Assembly (NCBI RefSeq): GCF_036365525.1 | Contig: NC_090404.1 | Coordinates: 11,312,550-11,376,549 of the forward strand | Source: Heterodontus francisci | Lineage: Eukaryota | Direction of reading: 5' to 3' | Length of the DNA: 64,000 nucleotides | Part shown: positions 1-64,000 of the stretch, piece by piece | How positions within the stretch are numbered: position 1 is the first letter of the stretch | Layout: the number at the start of each line of letters is the position of its first letter | Made by a program: the position numbers and the translations under genes | Notes under the pieces: model-generated | Database searches by the model: none | What the model was told of the DNA's origin: nothing | The model's input: the letters and a program-made list of their open reading frames with translations, nothing else

Positions 1-542
1 CATCCTCCCTCACTGAACACCAACTTGTTCACACAGAAAGGAGACCTTTCAAGTGTTGTGACTGTGAGGAGACATATAAAAATCAAAATGAGCTGCTGCT
101 ACACCAACGTACTCACGCTGGGCAGAGGCCATTCACCTGCTCCGTGTGTGGGAAAGGATTTAATCGGTCATACCATCTTCTGCGACACCAGCGAGTTCAC
201 ACTAGGGAGAGGCCTTTCACCTGCTCTGTGTGTGGGAAGGGATTTGCTCAGTCATCCTCCCTCACTGAACACCAACTTGTTCACACAGAAAGGAGACCTT
301 TTAAATGTAGTGACTGTGAGATGAGTTTTAAAAGGAAAAATGACCTACTGCTGCACCAACATACTCACACTGGGGAGAGGCCATTCACCTGCTCCGTGTG
401 TGGGAAAGGATTTACTCGCTCATCCTGCGTTCTGAGACACCAGTGGGTTCACACTGGGGAGAAGCCTTTCACCTGCTCTGTGTGTGGGATGGGGTTTGCT
501 AATTCAAGCAACCTACTGAGACACCAGCAAGTTCACAAGTAA
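1..542 (+). CDS. C2H2 zinc-finger protein, 3' part (runs off the window start); older paralog of the genes at 22455 and 49232
   Basis: Frame is open from position 3 to TAA at 540-542, with tandem CxxC..HxxxH fingers and TGERPF-type linkers. The C-terminus (GMGFANSSNLLRHQQVHK*) and 3' flank align with 23480-23640. Confidence 0.9.
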   Translation, partial: SSLTEHQLVHTERRPFKCCDCEETYKNQNELLLHQRTHAGQRPFTCSVCGKGFNRSYHLLRHQRVHTRERPFTCSVCGKGFAQSSSLTEHQLVHTERRPFKCSDCEMSFKRKNDLLLHQHTHTGERPFTCSVCGKGFTRSSCVLRHQWVHTGEKPFTCSVCGMGFANSSNLLRHQQVHK

Positions 543-639
543 TGGCAGGGATTAGATTCTGTTGTTGCTGTTGTGAATCATATCCAGAACTGAATCCTGA
601 CTGGAAATCTGTTTCCAGTTTAGTTTCCACAGGGCTCAA

Positions 640-1065
640 CAAGCTGCCGCTTGCTTTTCCTCGTATGTATCAATAATTAGACTCAAATGATTAAAAAGTT
701 TGCAGATGATACAAAAATTGGTCGTGTGGTTAATAATGAGGACGAAAGCTGTAGACTGCAGGAAGATATCAATGGACTGGTCAGGTAGGCAGAAAACTGG
801 CAAATGGAATTCAACCGAGAGAATTGTCATATATTGCATTTAGGGAGGGAAATAAGGCAAGGGAAACACGGTGAATGGTGGGATCCTGCAAAATGTAGAG
901 TAACAGAAGGACCTTGGAGTACACATCCACAGATACCTGAATGTAGCAGGACAGGTAGATAAGGTGGTCAAGAAGGCATATGGGATACTTTTGTTTTTTA
1001 GCCAAGGCCTGGAGTATAAGAGCCGGGAGATTATGCTGGAACTGTATAAAACACCAGTTAGATAC
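640..1065 (+). mobile_element. Decayed CR1-type LINE ORF2 fragment
   Basis: KFADDTKIG...LQEDI...WQMEFN...DLGV...KKAYG motifs, broken by stops and frameshifts; homologous to the long CR1 at 27683. Confidence 0.85.
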
Positions 1066-1319
1066 TTTATCATATAATTGCAGTCAGTGTTCAGTTAATC
1101 AGATCTAGGGGAGAATGTTAACTAACAAGTGATAGTGACAATAAAAGATTCTGAATTATTTAGTAAATTATAATCCAATATATATAGATAACAAGAGTTA
1201 AGTAAAACATTTAAGTTAACTCTATATAAAATAGAGTGACATTAACATGAAGGAAGCAAATGACCAGTGACTAGCAGATTAATCTTAATTTCTTTATATC
1301 TTCAGTGTATTCCAGCGAA

Positions 1320-3589
1320 TTTATTCTTTGGCCTCCTTATCTCGACAGACAATGGGTAAGCGCCTGGAGGTGGTCAGTGGTGTGTGGAGCAGCGCCTGGA
1401 TTGGCTGTAAAGGCCAATTCTAGAGTGACAGGCTCTTCCACAGATGCTGCAAAAAAATTTGTTTGTCGGGGCAATTACACAGTTAGCTCTCCCCTTGCGC
1501 CTCTGTCTTTTTTCCTGCCAACTGCGAAGTCTCTTTGACTCGCCACACTTTAGTCCCGCCTTTATGGCTGACCGCCAGCTCTGGTGAACGCTGACAACTG
1601 ACGCCCACGACTTGTGATCAATGTCACAGGATTTCATGTCGCGTTTGCAGGCGTCTTTAAAGTGGAGACAATGATGGCCGGTGGGTCTGATACCAGTGGC
1701 GAGCTCGCTGTACAATGTGTCTTTGGGGATCCTGCCATCTTCCATGCGGCTCACATCGTCAAGCCATCTCAAGCGCCACTGACTCAGTAGTGTGTACAAG
1801 CTGGGGATGTTGGCAGCCTCGAGGACTTCTGTGTTGGAGATACGGTCCTGCCACCTGATGCCAAGTATTCTCCGGAGGCAGCGAATATGGAATGAATTGA
1901 GACGTTGCTCTTGGCTGACATACGTTGTCCAGGCCTCGCTGCCATAGAGCAAGGTACTGAAGACACAGGCTTGATACACTTGGACTTTTGTGTTCTGTGT
2001 CAGTACGCCATTTTCCCACACTCTCTTGGCCAGTCTTGACATAGCAGTGGAAGCCTTTCCCATGTGCTTGTTGATTTCTGCATCTAGAGACAGGTTACTG
2101 GTGATTGTTGAGCCGAGGTAGGTGAACTCTTGAACCACTTCCAGAGCGTGGTCGCCAATATTGATGGATGGAGCATTTCTGACGTCCTGTCCCATGATGT
2201 TCATTTTCTTGAGGCTAATGGTTAGGCCAAATTCATTGCAGGCAGCCGCAAACCTGTCGATGAGACTCTGCAGGCACTCGTCAGTGTGAGATGCTAAAGC
2301 AGCATCGTCAGCAAAGTTCCCTGATGAGGACTTTCCGTACATTAGACTTCGCTCTTCGATGGGCAAGGTTGAACAACCTGCCCCCTGATCTTGTGTGGAA
2401 GAAAATTCCTTCTTCAGTGGACTTGAACGCATGTGAATGCAGCAGGGAGAAGAAAATCCCAAAACGTGTGGGTGCGAGAACACAGCCCTGTTTCACGCCC
2501 CTCAGGATAGGAAATGGGTCTGATGAGGAGCCACCATGTTGAATTGTGCCTTTCATATTGTCATGGAATGAGGTGATGATACTTAGTAGCTTTAGTGGGC
2601 ATCCAATCTTTTCTAGTAGTCTGAAGAGACCACGTCTGCTGACAAGGTCAAAGGCTTTGGTGAGATCAATGAAAGCAATGTAGAGGGGCATCTGTTGTTC
2701 GCGGCATTTCTCCTGTATCTGATGAAGGGAGAGCAGCATGTCAACAGTCGATCTCTCTGCACGAAAGCCACACTGTGCCTCAGGGTAGACGCACTCGGCC
2801 AGCTTCTGGAGCCTGTTTAGAGCGACTCGAGCAAAGACTTTACCCACTATGCTGAGCAGGGAGATTCCACGGTAGTTGTTGCAGTCACTGCGGTCACCTT
2901 TGTTTTTATAGAGGGTGATGATATTGGCATCGCGCATGTCCTGAGGTACTGCTCCCTCGTCCCAGCACAGGCATAGCAGTTCATGCAGTGCTGAGAGTAT
3001 AGCAGGCTTGGCACTCTTGATTATTTCAGGGGTAATGCTGTCCTTCCCACTGGCGTTTCCACTGGCTAGAGAATCAATGGCATCACTGAGTTCCGATTTT
3101 GTTGGCTGTATGTCCAGCTCATCCATGTATGGTAGAGGCTGGGCTGCTTTGAGGGCAGTCTCTGTGACAACATTCTCCCTGGAGTACAGTTTTAGGTAGT
3201 CCCCTGATTTAGATTTGAGGGGGGCGATCTTCTTGATGGTTGGCCCAAGAGCTCTCTTAATGCCATCATACATTCCTCTAATTTTCCGGTGTCTGAGGCC
3301 AGCTGAATATGACTGCATCGGTGCTGCCAGTAGTCATTTGCGCAGCACCTGGCTGTTCTTTGTGCAGTGCTTCTGGCTGCTTTAAGTGCTATGGATGTTA
3401 ACTCATCTATAAATCAGCTTTGACCACCTATGGCAAAAGTGTGAAGAGAAATGCAGACTGGATTCAATCTCATAATGATGAGCTGGAACCTGTCATAGCC
3501 ACGAAGCGCATTGCACTGTTGAACTACAAGAAACCCCCAGTGAGTTAACATCCGTAGCAATTAAAGCAGCCAGAAGCACTGCACAAAGA
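1320..3589 (-). mobile_element. RTE-clade LINE, 5'-truncated, with a 5' inversion and target-site duplication
   Basis: ORFs 2308-3318 and 1374-2483 give an RT (YRGISLLS, GVKQGCVLAP, FADDAAL, FTYLGS) and a C-terminal C-x2-C knuckle-like tail typical of RTE. TSD ccagcgaa at 1312-1319 and 3590-3597; the empty site is present in the paralog at ~24630. Confidence 0.9.
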
Positions 3590-3683
3590 CCAGCGAAGTT
3601 AATTAATACTCTAATAAATAAAGGCATGGCAGAGCATCTCAGTCCAGTGGAGGGAACATCCTGTTCCATGTGGCAATACAATG

Positions 3684-6660
3684 TGAGGTGGTGGTATTGT
3701 GATAATGTCACTAGCCAAATGACCCAGGCTAATAATCTGGGGGCATGGATTCAAATCCCATGGCAGATGATATAGTTTGAATTCAATTGATGAATTTGGA
3801 ATTTTAAAAAGCCAGTCTAGTCGTGATCTTGAAACCACAGTCAATTGCTGTTGATTGAACTCATTTGGTTCACTAATGCCCTTTAGGAAAGGAAATCTGC
3901 CAGCCTTATCTGGTTTGGCCTACATATGACTCCTAAACCCACAGCAATGTGGTTGACTCTTAAATTACCTGGCAAGCCACACAGTTAGAGTCATACAGCA
4001 CTGAAACAGGCCCTTCAGCCCACTAAGTCTGTGCCGACAATCAACCACCCATTTACACTAATCCTACATTAAATCCATGTCCCCTACCACATCCCACCTT
4101 CCCTCAATTCTCCTACCACCTACGTACACTAGGGGCAATTTACAATGGCCAATTTACCTAGCAACCTGTAAGTCTTTGGCTGTGGGAGAACACCGGAGCA
4201 CCCACGTGGTGACACAGGGAGAACTTGCAAACTCCGCACGGACAGTACCCCAGAACCAAATCCGCATCGCTGGAGCTGTGAGGCTGTGGTGCTAACCACT
4301 GTGCCGCCCCAAGGCAACTAAGTTGAAGAAAAGGGATGAAACCAGACTGACCTTCTGGCATCGACTGAGGCACCGGAAATGAAAACAACAAAACCAGCCC
4401 TGTTGACCCTGCAAAGGCCTCCTTACTAACAGCTGGACGCTTGTACCAAATTTGGGAGAACTGTACAACAGAGAAATGGCCTGACACAGTCATACTCACG
4501 GAATCAAAAACTTACAGGCAATGTCCTTGACTCCATTATCGCCATCCTGGACATGTCCTCTCCCAGCGGCAGGACAGACCCAGCAGAAGTGGCAGCACAG
4601 TGGTATACAGTTCAGAGGGAATTGCCCTGGAAGTCTTCAATTCCAGACCCCATGAAGTCTCATGGCATCTAGTCAAAGGAAACCTCCTGCTGATTACCAC
4701 CTACCTCCCCTCAAACCCCCACCCTCCTCAGCAGATTAATAAGTACTCCTCCATGTTGAATACTAATTGGAAGAAGCAATGAGGGTGGTAAGTGTATAAA
4801 ATACTCTGGGGTTTCAATTTCCATCGCCAACAGTGGCTCGGTAGCACGACCTCTGACCGAGCTGGCTAAAAAACATAGCTGCTAGACTGGGTATGTGGCC
4901 GGTGGTGAGGGAACCAACAAGAGGGAAAATCATTGTTGACCTCGTCCTCACCAATCTGCCTGCTGCAGATGCGTCTGTCCATGACAGTATTGGTAGGAGT
5001 AACCATCACACAGTACTTGTGGAGACAAATTTACATCTTCACATTGAGGATACCCTTCATCATGTTGTGTGGCACTACTACCATATAAAATTGCATAGAT
5101 TTCAAACAGATCTAGCAATTCAATAAGGTGCTGTGGGCCATTAGCAGCAGAATTGTACTTAACCACAATCTGTAACCTCATTCTGCACTCTAACATTATC
5201 ATCAAGTGGACCAACCCTGGTTCAATGAAGAGTGCAGAAGGGCATGCCAGGAGCAGCACCAGGCATACCTCAAAATGTGTAGTCAACTTGGTGAAGCGAC
5301 AACACAGGACAATTGACATGCTAAACGGTGTAAGCAGTGTGCAATAAACAGGGCTGAGTGATCCCACAACCAACGGATTAGAGCTAAGATTTGCAGTCCT
5401 GTCACATTCAGTCGTGAATGGTGGTGGACAATTAAACTTCAGACAGGAGGAGGTGGCTCCACAAATATCCCCATCCTCAATGATGGCAGTGCCCAGCACA
5501 TCAGTGCAAAAGACTGGGCAGAAGCATTTACAACAATCTTCAGCCAGAAGTCCCGAGTGGAATATCCATCTTGACCTCCTCCTGAGATCCCCAGCATCAC
5601 AGAAGCCAGTCTTCAACCAATCTGATTCACTCCATGTGATATCAAGATATGACTGAAGGCACTGGATGCTACAAAGGCAATGGGCCTTGACAATATTCCG
5701 GCAATAGTACTGAAGACCTTTGCTCCAGAACTTGCTGCGCCCCTAGCCAAGCTGTTCCAGTACAGCTACAACACTGGCGTCTACCCTGCAATGTGGAAAA
5801 TTGCCTGGGTACGTCCTGTACACAAAAAGCAGGACAAATCCAACCCGGCCAATTACCGCCCCATCAGCCTACTCACAATCATCAGTAAAGTGATGGAAGG
5901 GGTCATTGACAGTGCTATCAAGCGGCACTTGCTTAGCAATAACCTGCTCAGTGATGCTCAATTTGGGTTCCGTCAGGGCCACTCAGCTCCTGACCTCATT
6001 ACAGCCTTGGTTCAAACATGGACAAAAGAGCTGAGGTGAGAGTGAGTGCCCTTGACATCAAAGCAGCATTTGACTGAGTATGGCATCAAGGAGCCCTAGC
6101 AAAACTGGAATCAATGGGAATCAGGAGCAAAACTCTCCCCTAGTGGGAGTCATACGTAGCGCAAAGGAAGATGGTTGTTGGAGGTCAATCATCTGAGCTC
6201 CAGGACATCACTGCAGGAGTTCCTCAGGGTGGTGTCCAAGGCCCAACCATCTTCAGCTGCTTCATGAATAACCTTCCTTCAATCATAAGGTCAGAAGTGG
6301 GGATGTTCACTGATGATTGCACAATATTCAGCACCATTCACAACTCCTCAGATACTGAAGAAGTCCGTGTAGAAATGCAGCAAAACCTGGACAACATCCA
6401 GGCTTGGGCTGATAAGTGGCAAGTTACATTCACGCCACACAAGTGCCAAGCTATAACCATCTCCAACAAGAGAGAATCTAATCATCTCCCCTTGACATTC
6501 AATGACATTCCTATCATTGAATCCCCCACTATCACAATCTGGCAGATCACCATTGTCGAGAAACTGAACTCACTACCACCTTCTCAAGGGCAATTAGGAA
6601 TGGGAAAGAAATGCAGGGCTAGCCATTGACGCCCACTTCCCATGAACTAATAAAAAAAAA
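3684..6660 (+). mobile_element. Decayed CR1/L2-group LINE (endonuclease + RT) with a tRNA-like 5' head and A-rich tail
   Basis: PTRGK..DLVLTN (endonuclease), NYRPISLL, QFGFRQG, GVPQG, FTDDCT motifs; ends ...cccatgaactaataaaaaaaaa; B-box-like ggattcaaatccc near 3747. Confidence 0.8.
3987..4310 (-). mobile_element. HE1/V-SINE-type tRNA-derived SINE nested in the LINE
   Basis: Reverse complement reads gggcggcacagtggttagcacc...ggagtttgcaagttctccc...gggtgctccgg; same family as the copies at 23793 and 34202. Confidence 0.85.
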
Positions 6661-6764
6661 TATGTGAGATGTGTTGTCAGCTGGTGTAGCAAGAAGGAAA
6701 GGATAATAGTTGAGAGGTGTTTTTGGACTGGAAGGCTGTTTCTAGTGCGTCCCATGTGGCTCAG

Positions 6765-6945
6765 ATGGAGAGAGACAGGAGCACGGTGGGAGCGGAGGGA
6801 GAGGGGGGAGCACGTTGGGAATGGAGAGAGAGGTACAGGGCAGGAGCGGAGAGAGAGAGGAGCAGGGCGGGAGTGGCGACAGAGAGAAGAGCATGGTGGG
6901 AGTGAAGAGAGCGAGAAAGCACGGCGGGAGTGGAGGAGAGGAGGA
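6765..6945. repeat. GA-rich satellite (short version)
   Basis: Imperfect repeats of gagagaggagcacggcgggagtg. Confidence 0.8.
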
Positions 6946-7942
6946 AGTTTGATCTCGAACTGATCTGAGACACGGTTTAATCACTAACTGACCTGAGAGA
7001 CAGTTTCATTTCTAATTGTCCTGCGAGACTGTTTGATCTCTAATTGACCTGAGAGACAGTTTGATCTCTAATTGATTTGCGAGATAGTTTGGTCTCTAAT
7101 TGACCTGAGAGACAGTTTAATTTCTAATTGACCTGAGAGACAGTTTGATCTCTAATTGATTGGAGAGACAGTTTGATCTCTAATTGATTTGCGAGATAGT
7201 TTGATCTCTAATTGAGCTGAGACACAGTTTAATTTCTAATTGACCTGAGAGACAGTTTGATCTCTAATTGATTGGAGAGACAGTTTGATCTCTAATTGTC
7301 CTGAGACACAGTTTGATCTCTAATTGACCTGAGAGACAGTTTGATCTCTAATTGATCTGAGAGACCGTTTGATCTCTAATTGTCCTGAGAGACAGTTTGA
7401 TCTCTAATTGATCTGAGAGACAGTTTGATCTCTAATTGATCTGAGAGACAGTTTGATCTCCAATTGTCCTGAGAGACAGTTACATCTCGAATTTTCCTGA
7501 GAGACAGTTTGATCTCTAATTGTCCTGAGAGACAGTGTGATCTCTAATTGATCTGAGAGACAGTTTGATCTCTAATTGTCCTCAGAGACTGTTTGATCAC
7601 TAATTGATCTGAGAGACAGTTTGATCTCTAATTGCCCTGATAGACAGTTTGATCTCTAATTGTCCTGAGAGACAGTTTGATCTCAAATTGATCTGAGAGA
7701 CAGTTTGATCTCTATTTGTCCTGAGAGATAGTTTAATCTCTAATTGATCTGAGAGACAGCTTGATCTCTAATTGTCCTGAGAGATAGTTTAATCTGTAAT
7801 TGACCTGAGAGACAGTTTAATCTCGAATTGATCTGAGAGACAGTTTGATCTCTAATTGATCTGTGGGACAGTTTGATCTCTAATTGACCTGAGACACAGT
7901 TTGATCTCTAATTGATCTGAGGGACAGTTTGATCTCTAATAG
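6946..7942. repeat. 28-bp minisatellite, about 35 copies
   Basis: Head-to-tail unit gacctgagagacagtttgatctctaatt with no spacers. Confidence 0.95.
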
Positions 7943-8203
7943 AACTGTACAACAGTTTTCCTTTTACTTGATGGATGTCCTTTCAAAGTAACAAAGACAG
8001 TGTTGAACGTAGATGAAAATTATCCGGTTATTTCACTCACTGTCACTAATCAGACTGAGGTGGTTGACGGGTTTGGGGGCGTGGGGTGGAGGTGAGGGTG
8101 CGGCGGGCGTCGGTTTGCTTTAACCTTCCGTTGGGAGCACCGAGGAGAAGATTTCCTCTGGTCTCTCTGTATTAGCAATATCCCAAACTGAAAGGGAAAT
8201 GTA

Positions 8204-8985
8204 ATTTCCCAGGGTGGAAGAGTCAGTTACTAGGGGACATAGGTTTAAGGTGAGAGGGGCAACGTTTACCTGGTATGGAGGGCGCTAGCTATGAAGAGAG
8301 GTTGAGCAGATTAGGATTATTTTCATTAGAAAGACGGAGGTTGAGGGGGGACCTGATTGAGGTGTACAAAATCATGAGAGGTATAGACAGGGTGGATAGC
8401 AAGAGGCTTTTTCCCAGAGTGGGGGTTTCAATTACTAGAGGACACGAGTTCAAAGTGAACGGGGAAAAGTTTAGGGGGGATATGCGTGGAAAGTTCTTTA
8501 CGCAGAGGGTGGTGGGCACCTGGAACGCATTGCCAGCGGAGGTGGTAGATGCGGGCACGATGGAGTCTTTTAAGATGTATCTAGACAGGTACATGAATGG
8601 GCAGGAAGAAAAGAGATACAGAACCTGAGAAAATAGGCGACATGTTTAGAGAGAGGATCTGGATCGGCGCAGGCTTGGAGGGCCGAAGGGCCTGTTCCTG
8701 TGCTGTAATTATCTTTGTTCTTTGTTTAGAGGGGATGTGCGAGGCAAGTTCTTTACTCAGAAGGTGGTGAGTGCCTGGAACTTGCTGCGGGGGGAGGCAG
8801 TGGAAGCAGGTACAACAGCGACCTTTAAGAGGCATCTTGACAAATGCATTAATAGGATGGGAATAGAGGGATATGGGTCCCAGAAGAGCAGAAGGTTTTT
8901 GTTTGGGCAGGCATCAAGATCGGCGCAGGCTTGGAAGGCCTAAGGGTCTCTTCCTGTGCTGTACTTTTCTTTGTTCTTTGTTCTA
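8204..8985 (+). mobile_element. CR1 3' end with a second CR1 3' fragment (about 8265-8724) nested inside
   Basis: ORF 8275-8628 (YEERLSRLGLFSLERRRLRGDLIEVYK) interrupts ggggcaa-gttta-gaggggatg, which is uninterrupted at 35500-35520; (ttctttg)n tails. Confidence 0.85.
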
Positions 8986-9068
8986 ACACTCTCCTGTAAT
9001 AAATACTGACACTCCTCTTTTCTCCCCACTCTGCCCACTGCTCCATTCACCTTGTCACATTGAGGCAG

Positions 9069-9107
9069 TGTTTTTGTACGAGGCTCCTTCTGGTTCCTGT
9101 CACTGTG
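9069..9107 (-). other. 23-bp-spacer recombination signal sequence (RSS) of V1
   Basis: CACAGTG (9107-9101) + 23 bp + ACAAAAACA (9077-9069). Confidence 0.95.
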
Positions 9108-9608
9108 TCTCTCAGCCCACAGTAATACATCGCGCTGTCAGACAGCCGCAGGTCGCGGATGGTAAAATTCCCCTCTCTTTTCGAAGTGTCGAGAGATGCA
9201 GAAAATCGAGCCTCCACACTCTCTGCTCTGTAGTTGGGGATGTCGATGAGGAATGTGGGGCCTTTATCCCGGTCCTGACGGTACAGTTGTAAGGAATAGG
9301 AAGTAGCAGTGGTCGAATAGCTGTAATTAATGGTCAGCGAGTCTCCTTCAAACTGCATCACTGTAACCGGCCCCTGTGAGACCGAGTCTGCACCACTAAC
9401 ACCTGCAGAAATTTAGAAATACAGAACTTTAAGGTTCTGTTATCATTTAAATTCTAAGTATAATCATAAGGCAACTGAATACATTTTAAATCGAAATCGC
9501 AATTAAAAGGCGAATGATGCCTGAAAGAGGAAGATTGTGTAACTTGTAAACTTTACCCGTTAAGAGAGCTGCAGCTGTGAGGAACGAATACAAAGCAACA
9601 AGCAACAT
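9108..9608 (-). CDS. TCR alpha/delta-like V gene segment V1, copy 1: open frame but lacks Cys23 and Trp41
   Basis: Leader exon 9608-9557 (MLLVALYSFLTAAALLT G|gtaaag), GT-AG intron, V exon 9402-9108: GVSGADSVSQGPVTVMQFEGDSLTINYSYSTTATSYSLQLYRQ...DLRLSDSAMYYCGLRD. Followed by a 23-RSS. Confidence 0.85.
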
Positions 9609-9692
9609 GTTTGCAGAGAGTTGATGGCGGATTTGAACAGAACTGGTGGAATCTGAAATTGTTTCAGTCAAGAGTTGGGAAGACGTTCATTC

Positions 9693-9825
9693 ACTTCCGG
9701 TCTCTCTACCGATTGGTTCATTCCTGAAACAGTCAATAGATGACGGCCAATCAGTTCAAGATCTTTTGTTCTCAAAGTTATCCAATCAGCTCACGGGTTC
9801 TTTGCTCTCCAATTTCATGACGTCA
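9693..9825 (-). promoter_or_regulatory. Candidate V1 promoter: ETS site, four CCAAT boxes and a palindromic CRE
   Basis: acttccgg 9693-9700; ATTGG/CCAAT at 9712, 9747, 9782 and 9809; TGACGTCA at 9818-9825, 210 bp upstream of the ATG. Confidence 0.65.
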
Positions 9826-10053
9826 GAGCGGGAAGCGGAAAATGAGTGAAATTGTTCCCCTGACAATAGGGAACTGGACGAGAATTAAACTCAGTGTTGG
9901 CCTTTAACAGTTTTGGTCAGTCTGTGACTGACACAGCATCTGCAATACACAAATGTGTCATTCGGCCAAACTGGTCTTTCATTTGGTTCCCGTCCAACTA
10001 TCTGTTAACAATGCAGGTCCCAGATATGATTCAGTGTGAGTAGGTCCTTTTAT

Positions 10054-10526
10054 GGTTTTAGTATGGACTGATTGCCCCTCTGGAACAGTGTGGGGTTCAG
10101 TGCAAAGTGCTGCACGGCAGAGTCAGAAACAAGTGCCTGGCAACTTTTAACGGAACATTTTTCTTTCCTTTTACCAAAACTGCAGAGAATCGATCCGGGA
10201 AATCGTGCGACATCTTCCTGCCCCATGCTGTATTTCCTCAGTAAATATCTCGGAGCTTCAGCGGGATACTAGATGTACCAGAAGAGGTAGGGAGTGTTCC
10301 TTGATGTGGAGTAACTGCAGTTCACTATTGTAGTCGGTCCTTCTTGAACGGTTAATTCAGGTGCAGTCTGGGACACGAAGTCTCTTCCATTCGTTCCTGG
10401 AGCATAAACACACAAGGTGTCAAAGTTTTATGAGTAATTATAACCCATGGAACACACACTGACCAGTTAATGACAGACTCACCGGGCAGCAAGACTATTA
10501 TTATCACTAAGGAACATGGAGAGCAT
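10054..10526 (-). pseudogene. TCR alpha-like V pseudogene V2 with 23-RSS
   Basis: Frameshifted leader (..LVIIIVLLP G|gtgagt). Exon 10396-10093 reads GTNGRDFVSQTAPELTVQEGPTTIVNCSYSTSRNTPYLFWYI*YPAEAPRYLL..., with frameshifts and YYC decayed to QHF. RSS CACACTG-23-ACTAAAACC at 10092-10054. Confidence 0.9.
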
Positions 10527-10759
10527 CCGGTGTCTGGTTTAGAGTCCAACGGAAAATAACATTATACTATAATTGTGTTGAACTTTCGAGTCTGATATTG
10601 GAGAATAAACTCAGATAATGGGGAGAGTTCATTTGACAGGATTGGCTGCTCTCTCAGAACTGACAATAGATGTGCGCCAAACAGTGTGAGCTGTGGTCCA
10701 GTTACTCATGTCTCCCAACAAAACAAACCCTATCCTTGCCAAGCTGTGTGAGTGAGTCT

Positions 10760-11120
10760 TTCCCTCTTTCTTTCTCTTTCTCTCTCTCTCTCTCTCGTTC
10801 TTTTTCTCTTTCTCTCTCTTTGGTTCGATGGCTCGGCGTCACTCAATATGTTTAACTCGGCCTCTGTTGCTCTTTGCCTCTCGATGTGCGTGTCCCTCTG
10901 ACTATCTGTGTGTTTGTGTGTGAGTGTGTATTTGTGTGTGTGTCCAGTTCTCACTCACTTTGTTTAACTCGGCGTCTTTCTGTCTCCATCTCTCTCTCCG
11001 TGTCTCACTTTATATGTCTCTCTTTTCAACTCGGCCTCACTCTGTCTGTTCAGCTCGCTGCCTCTCTCAATCCCCCTTTCTCTCTCACACGCTCTCTGTA
11101 TCTCCCCTCTCTCCCTCAGT
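10760..11120. repeat. (CT)n/(GT)n low-complexity tract
   Basis: Dinucleotide runs. Confidence 0.8.
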
Positions 11121-11340
11121 AACATGTGAAGCGGAAAATAATAGAAATCAGTCCCAATCCTTGTCATCACTGTCACAGCCATTACTAGTCACAGTCTAAG
11201 TACCCTGAGGGACATGATTAAGTGGATGTAACTCTGCACTGAAGTGCACTTAAAATGTCACCTGACAGATCTACACAACAACAGGACATGTACTTGCAGA
11301 AATTGATTCTATGAATCATCCCTGAAATTTGAAGGTCATT

Positions 11341-11512
11341 CACTGTGGGTCTCAGGAACCAGTAATACACGGCGCTGTCTGTGGCCTTGCAGCTTTCATG
11401 GACAAGGGAAATGTCCCTTGTGTTCGATTGACATTCCCACGAATGTGTTCAAAGCCAGGAGCCATATCGTTATAGCCAGAACTCTCGATTCCGAGCAGAT
11501 AGTGAGGGGCTT
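11341..11512 (-). pseudogene. 3' half of TCR V pseudogene V3, truncated by a LINE/SINE tail
   Basis: APHYLLGIESSGYNDMAPGFEHIRGNVNRTQGTFPLSM.../DSAVYYWFLRP followed by CACAGTG (11347-11341); nonamer decayed. Confidence 0.75.
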
Positions 11513-11630
11513 GGTGTGGATAGTGCGTGTCACGGGCAAGGTTAGCATTTATTGCCCATTCCTAATTGCCCTTGACCAGGTACTGGTGAGCTGCCTTCTT
11601 TAAGCACTGTAGTTCGTGTGCTCCAGTTGG
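11513..11630 (-). mobile_element. 3' tail of the LINE family seen at 3684-6660, or of its partner SINE
   Basis: Reverse complement caagggcaattaggaatgggcaataaatgc matches 6585-6615. Confidence 0.75.
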
Positions 11631-11892
11631 ACCCATAGTGCTAGGATTTTCCGTCCCAGTTCTCTCTGTTATCCTGTTTCGAGTCAAGAAATGAGAAATA
11701 GCGCCAGCAGAGGGCGTGCCAGTGACTGTAACACATATGCATTGGATTGTTCCCTGGCCCTCAATGAAAGTATAAGAGATACTGACCTTCATACCCAGCG
11801 AAAAAATATCACCAGTTGCATGTGAGGATCATCCCAAAGTAAATCAGTTTTCCAGTAATATTCCTGATCCACCGAGTGCAGAAAGGAAGAAA

Positions 11893-12325
11893 ATGCATTG
11901 AATGAAATTGCAACTTTCACTTTGTTGATATTAGGTGAGTGTTTTGTGCAGAAAAGTGTTCGGCGTTGGAACATTTTTATCGTTTCTCTTGTATATCGGT
12001 AGCTATCGGCGGAGAGAATGTGATCCACCAACCACAGCAGATGTTTACATAAGAGGGAGGAGAATCGATTGAAATCCAGTGCAGTGCAACCACCAGCGGC
12101 ACCGACAGCATCCACTCGTACAGAGAGCTACAGAACCGTGGTCCCAGATTCAGGATATCTGCTATTAGCGGCAACGCCATTGATGGGCGGTTCAGACTCT
12201 TCATTGAGCCAACAAGATATTATAACATTCTCGGTACTGACAACACCGCTTTATCTGACACTGGAGTGTTTTACTGTGCAGTGAGGCACTGTGAGACAAA
12301 GACTGAGCACTCCAATACAATATCT
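11893..12325 (+). pseudogene. TCR alpha-like V pseudogene V4 with 23-RSS
   Basis: Broken leader ending ..TFTLLIL G|gtgagt (11935). Exon ~12003-12286: GENVIHQPQQMFT*EGGESIEIQCSATTSGTDSIHSYRELQNRGPRF...ALSDTGVFYCAVR. RSS CACTGTG(12287)-23-ACAATATCT(12325). Confidence 0.9.
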
Positions 12326-12763
12326 GCTGCAGTTCCCGCTCAGACCATCTCCACACATCTACTTTTCTGTGTTGTCTGCTTTATGGGTGGATTTCCACAG
12401 GCTTCATCCATCCGATAAAGAAGGGGTTATTCAGACTGTCCTGAATGTGTTGTTTCCTTTGTGAGGTACAGTTCCACAGACTCCATTCATTCGGTTAGAA
12501 AAGGATTTTCCTGGATTCGAACACTCAGCGCCAGGTCTGACCCTTTAGAGAGTCACTATCACAAAGGAACAGGATACTCCTGAATTCTCCCCATAAGAAT
12601 GATGGGCACTTGCTGATATTCAAACAACTGACATGTCCAGATTTGAACCGCTGGCAAAGGGAGCAGCGGATCAACAAGTTACCTCCTGACATCGGATGAG
12701 CAATATCCAGTTCCAGCCAATAGAAGAGCAGCAAACACATGTGACTGAGGCTTTAACTGGACG

Positions 12764-12945
12764 TCACTGAGTTGAAGATGCCGACAGTTCAATGTCTTCG
12801 CTCAGTTCGTGATCTTCTGCTGTGAACTGTGTGCCATTTTCTTATTGACATTTCAATTACAAGTATGTATTACTCGGTACCAGCGAATCTACTGCCCATC
12901 ATTCTGGCGCTGCTCACATGTGGTCTGTAGTCTGGAAAACGCTCT
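12764..12945 (-). pseudogene. Possible highly decayed V relic
   Basis: One frame gives TCEQRQNDGQ*IRWYR...LNCRHLQLSD after a pyrimidine-rich AG; no YYC and no RSS. Confidence 0.3.
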
Positions 12946-13279
12946 GTTGGAGCAGGACAACAGATCCTCGCCCCACTGTACTGCCGATCTAATAACAAAC
13001 AGGGAACAGCGGCAGCAATCTCTAAACCAGGGCAGGCAAGGAAGGTCAGAGAGACAGAGGGAAAACTGAAGCTATTGACGGGTTTGACCCAGTTTGAGCT
13101 ACCTCAAGATTCTGTGCGACCCCAGAAATTGCGCAGTGACGCTCACATGAACTCAGTGTTGATTGAGTGGAAAGGGAGTTGGTTGGATGCCAGAATTCTG
13201 TTGCCAGGCAGCTCCTGCTCACTGTTCAAGTGATTGGGAACAAATAACTTGCGAGGGAAATGAAAAGATGGAAATATAG

Positions 13280-13720
13280 GATCATACAGCATCGAATGAT
13301 GCCATTCGGCCCATCATACTGCACAGGCTCTTTGAAAGAGCTATCACCTTAGTCTTACTCTCCATGCTCTTTCTACACACTGCACAGCCCCGCATTTTTC
13401 TCCGTTTGATAACACATACACTTCCTCCTTTGAAAATTACTACTGACTCTCCTTCCTCCATCCTTTCAGGCAGTGCATCCCAAATCATGAAAATCGCACT
13501 GTCAAAAATAAATCTCCTCTCCTCGGTCATTTTGTCAATTCCTGTAAATCTGTATCATTGTGAGGTCAAACTTCCTGTCATTGGAAACTGTTACACGCAA
13601 TCTACTCTATCAAAAACCCATATTTTAAACTCACAATTAAATCTTCCTTAGCCTTTGATATAAGGAGAACAATTGCAGCGTCCTGAACCTCTCACAAGTC
13701 CCTCATCCCTGGTACAAGTC
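13280..13720 (-). mobile_element. Old CR1 3' fragment
   Basis: IWDALPERMEEGESVVIFK resembles the CR1 ORF2 C-terminus (WNALP..VVEA..FK); CR1-type tail atgggccgaatggc. Confidence 0.7.
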
Positions 13721-14419
13721 TATTACATCTCCCCTGCATCTTGGCAAGGCTATGAAACCCTCGAAGTAGCAGGGATTGAAATAACTTCTATCATTCGTTA
13801 TTTCTCCTTAAAATTGGTTACAAGGATTCACGGATTCTTAAAATTGGCTTTGTAATAATGTGAGTATGATTCATATTCTTAAAAATAATAGTCCTTGATC
13901 TGATAGTTTAAGTTAAGTGGATATTAGGACCCTGCGGCAGCCCACACGGCGGTGCTGAAAGGTCGATTAAACCATTAGCCATGTTTGCGTGTGCGGCTCT
14001 GCTCCCGAGGTCCCCCTTTGCCCTGAGCAGACCTTTCCCGTCTCCCTGCCAGTTTTCCTTTGACAGGTTTTATTTGATCAGATTGTATTGCTGGCTCAGA
14101 GACATTTTATACACATTGAACAGATTTCACAAGGCAGTAGCTGTGATCTTTAAAACAAGTCCCAAGCACAGAGTTCCTCCAATGTCCATTGTCCTTCTGA
14201 GTGTCTCTTCATGCTCTGTCACTGCAACTGGAAACGGAATATTACAGACCTGGAAATCAATCATTAGTGAATTCAAACAGAATTTTAACTACAAACCACA
14301 GAAGGAAAGGGTGCGGGAAGCATTTGTTTAAATGACAGGGAGAGTTTATTCTTTATGTATATTGTGTATCTCTGCCTGGATATTGACAATGCCTGGATAT
14401 TGACAACTGTCTCATATTG

Positions 14420-14665
14420 GACTGGGGGAAGATGCCGGGTCTGAGGCTCCGTCCTTCAGATCAGATGTTTAACTGAGGCCCCGCCAGTATGGTCAGGGAG
14501 ATGTTAAAGAATCCCCAGCAATATTGGAATAAGAGCGGGGAGGAGGGACTCTCCCGGGCCCACATTCCACCCTCAACAAACACCACTCAATAAAAACACA
14601 TGGAGCGACCTCCCAGCTCATTACTGTGGGTGAAAGGAGGGCGGCAGCTTCTACTGACAGAACAA
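14420..14665 (+). mobile_element. Decayed DeuSINE (SacSINE1/AmnSINE1-like) fragment
   Basis: ccgtccttcagatcagatgtttaactgaggcccc...ttaaagaatccc...ccctcaacaaacaccac resembles the Deu core as I recall it; not aligned computationally. Confidence 0.55.
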
Positions 14666-14850
14666 CTCCCCCAGCCCCACCCCCTGTACATCAGACTAAT
14701 GTGGGAGGGGATTTCACATCGGGATCACAACCCCAATGAAGCGACAGAAAACTGCAGGTTCCCTCTTTAAACCTGTCGCTTATTCACACAACACACAGCC
14801 AGAGACCCGGGAACCGTGTGGCCCATCAATCATCTCCGGGACACTGCCCT

Positions 14851-14950
14851 CTGCAAATCAGTTCGACCCCTGAAGTATTTCAGTCCAGCTCTGAGGTCCA
14901 GTCTCCCAGAGCAGTCCAGGGCTGCAGTCTCCAGCTCCCCGTCATATAAA
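14851..14950 (+). promoter_or_regulatory. Candidate promoter of the VNAR-like V: octamer-like CTGCAAAT and TATA box
   Basis: ctgcaaat at 14851-14858 (one mismatch to ATGCAAAT); catataaa at 14943-14950, about 25 bp before the ATG. Confidence 0.45.
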
Positions 14951-14974
14951 CCATCAGCTCCAGGCAGCAGAACG

Positions 14975-15490
14975 ATGGGAATCCTCCTTGTTTTCACCCT
15001 GTGTGTCTGTTTACCCCGTGAGTACCGATCAAACAAACCGACATTGTGTGGATTTAATATAAAGCTGCCCGAGTCCATCCGCATTACAGACACTGTCCCG
15101 GCTTTTAGCTCGTTATGTTTTTTGGCTTTGATGACCCATTAAACTCTCGCTGTTTAATTTCCAGGCTCTTTCAGTCAGTCAGTGACGCAGACCCCGGCAG
15201 CGGTGAGCAGGAAGGAGTGTCAGTCTCTCACCATCACCTGTGTTTATAATGGTGGTTATTGGGATTATACTTCCCGAAATGGCCATTTCTTCAGACAAAC
15301 CCAGACCGGGACAAAGTAGGAGCAGATCTCCGGTGGAGGCCGATTTGATGTGTCGGTGAATAAGGGAGAAGAAACATTTTCTTCGGAAATTCAGGATGTG
15401 AGAGTTGATGACACCACCATCTATTACTGTCAAGCTGAATACTGGTACAACACACAGTGATGGGCCTCAGCTTCCCACGGTACAAGATCT
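14975..15490 (+). pseudogene. VNAR-like (NAR-TCR-type) V gene segment with one in-frame stop, plus 22-bp-spacer RSS
   Basis: Leader 14975-15017 (MGILLVFTLCVCLP|gtgagt). Exon 15165-15452: SFSQSVTQTPAAVSRKECQSLTITCVYNGGYWDYTSRNGHFFRQTQTGTK*EQISGGGRFDVSVNKGEETFSSEIQDVRVDDTTIYYCQAEYWYN. VNAR-type deletion of CDR2, extra FR1 Cys (15218), TAG at 15317-15319. RSS CACAGTG(15453)-22-ACAAGATCT(15490). Confidence 0.88.
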
Positions 15491-15814
15491 CTCACTGCAG
15501 ATTATAACAGAAACAAATGAAAAAGCGGAGTTAATCTGCCGTTAAACCACACAGTTCCACCTCGCACCGTCTCCCTCACAGTCCAGTTTATAATGAAACT
15601 GGATTATTGCCATTAACATCTTGAGTCTTCTAAATGCCGAGTGTGTGCGGATGGTGATGTCATTCCCGGGATTGGTGTCAGTGAATGGAGGTTTGGAATG
15701 ACTGATCCCAGTTACAAATCCCTAACACCAGATGGGATCCTGTTCTAACAACTGGAACCGGGAAGCACATTCCCCGCCATTAAACTAATGTCCCCACATC
15801 TCACCAAGTACTGG

Positions 15815-15885
15815 GGGATTTGTGTTAACTTGAAACATTTTGTTCAGTTGGGGAGGCCACAGTGGGAGAGACCAGAGAAAACACC
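15815..15885 (+). other. D segment (15843-15857, ttcagttggggaggc) flanked by 12-RSS on both sides
   Basis: 5' side GGGATTTGT-12-CATTTTG (damaged heptamer); 3' side CACAGTG-12-GAAAACACC. Lies between the V and the J. Confidence 0.8.
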
Positions 15886-16208
15886 TCAGTATATTTTTGA
15901 GAAATTCCCCGGGCCCTGATCCTGAATTGAAGGGTTGATGTTATTCTCGCTCTAATCTGGTTTAATGTAATTATAACTTCCTCCTTTCTGTTATCTTTTT
16001 CTGTCTTTTTTCTCTCTTTATATGAAGCGCCGAGCTCCGGCCCATGTTCCTGGGCCATTTTACTAAGAGCTCAGAGTCTCACAAAGAACAGTTTGATCCC
16101 AATGAAGAATGTGAAACATGGAATATTGTTTATTGAAATAAAATCCCTGGAATAATTGGGCAGCGCCGACAGTCTGGTGATGTGTGACCGACAGAATGAG
16201 GTGTTGGT

Positions 16209-16300
16209 TGTTCTTGTACCGGGGTGACTGAGAGCGGTGTCACTGTGTTACGAGACTGGATACGTGGATGGATCCAGGATGGTGGTGACTGTCACAGAAG
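16209..16300 (+). other. J segment (16248-16300) with 5' 23-RSS and splice donor
   Basis: TGTTCTTGT-23-CACTGTG, then YETGYVDGSRMVVTVTE G|gtaagt, resembling an IgNAR-type xDGxGTVVTV J motif. Confidence 0.85.
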
Positions 16301-16349
16301 GTAAGTGACTCCAAACGCCGATGTGTTACAGACTTTTCTAACCTTTTTT

Positions 16350-16485
16350 CCAGTTCTGATGAAAGTTCACAGACCTGAAACGTTAACTTTGCATTTCTGT
16401 CCACAGATGCTGCCTGACCTGCTGAATACTACCAGCATTCTTTTGCTTTTACTTCAGATTTCCAGCATCTGCATAATTTTGCTTT
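16350..16485 (+). mobile_element. Short interspersed repeat, probably a Penelope-like terminal fragment
   Basis: ctgatgaaag..gacctgaaacgttaac..cagatgctgcctgacctgctga..tcagatttccagcatctgc; a second diverged copy lies at 16830-17055. Family assignment is from memory. Confidence 0.6.
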
Positions 16486-16829
16486 TAATTAACATTTCAG
16501 GTAGTGTGATCTGTATAATCCTGGCAGAGATCAACTTTTCCAGACAGACCCTGCGGGATAATTCCTGGGGTTTTACTCGCTAAAGCAATAGATACAATAT
16601 AAGTGACATGGACATGTTCCCATTGCGAGGAGCGTTGATACAGAGAGAATCCAACAGGAGGGAGATTGTTAAAGATGTGTGTGAGAGGACAGAGTGTGAT
16701 CCAGGATCTTCACTCAGCCTCCGCACTGAACAACTTCTCTGTAATTTCAACCTCCGTTTTCTCTCCTCTCTCTCCCTCCTTTAAGCTCACTGCCCTCTGT
16801 TTCTCCCCAAATCTATCTCCTGACATGTA

Positions 16830-17055
16830 AACTCTCCAGGCCATATTTCCACCCAATCCCAGACCTTCCCCGCTCCCCTTTCTCCCTTACTCTGGACTCG
16901 CTTTAAACCTGTTACATCTCTGACCTTTATCCAGTTCTGAAGAAAGGCCACTCACTTGAAATGTTAACTCTCTTTCTCTCTCCAGATTTGCTGCCAGACC
17001 TGCTGAGGATTTCCAGCATTTTCTATTTGCATTTCAGATTTCCAACATCTGCAGT
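16830..17055 (+). mobile_element. Second copy of the same Penelope-like terminal repeat
   Basis: Aligns by eye with 16350-16485. Confidence 0.6.
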
Positions 17056-17403
17056 GAATTCAATTGCTTGAAGGATCATCTCCGGGTCGATGCCATTTGA
17101 CCCGGCTCCCCAGGGAAAGAGGCTTCACTCAGGAGACTGCCACATGGCAGAGGGTCCATTGCAGACTGATTCAGTTTGGACTCTCCCATAACTGGGGGAC
17201 AGGTTGTGAGACACAGAAAACTGCTACCTGGAAGATGACTCACTCTGGGTTGGGTGGAGCGTGGTTTGAGTGACAGACCTCATGCTATATCAGGACTGGT
17301 CTGAGCAATTGCTCCCTCTTTTGCTCCTGGAATAGACAGATACAGTCAGGTTGGTGAAGGTCCCTGGTTTTAAACTCTATCTCGCTCAACAGGTATTTTA
17401 AAT

Positions 17404-17910
17404 GTGTTGTGGGACTGTATGAGTTTGAGTGTGTCACTGAACTTTGTTGTGAAACTGTAAATTTGTGTGTCTGAGCTGTGTTGTGGGACTGTGAGTTTGT
17501 GTCTCTGAACTGTGCTGTGAAACTGTAAATTTGTGTGTCTCTGAATTGTGTTGTGGGACTGTGTGAGTTTGTGTCTCTGAACTGTATTGTGAAACTGTGT
17601 GAGTTTGTGTGTCTCTGAGCTGTGTTGTGGGACTGTGTGAGTTTGTGTCTCTGAACCGTGTTGTGGGTCTGTGTAAATTTGTGTGTCTGAACTGTGTTTT
17701 GGGACTGTGTGAGTTTGTGTCTCTGAACCGTGTTGTGGGTCTGTGTAAATTTGTGTGTGTCTGAACCGTGTTTTGGGACTGTGTGAGTTTGTATGTGTCT
17801 GATCCGTATTGTGGGACTGTGTGAGTTTGTGTGTCACTGAACCGTGTTGTGGGACTGTGAGTTTGTGTGTGTCTGAACCGTGTTGTGGAACTGTGTGAGT
17901 TTGTGTGTCT
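17404..17910. repeat. TG-rich minisatellite, units mostly 36 or 38 bp, about 14 copies, RSS-like
   Basis: Unit tgagtttgt-(gt)gtctctgaaccgtgttgtgg-gactgtg. Confidence 0.9.
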
Positions 17911-17919
17911 GGACCCTGT

Positions 17920-18300
17920 TGCCCACTCCCGCGAGGCTGGACATGTATGGACCCCCTCGCAATCCCTCCACCCGCAATTTCTCGCCAGTCTTGTTACCCT
18001 CTATGAACAGACACCCCCCTCCCCCCGACCCCGCCGTATAATTACCCTCCTCAAGTGACTTGGTGCAATCGTGCAGACCGGGTAGTTGTGACCTGGCCGC
18101 GCGTTTCGCATCTCTCCCCTGTTTTTACATCACGCGAGTAAAACCCGGGAGAGATGGCAAGCAGGATCCCGGTTCATTCTCACTTGTACAACACCATGGC
18201 ACTGAGTCCAAATCTCCCCCAGTGAGAGGTACCGAGACACAGAAACCAGAGATCCAGGGAGAAGGACAGAACAGAGTGAGAGAAATAAACGGAGCGGGAG
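17920..18300 (+). promoter_or_regulatory. CpG-enriched patch, candidate promoter or first exon of the zinc-finger gene
   Basis: Local CpG cluster (cccgcgagg, ggccgcgcgtttcgc, cacgcgag) in otherwise CpG-poor DNA, 4 kb upstream of the ZNF ORF; donor-like AG|gtaaga near 18615. Confidence 0.35.
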
Positions 18301-20216
18301 GAACCAGTGATAGCAACTGAGGGCAGAGATAGCGAGAAATTGACAGAGAGAGGGAATGTCTGAAAGAGATGGGGGCAGAGAGAGAGAAAAGATGAAGAAC
18401 TTTTAGAAATATAGAGGTACAGAGATATAAAGAAAGAAAGTGGAGAGGTTGAGATATGACCAGCCAGGGACCTGCAGAGATAAAGCTGCAGGAAGAGATG
18501 GAGAGGGTGAAATATAGACGTTATATTGGGTGCTCTGGAGCAGCGGTTCTCAACCTTTGTGTCTCAGAGGGCCCCCCTCCCCCTCGTTGTTATAACTCCA
18601 AACCTTTCCTGTAGGTAAGATGAGAACACAGAGAAACAGATATTTTAATTAATATTCCCCTCTGGAAGAAGCTCTTCTCCAAGGATTCCTCTTGCCAAAC
18701 CCTCTCTCTCTCTGCATCGATATGTTGCAGCTTCTATAAAATTTCCTCAGAGAAAAGAAAAATGAAACTTTGGTGCAAAGAAAAGACTTAAAATTAAAAA
18801 AAACACAGCGAGAGCCCAGAATTCCTTTTCTCTCTGTCACTCACTAACATGGGCATTCTCAGCAACACCATTTACCCATTCCCCTCTAGAAAGAGGGAAC
18901 AGATTTAAAATGCAAGAGGTGTTATTAGGTGCTGAGATCTTTCCCATTGTCATGTTAATCCAGGTACCATATCTGCTTTGACCAGAGACATTCCAAGGAG
19001 CTGCTTTTTGATGATCTGTGAACTTATTTCTATAAGACCATTGTTGAGAATAATTGCTGCATCTTTCAGCAAATCAACAGGAGGACAGTGACATGACCAA
19101 GCCCCAGTCAGTCCAGAAGCTGCTAAACTCTCTCTAAAACTGCCATTAAAGTGATCATTCCTTATCATTGTCCCAGGACTTATCATTGCAAATCAGACCT
19201 TCGGGATGGGTGTGAGAAGTGGGGGCTTCCCTACAGGCTGGTATCTGGGCAGTTCCAAAACACTGGAGACCCCCAGAGCCTGTCTCTCTTTCTGTTTAAC
19301 CTGTTATTTCAATCAGTTTCTCTCCCTCTATTTCTCTGTCTCACCATCTGTTTATGCCTCATTGTAAAAACACAAACACTGGTGATTCCCCATGCCTCTC
19401 CTGTTTACTGCCCCTGTCCGCACTCAGCCCATGTTTGGTGTTTTGTACATTCAATGTTACAGTGGGTAGAAGCTGCTGATTCCTTTTTAAATCGCTGTCC
19501 CAGGATTTATTGTCCATCTGGAAGGTGGGAGCTGGGCAATGATGATAGTGTAAAACCCCAAATCCTGTGTCTCTTCATCTCCCTGCCCCTCTGTTTTGCT
19601 GCCTCGTCCCATTTTTCCCTCTATCGTTCCTTCCTCTTTCTCTCTCTCCCATTTCTCACATTCAGAGAGAAATATAGTGAGAGAGACAGACAGAGAAATC
19701 CACAATCCGAAACTCAGTAACATGAGTTAAACTGGCTGCTGCACATTGCATTTAAACCTCAAAATTCATCGCACTGCCTAAAACTTGAGTATTAGTCAGG
19801 AATTATAACTGACCTTGTGAAAGCAGTCCTGACCTGGTGAAATTAGACAATTAATTAATTTTTGAAACATGATCATGGTTGCACAGTCTGAAATGCTGAA
19901 CACAGCTGTACACAGCAAGATCCCACAAGCAGCAATGTGATAATATTCAGATAGATGGGAGCCACTCCTTCCCCATCCTCTCCCACTTATATTAACGACA
20001 AGTCACATCCCTGTCTGACATTTACATTATTAATTAAAAGTTCAAGTAGCGAAAATGAGAGTAGGCTGAGGAGAAATAGAGAGGGTAAGAGAGAGACATG
20101 GAGAAATCCACAATCAAAACCTCAGTGACATGAATGGTTCATTTAACCCTCCGATTTCATTGCACTGTCTAAAGCACAAGCAATAATCTGAATTAATAAC
20201 AAACCTTTCCACCATT

Positions 20217-21173
20217 GAACAAAGAACAAAGAAAATTACAGCACAGGAACAGGCCCTTCGGCCCTCCAAGCCTGCGCCGATCCAGATCCTCTATCTAAAC
20301 ATGTCGCCTATTTTCTAAGGTTTGTATCTCTTTGCTTCCTGCCCATTCATGTATCTGTCTAGATACATCTTAAAAGACACTATCGTGCCCGCGTCTACCA
20401 CCTCCGCTGGCAACGCGTTCCAGGCACCCACCACCCTCTGCGTAAAGAACTTTCCACGCATATCCCCCCTAAACATTTCCCCTCTCACTTTGAACTCGTG
20501 ACCCCTAGTAATTGAATCCCCCACTCTGGGAAAAAGCTTCTTGCTATCCACCCTGTCTATACCTCTCATAATTTTGTACACCTCAATCAGGTCCCCCCTC
20601 AACCTCCATCTTTCTAATGAAAATAATCCTAATCTGCTCAACCTCACTTCATAGCTAGCGCCCTCCATACCAGGCAACATCCTGGTGATCCTCCTCTGCA
20701 CCCTCTCCAAACCATCTACATCCTTTTGGTAATGTGGCGACCAGAACTGCACGCAGTATTCCAAATGTGGCCGAACCAAAGTCTTATACAACTTTAACAT
20801 GACCTGCCAACCCTTGTATTCAAAACCCCGTCTGATGAAGGAAAGCATGCCGTATGCCTTCTTGACCACTCTATTGACATGCGTTGACAACTTCAGGGAA
20901 CAATGGACCTGAACACCTAAATCTCTGGACATCAATTTTCCCCAGGACTTTTCCATTTACTGTAAATTTCACTCTTGAATTGGATCTTCCAAAATGCATC
21001 ACCTCGCATTTGCCCTGATTGAACTCCATCTGCCATTTCTCTGCCCCACTCTCCAATCTATTGAAATTCTGCTGTATTCTCTGACAGTCCCCTTCACTAT
21101 CTGCTACTCCACCAATCTTAGTGTTGTCTGCAAATTTGCTAATCAGACCACCTATACTTTCCTCCAAATCATT
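20217..21173 (-). mobile_element. 5'-truncated CR1 LINE
   Basis: ORFs 20871-21167 and 20315-20956 (KFADNTKIGG, LVRPHLEYCVQFWSP); (ttctttg)n tail. Confidence 0.92.
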
Positions 21174-21639
21174 TTAGGACTTATTCTAGGACTTATTTCA
21201 CATCCTCCCAATTGCTTTACAGTCAATAATTTAATTTTGACAGTGTGGTCACTATTGCAGGAAACACTGCAGACATTTTGTGCACAGCAAGCAGCAATGT
21301 GATTATATCCAGATGGGACATCGGCCTCATTCCTTCCCCATCCTCACACTTGCTGTAAACACATCACCCCCCTCCCCCACCCATGTGTATTCCAAGTCTA
21401 GGGACAGCCCCTCAGCCCCCAGAAAGTGTTCAATTTCTGATTAAACTGGGAAGAAGCTGCTGATCCCGTTGGGAGACTTCTTAAAATCACTGCACCTGGA
21501 TTTATTTTGGAAAATCAGACTATGTGGAAGGATGTGACTGAGGATGCTGGGAGCTCACACTGGAGACCCTCAGATCCATCCCCTGCCACTCGGTATTGAT
21601 GTCTCTCCCACTGTTTCCCTCATACCCTTCTCTCTCTCC

Positions 21640-22088
21640 AGTAGTCGTGGTCCACATCGGAACCAATGACCAAATGCTGGAAACTGGGATTAGGCTATGT
21701 GGATTGTTTTTCTGGCTGGTGCAGACACGATGGGCCAAATGGCCTCTTCCTCGAATTCTATATTTCTATGACGTTGTGAAGATGTTTCCACTTGTTAATG
21801 ATTGGAAATCCATGGGCCATGAATACAGTAACTGATAAATCCAACAGGGAAATAAGGAGAGATTTTTTTTTCTCAGAGAGTGGGTAGAACATGGAAGTGG
21901 TTGAGGCAAATAGTTGAGATGCTTTCAAAAGGAAACAAGGTGAAAACATGAGAGAAAAGAGAACAGAAAGGACTGCTGGAAGGCTGGAATGAGGGAGATG
22001 GAATGGGAGCAGAGGCATGAGGTGTATCAGGACCTGTACAGACCAGTTGGACTGAATGACCTGTTTGTGTACTATGTATTTGTCATTC
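21640..22088 (+). mobile_element. Small old CR1 fragments (ORF1 esterase motif and two 3' tails)
   Basis: VVVHIGTND motif as in the ORF at 27635; atgggccaaatggcctc tail. Confidence 0.6.
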
Positions 22089-22454
22089 AATGCAATATCC
22101 TTTTCCAGGGGATTAGATGGGGAGGATCTGCAAATGACAAACTCAAACCAAACATATCGTTAAGAGTTACTCGATTCATCAGGACCTGAATATCATCATC
22201 CTTTGAATGTGGAAGGAGAAATGTTTGTTCTGTCTTTGGGAAAAGATTTCAAACATCAGTGTGACTGGAAAAGCACCGAGACACACACACCCGAGTGAGT
22301 GTCCCAATGCACTGACTGTGAAAGAGTTTTAACCAGTTACAGAGCCTGAAACACATCACCCCATTCACGGTGGGGAGAAACTGTACACGGGTCTGTGTGT
22401 GGCCGAGACTTCAACTGATCATCCAACCAAGAGAGACACAAGGACACTCGCACC

Positions 22455-23549
22455 ATGGAGAAACCGTGGAAATGTGGAGACTGTGGGAAGGGATTCAAAT
22501 ACCCCTGCCAGCTGGAAGCTCATCGACGTAGTCACACTGGAGAGAGGCCATTCACCTGCTCTGTGTGTGGGAGGGGGTTCAATAATATTTCCAACCTGCT
22601 GAGACACAAGCAAGTTCATACTGGGGAAAGACCATTCATCTGCCTTAAATGTGGGAAGGGGTTTAAAACTTTATCAGCCCTCCAGACACACCAGCCAGTT
22701 CACTCTGATAAGAGACCCTTTAAATGTTCTGATTGCGAGAAGAGATTTAAAAGTAAAAACATGCTACTGCTACACCAACGTACTCATGCTGGGCAGAGGC
22801 CATTCACCTGCTCGAAGTGTGGGAAAGGATTTACTCGCTCAACCCACTTTCTGAAACATCAGCGAATACACACAGGGGAGAGGCCTTTCACCTGCTCAGT
22901 GTGTGCAAAAGGATTTCCTCACTCATCCTGTGTTCTGAGACACCAGCGAATACACACTGGGGAGAAACCATTCACCTGCTCCGAGTGTGGGAAGGGATTC
23001 ATTCAGTCATCCCACCTTCTGAGACACCAACTTGTTCACACAGAAAGGAAACCTTTTAAATGTTGTGACTGTGAGAAGAGATATAAAAGTAAAAATGACC
23101 TACTGCTACATCAACGTACTCACACTGGGGATTGGCCATTCACATGCTCCGTGTGTGCGAAAGGATTTACTCGCTCATCCTGCGTTCTGAGACACGAGCG
23201 AGTTCACACTGGGGAGAAACCATTCACCTGCTCCAAGTGTGGGAAGCGATTCATTCAGTCATTCCACCTTCTGAGACACCAACTTGTTCACACAGCAAGG
23301 AGACCTTTTAAATGTTCTGAATGTGAGAAGAGATATAAAAGTCAAAATGGGCTGCTGCAACATCAACGTATTCACACAGGGGACAGGCCATTCGTCTGCT
23401 CTGTGTGTGGGAAAAGATTTACTCGTTCATCCTGTGTTCTGAGACACCAGCGAGTTCACACTGGGGAGAGGCCTTTCACCTGCTCTGTGCGTGGGATGGG
23501 GTTAGCGACTTCAAAAAAACTACTGAGACACCAGCGAGTTCACAAGTGA
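22455..23549 (+). CDS. C2H2 zinc-finger protein, 13 tandem fingers (last one degenerate), no effector domain in this ORF
   Basis: 364 aa = 13 x 28; starts MEKPWKCGDCGKGF with a good Kozak context (caccATGg); finger 13 has CSVR in place of CSVC. Confidence 0.93.
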   Translation: MEKPWKCGDCGKGFKYPCQLEAHRRSHTGERPFTCSVCGRGFNNISNLLRHKQVHTGERPFICLKCGKGFKTLSALQTHQPVHSDKRPFKCSDCEKRFKSKNMLLLHQRTHAGQRPFTCSKCGKGFTRSTHFLKHQRIHTGERPFTCSVCAKGFPHSSCVLRHQRIHTGEKPFTCSECGKGFIQSSHLLRHQLVHTERKPFKCCDCEKRYKSKNDLLLHQRTHTGDWPFTCSVCAKGFTRSSCVLRHERVHTGEKPFTCSKCGKRFIQSFHLLRHQLVHTARRPFKCSECEKRYKSQNGLLQHQRIHTGDRPFVCSVCGKRFTRSSCVLRHQRVHTGERPFTCSVRGMGLATSKKLLRHQRVHK

Positions 23550-23639
23550 CTGCAGGGATTGGATTCCGTTATTGCTGCTGTGTATCACATCCAGAACTGA
23601 ATCCTGACTGGAAACCTGTTTCTAGTTAGGTTTCCACAG

Positions 23640-24375
23640 GGCTCGACAAGTGGTCGCTTGATTTTCCTAGTATATATCAATAATTAGACTTAAATGATTA
23701 AAAAGTGTGCAGATGATACAAAAATTGGTCGTGTGGTTGATAATGGAGAAGAAAGCTGTAGACTGCAGGAAGACAGCAATGGACTGGTCAGGTGGGCAGT
23801 GGTTAGCACCGCAGCCTCACAGCTCCAGGGACCCAGGTTCAATTCTGGGTACTGCCTGTGTGGAGTTTGCAAGTTCTCCCTGAGTCTGCGTGGGTTTTCG
23901 CTGGGTGCTCCGGTTTCCTCCCACATCCAAAAGACTTGTGGGTGATAGGTAAATTGGCCATTATAAACTTATAGTGTAGGGAGGTGATAGGGAATATGGG
24001 ATTACTGTAGGGTTAGTATAAATGGGTGGTTGTTGGTCAGCACAGACTCGGTGGGCCGAAGGGCCTGTTTCAATGCCGTATCGCTGAATAAAAATTTTTT
24101 TAAACTAAATAAAATTGGCAAATGGAATTCACCAGAGAAGTGTGAGATAATGCGCTTGGGGAGGGTAAACAAGGCAAGGGAGACACAGTGAAAGGTAGGA
24201 TTCTGCCAAATGTAGAGGAACAGAAGGACCTTGGAGTACACACCCACAGATACCTGAATGTAGCAGGACAGGTAGATAAGGTGGTCAAGAAGGCATATGG
24301 GATACTTTTGTTTATTAGCCAAGGCCTGGAGTATAAGAGCAGGGAGATTATACTGGAACTGTATAACACACTAGT
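23640..24375 (+). mobile_element. Decayed CR1 fragment interrupted by a SINE
   Basis: Paralog of 640-1065. Confidence 0.8.
23793..24090 (+). mobile_element. HE1/V-SINE-type SINE
   Basis: gcagtggttagcaccgcagcctcacagctccagggacccaggttcaattc (A/B boxes), V-SINE-like core and CR1-like tail; absent at the paralogous site ~790. Confidence 0.88.
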
Positions 24376-24723
24376 TAGATACTTTATCATATAATTGCAG
24401 TCAGTGTTTAGTTAATCAGATCTAGGGGATAATGTTAACTAACAAGTGATAGTGACAGTAAAAGATTCTGAATTATTTAGTAAATTAAAATCTAATATAT
24501 ATAGATGACAAGAGTTAAGTAAAACATTTAAGCTAACTCCATACAAAATAGAATGACATTAACGTTATGGAAGCAGCTGACAAATGACTATCAGATTAAT
24601 CTTTATTTATTTACATCTTCAGTTTATTCCAGCGAAGTTAATTAATACTCTAATAAATAAAAGCATGGCAGAGCATCTCAGTCCAGTGGAGGGAACATCC
24701 TGTTCCATGTGGCAATACAATGT

Positions 24724-27580
24724 GAGGTGGTGCTATTGTGGTAATGTCATTAGCTAAATAGCCCAGGCAAATGATCTGGAGGCATGGGTTCAAATCCCAT
24801 GGCAGATGATAGCGTTTGAATTCAATTGATGAATTTGGAATTTAAAAAGAAAACATTTGGTTCACTACTGCCCTTTAGGGAAGCAAATCTGCCAGCCATA
24901 TCTGGTTTGGCCTACATATGACTCCAAAATCCACAGCAATGTGGTTGACTCTTAAATTACCTCGCAAGCCACACTGTTGGAGTCATACGGCACTGAAACA
25001 GGCCCTTCAGCCCACTAAATCTGTGCCAACCATCCATCACCCATTTACACTAATCCTACATTAATCCCATGTCCCCTACCACATTCCACCTTCCCTCAAT
25101 TTTCCTACCACCTACCTACACTCAGGGCACTTTACAATGGCCAATTTACCTATCAACCTGTAAGTCTTTGGCTGTGGGAGAGCACTGGAGCACCCACGTG
25201 GTGACAGGGAGAACATGCAAACTCCACACAGGCAGTACCCCAGAATCAAACCCGGGTCGCTGGAGCTGTGGTGCTGACCACTGTGCCACCCTCCCCCCAC
25301 CACCCACACCTCCAAGGCAACAAAGTTGCCTTCTGGCATCGACCTAGGCACCGGAAATGACAAAAACAAAACCAGCCCTGTTGACCCTGTAAAAGCCTCC
25401 TTACTAACAGCTGGAGGAATCAAAACTTACAGGCAATGTCCTCCACACCATCATCACCATCCCTGATCATGTCCTCTCCCACCAGTATGACAGACCTAGA
25501 AGAAGTGGCAGCACAGTGGTGTACAGTTGGGAGGGAATTGCCCTGGAAGTCTTCAACTCCAGACCCCATGAAGTCTCACGGCATCAAGTCAAAGGAAACC
25601 TCCTGCTGATTTCCACCTCCAACCCCTACCCTCCTCAGCTGATGAATCAGTCCTCCTTCATGTTGAATACCAATTGGAAGAAGCAATGAGGGTGGCAAGC
25701 GTATAACATACTCTGGGGCTTCAATGTCCATTGCCAACAGTGGCTCAGTAGCACCACTTCTGGCTGAGTCCTAAAGAACATAGCTGCTAGATTGGGTATG
25801 TGGCAGGTGGTGAGGGAACCAACAAGAGGGAAAATCATAATTGACCTCGTCATCACCAATCTGCCTGCCGCAGATGCATCTGTCCATGACAGTATTGGTA
25901 GGAGTGACACAGAGATACAAATTTGTGGAGACAAATTTACATCTTCACATTGAGGATACCCTTCATCGTGTTGTGTGGCACTACCACCATGTAAAATGGG
26001 ATAGATTTCAAACAGATCTAGCAACTCAAAATTGGGCATTCATAAGGTGCTGTGGCCCAACAGCAGCAGAATTGTACTCAACCACAATCTGTAACCTCAT
26101 GGCCTGGCATATTCTGCACTCCAGCATTATCATCAAGCTGAGGGAGCCAACCCTGATTCAATGAACAGTATAGAAGGGCATGCCACGAGCAGCTCCAGGT
26201 ATACCTCAAACTGAGGAATTTACTTGGTGAAGCTACAACACAGGACAACTGACATGCCAAACAGTGTGCAATAAACAGGGCTGAGTGATCCCACAACCAA
26301 TGGATTAGAGCTAAGATTTGCAGTCCTGTCACATTCAGTCGTGAATGGTGGTGGACAATTAAACAACAGGCAGAATGAGGTGACTCCACAAATATCCCCA
26401 TCCTCAATGATGGCAGTGCCCAGCACATCAGTGCAAACGACTAGGCTGAAGCATTTACAACAATCTTCAGCCAGAATTCCCGAGTGGATGATCCATCTTG
26501 ACCTCCTCCTGAGGTCCCCAGCATCACAGAAGCCAGTCTTCAACCAATCTGATTCACTCCATGTGATATCAAGATATGACTGAAGGCACTGGATGCTACA
26601 AAGGCTATGGGCCTTGACAATATTCCGGCAATAGTACTGAAGACCTTTGCTCCAGAACTTGCTGCGCCCCTAGCCAAGCTGTTCCAGTACAGCTACAACA
26701 CTGGCATCTACCCTGCAATGTGGAAAATTGCCTAGGTATGTCCTGTACACAAAAAGCAGGACAAATCCAGCCTGACCAATTACCGCCCCTTCAGCCCACT
26801 GTCAATCATCAGTAAAGTGATGGAAGGGGTCATTGACAGTGCTATCAAGCGGCACTTGCTTAGCAATAACCTGCTCATGATGCTCAGTTTGGGTTCTGCC
26901 AGGGCCACTCAGCTCCTGACCTCATTACAGCCTTGGTTCAAACATGGACAAAAGAGCTGAGGTGAGAGTGACTGCCCTTGACATCAAAGCAGCATTTGAC
27001 TGAGTATGGCATCAAGGAGCCCGAGCAAAACTGGAGTCAATGAAGATCGGGGGGAAAATTCTCCCCTAGTGGGAGTCATACCTAATGCAAAGGAAGATGG
27101 TTGTGGTTGTTGGCGGTCAATCATTTGAGCTGCAGGACATCAATGCAGGAGTTCCTCAGGGTAGTGTCCTCGGCCCAACCATCTTCAGCTGCTTCATGAA
27201 TAACCTTCCTTCAATCATAAGGTCAGGAGTGGGGATGTGCACTGATGATTGCACAATATTCAGCACCATTTGCAACTCCTCAGATACTGAAGAAGTCCAA
27301 GTAGAAATGGACAACATCCAGGCTTGGGCTGATAAGTGGCAAGTAACATTCGTGCCACACAAGTGCCAAGCAATGACCATCTCCAACAAGGGAGAATCTA
27401 ATCATCTACCCTTGACATTCAATGACATTCCTATCACTGCATCCCCCACTGTCACAATCTGGCAGATCACCATTGTCCAGAACTGAACTTACCACCACAT
27501 TCTCAAGGGCAATTAGGGATGGGAAAGAAATGCAGGACTAGCCAGTGACGCCCACTTCCCATGAACGAATTAAAAAAATA
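24724..27580 (+). mobile_element. Decayed CR1/L2-group LINE with tRNA-like head; nested HE1 SINE (-) at about 24980-25288
   Basis: Paralog of 3684-6660; B box gggttcaaatccc at 24786-24798. Confidence 0.8.
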
Positions 27581-27682
27581 TGTTGAATGTGTTGTCAGCT
27601 GGAGTAGCAGGAAGGAAAGGATAATAGTTGAGAGGTGTTTTTGGACAGAAAGGCTGTTTCCAGTGCGTCCCATGTGGCTCAG

Positions 27683-30600
27683 TACTACATCAAGATCAAG
27701 AAGGGAAGGGGGGAGAATAGGAGAGCGATAGTGATAGGAGATTCAATGGTTAGAGGAACAGACAGGAGATTCTGTGGTCGCAAACGAGACTCCCGGATGG
27801 TATGTTGCCTCCCGGGTGCCAGGGTCAGGGATGTCTCGGATCGAGTCTATGGGATTCTTAAGGGGGAGGGGGAGCAGCCAGAAGTCGTGGTACACATTGG
27901 TACCAATGACATAGCTAGGAAAAGGGATCAGGACCTGAAAAGTGAATATAGGGAGTTAGGTTGGAAGCTAAAAGGCAGGACGAGCAGGATAGTAATCTCA
28001 GGATTGATACCGGTGCCACGTGCTAGTGAGGCTAGAAACAGAGAGCAAGTGCACCTGAACACGTGGCTGCAGAGCTGGTGTAAGAGGGAGGGCTTCAGAT
28101 ATGTGTATCATTGGGATACCTTCTGGGGAAGGAGGGACTTGTACAACAAGGACGGGTTGCATCTGAACTGGAGGGGCACCAATATCCTGGGCGGGAGGTT
28201 TGCTAGCGCTCTTCGGGAGGGTTTAAACTAGTTTGGCAGGGGGATGGGAACCGGAGCTACGGATCAGTGGATGGGGTAGCTGTTGAACAGGCAGATACAG
28301 AGTGCAGAGAGTCTGTGAGGAAGGGTAGAGAGTTGACAGGGCAAAGTTGCAGCCAGTATGATGGGTTGAAGTGTGTCTATTCTAATGCAAGAAGTGTCAG
28401 GAATAAGGATGATGAACTTAGAGCATGGATCAGTACTTGGAGCTACGATGTTGTGGCCATTACAGAGACTGGGATATCACAGGGGCAGGAATGGATGCTG
28501 GATGTTCCGGGGTTTAGATGTTTCAAAAGGAATAGGGAGGGAGGTAAAAGAGGTGGGGGAGTGGCATTGCTAATCAGGGATAGTATCACAGCTGCAGAAA
28601 GGGAGGTCGTCGAGGAGGGTTTGTCTACTGAGTCATTATGGGTGGAATTCAGAAACAGGAAAGGAGCAGTCACTTTATTGGGAGTTTTCTATAGACCCCC
28701 CAATAGCAACAGAGACACGGAGGAACAGATTGGGAGGTAGACATTGGAAAGGTGCAGAAGTAACACGGTTGTTGTCATGGGTGACTTCAACTTCCCTAAA
28801 AGTGATTGGAACCTCCTTAGTGAAAATTGTTTGGATGGAGCAGTTTTTGTCAGGTGTGTCCAGGAAGGTTTCCTGACTCAATATGTAGATAGACCAACTA
28901 GAGGGGAGGCTATGTTGGATTTGGTGCTTGGCAACGAACCAGGCCAGGTGGCAGATCTCTCGGTGGGAGAGCATTTCGGTGATAGTGATCACAACTCCCT
29001 GACCTTTACTATAGTCATGGAGAGGCATAGGAGCAGATGGGATGGGAAAATATTTAATTGGGGGAGGGGAAATTACAGTGCTATTAGGCAGGAACTCGGA
29101 ACAGATGTTCTCAGGGAAATGCACGACAGAAATGTGGAGGTTGTTTAGGGAGCACTTGCTGCGACTGCTGGATAGGTTTGTCCCGATGAGGCAAGGAAGG
29201 GATGGTAGGGTGAAGGAACCTTGGATGACAAGAGATGTGGAACAGCTAGTCAAGAGGAAGAAGGAAGCTTACTTAAGGTTGAGGAAGCAAGGATCAGACA
29301 GGGCTCTTGAAGGTTACAAGGTAACCAGGAAGGAACTGAAGAATGGACTTAGGAGAGCTAGAAGGGGACATGAAAAAGTCTTGGTGGGTAGGATTAAGGA
29401 AAATCCCAAGGCGTTCTACACTTATGTGAGGAACAAGAGAATGGCCAGAGTGAGGGTAGGGCCGATCAGGGATAGTGGAGGGAACTTGTGCCTGGAGTCG
29501 GAGGAGGTAGGGGAGGTCCTTAATGAATACTTTGCTTCAGTATTCACCAGTGAGAGGGACCTGGTCGTTTGTGAGGACAGCGTGGAACAGGCTGATATGC
29601 TCGAACAGGTTGATGTTAAGAGGGAGGACGTGCTGGAAATTTTGAAAGACATGAGGACAGATAAGTCCCCGGGGCCAGACGGGACATACCCAAGGATATT
29701 AAGGGAAGCGAGGGAAGAGATTGCCGCGCCTTTGGCGATGATCTTTGCATCCTCACTGTCCACTGGAGTAGTACCAGATGATTGGAGGGTGGCAAATGTT
29801 CAAGAAAGGGAATAGGGATAACCCTGGGAATTATAGACCAGTCAGTCTTACGTCGTTAGTGGGCAAATTATTGCAGAGGATTCTGAGAGACAGGATTTAT
29901 GATTATTTGGAAAAGCATAGTTTGATTAGAGACAGTCAGCATGGCTTTGTGAGGGGCAGGTCATGCCTCACAAGCCTTATTGAATTCTTTGAAGATGTGA
30001 CAAAACACTTTGATGAAGGAAGAGCAGTGGATGTGGTGTATATGGATTTTAGCAAGGCGTTTGATAAGGTTCCCCATGGTAGGCTCATTCAGAAAGTAAG
30101 GAGGCATGGGATACAGGGAAAGTTGACTGTCTGGATACAGAATTGGCTGGTCCATAGAAGACAGAGGGTGGTAGTAGATGGAAAGTATTCAGCCTGGAGC
30201 TCGGTGACCAGTGGTGTTCCGCAGGGATCTGTTCTGGGACCTCTGCTCTTTGTGATTTTTATAAATGACTTGGATGAGGAAGTGGAAGGCTGGGTTCGCA
30301 AGTTTGCCGATGACACGAAGGTTGCTGGAGTTGTGGATAGTGTGGAGGGCTGTTGTAGGTTGCAATGGGACATTGACAGGATGCAGAGCTGGGCTGAGAA
30401 GTGACAGATGGAGTTCAACCTGGAAAAGTGTGAAGTGATTCATTTTGGAAGGTCGAATTTGAATGCAGAATACAGGCTTAAAAACAGGATTCTTGGTAGT
30501 GTGGAGGAACAGAGGGATCTTGGGGTCCATGTCCATAAATCCCTCACAGTTGCCACCCAATTTGATAAGGCTGTTAAGAAAGCGTATGGTGTGTTGGCTT

Positions 30601-31208
30601 TCATTAACAGGGGGGTTGAGTTTAAGAGCCACGAGGTTATGCTGCAGCTCTATAAAGCCCTGGTTAGACCACACTTGGAATATTGTGTTCAGTGCTGGTC
30701 GCCTCATTATAGGAAGGATGTGGAAGCTTTAGAGAAGGTGCAGAGGAGATTTACCAGGATGCTGCCTGGACTGGAGGGCATGTCTTATGAAGAAAGGTTG
30801 AGGGAGCTAAGGCTTTTCTCATTGGAGCGAAGAAGGATGAGAGGTGACTTGATAGAAGGGTACAAGATGATGAGAGGCACAGATAGAGTGGATAGCCAGA
30901 GACATTTTCTCAAGGTGGAAACGGCTATCACCAGGGCACATAATTTTAAGGTGATTGGAGGAATGTTTAGGGGAGATGTCAGAGGTAGGTTCTTTACACA
31001 GAGAGTGCTGGGTGTGTGGAATGCACTGCCAGCGGTGGTAGAAGACGCAGATACATTAAGGACATTCAAGCGACTCTTGGATAGGTACATGGATGATAGT
31101 GGTATGAAGGGTATGTAGGTAGTTTGATCGTAGAGTAGGTTAAAGGTTCGGCACAACATCGTGGGCCGAGGTGCCTGTACTGTGCTGTATTGTTCTATGT
31201 TCTATGTT
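27683..31208 (+). mobile_element. Long CR1 LINE: ORF1 SGNH-esterase domain plus disrupted ORF2 (endonuclease + RT)
   Basis: GDSM/VVHIGTND/DGLHL in ORF1; [31 protein letters not shown] and FADD in ORF2. Stops at 28738 and 30402, frameshifts near 29100 and 29800; (ttctatg)n tail. Absent from the paralogous site at ~6764. Confidence 0.95.
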
Positions 31209-31219
31209 TAATGTCAGTC

Positions 31220-32080
31220 GGAGGCAGAGCAAGAGAGAGAGGAGCATGGCGGGAGCAGAGAGAGAGAGGAGCATGGTGGGATCAGAGAGAGAGAGGAGCA
31301 TGGTGGGAGCAGAAGAGAGAGGAGCACAATGGGAGCAGAGGTTTAAAAAGTGCGTCAAAAGAACAGAGGTGGAGACAGAGTAAGAGAGAGGAGTACAGCA
31401 GGAGTGGAGAGAGAGGAGCACGGCGGGAGCGGAGAGAGAGGAGCAGGGAGGAAGCAAAGAGAGAGAGGGGGCAGCACGGTGGGAATGGAGAGAGAGGAGC
31501 AGGGCAGGAGTGGAGAGAGAGAGGAGCACGGTGGAAGTGGAGGGAGAGAGAGGAGCAAGGCAGGAACAGAGAGAGAAAGAGAGGAGCACTGCGGGAATGG
31601 AGAGACAGAGGAGCAGGGCGGGAGTGGAGAGAGAGAGAGGAGCATCGCAGGCATGGATAGAGAGAGGAGCAGGGCGGGAGTGGAGAGAGAGAGGAGCACA
31701 GCGGGCGTGGAGAGAGAGAGGAGCACAGCGGGAGTGGAGAGAGAGGAGCAGGGCAGGAGTGGAGAGAGAGATAGAAAAGCAGGGCGGGGGCAGAAGGAGT
31801 GAGAGAGGAGCACTGCCGGAGCGGAGAGACAGAGAGGAGCACGGTGTGAATGGAGAGAGAGAGAGGAGCATGGCAGGCATGGATAGAGAGAGGAGCACTG
31901 CAGAAGCGGAGAGAGAGAGAGAGAGAGGAGCATGGTGGGAGTGGAGAGAGAGAGAGAGGAGCACGGCGAGTGTGGAGAGACAGAGGAGCAGAGCGGGAGC
32001 AGAGAGAGAGTGAGGACTACAGTAGGAGCGGAGAGAGAGAGAGAGGAGCATGGCAGGAGTGGAGAGAGAGGAGAGGAGAA
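31220..32080. repeat. GA-rich satellite (expanded version)
   Basis: Imperfect ~25-30-bp units gagagagaggagcaNggcgggagtg; source of many spurious ORFs. Confidence 0.92.
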
Positions 32081-32150
32081 AGTTTGATCTCTAATTGATC
32101 TGAGAGACAGTTTGATCTCGAATTGACCTGAGAGACAGTTTGATCTCTAA
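32080..32150. repeat. 28-bp minisatellite, about 2.5 copies
   Basis: Same unit as 6946-7942. Confidence 0.85.
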
Positions 32151-33029
32151 ACGAACTGTACAACAGTTTTCTTTTTACTTGAGGGAGTGGAGAGAGAGGA
32201 GCAGAGTGGGAGCGGAGAGAGAGTGAGAGAGAGGGGGGAGCAGAGTGGGAGCGGAGAGAGAGCGAGAGGAGCAGGGCAACTTTCAAAGTTACAAAGACAG
32301 CGTTGAATGTCGATGAAAAATTTCAGTTTATTTCACTCTCTTCACTAATCAGACTGAGGTGGTTGACAGGGTTGGGGACGGGGCGAGGACGAGGTGGTGA
32401 GGTTTCGGTGGGCATCGGTTTTCATTAACCTTCCGTTGGGAGCACCGAGGAGAAGATTTCCTCTGGTTTCTCTGTATTAGCGATATCCCAACCTGAATGG
32501 GAAATGTAATCTGCTGGCTAGTTTAGTAGAATAGCTGCTCATTATCTTAGAATGTGTTCACTTTGCCACTAGCAACAGCGAGCAGAAGAAATCTACCCCA
32601 CCGAGTGGAAACTCCAATGTTGCAAGAGAATGAAATTAATGCTGTCGGCGAGCCATCACCCACCCACAGAAATCAAACACACACTCAGAAAAGGGACGGA
32701 TTTGAGCCCTTTGAGTATAATTACAACCTTCAGCAAAGTTAGTCATTTCTGCGCTGGTTTAAGTAGCGTGAAACAGAAAAATAATACATCGGCATTGAAG
32801 TGGAACCTGAACTGGAACACACACTATACACGGTCAGTTGGCCGATTAAACCTGCGCGGGTTTCTCCTGTTCATCTCTCATTCTGGAATGAGTGAAATCT
32901 AAAATCTGTATTCAGTGCTGTTGGGACCTGTCCTGCGGGAATATTCTATCCGAGTAGTATTTGTCCTATTCAGACATTCACAGGGCGGGTAGTCTGGACA
33001 CACATGGTTCTATTTACAGAGTTGTCTGC

Positions 33030-33335
33030 AGTTTTATTTTCTCTTGGGCACAGAACTGTGAAGCTGTTGGTTTCAGAGCACAGTAATACACGGCGCTGTC
33101 TGACTGATCCGCCCCACAAACTCTCAATTGAAACGTGCTCTCCTCTGTGTTCAGCTCGGCTGTAAAACGATGCTTGGTAAAGTCGGCTGAGAACGTGCCT
33201 TATTTGGTGAGATGTTTCCCCGAGCCGGATGGGGAACCTGCCAGCAACAGAATGGATCAGCGACAGTATCTGTTGCTGTAAAACTACAATTCAGCATCAC
33301 TGTTTCTACTTCCTGCACATTCTCTTCTTTTCGCT
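33030..33335 (-). pseudogene. TCR alpha-like V pseudogene V5 with damaged 23-RSS
   Basis: EENVQEVETVMLNCSFTATDTVADP.../SADFTKHRFTAELNTEESTFQLRVCGADQSDSAVYYCALKP; heptamer decayed to AACAGCT, then 23 bp, then AATAAAACT. Confidence 0.85.
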
Positions 33336-33944
33336 CCCACTCTGTTTGTTGCAGTCACTTGATCAGTGAGCAGTAGCAGTTTATCCAAAGGCATCTAGAG
33401 ATGGAACCATCGCCATTTCCACTCCATCAGCTCCCAGTGCAGCTGTTGGTGGTGCTGTTCCCTGTTTGGTGTTGGTCGGATCAGTAGTGCAGTGGGGCGG
33501 GGATCTGTATTTCTGCTCGGACAGAACTCCCACACTGCTGAGTTACAGACTCAGGGAGCATCATGCGGAACCGGCTCACACCGCTCATCATCATTATATC
33601 ACTTCTCAGGAAATATTCTCAACAAGTACAGTCAGCAACCCCGGACATCTGCCACAGTTTAGGACTTGAGTCTTATGGCCTCACAGTTCGGAGGAGACTT
33701 CATAGTTCTGAAGGTTATTCCTCTATGGTCGATTAATTGGATGCACCCCCTCTATTCAGTTCAGTTCCAGCCAACTGGAGCGCCCCCTGATTGTGACTCT
33801 GACACAGAATGGGAACTTGTTTTATATTTGTTTCACTAAGGTTGAAATTTAAGGTGCTCACGAAACGAACACAGATTGGAAGATTATTGCATTAATAATA
33901 AACATTATTCCTGTGCTGCACTGTTAGTTGGACAGCTGTTGATT

Positions 33945-35762
33945 TGTCTGTTTTTGCGCTAACAGGTGAGGTCCCAGAGGACTGGAGAATAGCCAAAGTT
34001 GTTCCTTTGTTTAAGAAGGAGAGCAAGGATAATCCAGGAAATTATAGGACGGTGAGCCTTACGTCAGTGGCAGGGAAATTATCAGAGAGGATTCTTCGGG
34101 ACAGGATTTACTCCCATTTGGAAACAAACGAACTTATTAGCAAGAGGCAGCATGGAGTTGTGAAGGGGAGGTCATGACTCACTAATTTGATTGAGTTTTT
34201 TGGGTGGCGCAGTGTTTAGCACCGCAGCCTCACAGCTCCAGGGACCCGGGTTCGATTCCGGGTACTGCCTGTGTGAAGTTTGCAAGTTCTCCCTGTGTCT
34301 GCGTGGGTTTTCTCCGGGTGCTCCGGTTTCCTCCCACAAGCCAAAAGACTTGCAGGTTGACAGGTAAATTGGCCATTATAAATTGTCACCAGTATAGGTA
34401 GGTGGTAGGGAAATATAGGGACAGGTGGGGATGTTTGTTGGGAATATGGGATTAGTGTAGGATTAGTATAAATGGGTGGTTGATGTTCGGCACAGACTCG
34501 GTGGGCTGAAGGGCCTGTTTCAGTGCTGTATCTCTAATCTAATCTAAAGTGACAAAGATGATTGATGAAGGAAGAGCAGAGGATGTTATCTATATGGACT
34601 TCATTAAGCCTTCGACAAGGTCCCTCATGGCAGACTAGTCCAAAAGGCGAAGTCACATGGGATCAGAGCTGTGCTGGCAAGATGGATGCAGAACTGGCTC
34701 GGTCATAGAAGACATACGGGAGCAGTGGAAGGGTGCTTTTCTGAATGGAGGGCTGTGACTAGTGGTGTTCCGCAGGGATCAGTGCTGGGATCTTTGCTCT
34801 TTGTAGTATATATAAATGATTTGGAGGAAAATGTAGCTGGTCTGATTAGTAAGTTTGTGGACGACACAAAGGTTGGTGGAGTTGCGGATAGTGATGAGGA
34901 TTGTCAGAGGATACAACAGGATATAGATCGGTTGGAGACTTGGGCAGAGAAATGGCAGATGGAGTTTAATCCGGCCAAATGTGAGGTTATGCATTTTGGA
35001 ATGTCCAATGCAGGTGGGAAGTATACAGTAAATGGCAGAACCCTTAGGAGTATTGACAGGCAGAGAGATCTGGGCGCACAGGTTACTGAAAGCGGAAACA
35101 CAGGTGGATAAGGTAGTCAAGAAGGCATTCGGCATGCTTGCCTTCATCGGTCGGGGCACAGAGTATAAAAATTGGCAAGTCATGCTGCAGCTGTACATAA
35201 CCTTAGTTAGGCCACACTTAGAATATTGCGTGCAATTCTGGTCACCACACTACCAGAAGGACGTGGAGGCTTTGGAGAGGGTACAGAAGAGGTTTACCAG
35301 GATGTTGCCTGGTCTGGAGGGCATTCGCTATGAGGAGAGTTTGGATAAACTCGGATTGATTTCACTGGAACGACGGAGGTGGAGGGCGACATGATTGAGG
35401 TTTACAAAGTTATGAGCGGCATGGACAGAGTGGATAGTCAGAAGCCTTTTCCCAGGGTGGAATCGTCGGTTACGAGGGGACATAGGTTTAAGGTGAAAGG
35501 GGCAAAGTTTAGAGGGGATGTGCGAGGCAAGTTCTTTATGCAGAAATTGTTGAGTGCCTGGAACTTGCTGCGGGGGGAGGTAGTGGAAGCAGGTACAATA
35601 GCGACGTTTAAGAGGCATCTTGACAAATACATGAATAGGATGGGAATAGAGGGATATGGGTCCCCGGAAGAGCAGAAGGTTTTTGTTTGGGCAGGCATCA
35701 CGATCAGCGCAGGCTTGGAGGGTCGAATGGCCTGTTTCTGTGCTGTACTTTTCTTTGTTCTA
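33945..35762 (+). mobile_element. 5'-truncated CR1 LINE with nested HE1 SINE (34202-34546)
   Basis: [46 protein letters not shown]; the SINE has A/B boxes and a (tctaa)n tail. Confidence 0.92.
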
Positions 35763-35845
35763 ACACTCTCCTGTAATAAATACTGACACTCCTCTTTTCT
35801 CCCCACTCTGCCCGCTGTTCCGTTCACCTTGTCACATTGAGGCAG

Positions 35846-36385
35846 TGTTTTTGTACGAGGCTCCCTCTGGGTCCTGTCACTGTGTCTCTCAGCCCGCAGT
35901 AATACATCGTGCTGTCAGACAGCCGCAGGTCGCGGATGGTGAAATTCCCCTCACTTTTCGAAGTGTCGACAGATGCAGAAAATCGATCCTCCACACTCTC
36001 TGCTCTGTAGTTGGGGATGCAGATGAGGAATGTGGGGCCTTTATCCCGGTCCTGACGGTACAGTTGTAAGGAATAGGAAGTAGCAGTGGTCGAATAGCTG
36101 TAATTAATGGTCAGCGAGTCTCCTTCAAACTGCATCACTGTAACCGGCCCCTGTGAGACCGAGTCTGCACCACTAACACCTGCAGAAATTTAGAAATACA
36201 GAACTTTAAGGTTCTGTTATCATTTAAATTCTAACTAAAATCATCAGGCAACTGAATACATTTTAAATCGAAATCACAATTAAAAGGCGAATGATGCCTG
36301 AAAGAGGAAGATTGTGTAACTTGTAAACTTTACCCGTTAAGAGAGCTGCAGCTGTGAGGAACGAATACAAAGCAACAAGCAACAT
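35846..36385 (-). CDS. TCR alpha/delta-like V gene V1, copy 2 (leader 36385-36334, V exon 36179-35885, 23-RSS 35884-35846)
   Basis: As copy 1 but with five replacements, including a non-canonical Cys (FLICIPNY); still lacks Cys23 and Trp41. Confidence 0.85.
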
Positions 36386-36469
36386 GTTTGCAGAGAGTTG
36401 ATGGCGGATTTGAACAGAACTGGTGGAATCTGAAATTGTTTCAGTCAAGAGTTGGGAAGACGTTCATTC

Positions 36470-36602
36470 ACTTCCGGTCTCTCTACCGATTGGTTCATTC
36501 CTGAAACAGTCAATAGATGACGGCCAATCAGTTCAAGATCTTTTGTTCTCAAAGTTATCCAATCAGCTCACGGGTTCTTTGCTCTCCAATTTCATGACGT
36601 CA
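36470..36602 (-). promoter_or_regulatory. Candidate V1 promoter (ETS/CCAAT/CRE), copy 2
   Basis: Duplicate of 9693-9825. Confidence 0.65.
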
Positions 36603-36830
36603 GAGCGGGAAGCGGAAAATGAGTGAAATTGTTCCCCTGACAATAGGGAACTGGACGAGAATTAAACTCAGTGTTGGCCTTTAACAGTTTTGGTCAGTCT
36701 GTGACTGACACAGCATCTGCAATACACAAATGTGTCATTCGGCCAAACTGGTCTTTCATTTGGTTCCCGTCCAACTATCTGTTAACAATGCAGGTCCCAG
36801 ATATGATTCAGTGTGAGTAGGTCCTTTTAT

Positions 36831-37303
36831 GGTTTTAGTATGGACTGATTGCCCCTCTGGAACAGTGTGGGGTTCAGTGCAAAGTGCTGCACGGCAGAGT
36901 CAGAAACAAGTGCCTGGCAACTTTTAACGGAACATTTTTCTTTCCTTTTACCAAAACTGCAGAGAATCGATCCGGGAAATCGTGCGACATCTTCCTGCCC
37001 CATGCTGTATTTCCTCAGTAAATATCTCGGAGCTTCAGCGGGATACTAGATGTACCAGAAGAGGTAGGGAGTGTTCCTTGATGTGGAGTAACTGCAGTTC
37101 ACTATTGTAGTCGGTCCTTCTTGAACGGTTAATTCAGGTGCAGTCTGGGACACGAAGTCTCTTCCATTCGTTCCTGGAGCATAAACACACAAGGTGTCAA
37201 AGTTTTATGAGTAATTATAACCCATGGAACACACACTGACCAGTTAATGACAGACTCACCGGGCAGCAAGACTATTATTATCACTAAGGAACATGGAGAG
37301 CAT
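36831..37303 (-). pseudogene. V2 pseudogene, copy 2
   Basis: Duplicate of 10054-10526. Confidence 0.9.
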
Positions 37304-38117
37304 CCGGTGTCTGGTTTAGAGTCCAACGGAAAATAACATTATACTATAATTGTGTTGAACTTTCGAGTCTGATATTGGAGAATAAACTCAGATAATGGGG
37401 AGAGTTCATTTGACAGGATTGGCTGCTCTCTCAGAACTGACAATAGATGTGCGCCAAACAGTGTGAGCTGTGGTCCAGTTACTCATGTCTCCCAACAAAA
37501 CAAACCCTATCCTTGCCAAGCTGTGTGAGTGAGTCTTTCCCTCTTTCTTTCTCTTTCTCTCTCTCTCTCTCTCGTTCTTTTTCTCTTTCTCTCTCTTTGG
37601 TTCGATGGCTCGGCGTCACTCAATATGTTTAACTCGGCCTCTGTTGCTCTTTGCCTCTCGATGTGCGTGTCCCTCTGACTATCTGTGTGTTTGTGTGTGA
37701 GTGTGTATTTGTGTGTGTGTCCAGTTCTCACTCACTTTGTTTAACTCGGCGTCTTTCTGTCTCCATCTCTCTCTCCGTGTCTCACTTTATATGTCTCTCT
37801 TTTCAACTCGGCCTCACTCTGTCTGTTCAGCTCGCTGCCTCTCTCAATCCCCCTTTCTCTCTCACACGCTCTCTGTATCTCCCCTCTCTCCCTCAGTAAC
37901 ATGTGAAGCGGAAAATAATAGAAATCAGTCCCAATCCTTGTCATCACTGTCACAGCCATTACTAGTCACAGTCTAAGTACCCTGAGGGACATGATTAAGT
38001 GGATGTAACTCTGCACTGAAGTGCACTTAAAATGTCACCTGACAGATCTACACAACAACAGGACATGTACTTGCAGAAATTGATTCTATGAATCATCCCT
38101 GAAATTTGAAGGTCATT

Positions 38118-38289
38118 CACTGTGGGTCTCAGGAACCAGTAATACACGGCGCTGTCTGTGGCCTTGCAGCTTTCATGGACAAGGGAAATGTCCCTTGTGT
38201 TCGATTGACATTCCCACGAATGTGTTCAAAGCCAGGAGCCATATCGTTATAGCCAGAACTCTCGATTCCGAGCAGATAGTGAGGGGCTT
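38118..38289 (-). pseudogene. V3 fragment, copy 2
   Basis: Duplicate of 11341-11512. Confidence 0.75.
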
Positions 38290-38669
38290 GGTGTGGATAG
38301 TGCGTGTCACGGGCAAGGTTAGCATTTATTGCCCATTCCTAATTGCCCTTGACCAGGTACTGGTGAGCTGCCTTCTTTAAGCACTGTAGTTCGTGTGCTC
38401 CAGTTGGACCCATAGTGCTAGGATTTTCCGTCCCAGTTCTCTCTGTTATCCTGTTTCGAGTCAAGAAATGAGAAATAGCGCCAGCAGAGGGCGTGCCAGT
38501 GACTGTAACACATATGCATTGGATTGTTCCCTGGCCCTCAATGAAAGTATAAGAGATACTGACCTTCATACCCAGCGAAAAAATATCACCAGTTGCATGT
38601 GAGGATCATCCCAAAGTAAATCAGTTTTCCAGTAATATTCCTGATCCACCGAGTGCAGAAAGGAAGAAA

Positions 38670-39102
38670 ATGCATTGAATGAAATTGCAACTTTCACTTT
38701 GTTGATATTAGGTGAGTGTTTTGTGCAGAAAAGTGTTCGGCGTTGGAACATTTTTATCGTTTCTCTTGTATATCGGTAGCTATCGGCGGAGAGAATGTGA
38801 TCCACCAACCACAGCAGATGTTTACATAAGAGGGAGGAGAATCGATTGAAATCCAGTGCAGTGCAACCACCAGCGGCACCGACAGCATCCACTCGTACAG
38901 AGAGCTACAGAACCGTGGTCCCAGATTCAGGATATCTGCTATTAGCGGCAACGCCATTGATGGGCGGTTCAGACTCTTCATTGAGCCAACAAGATATTAT
39001 AACATTCTCGGTACTGACAACACCGCTTTATCTGACACTGGAGTGTTTTACTGTGCAGTGAGGCACTGTGAGACAAAGACTGAGCACTCCAATACAATAT
39101 CT
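38670..39102 (+). pseudogene. V4 pseudogene, copy 2
   Basis: Duplicate of 11893-12325. Confidence 0.9.
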
Positions 39103-41751
39103 GCTGCAGTTCCCGCTCAGACCATCTCCACACATCTACTTTTCTGTGTTGTCTGCTTTATGGGTGGATTTCCACAGGCTTCATCCATCCGATAAAGAAG
39201 GGGTTATTCAGACTGTCCTGAATGTGTTGTTTCCTTTGTGAGGTACAGTTCCACAGACTCCATTCATTCGGTTAGAAAAGGATTTTCCTGGATTCGAACA
39301 CTCAGCGCCAGGTCTGACCCTTTAGAGAGTCACTATCACAAAGGAACAGGATACTCCTGAATTCTCCCCATAAGAATGATGGGCACTTGCTGATATTCAA
39401 ACAACTGACATGTCCAGATTTGAACCGCTGGCAAAGGGAGCAGCGGATCAACAAGTTACCTCCTGACATCGGATGAGCAATATCCAGTTCCAGCCAATAG
39501 AAGAGCAGCAAACACATGTGACTGAGGCTTTAACTGGACGTCACTGAGTTGAAGATGCCGACAGTTCAATGTCTTCGCTCAGTTCGTGATCTTCTGCTGT
39601 GAACTGTGTGCCATTTTCTTATTGACATTTCAATTACAAGTATGTATTACTCGGTACCAGCGAATCTACTGCCCATCATTCTGGCGCTGCTCACATGTGG
39701 TCTGTAGTCTGGAAAACGCTCTGTTGGAGCAGGACAACAGATCCTCGCCCCACTGTACTGCCGATCTAATAACAAACAGGGAACAGCGGCAGCAATCTCT
39801 AAACCAGGGCAGGCAAGGAAGGTCAGAGAGACAGAGGGAAAACTGAAGCTATTGACGGGTTTGACCCAGTTTGAGCTACCTCAAGATTCTGTGCGACCCC
39901 AGAAATTGCGCAGTGACGCTCACATGAACTCAGTGTTGATTGAGTGGAAAGGGAGTTGGTTGGATGCCAGAATTCTGTTGCCAGGCAGCTCCTGCTCACT
40001 GTTCAAGTGATTGGGAACAAATAACTTGCGAGGGAAATGAAAAGATGGAAATATAGGATCATACAGCATCGAATGATGCCATTCGGCCCATCATACTGCA
40101 CAGGCTCTTTGAAAGAGCTATCACCTTAGTCTTACTCTCCATGCTCTTTCTACACACTGCACAGCCCCGCATTTTTCTCCGTTTGATAACACATACACTT
40201 CCTCCTTTGAAAATTACTACTGACTCTCCTTCCTCCATCCTTTCAGGCAGTGCATCCCAAATCATGAAAATCGCACTGTCAAAAATAAATCTCCTCTCCT
40301 CGGTCATTTTGTCAATTCCTGTAAATCTGTATCATTGTGAGGTCAAACTTCCTGTCATTGGAAACTGTTACACGCAATCTACTCTATCAAAAACCCATAT
40401 TTTAAACTCACAATTAAATCTTCCTTAGCCTTTGATATAAGGAGAACAATTGCAGCGTCCTGAACTTCTCACAAGTCCCTCATCCCTGGTACAAGTCTAT
40501 TACATCTCCCCTGCATCTTGGCAAGGCTATGAAACCCTCGAAGTAGCAGGGATTGAAATAACTTCTATCATTCGTTATTTCTCCTTAAAATTGGTTACAA
40601 GGATTCACGGATTCTTAAAATTGGCTTTGTAATAATGTGAGTATGATTCATATTCTTAAAAATAATAGTCCTTGATCTGATAGTTTAAGTTAAGTGGATA
40701 TTAGGACCCTGCGGCAGCCCACACGGCGGTGCTGAAAGGTCGATTAAACCATTAGCCATGTTTGCGTGTGCGGCTCTGCTCCCGAGGTCCCCCTTTGCCC
40801 TGAGCAGACCTTTCCCGTCTCCCTGCCAGTTTTCCTTTGACAGGTTTTATTTGATCAGATTGTATTGCTGGCTCAGAGACATTTTATACACATTGAACAG
40901 ATTTCACAAGGCAGTAGCTGTGATCTTTAAAACAAGTCCCAAGCACAGAGTTCCTCCAATGTCCATTGTCCTTCTGAGTGTCTCTTCATGCTCTGTCACT
41001 GCAACTGGAAACGGAATATTACAGACCTGGAAATCAATCATTAGTGAATTCAAACAGAATTTTAACTACAAACCACAGAAGGAAAGGGTGCGGGAAGCAT
41101 TTGTTTAAATGACAGGGAGAGTTTATTCTTTATGTATATTGTGTATCTCTGCCTGGATATTGACAATGCCTGGATATTGACAACTGTCTCATATTGGACT
41201 GGGGGAAGATGCCGGGTCTGAGGCTCCGTCCTTCAGATCAGATGTTTAACTGAGGCCCCGCCAGTATGGTCAGGGAGATGTTAAAGAATCCCCAGCAATA
41301 TTGGAATAAGAGCGGGGAGGAGGGACTCTCCCGGGCCCACATTCCACCCTCAACAAACACCACTCAATAAAAACACATGGAGCGACCTCCCAGCTCATTA
41401 CTGTGGGTGAAAGGAGGGCGGCAGCTTCTACTGACAGAACAACTCCCCCAGCCCCACCCCCTGTACATCAGACTAATGTGGGAGGGGATTTCACATCGGG
41501 ATCACAACCCCAATGAAGCGACAGAAAACTGCAGGTTCCCTCTTTAAACCTGTCGCTTATTCACACAACACACAGCCAGAGACCCGGGAACCGTGTGGCC
41601 CATCAATCATCTCCGGGACACTGCCCTCTGCAAATCAGTTCGACCCCTGAAGTATTTCAGTCCAGCTCTGAGGTCCAGTCTCCCAGAGCAGTCCAGGGCT
41701 GCAGTCTCCAGCTCCCCGTCATATAAACCATCAGCTCCAGGCAGCAGAACG

Positions 41752-42267
41752 ATGGGAATCCTCCTTGTTTTCACCCTGTGTGTCTGTTTACCCCGTGAGT
41801 ACCGATCAAACAAACCGACATTGTGTGGATTTAATATAAAGCTGCCCGAGTCCATCCGCATTACAGACACTGTCCCGGCTTTTAGCTCGTTATGTTTTTT
41901 GGCTTTGATGACCCATTAAACTCTCGCTGTTTAATTTCCAGGCTCTTTCAGTCAGTCAGTGACGCAGACCCCGGCAGCGGTGAGCAGGAAGGAGTGTCAG
42001 TCTCTCACCATCACCTGTGTTTATAATGGTGGTTATTGGGATTATACTTCCCGAAATGGCCATTTCTTCAGACAAACCCAGACCGGGACAAAGTAGGAGC
42101 AGATCTCCGGTGGAGGCCGATTTGATGTGTCGGTGAATAAGGGAGAAGAAACATTTTCTTCGGAAATTCAGGATGTGAGAGTTGATGACACCACCATCTA
42201 TTACTGTCAAGCTGAATACTGGTACAACACACAGTGATGGGCCTCAGCTTCCCACGGTACAAGATCT
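41752..42267 (+). pseudogene. VNAR-like (NAR-TCR-type) V with 22-RSS, copy 2
   Basis: Duplicate of 14975-15490; same TAG at 42094-42096. Confidence 0.88.
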
Positions 42268-42591
42268 CTCACTGCAGATTATAACAGAAACAAATGAAAA
42301 AGCGGAGTTAATCTGCCGTTAAACCACACAGTTCCACCTCGCACCGTCTCCCTCACAGTCCAGTTTATAATGAAACTGGATTATTGCCATTAACATCTTG
42401 AGTCTTCTAAATGCCGAGTGTGTGCGGATGGTGATGTCATTCCCGGGATTGGTGTCAGTGAATGGAGATTTGGAATGACTGATCCCAGTTACAAATCCCT
42501 AACACCAGATGGGATCCTGTTCTAACAACTGGAACCGGGAAGCACATTCCCCGCCATTAAACTAATGTCCCCACATCTCACCAAGTACTGG

Positions 42592-42662
42592 GGGATTTGT
42601 GTTAACTTGAAACATTTTGTTCAGTTGGGGAGGCCACAGTGGGAGAGACCAGAGAAAACACC
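42592..42662 (+). other. D segment (42620-42634) with flanking 12-RSSs, copy 2
   Basis: Duplicate of 15815-15885. Confidence 0.8.
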
Positions 42663-42985
42663 TCAGTATATTTTTGAGAAATTCCCCGGGCCCTGATCCT
42701 GAATTGAAGGGTTGATGTTATTCTCGCTCTAATCTGGTTTAATGTAATTATAACTTCCTCCTTTCTGTTATCTTTTTCTGTCTTTTTTCTCTCTTTATAT
42801 GAAGCGCCGAGCTCCGGCCCATGTTCCTGGGCCATTTTACTAAGAGCTCAGAGTCTCACAAAGAACAGTTTGATCCCAATGAAGAATGTGAAACATGGAA
42901 TATTGTTTATTGAAATAAAATCCCTGGAATAATTGGGCAGCGCCGACAGTCTGGTGATGTGTGACCGACAGAATGAGGTGTTGGT

Positions 42986-43077
42986 TGTTCTTGTACCGGG
43001 GTGACTGAGAGCGGTGTCACTGTGTTACGAGACTGGATACGTGGATGGATCCAGGATGGTGGTGACTGTCACAGAAG
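42986..43077 (+). other. J segment (43025-43077) with 23-RSS, copy 2
   Basis: Duplicate of 16209-16300. Confidence 0.85.
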
Positions 43078-44180
43078 GTAAGTGACTCCAAACGCCGATG
43101 TGTTACAGACTTTTCTAACCTTTTTTCCAGTTCTGATGAAAGTTCACAGACCTGAAACGTTAACTTTGCATTTCTGTCCACAGATGCTGCCTGACCTGCT
43201 GAATACTACCAGCATTCTTTTGCTTTTACTTCAGATTTCCAGCATCTGCATAATTTTGCTTTTAATTAACATTTCAGGTAGTGTGATCTGTATAATCCTG
43301 GCAGAGATCAACTTTTCCAGACAGACCCTGCGGGATAATTCCTGGGGTTTTACTCGCTAAAGCAATAGATACAATATAAGTGACATGGACATGTTCCCAT
43401 TGCGAGGAGCGTTGATACAGAGAGAATCCAACAGGAGGGAGATTGTTAAAGATGTGTGTGAGAGGACAGAGTGTGATCCAGGATCTTCACTCAGCCTCCG
43501 CACTGAACAACTTCTCTGTAATTTCAACCTCCGTTTTCTCTCCTCTCTCTCCCTCCTTTAAGCTCACTGCCCTCTGTTTCTCCCCAAATCTATCTCCTGA
43601 CATGTAAACTCTCCAGGCCATATTTCCACCCAATCCCAGACCTTCCCCGCTCCCCTTTCTCCCTTACTCTGGACTCGCTTTAAACCTGTTACATCTCTGA
43701 CCTTTATCCAGTTCTGAAGAAAGGCCACTCACTTGAAATGTTAACTCTCTTTCTCTCTCCAGATTTGCTGCCAGACCTGCTGAGGATTTCCAGCATTTTC
43801 TATTTGCATTTCAGATTTCCAACATCTGCAGTGAATTCAATTGCTTGAAGGATCATCTCCGGGTCGATGCCATTTGACCCGGCTCCCCAGGGAAAGAGGC
43901 TTCACTCAGGAGACTGCCACATGGCAGAGGGTCCATTGCAGACTGATTCAGTTTGGACTCTCCCATAACTGGGGGACAGGTTGTGAGACACAGAAAACTG
44001 CTACCTGGAAGATGACTCACTCTGGGTTGGGTGGAGCGTGGTTTGAGTGACAGACCTCATGCTATATCAGGACTGGTCTGAGCAATTGCTCCCTCTTTTG
44101 CTCCTGGAATAGACAGATACAGTCAGGTTGGTGAAGGTCCCTGGTTTTAAACTCTATCTCGCTCAACAGGTATTTTAAAT

Positions 44181-44687
44181 GTGTTGTGGGACTGTATGAG
44201 TTTGAGTGTGTCACTGAACTTTGTTGTGAAACTGTAAATTTGTGTGTCTGAGCTGTGTTGTGGGACTGTGAGTTTGTGTCTCTGAACTGTGCTGTGAAAC
44301 TGTAAATTTGTGTGTCTCTGAATTGTGTTGTGGGACTGTGTGAGTTTGTGTCTCTGAACTGTATTGTGAAACTGTGTGAGTTTGTGTGTCTCTGAGCTGT
44401 GTTGTGGGACTGTGTGAGTTTGTGTCTCTGAACCGTGTTGTGGGTCTGTGTAAATTTGTGTGTCTGAACTGTGTTTTGGGACTGTGTGAGTTTGTGTCTC
44501 TGAACCGTGTTGTGGGTCTGTGTAAATTTGTGTGTGTCTGAACCGTGTTTTGGGACTGTGTGAGTTTGTATGTGTCTGATCCGTATTGTGGGACTGTGTG
44601 AGTTTGTGTGTCACTGAACCGTGTTGTGGGACTGTGAGTTTGTGTGTGTCTGAACCGTGTTGTGGAACTGTGTGAGTTTGTGTGTCT
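44181..44687. repeat. TG-rich RSS-like minisatellite, copy 2
   Basis: Duplicate of 17404-17910. Confidence 0.9.
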
Positions 44688-46993
44688 GGACCCTGTTGCC
44701 CACTCCCGCGAGGCTGGACATGTATGGACCCCCTCGCAATCCCTCCACCCGCAATTTCTCGCCAGTCTTGTTACCCTCTATGAACAGACACCCCCCTCCC
44801 CCCGACCCCGCCGTATAATTACCCTCCTCAAGTGACTTGGTGCAATCGTGCAGACCGGGTAGTTGTGACCTGGCCGCGCGTTTCGCATCTCTCCCCTGTT
44901 TTTACATCACGCGAGTAAAACCCGGGAGAGATGGCAAGCAGGATCCCGGTTCATTCTCACTTGTACAACACCATGGCACTGAGTCCAAATCTCCCCCAGT
45001 GAGAGGTACCGAGACACAGAAACCAGAGATCCAGGGAGAAGGACAGAACAGAGTGAGAGAAATAAACGGAGCGGGAGGAACCAGTGATAGCAACTGAGGG
45101 CAGAGATAGCGAGAAATTGACAGAGAGAGGGAATGTCTGAAAGAGATGGGGGCAGAGAGAGAGAAAAGATGAAGAACTTTTAGAAATATAGAGGTACAGA
45201 GATATAAAGAAAGAAAGTGGAGAGGTTGAGATATGACCAGCCAGGGACCTGCAGAGATAAAGCTGCAGGAAGAGATGGAGAGGGTGAAATATAGACGTTA
45301 TATTGGGTGCTCTGGAGCAGCGGTTCTCAACCTTTGTGTCTCAGAGGGCCCCCCTCCCCCTCGTTGTTATAACTCCAAACCTTTCCTGTAGGTAAGATGA
45401 GAACACAGAGAAACAGATATTTTAATTAATATTCCCCTCTGGAAGAAGCTCTTCTCCAAGGATTCCTCTTGCCAAACCCTCTCTCTCTCTGCATCGATAT
45501 GTTGCAGCTTCTATAAAATTTCCTCAGAGAAAAGAAAAATGAAACTTTGGTGCAAAGAAAAGACTTAAAATTAAAAAAAACACAGCGAGAGCCCAGAATT
45601 CCTTTTCTCTCTGTCACTCACTAACATGGGCATTCTCAGCAACACCATTTACCCATTCCCCTCTAGAAAGAGGGAACAGATTTAAAATGCAAGAGGTGTT
45701 ATTAGGTGCTGAGATCTTTCCCATTGTCATGTTAATCCAGGTACCATATCTGCTTTGACCAGAGACATTCCAAGGAGCTGCTTTTTGATGATCTGTGAAC
45801 TTATTTCTATAAGACCATTGTTGAGAATAATTGCTGCATCTTTCAGCAAATCAACAGGAGGACAGTGACATGACCAAGCCCCAGTCAGTCCAGAAGCTGC
45901 TAAACTCTCTCTAAAACTGCCATTAAAGTGATCATTCCTTATCATTGTCCCAGGACTTATCATTGCAAATCAGACCTTCGGGATGGGTGTGAGAAGTGGG
46001 GGCTTCCCTACAGGCTGGTATCTGGGCAGTTCCAAAACACTGGAGACCCCCAGAGCCTGTCTCTCTTTCTGTTTAACCTGTTATTTCAATCAGTTTCTCT
46101 CCCTCTATTTCTCTGTCTCACCATCTGTTTATGCCTCATTGTAAAAACACAAACACTGGTGATTCCCCATGCCTCTCCTGTTTACTGCCCCTGTCCGCAC
46201 TCAGCCCATGTTTGGTGTTTTGTACATTCAATGTTACAGTGGGTAGAAGCTGCTGATTCCTTTTTAAATCGCTGTCCCAGGATTTATTGTCCATCTGGAA
46301 GGTGGGAGCTGGGCAATGATGATAGTGTAAAACCCCAAATCCTGTGTCTCTTCATCTCCCTGCCCCTCTGTTTTGCTGCCTCGTCCCATTTTTCCCTCTA
46401 TCGTTCCTTCCTCTTTCTCTCTCTCCCATTTCTCACATTCAGAGAGAAATATAGTGAGAGAGACAGACAGAGAAATCCACAATCCGAAACTCAGTAACAT
46501 GAGTTAAACTGGCTGCTGCACATTGCATTTAAACCTCAAAATTCATCGCACTGCCTAAAACTTGAGTATTAGTCAGGAATTATAACTGACCTTGTGAAAG
46601 CAGTCCTGACCTGGTGAAATTAGACAATTAATTAATTTTTGAAACATGATCATGGTTGCACAGTCTGAAATGCTGAACACAGCTGTACACAGCAAGATCC
46701 CACAAGCAGCAATGTGATAATATTCAGATAGATGGGAGCCACTCCTTCCCCATCCTCTCCCACTTATATTAACGACAAGTCACATCCCTGTCTGACATTT
46801 ACATTATTAATTAAAAGTTCAAGTAGCGAAAATGAGAGTAGGCTGAGGAGAAATAGAGAGGGTAAGAGAGAGACATGGAGAAATCCACAATCAAAACCTC
46901 AGTGACATGAATGGTTCATTTAACCCTCCGATTTCATTGCACTGTCTAAAGCACAAGCAATAATCTGAATTAATAACAAACCTTTCCACCATT

Positions 46994-47950
46994 GAACAAA
47001 GAACAAAGAAAATTACAGCACAGGAACAGGCCCTTCGGCCCTCCAAGCCTGCGCCGATCCAGATCCTCTATCTAAACATGTCGCCTATTTTCTAAGGTTT
47101 GTATCTCTTTGCTTCCTGCCCATTCATGTATCTGTCTAGATACATCTTAAAAGACACTATCGTGCCCGCGTCTACCACCTCCGCTGGCAACGCGTTCCAG
47201 GCACCCACCACCCTCTGCGTAAAGAACTTTCCACGCATATCCCCCCTAAACATTTCCCCTCTCACTTTGAACTCGTGACCCCTAGTAATTGAATCCCCCA
47301 CTCTGGGAAAAAGCTTCTTGCTATCCACCCTGTCTATACCTCTCATAATTTTGTACACCTCAATCAGGTCCCCCCTCAACCTCCATCTTTCTAATGAAAA
47401 TAATCCTAATCTGCTCAACCTCACTTCATAGCTAGCGCCCTCCATACCAGGCAACATCCTGGTGATCCTCCTCTGCACCCTCTCCAAACCATCTACATCC
47501 TTTTGGTAATGTGGCGACCAGAACTGCACGCAGTATTCCAAATGTGGCCGAACCAAAGTCTTATACAACTTTAACATGACCTGCCAACCCTTGTATTCAA
47601 AACCCCGTCTGATGAAGGAAAGCATGCCGTATGCCTTCTTGACCACTCTATTGACATGCGTTGACAACTTCAGGGAACAATGGACCTGAACACCTAAATC
47701 TCTGGACATCAATTTTCCCCAGGACTTTTCCATTTACTGTAAATTTCACTCTTGAATTGGATCTTCCAAAATGCATCACCTCGCATTTGCCCTGATTGAA
47801 CTCCATCTGCCATTTCTCTGCCCCACTCTCCAATCTATTGAAATTCTGCTGTATTCTCTGACAGTCCCCTTCACTATCTGCTACTCCACCAATCTTAGTG
47901 TTGTCTGCAAATTTGCTAATCAGACCACCTATACTTTCCTCCAAATCATT
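46994..47950 (-). mobile_element. 5'-truncated CR1 LINE, copy 2
   Basis: Duplicate of 20217-21173. Confidence 0.92.
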
Positions 47951-49231
47951 TTAGGACTTATTCTAGGACTTATTTCACATCCTCCCAATTGCTTTACAGT
48001 CAATAATTTAATTTTGACAGTGTGGTCACTATTGCAGGAAACACTGCAGACATTTTGTGCACAGCAAGCAGCAATGTGATTATATCCAGATGGGACATCG
48101 GCCTCATTCCTTCCCCATCCTCACACTTGCTGTAAACACATCACCCCCCTCCCCCACCCATGTGTATTCCAAGTCTAGGGACAGCCCCTCAGCCCCCAGA
48201 AAGTGTTCAATTTCTGATTAAACTGGGAAGAAGCTGCTGATCCCGTTGGGAGACTTCTTAAAATCACTGCACCTGGATTTATTTTGGAAAATCAGACTAT
48301 GTGGAAGGATGTGACTGAGGATGCTGGGAGCTCACACTGGAGACCCTCAGATCCATCCCCTGCCACTCGGTATTGATGTCTCTCCCACTGTTTCCCTCAT
48401 ACCCTTCTCTCTCTCCAGTAGTCGTGGTCCACATCGGAACCAATGACCAAATGCTGGAAACTGGGATTAGGCTATGTGGATTGTTTTTCTGGCTGGTGCA
48501 GACACGATGGGCCAAATGGCCTCTTCCTCGAATTCTATATTTCTATGACGTTGTGAAGATGTTTCCACTTGTTAATGATTGGAAATCCATGGGCCATGAA
48601 TACAGTAACTGATAAATCCAACAGGGAAATAAGGAGAGATTTTTTTTTCTCAGAGAGTGGGTAGAACATGGAAGTGGTTGAGGCAAATAGTTGAGATGCT
48701 TTCAAAAGGAAACAAGGTGAAAACATGAGAGAAAAGAGAACAGAAAGGACTGCTGGAAGGCTGGAATGAGGGAGATGGAATGGGAGCAGAGGCATGAGGT
48801 GTATCAGGACCTGTACAGACCAGTTGGACTGAATGACCTGTTTGTGTACTATGTATTTGTCATTCAATGCAATATCCTTTTCCAGGGGATTAGATGGGGA
48901 GGATCTGCAAATGACAAACTCAAACCAAACATATCGTTAAGAGTTACTCGATTCATCAGGACCTGAATATCATCATCCTTTGAATGTGGAAGGAGAAATG
49001 TTTGTTCTGTCTTTGGGAAAAGATTTCAAACATCAGTGTGACTGGAAAAGCACCGAGACACACACACCCGAGTGAGTGTCCCAATGCACTGACTGTGAAA
49101 GAGTTTTAACCAGTTACAGAGCCTGAAACACATCACCCCATTCACAGTGGGGAGAAACTGTACACGGGTCTGTGTGTGGCCGAGACTTCAACTGATCATC
49201 CAACCAAGAGAGACACAAGGACACTCGCACC

Positions 49232-50326
49232 ATGGAGAAACCGTGGAAATGTGGAGACTGTGGGAAGGGATTCAAATACCCCTGCCAGCTGGAAGCTCAT
49301 CGACGTAGTCACACTGGAGAGAGGCCATTCACCTGCTCTGTGTGTGGGAGGGGGTTCAATAATATTTCCAACCTGCTGAGACACAAGCAAGTTCATACTG
49401 GGGAAAGACCATTCATCTGCCTTAAATGTGGGAAGGGGTTTAAAACTTTATCAGCCCTCCAGACACACCAGCCAGTTCACTCTGATAAGAGACCCTTTAA
49501 ATGTTCTGATTGCGAGAAGAGATTTAAAAGTAAAAACATGCTACTGCTACACCAACGTACTCATGCTGGGCAGAGGCCATTCACCTGCTCGAAGTGTGGG
49601 AAAGGATTTACTCGCTCAACCCACTTTCTGAAACATCAGCGAATACACACAGGGGAGAGGCCTTTCACCTGCTCAGTGTGTGCAAAAGGATTTCCTCACT
49701 CATCCTGTGTTCTGAGACACCAGCGAATACACACTGGGGAGAAACCATTCACCTGCTCCGAGTGTGGGAAGGGATTCATTCAGTCATCCCACCTTCTGAG
49801 ACACCAACTTGTTCACACAGAAAGGAAACCTTTTAAATGTTGTGACTGTGAGAAGAGATATAAAAGTAAAAATGACCTACTGCTACATCAACGTACTCAC
49901 ACTGGGGATTGGCCATTCACATGCTCCGTGTGTGCGAAAGGATTTACTCGCTCATCCTGCGTTCTGAGACACGAGCGAGTTCACACTGGGGAGAAACCAT
50001 TCACCTGCTCCAAGTGTGGGAAGCGATTCATTCAGTCATTCCACCTTCTGAGACACCAACTTGTTCACACAGCAAGGAGACCTTTTAAATGTTCTGAATG
50101 TGAGAAGAGATATAAAAGTCAAAATGGGCTGCTGCAACATCAACGTATTCACACAGGGGACAGGCCATTCGTCTGCTCTGTGTGTGGGAAAAGATTTACT
50201 CGTTCATCCTGTGTTCTGAGACACCAGCGAGTTCACACTGGGGAGAGGCCTTTCACCTGCTCTGTGCGTGGGATGGGGTTAGCGACTTCAAAAAAACTAC
50301 TGAGACACCAGCGAGTTCACAAGTGA
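49232..50326 (+). CDS. 13-finger C2H2 zinc-finger protein, copy 2
   Basis: Protein identical to that of 22455-23549. Confidence 0.93.
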   Translation: MEKPWKCGDCGKGFKYPCQLEAHRRSHTGERPFTCSVCGRGFNNISNLLRHKQVHTGERPFICLKCGKGFKTLSALQTHQPVHSDKRPFKCSDCEKRFKSKNMLLLHQRTHAGQRPFTCSKCGKGFTRSTHFLKHQRIHTGERPFTCSVCAKGFPHSSCVLRHQRIHTGEKPFTCSECGKGFIQSSHLLRHQLVHTERKPFKCCDCEKRYKSKNDLLLHQRTHTGDWPFTCSVCAKGFTRSSCVLRHERVHTGEKPFTCSKCGKRFIQSFHLLRHQLVHTARRPFKCSECEKRYKSQNGLLQHQRIHTGDRPFVCSVCGKRFTRSSCVLRHQRVHTGERPFTCSVRGMGLATSKKLLRHQRVHK

Positions 50327-50569
50327 CTGCAGGGATTGGATTCCGTTATTGCTGCTGTGTATCACATCCAGAACTGAATCCTGACTGGAAACCTGTTTCT
50401 AGTTAGGTTTCCACAGGGCTCGACAAGTGGTCGCTTGATTTTCCTAGTATATATCAATAATTAGACTTAAATGATTAAAAAGTGTGCAGATGATACAAAA
50501 ATTGGTCGTGTGGTTGATAATGGAGAAGAAAGCTGTAGACTGCAGGAAGACAGCAATGGACTGGTCAGG

Positions 50570-50867
50570 TGGGCAGTGGTTAGCACCGCAGCCTCACAGC
50601 TCCAGGGACCCAGGTTCAATTCTGGGTACTGCCTGTGTGGAGTTTGCAAGTTCTCCCTGAGTCTGCGTGGGTTTTCGCTGGGTGCTCCGGTTTCCTCCCA
50701 CATCCAAAAGACTTGTGGGTGATAGGTAAATTGGCCATTATAAACTTATAGTGTAGGGAGGTGATAGGGAATATGGGATTACTGTAGGGTTAGTATAAAT
50801 GGGTGGTTGTTGGTCAGCACAGACTCGGTGGGCCGAAGGGCCTGTTTCAATGCCGTATCGCTGAATA
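50570..50867 (+). mobile_element. HE1/V-SINE-type SINE within a CR1 fragment, copy 2
   Basis: Duplicate of 23793-24090. Confidence 0.88.
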
Positions 50868-51500
50868 AAAATTTTTTTAAACTAAATAAAATTGGCAAAT
50901 GGAATTCACCAGAGAAGTGTGAGATAATGCGCTTGGGGAGGGTAAACAAGGCAAGGGAGACACAGTGAAAGGTAGGATTCTGCCAAATGTAGAGGAACAG
51001 AAGGACCTTGGAGTACACACCCACAGATACCTGAATGTAGCAGGACAGGTAGATAAGGTGGTCAAGAAGGCATATGGGATACTTTTGTTTATTAGCCAAG
51101 GCCTGGAGTATAAGAGCAGGGAGATTATACTGGAACTGTATAACACACTAGTTAGATACTTTATCATATAATTGCAGTCAGTGTTTAGTTAATCAGATCT
51201 AGGGGATAATGTTAACTAACAAGTGATAGTGACAGTAAAAGATTCTGAATTATTTAGTAAATTAAAATCTAATATATATAGATGACAAGAGTTAAGTAAA
51301 ACATTTAAGCTAACTCCATACAAAATAGAATGACATTAACGTTATGGAAGCAGCTGACAAATGACTATCAGATTAATCTTTATTTATTTACATCTTCAGT
51401 TTATTCCAGCGAAGTTAATTAATACTCTAATAAATAAAAGCATGGCAGAGCATCTCAGTCCAGTGGAGGGAACATCCTGTTCCATGTGGCAATACAATGT

Positions 51501-54357
51501 GAGGTGGTGCTATTGTGGTAATGTCATTAGCTAAATAGCCCAGGCAAATGATCTGGAGGCATGGGTTCAAATCCCATGGCAGATGATAGCGTTTGAATTC
51601 AATTGATGAATTTGGAATTTAAAAAGAAAACATTTGGTTCACTACTGCCCTTTAGGGAAGCAAATCTGCCAGCCATATCTGGTTTGGCCTACATATGACT
51701 CCAAAATCCACAGCAATGTGGTTGACTCTTAAATTACCTCGCAAGCCACACTGTTGGAGTCATACGGCACTGAAACAGGCCCTTCAGCCCACTAAATCTG
51801 TGCCAACCATCCATCACCCATTTACACTAATCCTACATTAATCCCATGTCCCCTACCACATTCCACCTTCCCTCAATTTTCCTACCACCTACCTACACTC
51901 AGGGCACTTTACAATGGCCAATTTACCTATCAACCTGTAAGTCTTTGGCTGTGGGAGAGCACTGGAGCACCCACGTGGTGACAGGGAGAACATGCAAACT
52001 CCACACAGGCAGTACCCCAGAATCAAACCCGGGTCGCTGGAGCTGTGGTGCTGACCACTGTGCCACCCTCCCCCCACCACCCACACCTCCAAGGCAACAA
52101 AGTTGCCTTCTGGCATCGACCTAGGCACCGGAAATGACAAAAACAAAACCAGCCCTGTTGACCCTGTAAAAGCCTCCTTACTAACAGCTGGAGGAATCAA
52201 AACTTACAGGCAATGTCCTCCACACCATCATCACCATCCCTGATCATGTCCTCTCCCACCAGTATGACAGACCTAGAAGAAGTGGCAGCACAGTGGTGTA
52301 CAGTTGGGAGGGAATTGCCCTGGAAGTCTTCAACTCCAGACCCCATGAAGTCTCACGGCATCAAGTCAAAGGAAACCTCCTGCTGATTTCCACCTCCAAC
52401 CCCTACCCTCCTCAGCTGATGAATCAGTCCTCCTTCATGTTGAATACCAATTGGAAGAAGCAATGAGGGTGGCAAGCGTATAACATACTCTGGGGCTTCA
52501 ATGTCCATTGCCAACAGTGGCTCAGTAGCACCACTTCTGGCTGAGTCCTAAAGAACATAGCTGCTAGATTGGGTATGTGGCAGGTGGTGAGGGAACCAAC
52601 AAGAGGGAAAATCATAATTGACCTCGTCATCACCAATCTGCCTGCCGCAGATGCATCTGTCCATGACAGTATTGGTAGGAGTGACACAGAGATACAAATT
52701 TGTGGAGACAAATTTACATCTTCACATTGAGGATACCCTTCATCGTGTTGTGTGGCACTACCACCATGTAAAATGGGATAGATTTCAAACAGATCTAGCA
52801 ACTCAAAATTGGGCATTCATAAGGTGCTGTGGCCCAACAGCAGCAGAATTGTACTCAACCACAATCTGTAACCTCATGGCCTGGCATATTCTGCACTCCA
52901 GCATTATCATCAAGCTGAGGGAGCCAACCCTGATTCAATGAACAGTATAGAAGGGCATGCCACGAGCAGCTCCAGGTATACCTCAAACTGAGGAATTTAC
53001 TTGGTGAAGCTACAACACAGGACAACTGACATGCCAAACAGTGTGCAATAAACAGGGCTGAGTGATCCCACAACCAATGGATTAGAGCTAAGATTTGCAG
53101 TCCTGTCACATTCAGTCGTGAATGGTGGTGGACAATTAAACAACAGGCAGAATGAGGTGACTCCACAAATATCCCCATCCTCAATGATGGCAGTGCCCAG
53201 CACATCAGTGCAAACGACTAGGCTGAAGCATTTACAACAATCTTCAGCCAGAATTCCCGAGTGGATGATCCATCTTGACCTCCTCCTGAGGTCCCCAGCA
53301 TCACAGAAGCCAGTCTTCAACCAATCTGATTCACTCCATGTGATATCAAGATATGACTGAAGGCACTGGATGCTACAAAGGCTATGGGCCTTGACAATAT
53401 TCCGGCAATAGTACTGAAGACCTTTGCTCCAGAACTTGCTGCGCCCCTAGCCAAGCTGTTCCAGTACAGCTACAACACTGGCATCTACCCTGCAATGTGG
53501 AAAATTGCCTAGGTATGTCCTGTACACAAAAAGCAGGACAAATCCAGCCTGACCAATTACCGCCCCTTCAGCCCACTGTCAATCATCAGTAAAGTGATGG
53601 AAGGGGTCATTGACAGTGCTATCAAGCGGCACTTGCTTAGCAATAACCTGCTCATGATGCTCAGTTTGGGTTCTGCCAGGGCCACTCAGCTCCTGACCTC
53701 ATTACAGCCTTGGTTCAAACATGGACAAAAGAGCTGAGGTGAGAGTGACTGCCCTTGACATCAAAGCAGCATTTGACTGAGTATGGCATCAAGGAGCCCG
53801 AGCAAAACTGGAGTCAATGAAGATCGGGGGGAAAATTCTCCCCTAGTGGGAGTCATACCTAATGCAAAGGAAGATGGTTGTGGTTGTTGGCGGTCAATCA
53901 TTTGAGCTGCAGGACATCAATGCAGGAGTTCCTCAGGGTAGTGTCCTCGGCCCAACCATCTTCAGCTGCTTCATGAATAACCTTCCTTCAATCATAAGGT
54001 CAGGAGTGGGGATGTGCACTGATGATTGCACAATATTCAGCACCATTTGCAACTCCTCAGATACTGAAGAAGTCCAAGTAGAAATGGACAACATCCAGGC
54101 TTGGGCTGATAAGTGGCAAGTAACATTCGTGCCACACAAGTGCCAAGCAATGACCATCTCCAACAAGGGAGAATCTAATCATCTACCCTTGACATTCAAT
54201 GACATTCCTATCACTGCATCCCCCACTGTCACAATCTGGCAGATCACCATTGTCCAGAACTGAACTTACCACCACATTCTCAAGGGCAATTAGGGATGGG
54301 AAAGAAATGCAGGACTAGCCAGTGACGCCCACTTCCCATGAACGAATTAAAAAAATA
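51501..54357 (+). mobile_element. Decayed tRNA-headed LINE with nested SINE, copy 2
   Basis: Duplicate of 24724-27580. Confidence 0.8.
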
Positions 54358-54459
54358 TGTTGAATGTGTTGTCAGCTGGAGTAGCAGGAAGGAAAGGATA
54401 ATAGTTGAGAGGTGTTTTTGGACAGAAAGGCTGTTTCCAGTGCGTCCCATGTGGCTCAG

Positions 54460-57400
54460 TACTACATCAAGATCAAGAAGGGAAGGGGGGAGAATAGGAG
54501 AGCGATAGTGATAGGAGATTCAATGGTTAGAGGAACAGACAGGAGATTCTGTGGTCGCAAACGAGACTCCCGGATGGTATGTTGCCTCCCGGGTGCCAGG
54601 GTCAGGGATGTCTCGGATCGAGTCTATGGGATTCTTAAGGGGGAGGGGGAGCAGCCAGAAGTCGTGGTACACATTGGTACCAATGACATAGCTAGGAAAA
54701 GGGATCAGGACCTGAAAAGTGAATATAGGGAGTTAGGTTGGAAGCTAAAAGGCAGGACGAGCAGGATAGTAATCTCAGGATTGATACCGGTGCCACGTGC
54801 TAGTGAGGCTAGAAACAGAGAGCAAGTGCACCTGAACACGTGGCTGCAGAGCTGGTGTAAGAGGGAGGGCTTCAGATATGTGTATCATTGGGATACCTTC
54901 TGGGGAAGGAGGGACTTGTACAACAAGGACGGGTTGCATCTGAACTGGAGGGGCACCAATATCCTGGGCGGGAGGTTTGCTAGCGCTCTTCGGGAGGGTT
55001 TAAACTAGTTTGGCAGGGGGATGGGAACCGGAGCTACGGATCAGTGGATGGGGTAGCTGTTGAACAGGCAGATACAGAGTGCAGAGAGTCTGTGAGGAAG
55101 GGTAGAGAGTTGACAGGGCAAAGTTGCAGCCAGTATGATGGGTTGAAGTGTGTCTATTCTAATGCAAGAAGTGTCAGGAATAAGGATGATGAACTTAGAG
55201 CATGGATCAGTACTTGGAGCTACGATGTTGTGGCCATTACAGAGACTGGGATATCACAGGGGCAGGAATGGATGCTGGATGTTCCGGGGTTTAGATGTTT
55301 CAAAAGGAATAGGGAGGGAGGTAAAAGAGGTGGGGGAGTGGCATTGCTAATCAGGGATAGTATCACAGCTGCAGAAAGGGAGGTCGTCGAGGAGGGTTTG
55401 TCTACTGAGTCATTATGGGTGGAATTCAGAAACAGGAAAGGAGCAGTCACTTTATTGGGAGTTTTCTATAGACCCCCCAATAGCAACAGAGACACGGAGG
55501 AACAGATTGGGAGGTAGACATTGGAAAGGTGCAGAAGTAACACGGTTGTTGTCATGGGTGACTTCAACTTCCCTAAAAGTGATTGGAACCTCCTTAGTGA
55601 AAATTGTTTGGATGGAGCAGTTTTTGTCAGGTGTGTCCAGGAAGGTTTCCTGACTCAATATGTAGATAGACCAACTAGAGGGGAGGCTATGTTGGATTTG
55701 GTGCTTGGCAACGAACCAGGCCAGGTGGCAGATCTCTCGGTGGGAGAGCATTTCGGTGATAGTGATCACAACTCCCTGACCTTTACTATAGTCATGGAGA
55801 GGCATAGGAGCAGATGGGATGGGAAAATATTTAATTGGGGGAGGGGAAATTACAGTGCTATTAGGCAGGAACTCGGAACAGATGTTCTCAGGGAAATGCA
55901 CGACAGAAATGTGGAGGTTGTTTAGGGAGCACTTGCTGCGACTGCTGGATAGGTTTGTCCCGATGAGGCAAGGAAGGGATGGTAGGGTGAAGGAACCTTG
56001 GATGACAAGAGATGTGGAACAGCTAGTCAAGAGGAAGAAGGAAGCTTACTTAAGGTTGAGGAAGCAAGGATCAGACAGGGCTCTTGAAGGTTACAAGGTA
56101 ACCAGGAAGGAACTGAAGAATGGACTTAGGAGAGCTAGAAGGGGACATGAAAAAGTCTTGGTGGGTAGGATTAAGGAAAATCCCAAGGCGTTCTACACTT
56201 ATGTGAGGAACAAGAGAATGGCCAGAGTGAGGGTAGGGCCGATCAGGGATAGTGGAGGGAACTTGTGCCTGGAGTCGGAGGAGGTAGGGGAGGTCCTTAA
56301 TGAATACTTTGCTTCAGTATTCACCAGTGAGAGGGACCTGGTCGTTTGTGAGGACAGCGTGGAACAGGCTGATATGCTCGAACAGGTTGATGTTAAGAGG
56401 GAGGACGTGCTGGAAATTTTGAAAGACATGAGGACAGATAAGTCCCCGGGGCCAGACGGGACATACCCAAGGATATTAAGGGAAGCGAGGGAAGAGATTG
56501 CCGCGCCTTTGGCGATGATCTTTGCATCCTCACTGTCCACTGGAGTAGTACCAGATGATTGGAGGGTGGCAAATGTTCAAGAAAGGGAATAGGGATAACC
56601 CTGGGAATTATAGACCAGTCAGTCTTACGTCGTTAGTGGGCAAATTATTGCAGAGGATTCTGAGAGACAGGATTTATGATTATTTGGAAAAGCATAGTTT
56701 GATTAGAGACAGTCAGCATGGCTTTGTGAGGGGCAGGTCATGCCTCACAAGCCTTATTGAATTCTTTGAAGATGTGACAAAACACTTTGATGAAGGAAGA
56801 GCAGTGGATGTGGTGTATATGGATTTTAGCAAGGCGTTTGATAAGGTTCCCCATGGTAGGCTCATTCAGAAAGTAAGGAGGCATGGGATACAGGGAAAGT
56901 TGACTGTCTGGATACAGAATTGGCTGGTCCATAGAAGACAGAGGGTGGTAGTAGATGGAAAGTATTCAGCCTGGAGCTCGGTGACCAGTGGTGTTCCGCA
57001 GGGATCTGTTCTGGGACCTCTGCTCTTTGTGATTTTTATAAATGACTTGGATGAGGAAGTGGAAGGCTGGGTTCGCAAGTTTGCCGATGACACGAAGGTT
57101 GCTGGAGTTGTGGATAGTGTGGAGGGCTGTTGTAGGTTGCAATGGGACATTGACAGGATGCAGAGCTGGGCTGAGAAGTGACAGATGGAGTTCAACCTGG
57201 AAAAGTGTGAAGTGATTCATTTTGGAAGGTCGAATTTGAATGCAGAATACAGGCTTAAAAACAGGATTCTTGGTAGTGTGGAGGAACAGAGGGATCTTGG
57301 GGTCCATGTCCATAAATCCCTCACAGTTGCCACCCAATTTGATAAGGCTGTTAAGAAAGCGTATGGTGTGTTGGCTTTCATTAACAGGGGGGTTGAGTTT

Positions 57401-57985
57401 AAGAGCCACGAGGTTATGCTGCAGCTCTATAAAGCCCTGGTTAGACCACACTTGGAATATTGTGTTCAGTGCTGGTCGCCTCATTATAGGAAGGATGTGG
57501 AAGCTTTAGAGAAGGTGCAGAGGAGATTTACCAGGATGCTGCCTGGACTGGAGGGCATGTCTTATGAAGAAAGGTTGAGGGAGCTAAGGCTTTTCTCATT
57601 GGAGCGAAGAAGGATGAGAGGTGACTTGATAGAAGGGTACAAGATGATGAGAGGCACAGATAGAGTGGATAGCCAGAGACATTTTCTCAAGGTGGAAACG
57701 GCTATCACCAGGGCACATAATTTTAAGGTGATTGGAGGAATGTTTAGGGGAGATGTCAGAGGTAGGTTCTTTACACAGAGAGTGCTGGGTGTGTGGAATG
57801 CACTGCCAGCGGTGGTAGAAGACGCAGATACATTAAGGACATTCAAGCGACTCTTGGATAGGTACATGGATGATAGTGGTATGAAGGGTATGTAGGTAGT
57901 TTGATCGTAGAGTAGGTTAAAGGTTCGGCACAACATCGTGGGCCGAGGTGCCTGTACTGTGCTGTATTGTTCTATGTTCTATGTT
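54460..57985 (+). mobile_element. Long CR1 LINE (esterase ORF1 + disrupted ORF2), copy 2
   Basis: Duplicate of 27683-31208. Confidence 0.95.
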
Positions 57986-57996
57986 TAATGTCAGTC

Positions 57997-58927
57997 GGAG
58001 GCAGAGCAAGAGAGAGAGGAGCATGGCGGGAGCAGAGAGAGAGAGGAGCATGGTGGGATCAGAGAGAGAGAGGAGCATGGTGGGAGCAGAAGAGAGAGGA
58101 GCACAATGGGAGCAGAGGTTTAAAAAGTGCGTCAAAAGAACAGAGGTGGAGACAGAGTAAGAGAGAGGAGTACAGCAGGAGTGGAGAGAGAGGAGCACGG
58201 CGGGAGCGGAGAGAGAGGAGCAGGGAGGAAGCAAAGAGAGAGAGGGGGCAGCACGGTGGGAATGGAGAGAGAGGAGCAGGGCAGGAGTGGAGAGAGAGAG
58301 GAGCACGGTGGAAGTGGAGGGAGAGAGAGGAGCAAGGCAGGAACAGAGAGAGAAAGAGAGGAGCACTGCGGGAATGGAGAGACAGAGGAGCAGGGCGGGA
58401 GTGGAGAGAGAGAGAGGAGCATCGCAGGCATGGATAGAGAGAGGAGCAGGGCGGGAGTGGAGAGAGAGAGGAGCACAGCGGGCGTGGAGAGAGAGAGGAG
58501 CACAGCGGGAGTGGAGAGAGAGGAGCAGGGCAGGAGTGGAGAGAGAGATAGAAAAGCAGGGCGGGGGCAGAAGGAGTGAGAGAGGAGCACTGCCGGAGCG
58601 GAGAGACAGAGAGGAGCACGGTGTGAATGGAGAGAGAGAGAGGAGCATGGCAGGCATGGATAGAGAGAGGAGCACTGCAGAAGCGGAGAGAGAGAGAGAG
58701 AGAGGAGCATGGTGGGAGTGGAGAGAGAGAGAGAGGAGCACGGCGAGTGTGGAGAGACAGAGGAGCAGAGCGGGAGCAGAGAGAGAGTGAGGACTACAGT
58801 AGGAGCGGAGAGAGAGAGAGAGGAGCATGGCAGGAGTGGAGAGAGAGGAGAGGAGAAAGTTTGATCTCTAATTGATCTGAGAGACAGTTTGATCTCGAAT
58901 TGACCTGAGAGACAGTTTGATCTCTAA
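57997..58927. repeat. GA-rich satellite plus short 28-bp minisatellite, copy 2
   Basis: Duplicate of 31220-32150. Confidence 0.92.
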
Positions 58928-59806
58928 ACGAACTGTACAACAGTTTTCTTTTTACTTGAGGGAGTGGAGAGAGAGGAGCAGAGTGGGAGCGGAGAGAGAG
59001 TGAGAGAGAGGGGGGAGCAGAGTGGGAGCGGAGAGAGAGCGAGAGGAGCAGGGCAACTTTCAAAGTTACAAAGACAGCGTTGAATGTCGATGAAAAATTT
59101 CAGTTTATTTCACTCTCTTCACTAATCAGACTGAGGTGGTTGACAGGGTTGGGGACGGGGCGAGGACGAGGTGGTGAGGTTTCGGTGGGCATCGGTTTTC
59201 ATTAACCTTCCGTTGGGAGCACCGAGGAGAAGATTTCCTCTGGTTTCTCTGTATTAGCGATATCCCAACCTGAATGGGAAATGTAATCTGCTGGCTAGTT
59301 TAGTAGAATAGCTGCTCATTATCTTAGAATGTGTTCACTTTGCCACTAGCAACAGCGAGCAGAAGAAATCTACCCCACCGAGTGGAAACTCCAATGTTGC
59401 AAGAGAATGAAATTAATGCTGTCGGCGAGCCATCACCCACCCACAGAAATCAAACACACACTCAGAAAAGGGACGGATTTGAGCCCTTTGAGTATAATTA
59501 CAACCTTCAGCAAAGTTAGTCATTTCTGCGCTGGTTTAAGTAGCGTGAAACAGAAAAATAATACATCGGCATTGAAGTGGAACCTGAACTGGAACACACA
59601 CTATACACGGTCAGTTGGCCGATTAAACCTGCGCGGGTTTCTCCTGTTCATCTCTCATTCTGGAATGAGTGAAATCTAAAATCTGTATTCAGTGCTGTTG
59701 GGACCTGTCCTGCGGGAATATTCTATCCGAGTAGTATTTGTCCTATTCAGACATTCACAGGGCGGGTAGTCTGGACACACATGGTTCTATTTACAGAGTT
59801 GTCTGC

Positions 59807-60112
59807 AGTTTTATTTTCTCTTGGGCACAGAACTGTGAAGCTGTTGGTTTCAGAGCACAGTAATACACGGCGCTGTCTGACTGATCCGCCCCACAAACTC
59901 TCAATTGAAACGTGCTCTCCTCTGTGTTCAGCTCGGCTGTAAAACGATGCTTGGTAAAGTCGGCTGAGAACGTGCCTTATTTGGTGAGATGTTTCCCCGA
60001 GCCGGATGGGGAACCTGCCAGCAACAGAATGGATCAGCGACAGTATCTGTTGCTGTAAAACTACAATTCAGCATCACTGTTTCTACTTCCTGCACATTCT
60101 CTTCTTTTCGCT
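59807..60112 (-). pseudogene. V5 pseudogene, copy 2
   Basis: Duplicate of 33030-33335. Confidence 0.85.
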
Positions 60113-60721
60113 CCCACTCTGTTTGTTGCAGTCACTTGATCAGTGAGCAGTAGCAGTTTATCCAAAGGCATCTAGAGATGGAACCATCGCCATTTCCACT
60201 CCATCAGCTCCCAGTGCAGCTGTTGGTGGTGCTGTTCCCTGTTTGGTGTTGGTCGGATCAGTAGTGCAGTGGGGCGGGGATCTGTATTTCTGCTCGGACA
60301 GAACTCCCACACTGCTGAGTTACAGACTCAGGGAGCATCATGCGGAACCGGCTCACACCGCTCATCATCATTATATCACTTCTCAGGAAATATTCTCAAC
60401 AAGTACAGTCAGCAACCCCGGACATCTGCCACAGTTTAGGACTTGAGTCTTATGGCCTCACAGTTCGGAGGAGACTTCATAGTTCTGAAGGTTATTCCTC
60501 TATGGTCGATTAATTGGATGCACCCCCTCTATTCAGTTCAGTTCCAGCCAACTGGAGCGCCCCCTGATTGTGACTCTGACACAGAATGGGAACTTGTTTT
60601 ATATTTGTTTCACTAAGGTTGAAATTTAAGGTGCTCACGAAACGAACACAGATTGGAAGATTATTGCATTAATAATAAACATTATTCCTGTGCTGCACTG
60701 TTAGTTGGACAGCTGTTGATT

Positions 60722-62539
60722 TGTCTGTTTTTGCGCTAACAGGTGAGGTCCCAGAGGACTGGAGAATAGCCAAAGTTGTTCCTTTGTTTAAGAAGGAGAG
60801 CAAGGATAATCCAGGAAATTATAGGACGGTGAGCCTTACGTCAGTGGCAGGGAAATTATCAGAGAGGATTCTTCGGGACAGGATTTACTCCCATTTGGAA
60901 ACAAACGAACTTATTAGCAAGAGGCAGCATGGAGTTGTGAAGGGGAGGTCATGACTCACTAATTTGATTGAGTTTTTTGGGTGGCGCAGTGTTTAGCACC
61001 GCAGCCTCACAGCTCCAGGGACCCGGGTTCGATTCCGGGTACTGCCTGTGTGAAGTTTGCAAGTTCTCCCTGTGTCTGCGTGGGTTTTCTCCGGGTGCTC
61101 CGGTTTCCTCCCACAAGCCAAAAGACTTGCAGGTTGACAGGTAAATTGGCCATTATAAATTGTCACCAGTATAGGTAGGTGGTAGGGAAATATAGGGACA
61201 GGTGGGGATGTTTGTTGGGAATATGGGATTAGTGTAGGATTAGTATAAATGGGTGGTTGATGTTCGGCACAGACTCGGTGGGCTGAAGGGCCTGTTTCAG
61301 TGCTGTATCTCTAATCTAATCTAAAGTGACAAAGATGATTGATGAAGGAAGAGCAGAGGATGTTATCTATATGGACTTCATTAAGCCTTCGACAAGGTCC
61401 CTCATGGCAGACTAGTCCAAAAGGCGAAGTCACATGGGATCAGAGCTGTGCTGGCAAGATGGATGCAGAACTGGCTCGGTCATAGAAGACATACGGGAGC
61501 AGTGGAAGGGTGCTTTTCTGAATGGAGGGCTGTGACTAGTGGTGTTCCGCAGGGATCAGTGCTGGGATCTTTGCTCTTTGTAGTATATATAAATGATTTG
61601 GAGGAAAATGTAGCTGGTCTGATTAGTAAGTTTGTGGACGACACAAAGGTTGGTGGAGTTGCGGATAGTGATGAGGATTGTCAGAGGATACAACAGGATA
61701 TAGATCGGTTGGAGACTTGGGCAGAGAAATGGCAGATGGAGTTTAATCCGGCCAAATGTGAGGTTATGCATTTTGGAATGTCCAATGCAGGTGGGAAGTA
61801 TACAGTAAATGGCAGAACCCTTAGGAGTATTGACAGGCAGAGAGATCTGGGCGCACAGGTTACTGAAAGCGGAAACACAGGTGGATAAGGTAGTCAAGAA
61901 GGCATTCGGCATGCTTGCCTTCATCGGTCGGGGCACAGAGTATAAAAATTGGCAAGTCATGCTGCAGCTGTACATAACCTTAGTTAGGCCACACTTAGAA
62001 TATTGCGTGCAATTCTGGTCACCACACTACCAGAAGGACGTGGAGGCTTTGGAGAGGGTACAGAAGAGGTTTACCAGGATGTTGCCTGGTCTGGAGGGCA
62101 TTCGCTATGAGGAGAGTTTGGATAAACTCGGATTGATTTCACTGGAACGACGGAGGTGGAGGGCGACATGATTGAGGTTTACAAAGTTATGAGCGGCATG
62201 GACAGAGTGGATAGTCAGAAGCCTTTTCCCAGGGTGGAATCGTCGGTTACGAGGGGACATAGGTTTAAGGTGAAAGGGGCAAAGTTTAGAGGGGATGTGC
62301 GAGGCAAGTTCTTTATGCAGAAATTGTTGAGTGCCTGGAACTTGCTGCGGGGGGAGGTAGTGGAAGCAGGTACAATAGCGACGTTTAAGAGGCATCTTGA
62401 CAAATACATGAATAGGATGGGAATAGAGGGATATGGGTCCCCGGAAGAGCAGAAGGTTTTTGTTTGGGCAGGCATCACGATCAGCGCAGGCTTGGAGGGT
62501 CGAATGGCCTGTTTCTGTGCTGTACTTTTCTTTGTTCTA
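60722..62539 (+). mobile_element. 5'-truncated CR1 with nested HE1 SINE (60979-61323), copy 2
   Basis: Duplicate of 33945-35762. Confidence 0.92.
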
Positions 62540-62622
62540 ACACTCTCCTGTAATAAATACTGACACTCCTCTTTTCTCCCCACTCTGCCCGCTGTTCCGT
62601 TCACCTTGTCACATTGAGGCAG

Positions 62623-63162
62623 TGTTTTTGTACGAGGCTCCCTCTGGGTCCTGTCACTGTGTCTCTCAGCCCGCAGTAATACATCGTGCTGTCAGACAGC
62701 CGCAGGTCGCGGATGGTGAAATTCCCCTCACTTTTCGAAGTGTCGACAGATGCAGAAAATCGATCCTCCACACTCTCTGCTCTGTAGTTGGGGATGCAGA
62801 TGAGGAATGTGGGGCCTTTATCCCGGTCCTGACGGTACAGTTGTAAGGAATAGGAAGTAGCAGTGGTCGAATAGCTGTAATTAATGGTCAGCGAGTCTCC
62901 TTCAAACTGCATCACTGTAACCGGCCCCTGTGAGACCGAGACTGCACCACTAACACCTGCAGAAATTTAGAAATACAGAACTTTAAGGTTCTGTTATCAT
63001 TTAAATTCTAACTAAAATCATCAGGCAACTGAATACATTTTAAATCGAAATCACAATTAAAAGGCGAATGATGCCTGAAAGAGGAAGATTGTGTAACTTG
63101 TAAACTTTACCCGTTAAGAGAGCTGCAGCTGTGAGGAACGAATACAAAGCAACAAGCAACAT
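62623..63162 (-). CDS. TCR alpha/delta-like V gene V1, copy 3, with 23-RSS (62661-62623)
   Basis: Duplicate of copy 2; one substitution noticed at 62941, in FR1 (D codon changed to V). Confidence 0.85.
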
Positions 63163-63246
63163 GTTTGCAGAGAGTTGATGGCGGATTTGAACAGAACTGG
63201 TGGAATCTGAAATTGTTTCAGTCAAGAGTTGGGAAGACGTTCATTC

Positions 63247-63379
63247 ACTTCCGGTCTCTCTACCGATTGGTTCATTCCTGAAACAGTCAATAGATGACGG
63301 CCAATCAGTTCAAGATCTTTTGTTCTCAAAGTTATCCAATCAGCTCACGGGTTCTTTGCTCTCCAATTTCATGACGTCA
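63247..63379 (-). promoter_or_regulatory. Candidate V1 promoter (ETS/CCAAT/CRE), copy 3
   Basis: Duplicate of 9693-9825. Confidence 0.65.
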
Positions 63380-63607
63380 GAGCGGGAAGCGGAAAATGAG
63401 TGAAATTGTTCCCCTGACAATAGGGAACTGGACGAGAATTAAACTCAGTGTTGGCCTTTAACAGTTTTGGTCAGTCTGTGACTGACACAGCATCTGCAAT
63501 ACACAAATGTGTCATTCGGCCAAACTGGTCTTTCATTTGGTTCCCGTCCAACTATCTGTTAACAATGCAGGTCCCAGATATGATTCAGTGTGAGTAGGTC
63601 CTTTTAT

Positions 63608-63950
63608 GGTTTTAGTATGGACTGATTGCCCCTCTGGAACAGTGTGGGGTTCAGTGCAAAGTGCTGCACGGCAGAGTCAGAAACAAGTGCCTGGCAACTT
63701 TTAACGGAACATTTTTCTTTCCTTTTACCAAAACTGCAGAGAATCGATCCGGGAAATCGTGCGACATCTTCCTGCCCCATGCTGTATTTCCTCAGTAAAT
63801 ATCTCGGAGCTTCAGCGGGATACTAGATGTACCAGAAGAGGTAGGGAGTGTTCCTTGATGTGGAGTAACTGCAGTTCACTATTGTAGTCGGTCCTTCTTG
63901 AACGGTTAATTCAGGTGCAGTCTGGGACACGAAGTCTCTTCCATTCGTTC
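63608..63950 (-). pseudogene. V2 pseudogene, copy 3 (V exon and RSS; leader lies beyond the window)
   Basis: Duplicate of 10054-10396. Confidence 0.88.
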
Positions 63951-64000
63951 CTGTAGCATAAACACACAAGGTGTCAAAGTTTTATGAGTAATTATAACCC

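What the first reader, a model, noticed from the sequence alone, without database searches (positions are those of the whole stretch)
9500..64000. 26,777-bp amplicon co-duplicating an intact zinc-finger gene with a set of dead or aberrant antigen-receptor segments
Seen: an exact period with no net indel, even across long satellites. I noticed only about five substitutions between units (near 13689/40466, 15691/42468, 22369/49146, 36164/62941, 37177/63954). An older paralog occupies 1-9500, so the ZNF+TCR-V unit was duplicated at least twice at different times. The ZNF is the only clearly intact, canonical gene in the unit. Inference: zinc-finger cluster birth-and-death may be carrying TCR V and NAR-TCR segments along, coupling receptor germline copy number to a ZNF array. 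The very high identity also allows a collapsed or falsely duplicated assembly.
Basis: partly seen in the sequence, partly recalled or inferred. Interest (0 to 1): 0.7.

Follow-up and report, generated by a model that had tools for sequence, protein, structure and literature searches.

The report
Recent tandem copy in shark TCR
A 26.8-kb block of a shark's T-cell-receptor region sits as two almost identical copies side by side, likely a real copy made by unequal crossing-over as is usual in immune loci, and the zinc-finger gene inside it is likely a passenger, while the block also holds an intact receptor gene of a family that nurse sharks express.

Summary
The period of 26,777 bp and the five substitutions are confirmed. 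The two copies (A, B) lie in an older array O-A-B-C in a shark TCR alpha/delta V region. B is a hybrid, with C alleles left of a 900-bp identical tract and A alleles right of it, which points to unequal crossing-over. Only three substitutions separate the A and B bodies. There is no assembly gap, and contig depths fit two real copies better than two alleles. RAD reads of two other animals carry B's allele in 237 of 320 and 196 of 313 reads. The duplication is probably real (about 0.8), and the array probably varies between animals. The zinc-finger-driver idea is not supported: five other V-carrying duplications on this chromosome have no zinc-finger gene in the unit. The zinc-finger gene is also not the only intact gene. 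The 'aberrant' V has a leader, splice sites, an open frame and a good RSS. It belongs to the alphaV10 family (Tyr23, Leu41), which nurse shark rearranges and transcribes; the scan found this family before on other DNA. The NAR-TCR cassette and three other V segments are dead. This is an ordinary homology-unit duplication.

The parts
1..8723 (.). 3' end of older paralogous unit O (about 83-92% to A/B; it begins about 9.8 kb before the window)
3..542 (+). 3' part of unit O's zinc-finger ORF (308 aa, 11 fingers, ATG 384 bases before the window)
8724..35506 (.). unit A
35507..62283 (.). unit B, hybrid of C-type start and A-type body
62284..64000 (.). start of unit C (continues to about 86,000 outside the window)
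36277..37176 (.). inferred crossover interval: 900 bp identical in A (9500-10399), B and C; holds the V10 leader and promoter and the RSS of a pseudo-V
9069..9608 (-). TCR alphaV10-family V, copy A: leader, GT-AG intron, open frame, 23-RSS; Tyr23, Leu41, 12-nt in-frame deletion in CDR2/C''
35846..36385 (-). alphaV10-family V, copy B (C-type exon); the gene copy added by the duplication
62623..63162 (-). alphaV10-family V, copy C (one amino acid differs from B)
10086..10403 (-). TCR V pseudogene (stop, frameshift; 23-RSS at 10092); also at 36863-37180 and 63640-63957
12008..12295 (+). TCR V pseudogene (stop at 12050, Trp41 lost, RSS nonamer decayed); also at 38785-39072
14975..16301 (+). dead NAR-TCR V-D-J cassette: stop at 15317, weak RSSs, J without FGXG-type motif, no supporting V-delta downstream; also at 41752-43078
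22455..23549 (+). intact single-exon C2H2 zinc-finger ORF, 364 aa, 12 canonical fingers plus a broken last one; copy B at 49232-50326 has an identical protein
27632..31118 (+). decayed LINE-type retroelement (esterase-like ORF, then endonuclease and reverse-transcriptase pieces; type named from recall)
33059..33300 (-). frameshifted TCR V pseudogene; also at 59836-60077
15645..15740 (.). RAD tag beside a BamHI-type site, covering the A/B difference at 15691; identical in A and C, one base different in B

Best explanation
The 26,777-bp repeat is likely a real, evolutionarily young tandem duplication made by unequal crossing-over between the starts of two older paralogous units (A and C) in a shark TCR alpha/delta V region, and the zinc-finger gene is likely a passenger. 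Shown: B carries C alleles up to 36,276 and A alleles from 37,177, so the exchange falls in a 900-bp tract identical in all three. The array lies where a V-rich stretch meets a zinc-finger-rich stretch, so any copy of the border takes both gene types. The new unit adds one intact zinc-finger ORF, one intact alphaV10-family V and four dead V-bearing elements. Inferred: earlier conversion or crossing-over made A and C nearly identical around the V10 promoter and so provided the substrate; the array still varies between animals; the added V could join the J cluster about 8 Mb away by deletion.
For: Hybrid allele pattern. No N in 264 kb around the repeat; false duplications are most often separated by a gap (PMC9516828, passages). 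Depth fit in one sample, probably the assembled animal: log-residual SD 0.087 and 0.125 for two copies on both chromosomes, 0.096 and 0.156 for one chromosome only, 0.143 and 0.158 for 'A and B are alleles' (runs X1, X4; 10 and 11 contig values). B's allele at 15691 is in 237 of 320 and 196 of 313 RAD reads of two other animals, and only A, B and C match that 201-bp stretch above 93% (34 matches). No zinc-finger cluster in the unit of 5 of 5 other arrays. The zinc-finger start motif has 167 exact hits in the genome, 59 of the first 100 listed on this chromosome. V10 family: 16 of 21 members intact; 21 of 21 nurse-shark alphaV10 cDNA rows seen have Tyr23 and Leu41. A minus-strand J cluster and C exon lie at C34:3.30-3.34 Mb, in the same orientation as this V. 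Homology-unit duplication with collateral pseudogenes is the described mode for cattle TRA/TRD (PMC4289303, passages).
Against: No read spans the junction; contigs cannot. The tool warns that contig depth is no copy number; I used it only between homologous paths of one run, on few values, with three arm extents inferred and one depth obtained by subtraction, and in X4 the three models differ little. All RAD reads start at one place, so PCR copies cannot be removed. X10's 74% also fits one A/B locus plus a variable C (3:1); X11's 63% rejects 50% and 75% only under a plain binomial. Neither animal shows the assembly's own 1:2 ratio. The five control arrays are a chosen sample, older than this one, and two of them are built around IgH clusters. 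The window's V10 clade may be drifting: a 4-residue deletion and more replacement than silent changes (5:2, 8:4, 8:1); family dN/dS is 0.72 with an interval reaching 1 (framework 0.44-1.06; 13 sequences).
Confidence: 0.72

Rival explanations
1. False duplication: A and B are the two alleles of one locus, written in tandem by the assembler through the identical 900-bp tract shared with C.
For: Only 3 differences in 26,777 bp and no indel even in satellites. X10's 74% fits one locus plus a variable C. No spanning read seen.
Against: No gap. The allele model has the worst depth fit in both runs. A/B-specific arms are about two thirds of shared depth, not half (23 and 15 against about 31-33 and 22 on mostly shared contigs). 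X11's 63% fits neither 50% nor 75%.
Confidence: 0.17
2. One reading: turnover of the zinc-finger array drives the duplications and carries TCR V and NAR-TCR segments along, coupling receptor copy number to zinc-finger copy number.
For: All four units O, A, B, C keep an open zinc-finger ORF whose finger number and contact residues differ (11, 12, 12, 13 fingers), while four of five V-bearing elements are dead.
Against: 5 of 5 other V arrays examined lack a zinc-finger cluster in the unit. The crossover lies at the V10 promoter, 12 kb from the zinc-finger gene. The V10 gene is kept open in all four local copies too. A run of 17 zinc-finger motif hits at 2.4-2.8-kb spacing lies at C34:7.70-7.74 Mb, so these genes seem to expand on their own (not fetched).
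Confidence: 0.1
3. Selection on the alphaV10 gene favoured extra copies, and both the zinc-finger gene and the dead segments hitch-hike.
For: V10 is intact in A, B, C and D and in 16 of 21 family members; a neutral simulation expects 7.8 without a stop, P(16 or more) = 0.027. The family is transcribed in nurse shark. The B domain is modelled as a TCR V fold (pLDDT 91, TM 0.89 to a TCR chain).
Against: B's V10 differs from C's by one residue, so it adds little. The local clade shows neutral-looking changes. The model was guided by an alignment with canonical V domains; with only family members pLDDT was 65. No expression data for these copies.
Confidence: 0.12

Closest known systems
Homology-unit duplication in the cattle TRA/TRD locus (PMC4289303; passages read)
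   Same: Blocks of 15-157 kb with several V genes are copied repeatedly; pseudogenes ride along and share lesions between copies; copies differ by later insertions.
   Different: This unit also holds a non-immune zinc-finger gene and a NAR-TCR cassette, is far younger (3 differences), and its crossover can be placed to 900 bp.
Elasmobranch antigen-receptor complex (PMC12227049; section 6 and passages read)
   Same: TCR alpha/delta-type V exons, NAR-TCR V exons and IgH clusters are mixed on one chromosome; here C1 domains lie all through C34:1.5-15 Mb.
   Different: Its main text has no hit for 'zinc' or 'ZNF'; its table S1 was not seen.
Nurse shark TCR alphaV10 family (PMC5931798; passages, section 15 and 21 alphaV10 rows of supplement 3 read)
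   Same: Tyr at Cys23, Leu at Trp41, same framework motifs; a similar leader motif in the primer table; rearranged cDNAs.
   Different: The window's copies lack four residues in CDR2/C''; B and C have an extra Cys there; their own expression is untested. The paper's main text does not mention the missing residues.
NAR-TCR (doubly rearranging TCR delta; seen through passages of PMC6795676 and PMC12227049; the original paper was not held)
   Same: NAR-type V, D and J with RSSs, 86-91% DNA-level kin of 30 or so other cassettes on the chromosome.
   Different: Stop codon in V and no supporting V-delta downstream, unlike cassettes at 8.40 and 3.66 Mb.

Membership tests
True tandem segmental duplication | Contiguous assembly without a gap between copies | tested here: met
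   0 N in 264,000 bases
True tandem segmental duplication | Read depth doubled relative to single copy | tested here: inconclusive
   Two-copy model fits best in both runs, on 10-11 contig values each; no clean single-copy baseline
True tandem segmental duplication | Reads spanning the junction | not testable with these tools
   Only short contigs and 95-base RAD reads were laid
True tandem segmental duplication | Copy-specific variants exist in other individuals at ratios needing more than one locus | tested here: inconclusive
   237 of 320 and 196 of 313; one start position, so overdispersion unknown
Unequal crossing-over between paralogs (definition recalled) | Hybrid unit with an allele switch inside a long identical tract | tested here: met
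   C alleles to 36,276, A alleles from 37,177; 900 identical bases
TRA/TRD V region | V segments with leader and 23-RSS linked to TCR J and C | tested here: met
Shark alphaV10 family | Tyr/Phe23, Leu41 and shared framework with nurse-shark alphaV10 | tested here: met
   (cDNA rows read by eye, not aligned); bamboo-shark protein P0001 66-68% identical with Phe23, Leu41
Shark alphaV10 family | Rearranged and transcribed | not tested
   Shown for nurse shark only; no RNA run was laid here
Canonical IgSF V domain (hallmarks recalled) | Cys23, Trp41, Cys104 | tested here: not met
   Only Cys104 present
Functional NAR-TCR cassette | Open NAR V, D, J and a downstream supporting V-delta | tested here: not met
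   Stop at 15317; no supporting V in the unit
   0 of 5 other arrays

The most novel reading that the evidence does not exclude
The V/zinc-finger border is a live copy-number hot spot: repeated exchange at the alphaV10 promoter changes, from shark to shark, the inherited dose of a short-CDR2, disulfide-free TCR alpha V that is used in T cells, and selection on that V (not on the zinc-finger gene) keeps the array turning over; T cells that use it would delete about 8 Mb holding many zinc-finger genes and IgH clusters.
Probability: 0.15. Interest if true: 0.6.

Novelty: new member of a known kind. Interest (0 to 1): 0.3.

Why it matters
It is a clean, mappable example of how shark antigen-receptor regions grow, and it suggests germline TCR content differs between individuals. 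It also warns that annotation rules requiring Cys23 and Trp41 would wrongly discard a V family that sharks transcribe. The proposed new coupling between zinc-finger arrays and receptor copy number does not hold up, so the duplication itself is ordinary.

Tried and rejected
No RNA holder was listed for 9500-17300; this says nothing on expression, and both read-laying runs went to DNA runs. A direct single-copy depth baseline from C-specific bins failed because coverage there was patchy. Contigs of the sample first looked like a different animal, but 14 of 17 variant letters were C alleles and 2 were D alleles (1 unexplained), i.e. collapsed paralogs. A search for longer V10 proteins (full TCR chains) found none among 282 candidates. 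The profile search of 1.84 billion representatives gave only 1 of the top 150 with the family motif. Paper searches for zinc-finger genes mixed with shark TCR segments found nothing on point, nor did searches for a shark V lacking Cys/Trp. Four key nurse-shark TCR papers and the original NAR-TCR paper were not held, so either point may be in print; table S1 of PMC12227049 was not seen. RAG cutting at the pseudo-V RSS inside the crossover tract was considered and set aside: no coding or signal joint is present, and any V-to-V exchange falls near an RSS. Dating is loose: 3 differences give about 80,000 generations (17,000-234,000) at 7e-10 per generation (PMC10587355, passages), an upper bound from another species' rate.

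Full report
Observation. The window lies at G000:C34:11,312,550-11,376,549 of a 6.0-Gb genome. With 100 kb on each side there is no N in 264 kb. The repeat is the youngest part of an array: O (about -9.8 kb to 8.7 kb, 83-92%), A (8724-35,506), B (35,507-62,283), C (62,284 to about 86,000; 91-99%, other LINE insertions) and the start of D.

How it arose. A three-way alignment shows B equal to C over its first 770 bases (62 differences from A, 1 from C) and equal to A from 37,177 on. Between them lie 900 bases identical in A, B and C. That is the pattern of one unequal crossover between A's start and C's start. A and C differ by about 8% left of the tract, 0.7% for 3 kb right of it and about 6% further on, which suggests earlier homogenisation (inference). 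Only 13689, 15691 and 22369 separate the A and B bodies. At the epaulette-shark rate (PMC10587355, passages) that is at most about 80,000 generations, range 17,000-234,000.

Real or artefact. Four contig sets from one sample, probably the assembled animal, hold the region. Their variant letters are C or D alleles in 16 of 17 cases. The tool warns that such depth is no copy number, so I compared only homologous paths within a run. Two copies on both chromosomes fit best (log-residual SD 0.087 and 0.125), then one chromosome only (0.096, 0.156), then 'A and B are alleles' (0.143, 0.158), on 10 and 11 values. A RAD tag happens to cover 15691; B's base is in 237 of 320 and 196 of 313 reads of two other animals, and no other place in the assembly matches above 93%. 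One locus plus an invariant C would give at most 50%. Against this: all reads start at one place, 74% also fits a variable C, and neither animal matches the assembly's own 1:2 ratio. I put the chance of a real duplication near 0.8 and think the array differs between animals. No junction-spanning read could be examined.

Contents. Each of A and B holds five V-bearing elements and one zinc-finger gene. Three TCR V segments have stops or frameshifts. The NAR-TCR V-D-J cassette has a stop at 15317 and no supporting V-delta after it. The zinc-finger ORF is intact: 364 aa, 12 canonical fingers, with 11 in O and 13 in C. The fifth V has a leader, GT-AG intron, open frame and near-consensus 23-RSS but Tyr for Cys23 and Leu for Trp41.

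That V is not a dead oddity. Of 21 family members examined (4 in this array and the 17 next-best hits), 16 are intact and all 16 have Tyr or Phe at 23 and Leu at 41. A neutral simulation expects 7.8 without a stop (P = 0.027), though dN/dS is only 0.72 with an interval reaching 1 (13 sequences). A bamboo-shark protein shares both changes. All 21 nurse-shark alphaV10 cDNA rows that I saw, of 45 clones in the paper's table, read the same way (PMC5931798 supplement 3, by eye). The B domain models as a TCR V fold when canonical V domains guide the alignment (pLDDT 91), and weakly without them (65). The local copies lack four CDR2/C'' residues and show more replacement than silent changes, so they may be drifting. 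A J cluster and C exon lie about 8 Mb away on the same strand. Earlier notes of this scan had already reached the alphaV10 reading on other DNA; I looked after finding it.

Is the zinc-finger gene the driver? In the 264 kb, V segments without zinc-finger genes lie upstream and zinc-finger genes without V segments lie downstream; the array covers the border. The zinc-finger start motif occurs 167 times in the genome, 59 of the first 100 listed on this chromosome. Five other duplications carrying V segments (near 3.65, 4.14, 8.39, 8.91 and 12.06 Mb; 40-100 kb fetched each) have no zinc-finger cluster in the unit; they were chosen from search hits, and two contain IgH V segments. The V10-plus-neighbour block recurs at many sites. 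The zinc-finger gene is therefore best read as a passenger, although it stays open in all four units.

Comparison and verdict. The event matches the homology-unit duplications described for cattle TRA/TRD (PMC4289303, passages), set in the mixed antigen-receptor complex described for sharks (PMC12227049, section 6 and passages). I found no paper on zinc-finger genes mixed into that complex, but five relevant papers were not held. Verdict: observation confirmed, interpretation partly supported, a new member of a known kind, interest 0.3.

Noticed in passing
L006:6700-7410 (-), supporting V at L006:2777-3067 (-): A NAR-TCR V is fused in frame to a D-like piece: 41 bases from the YYC codons to the 12-RSS against about 430 in the others, with V's RSS and D's 5' RSS gone (1 of 11 cassettes examined). 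It looks germline-joined; the scan noted such genes in other genomes.
   Followed up: partly
L008-L009, window-relative -24,810 to -10,300; also window 6946-7958 and 32076-32150: A 28-bp satellite runs 14.5 kb just before unit O, 1 kb at O's end and under 3 copies in A and B.
   Followed up: no
G000:C34:7,700,373-7,743,905: 17 zinc-finger start motifs spaced 2.4-2.8 kb apart, probably a tandem zinc-finger array (not fetched).
   Followed up: no
L038:1998-2279 (+): A sister V keeps Cys23 but has Leu41, suggesting Trp41 was lost before Cys23.
   Followed up: no
L081-L100 (C34:3.30-3.46 Mb): A minus-strand TCR J cluster with C exon and an inverted second J-C unit, with IgH-like V segments between them.
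   Followed up: partly
L041-L060 (C34:4.14-4.24 and 12.06-12.16 Mb): Arrays of 70-79-kb units at 98-99% identity that carry an IgH-type V and TCR V segments, mostly broken.
   Followed up: partly
window 22150-22454: Decayed finger-like sequence precedes the zinc-finger ATG, and the four local paralogs differ in finger number and contact residues.
   Followed up: no
L061:9253-9543 (-): A supporting V-delta-type segment has Tyr in place of Cys23 with an open frame, present twice in the 8.39-Mb array.
   Followed up: no
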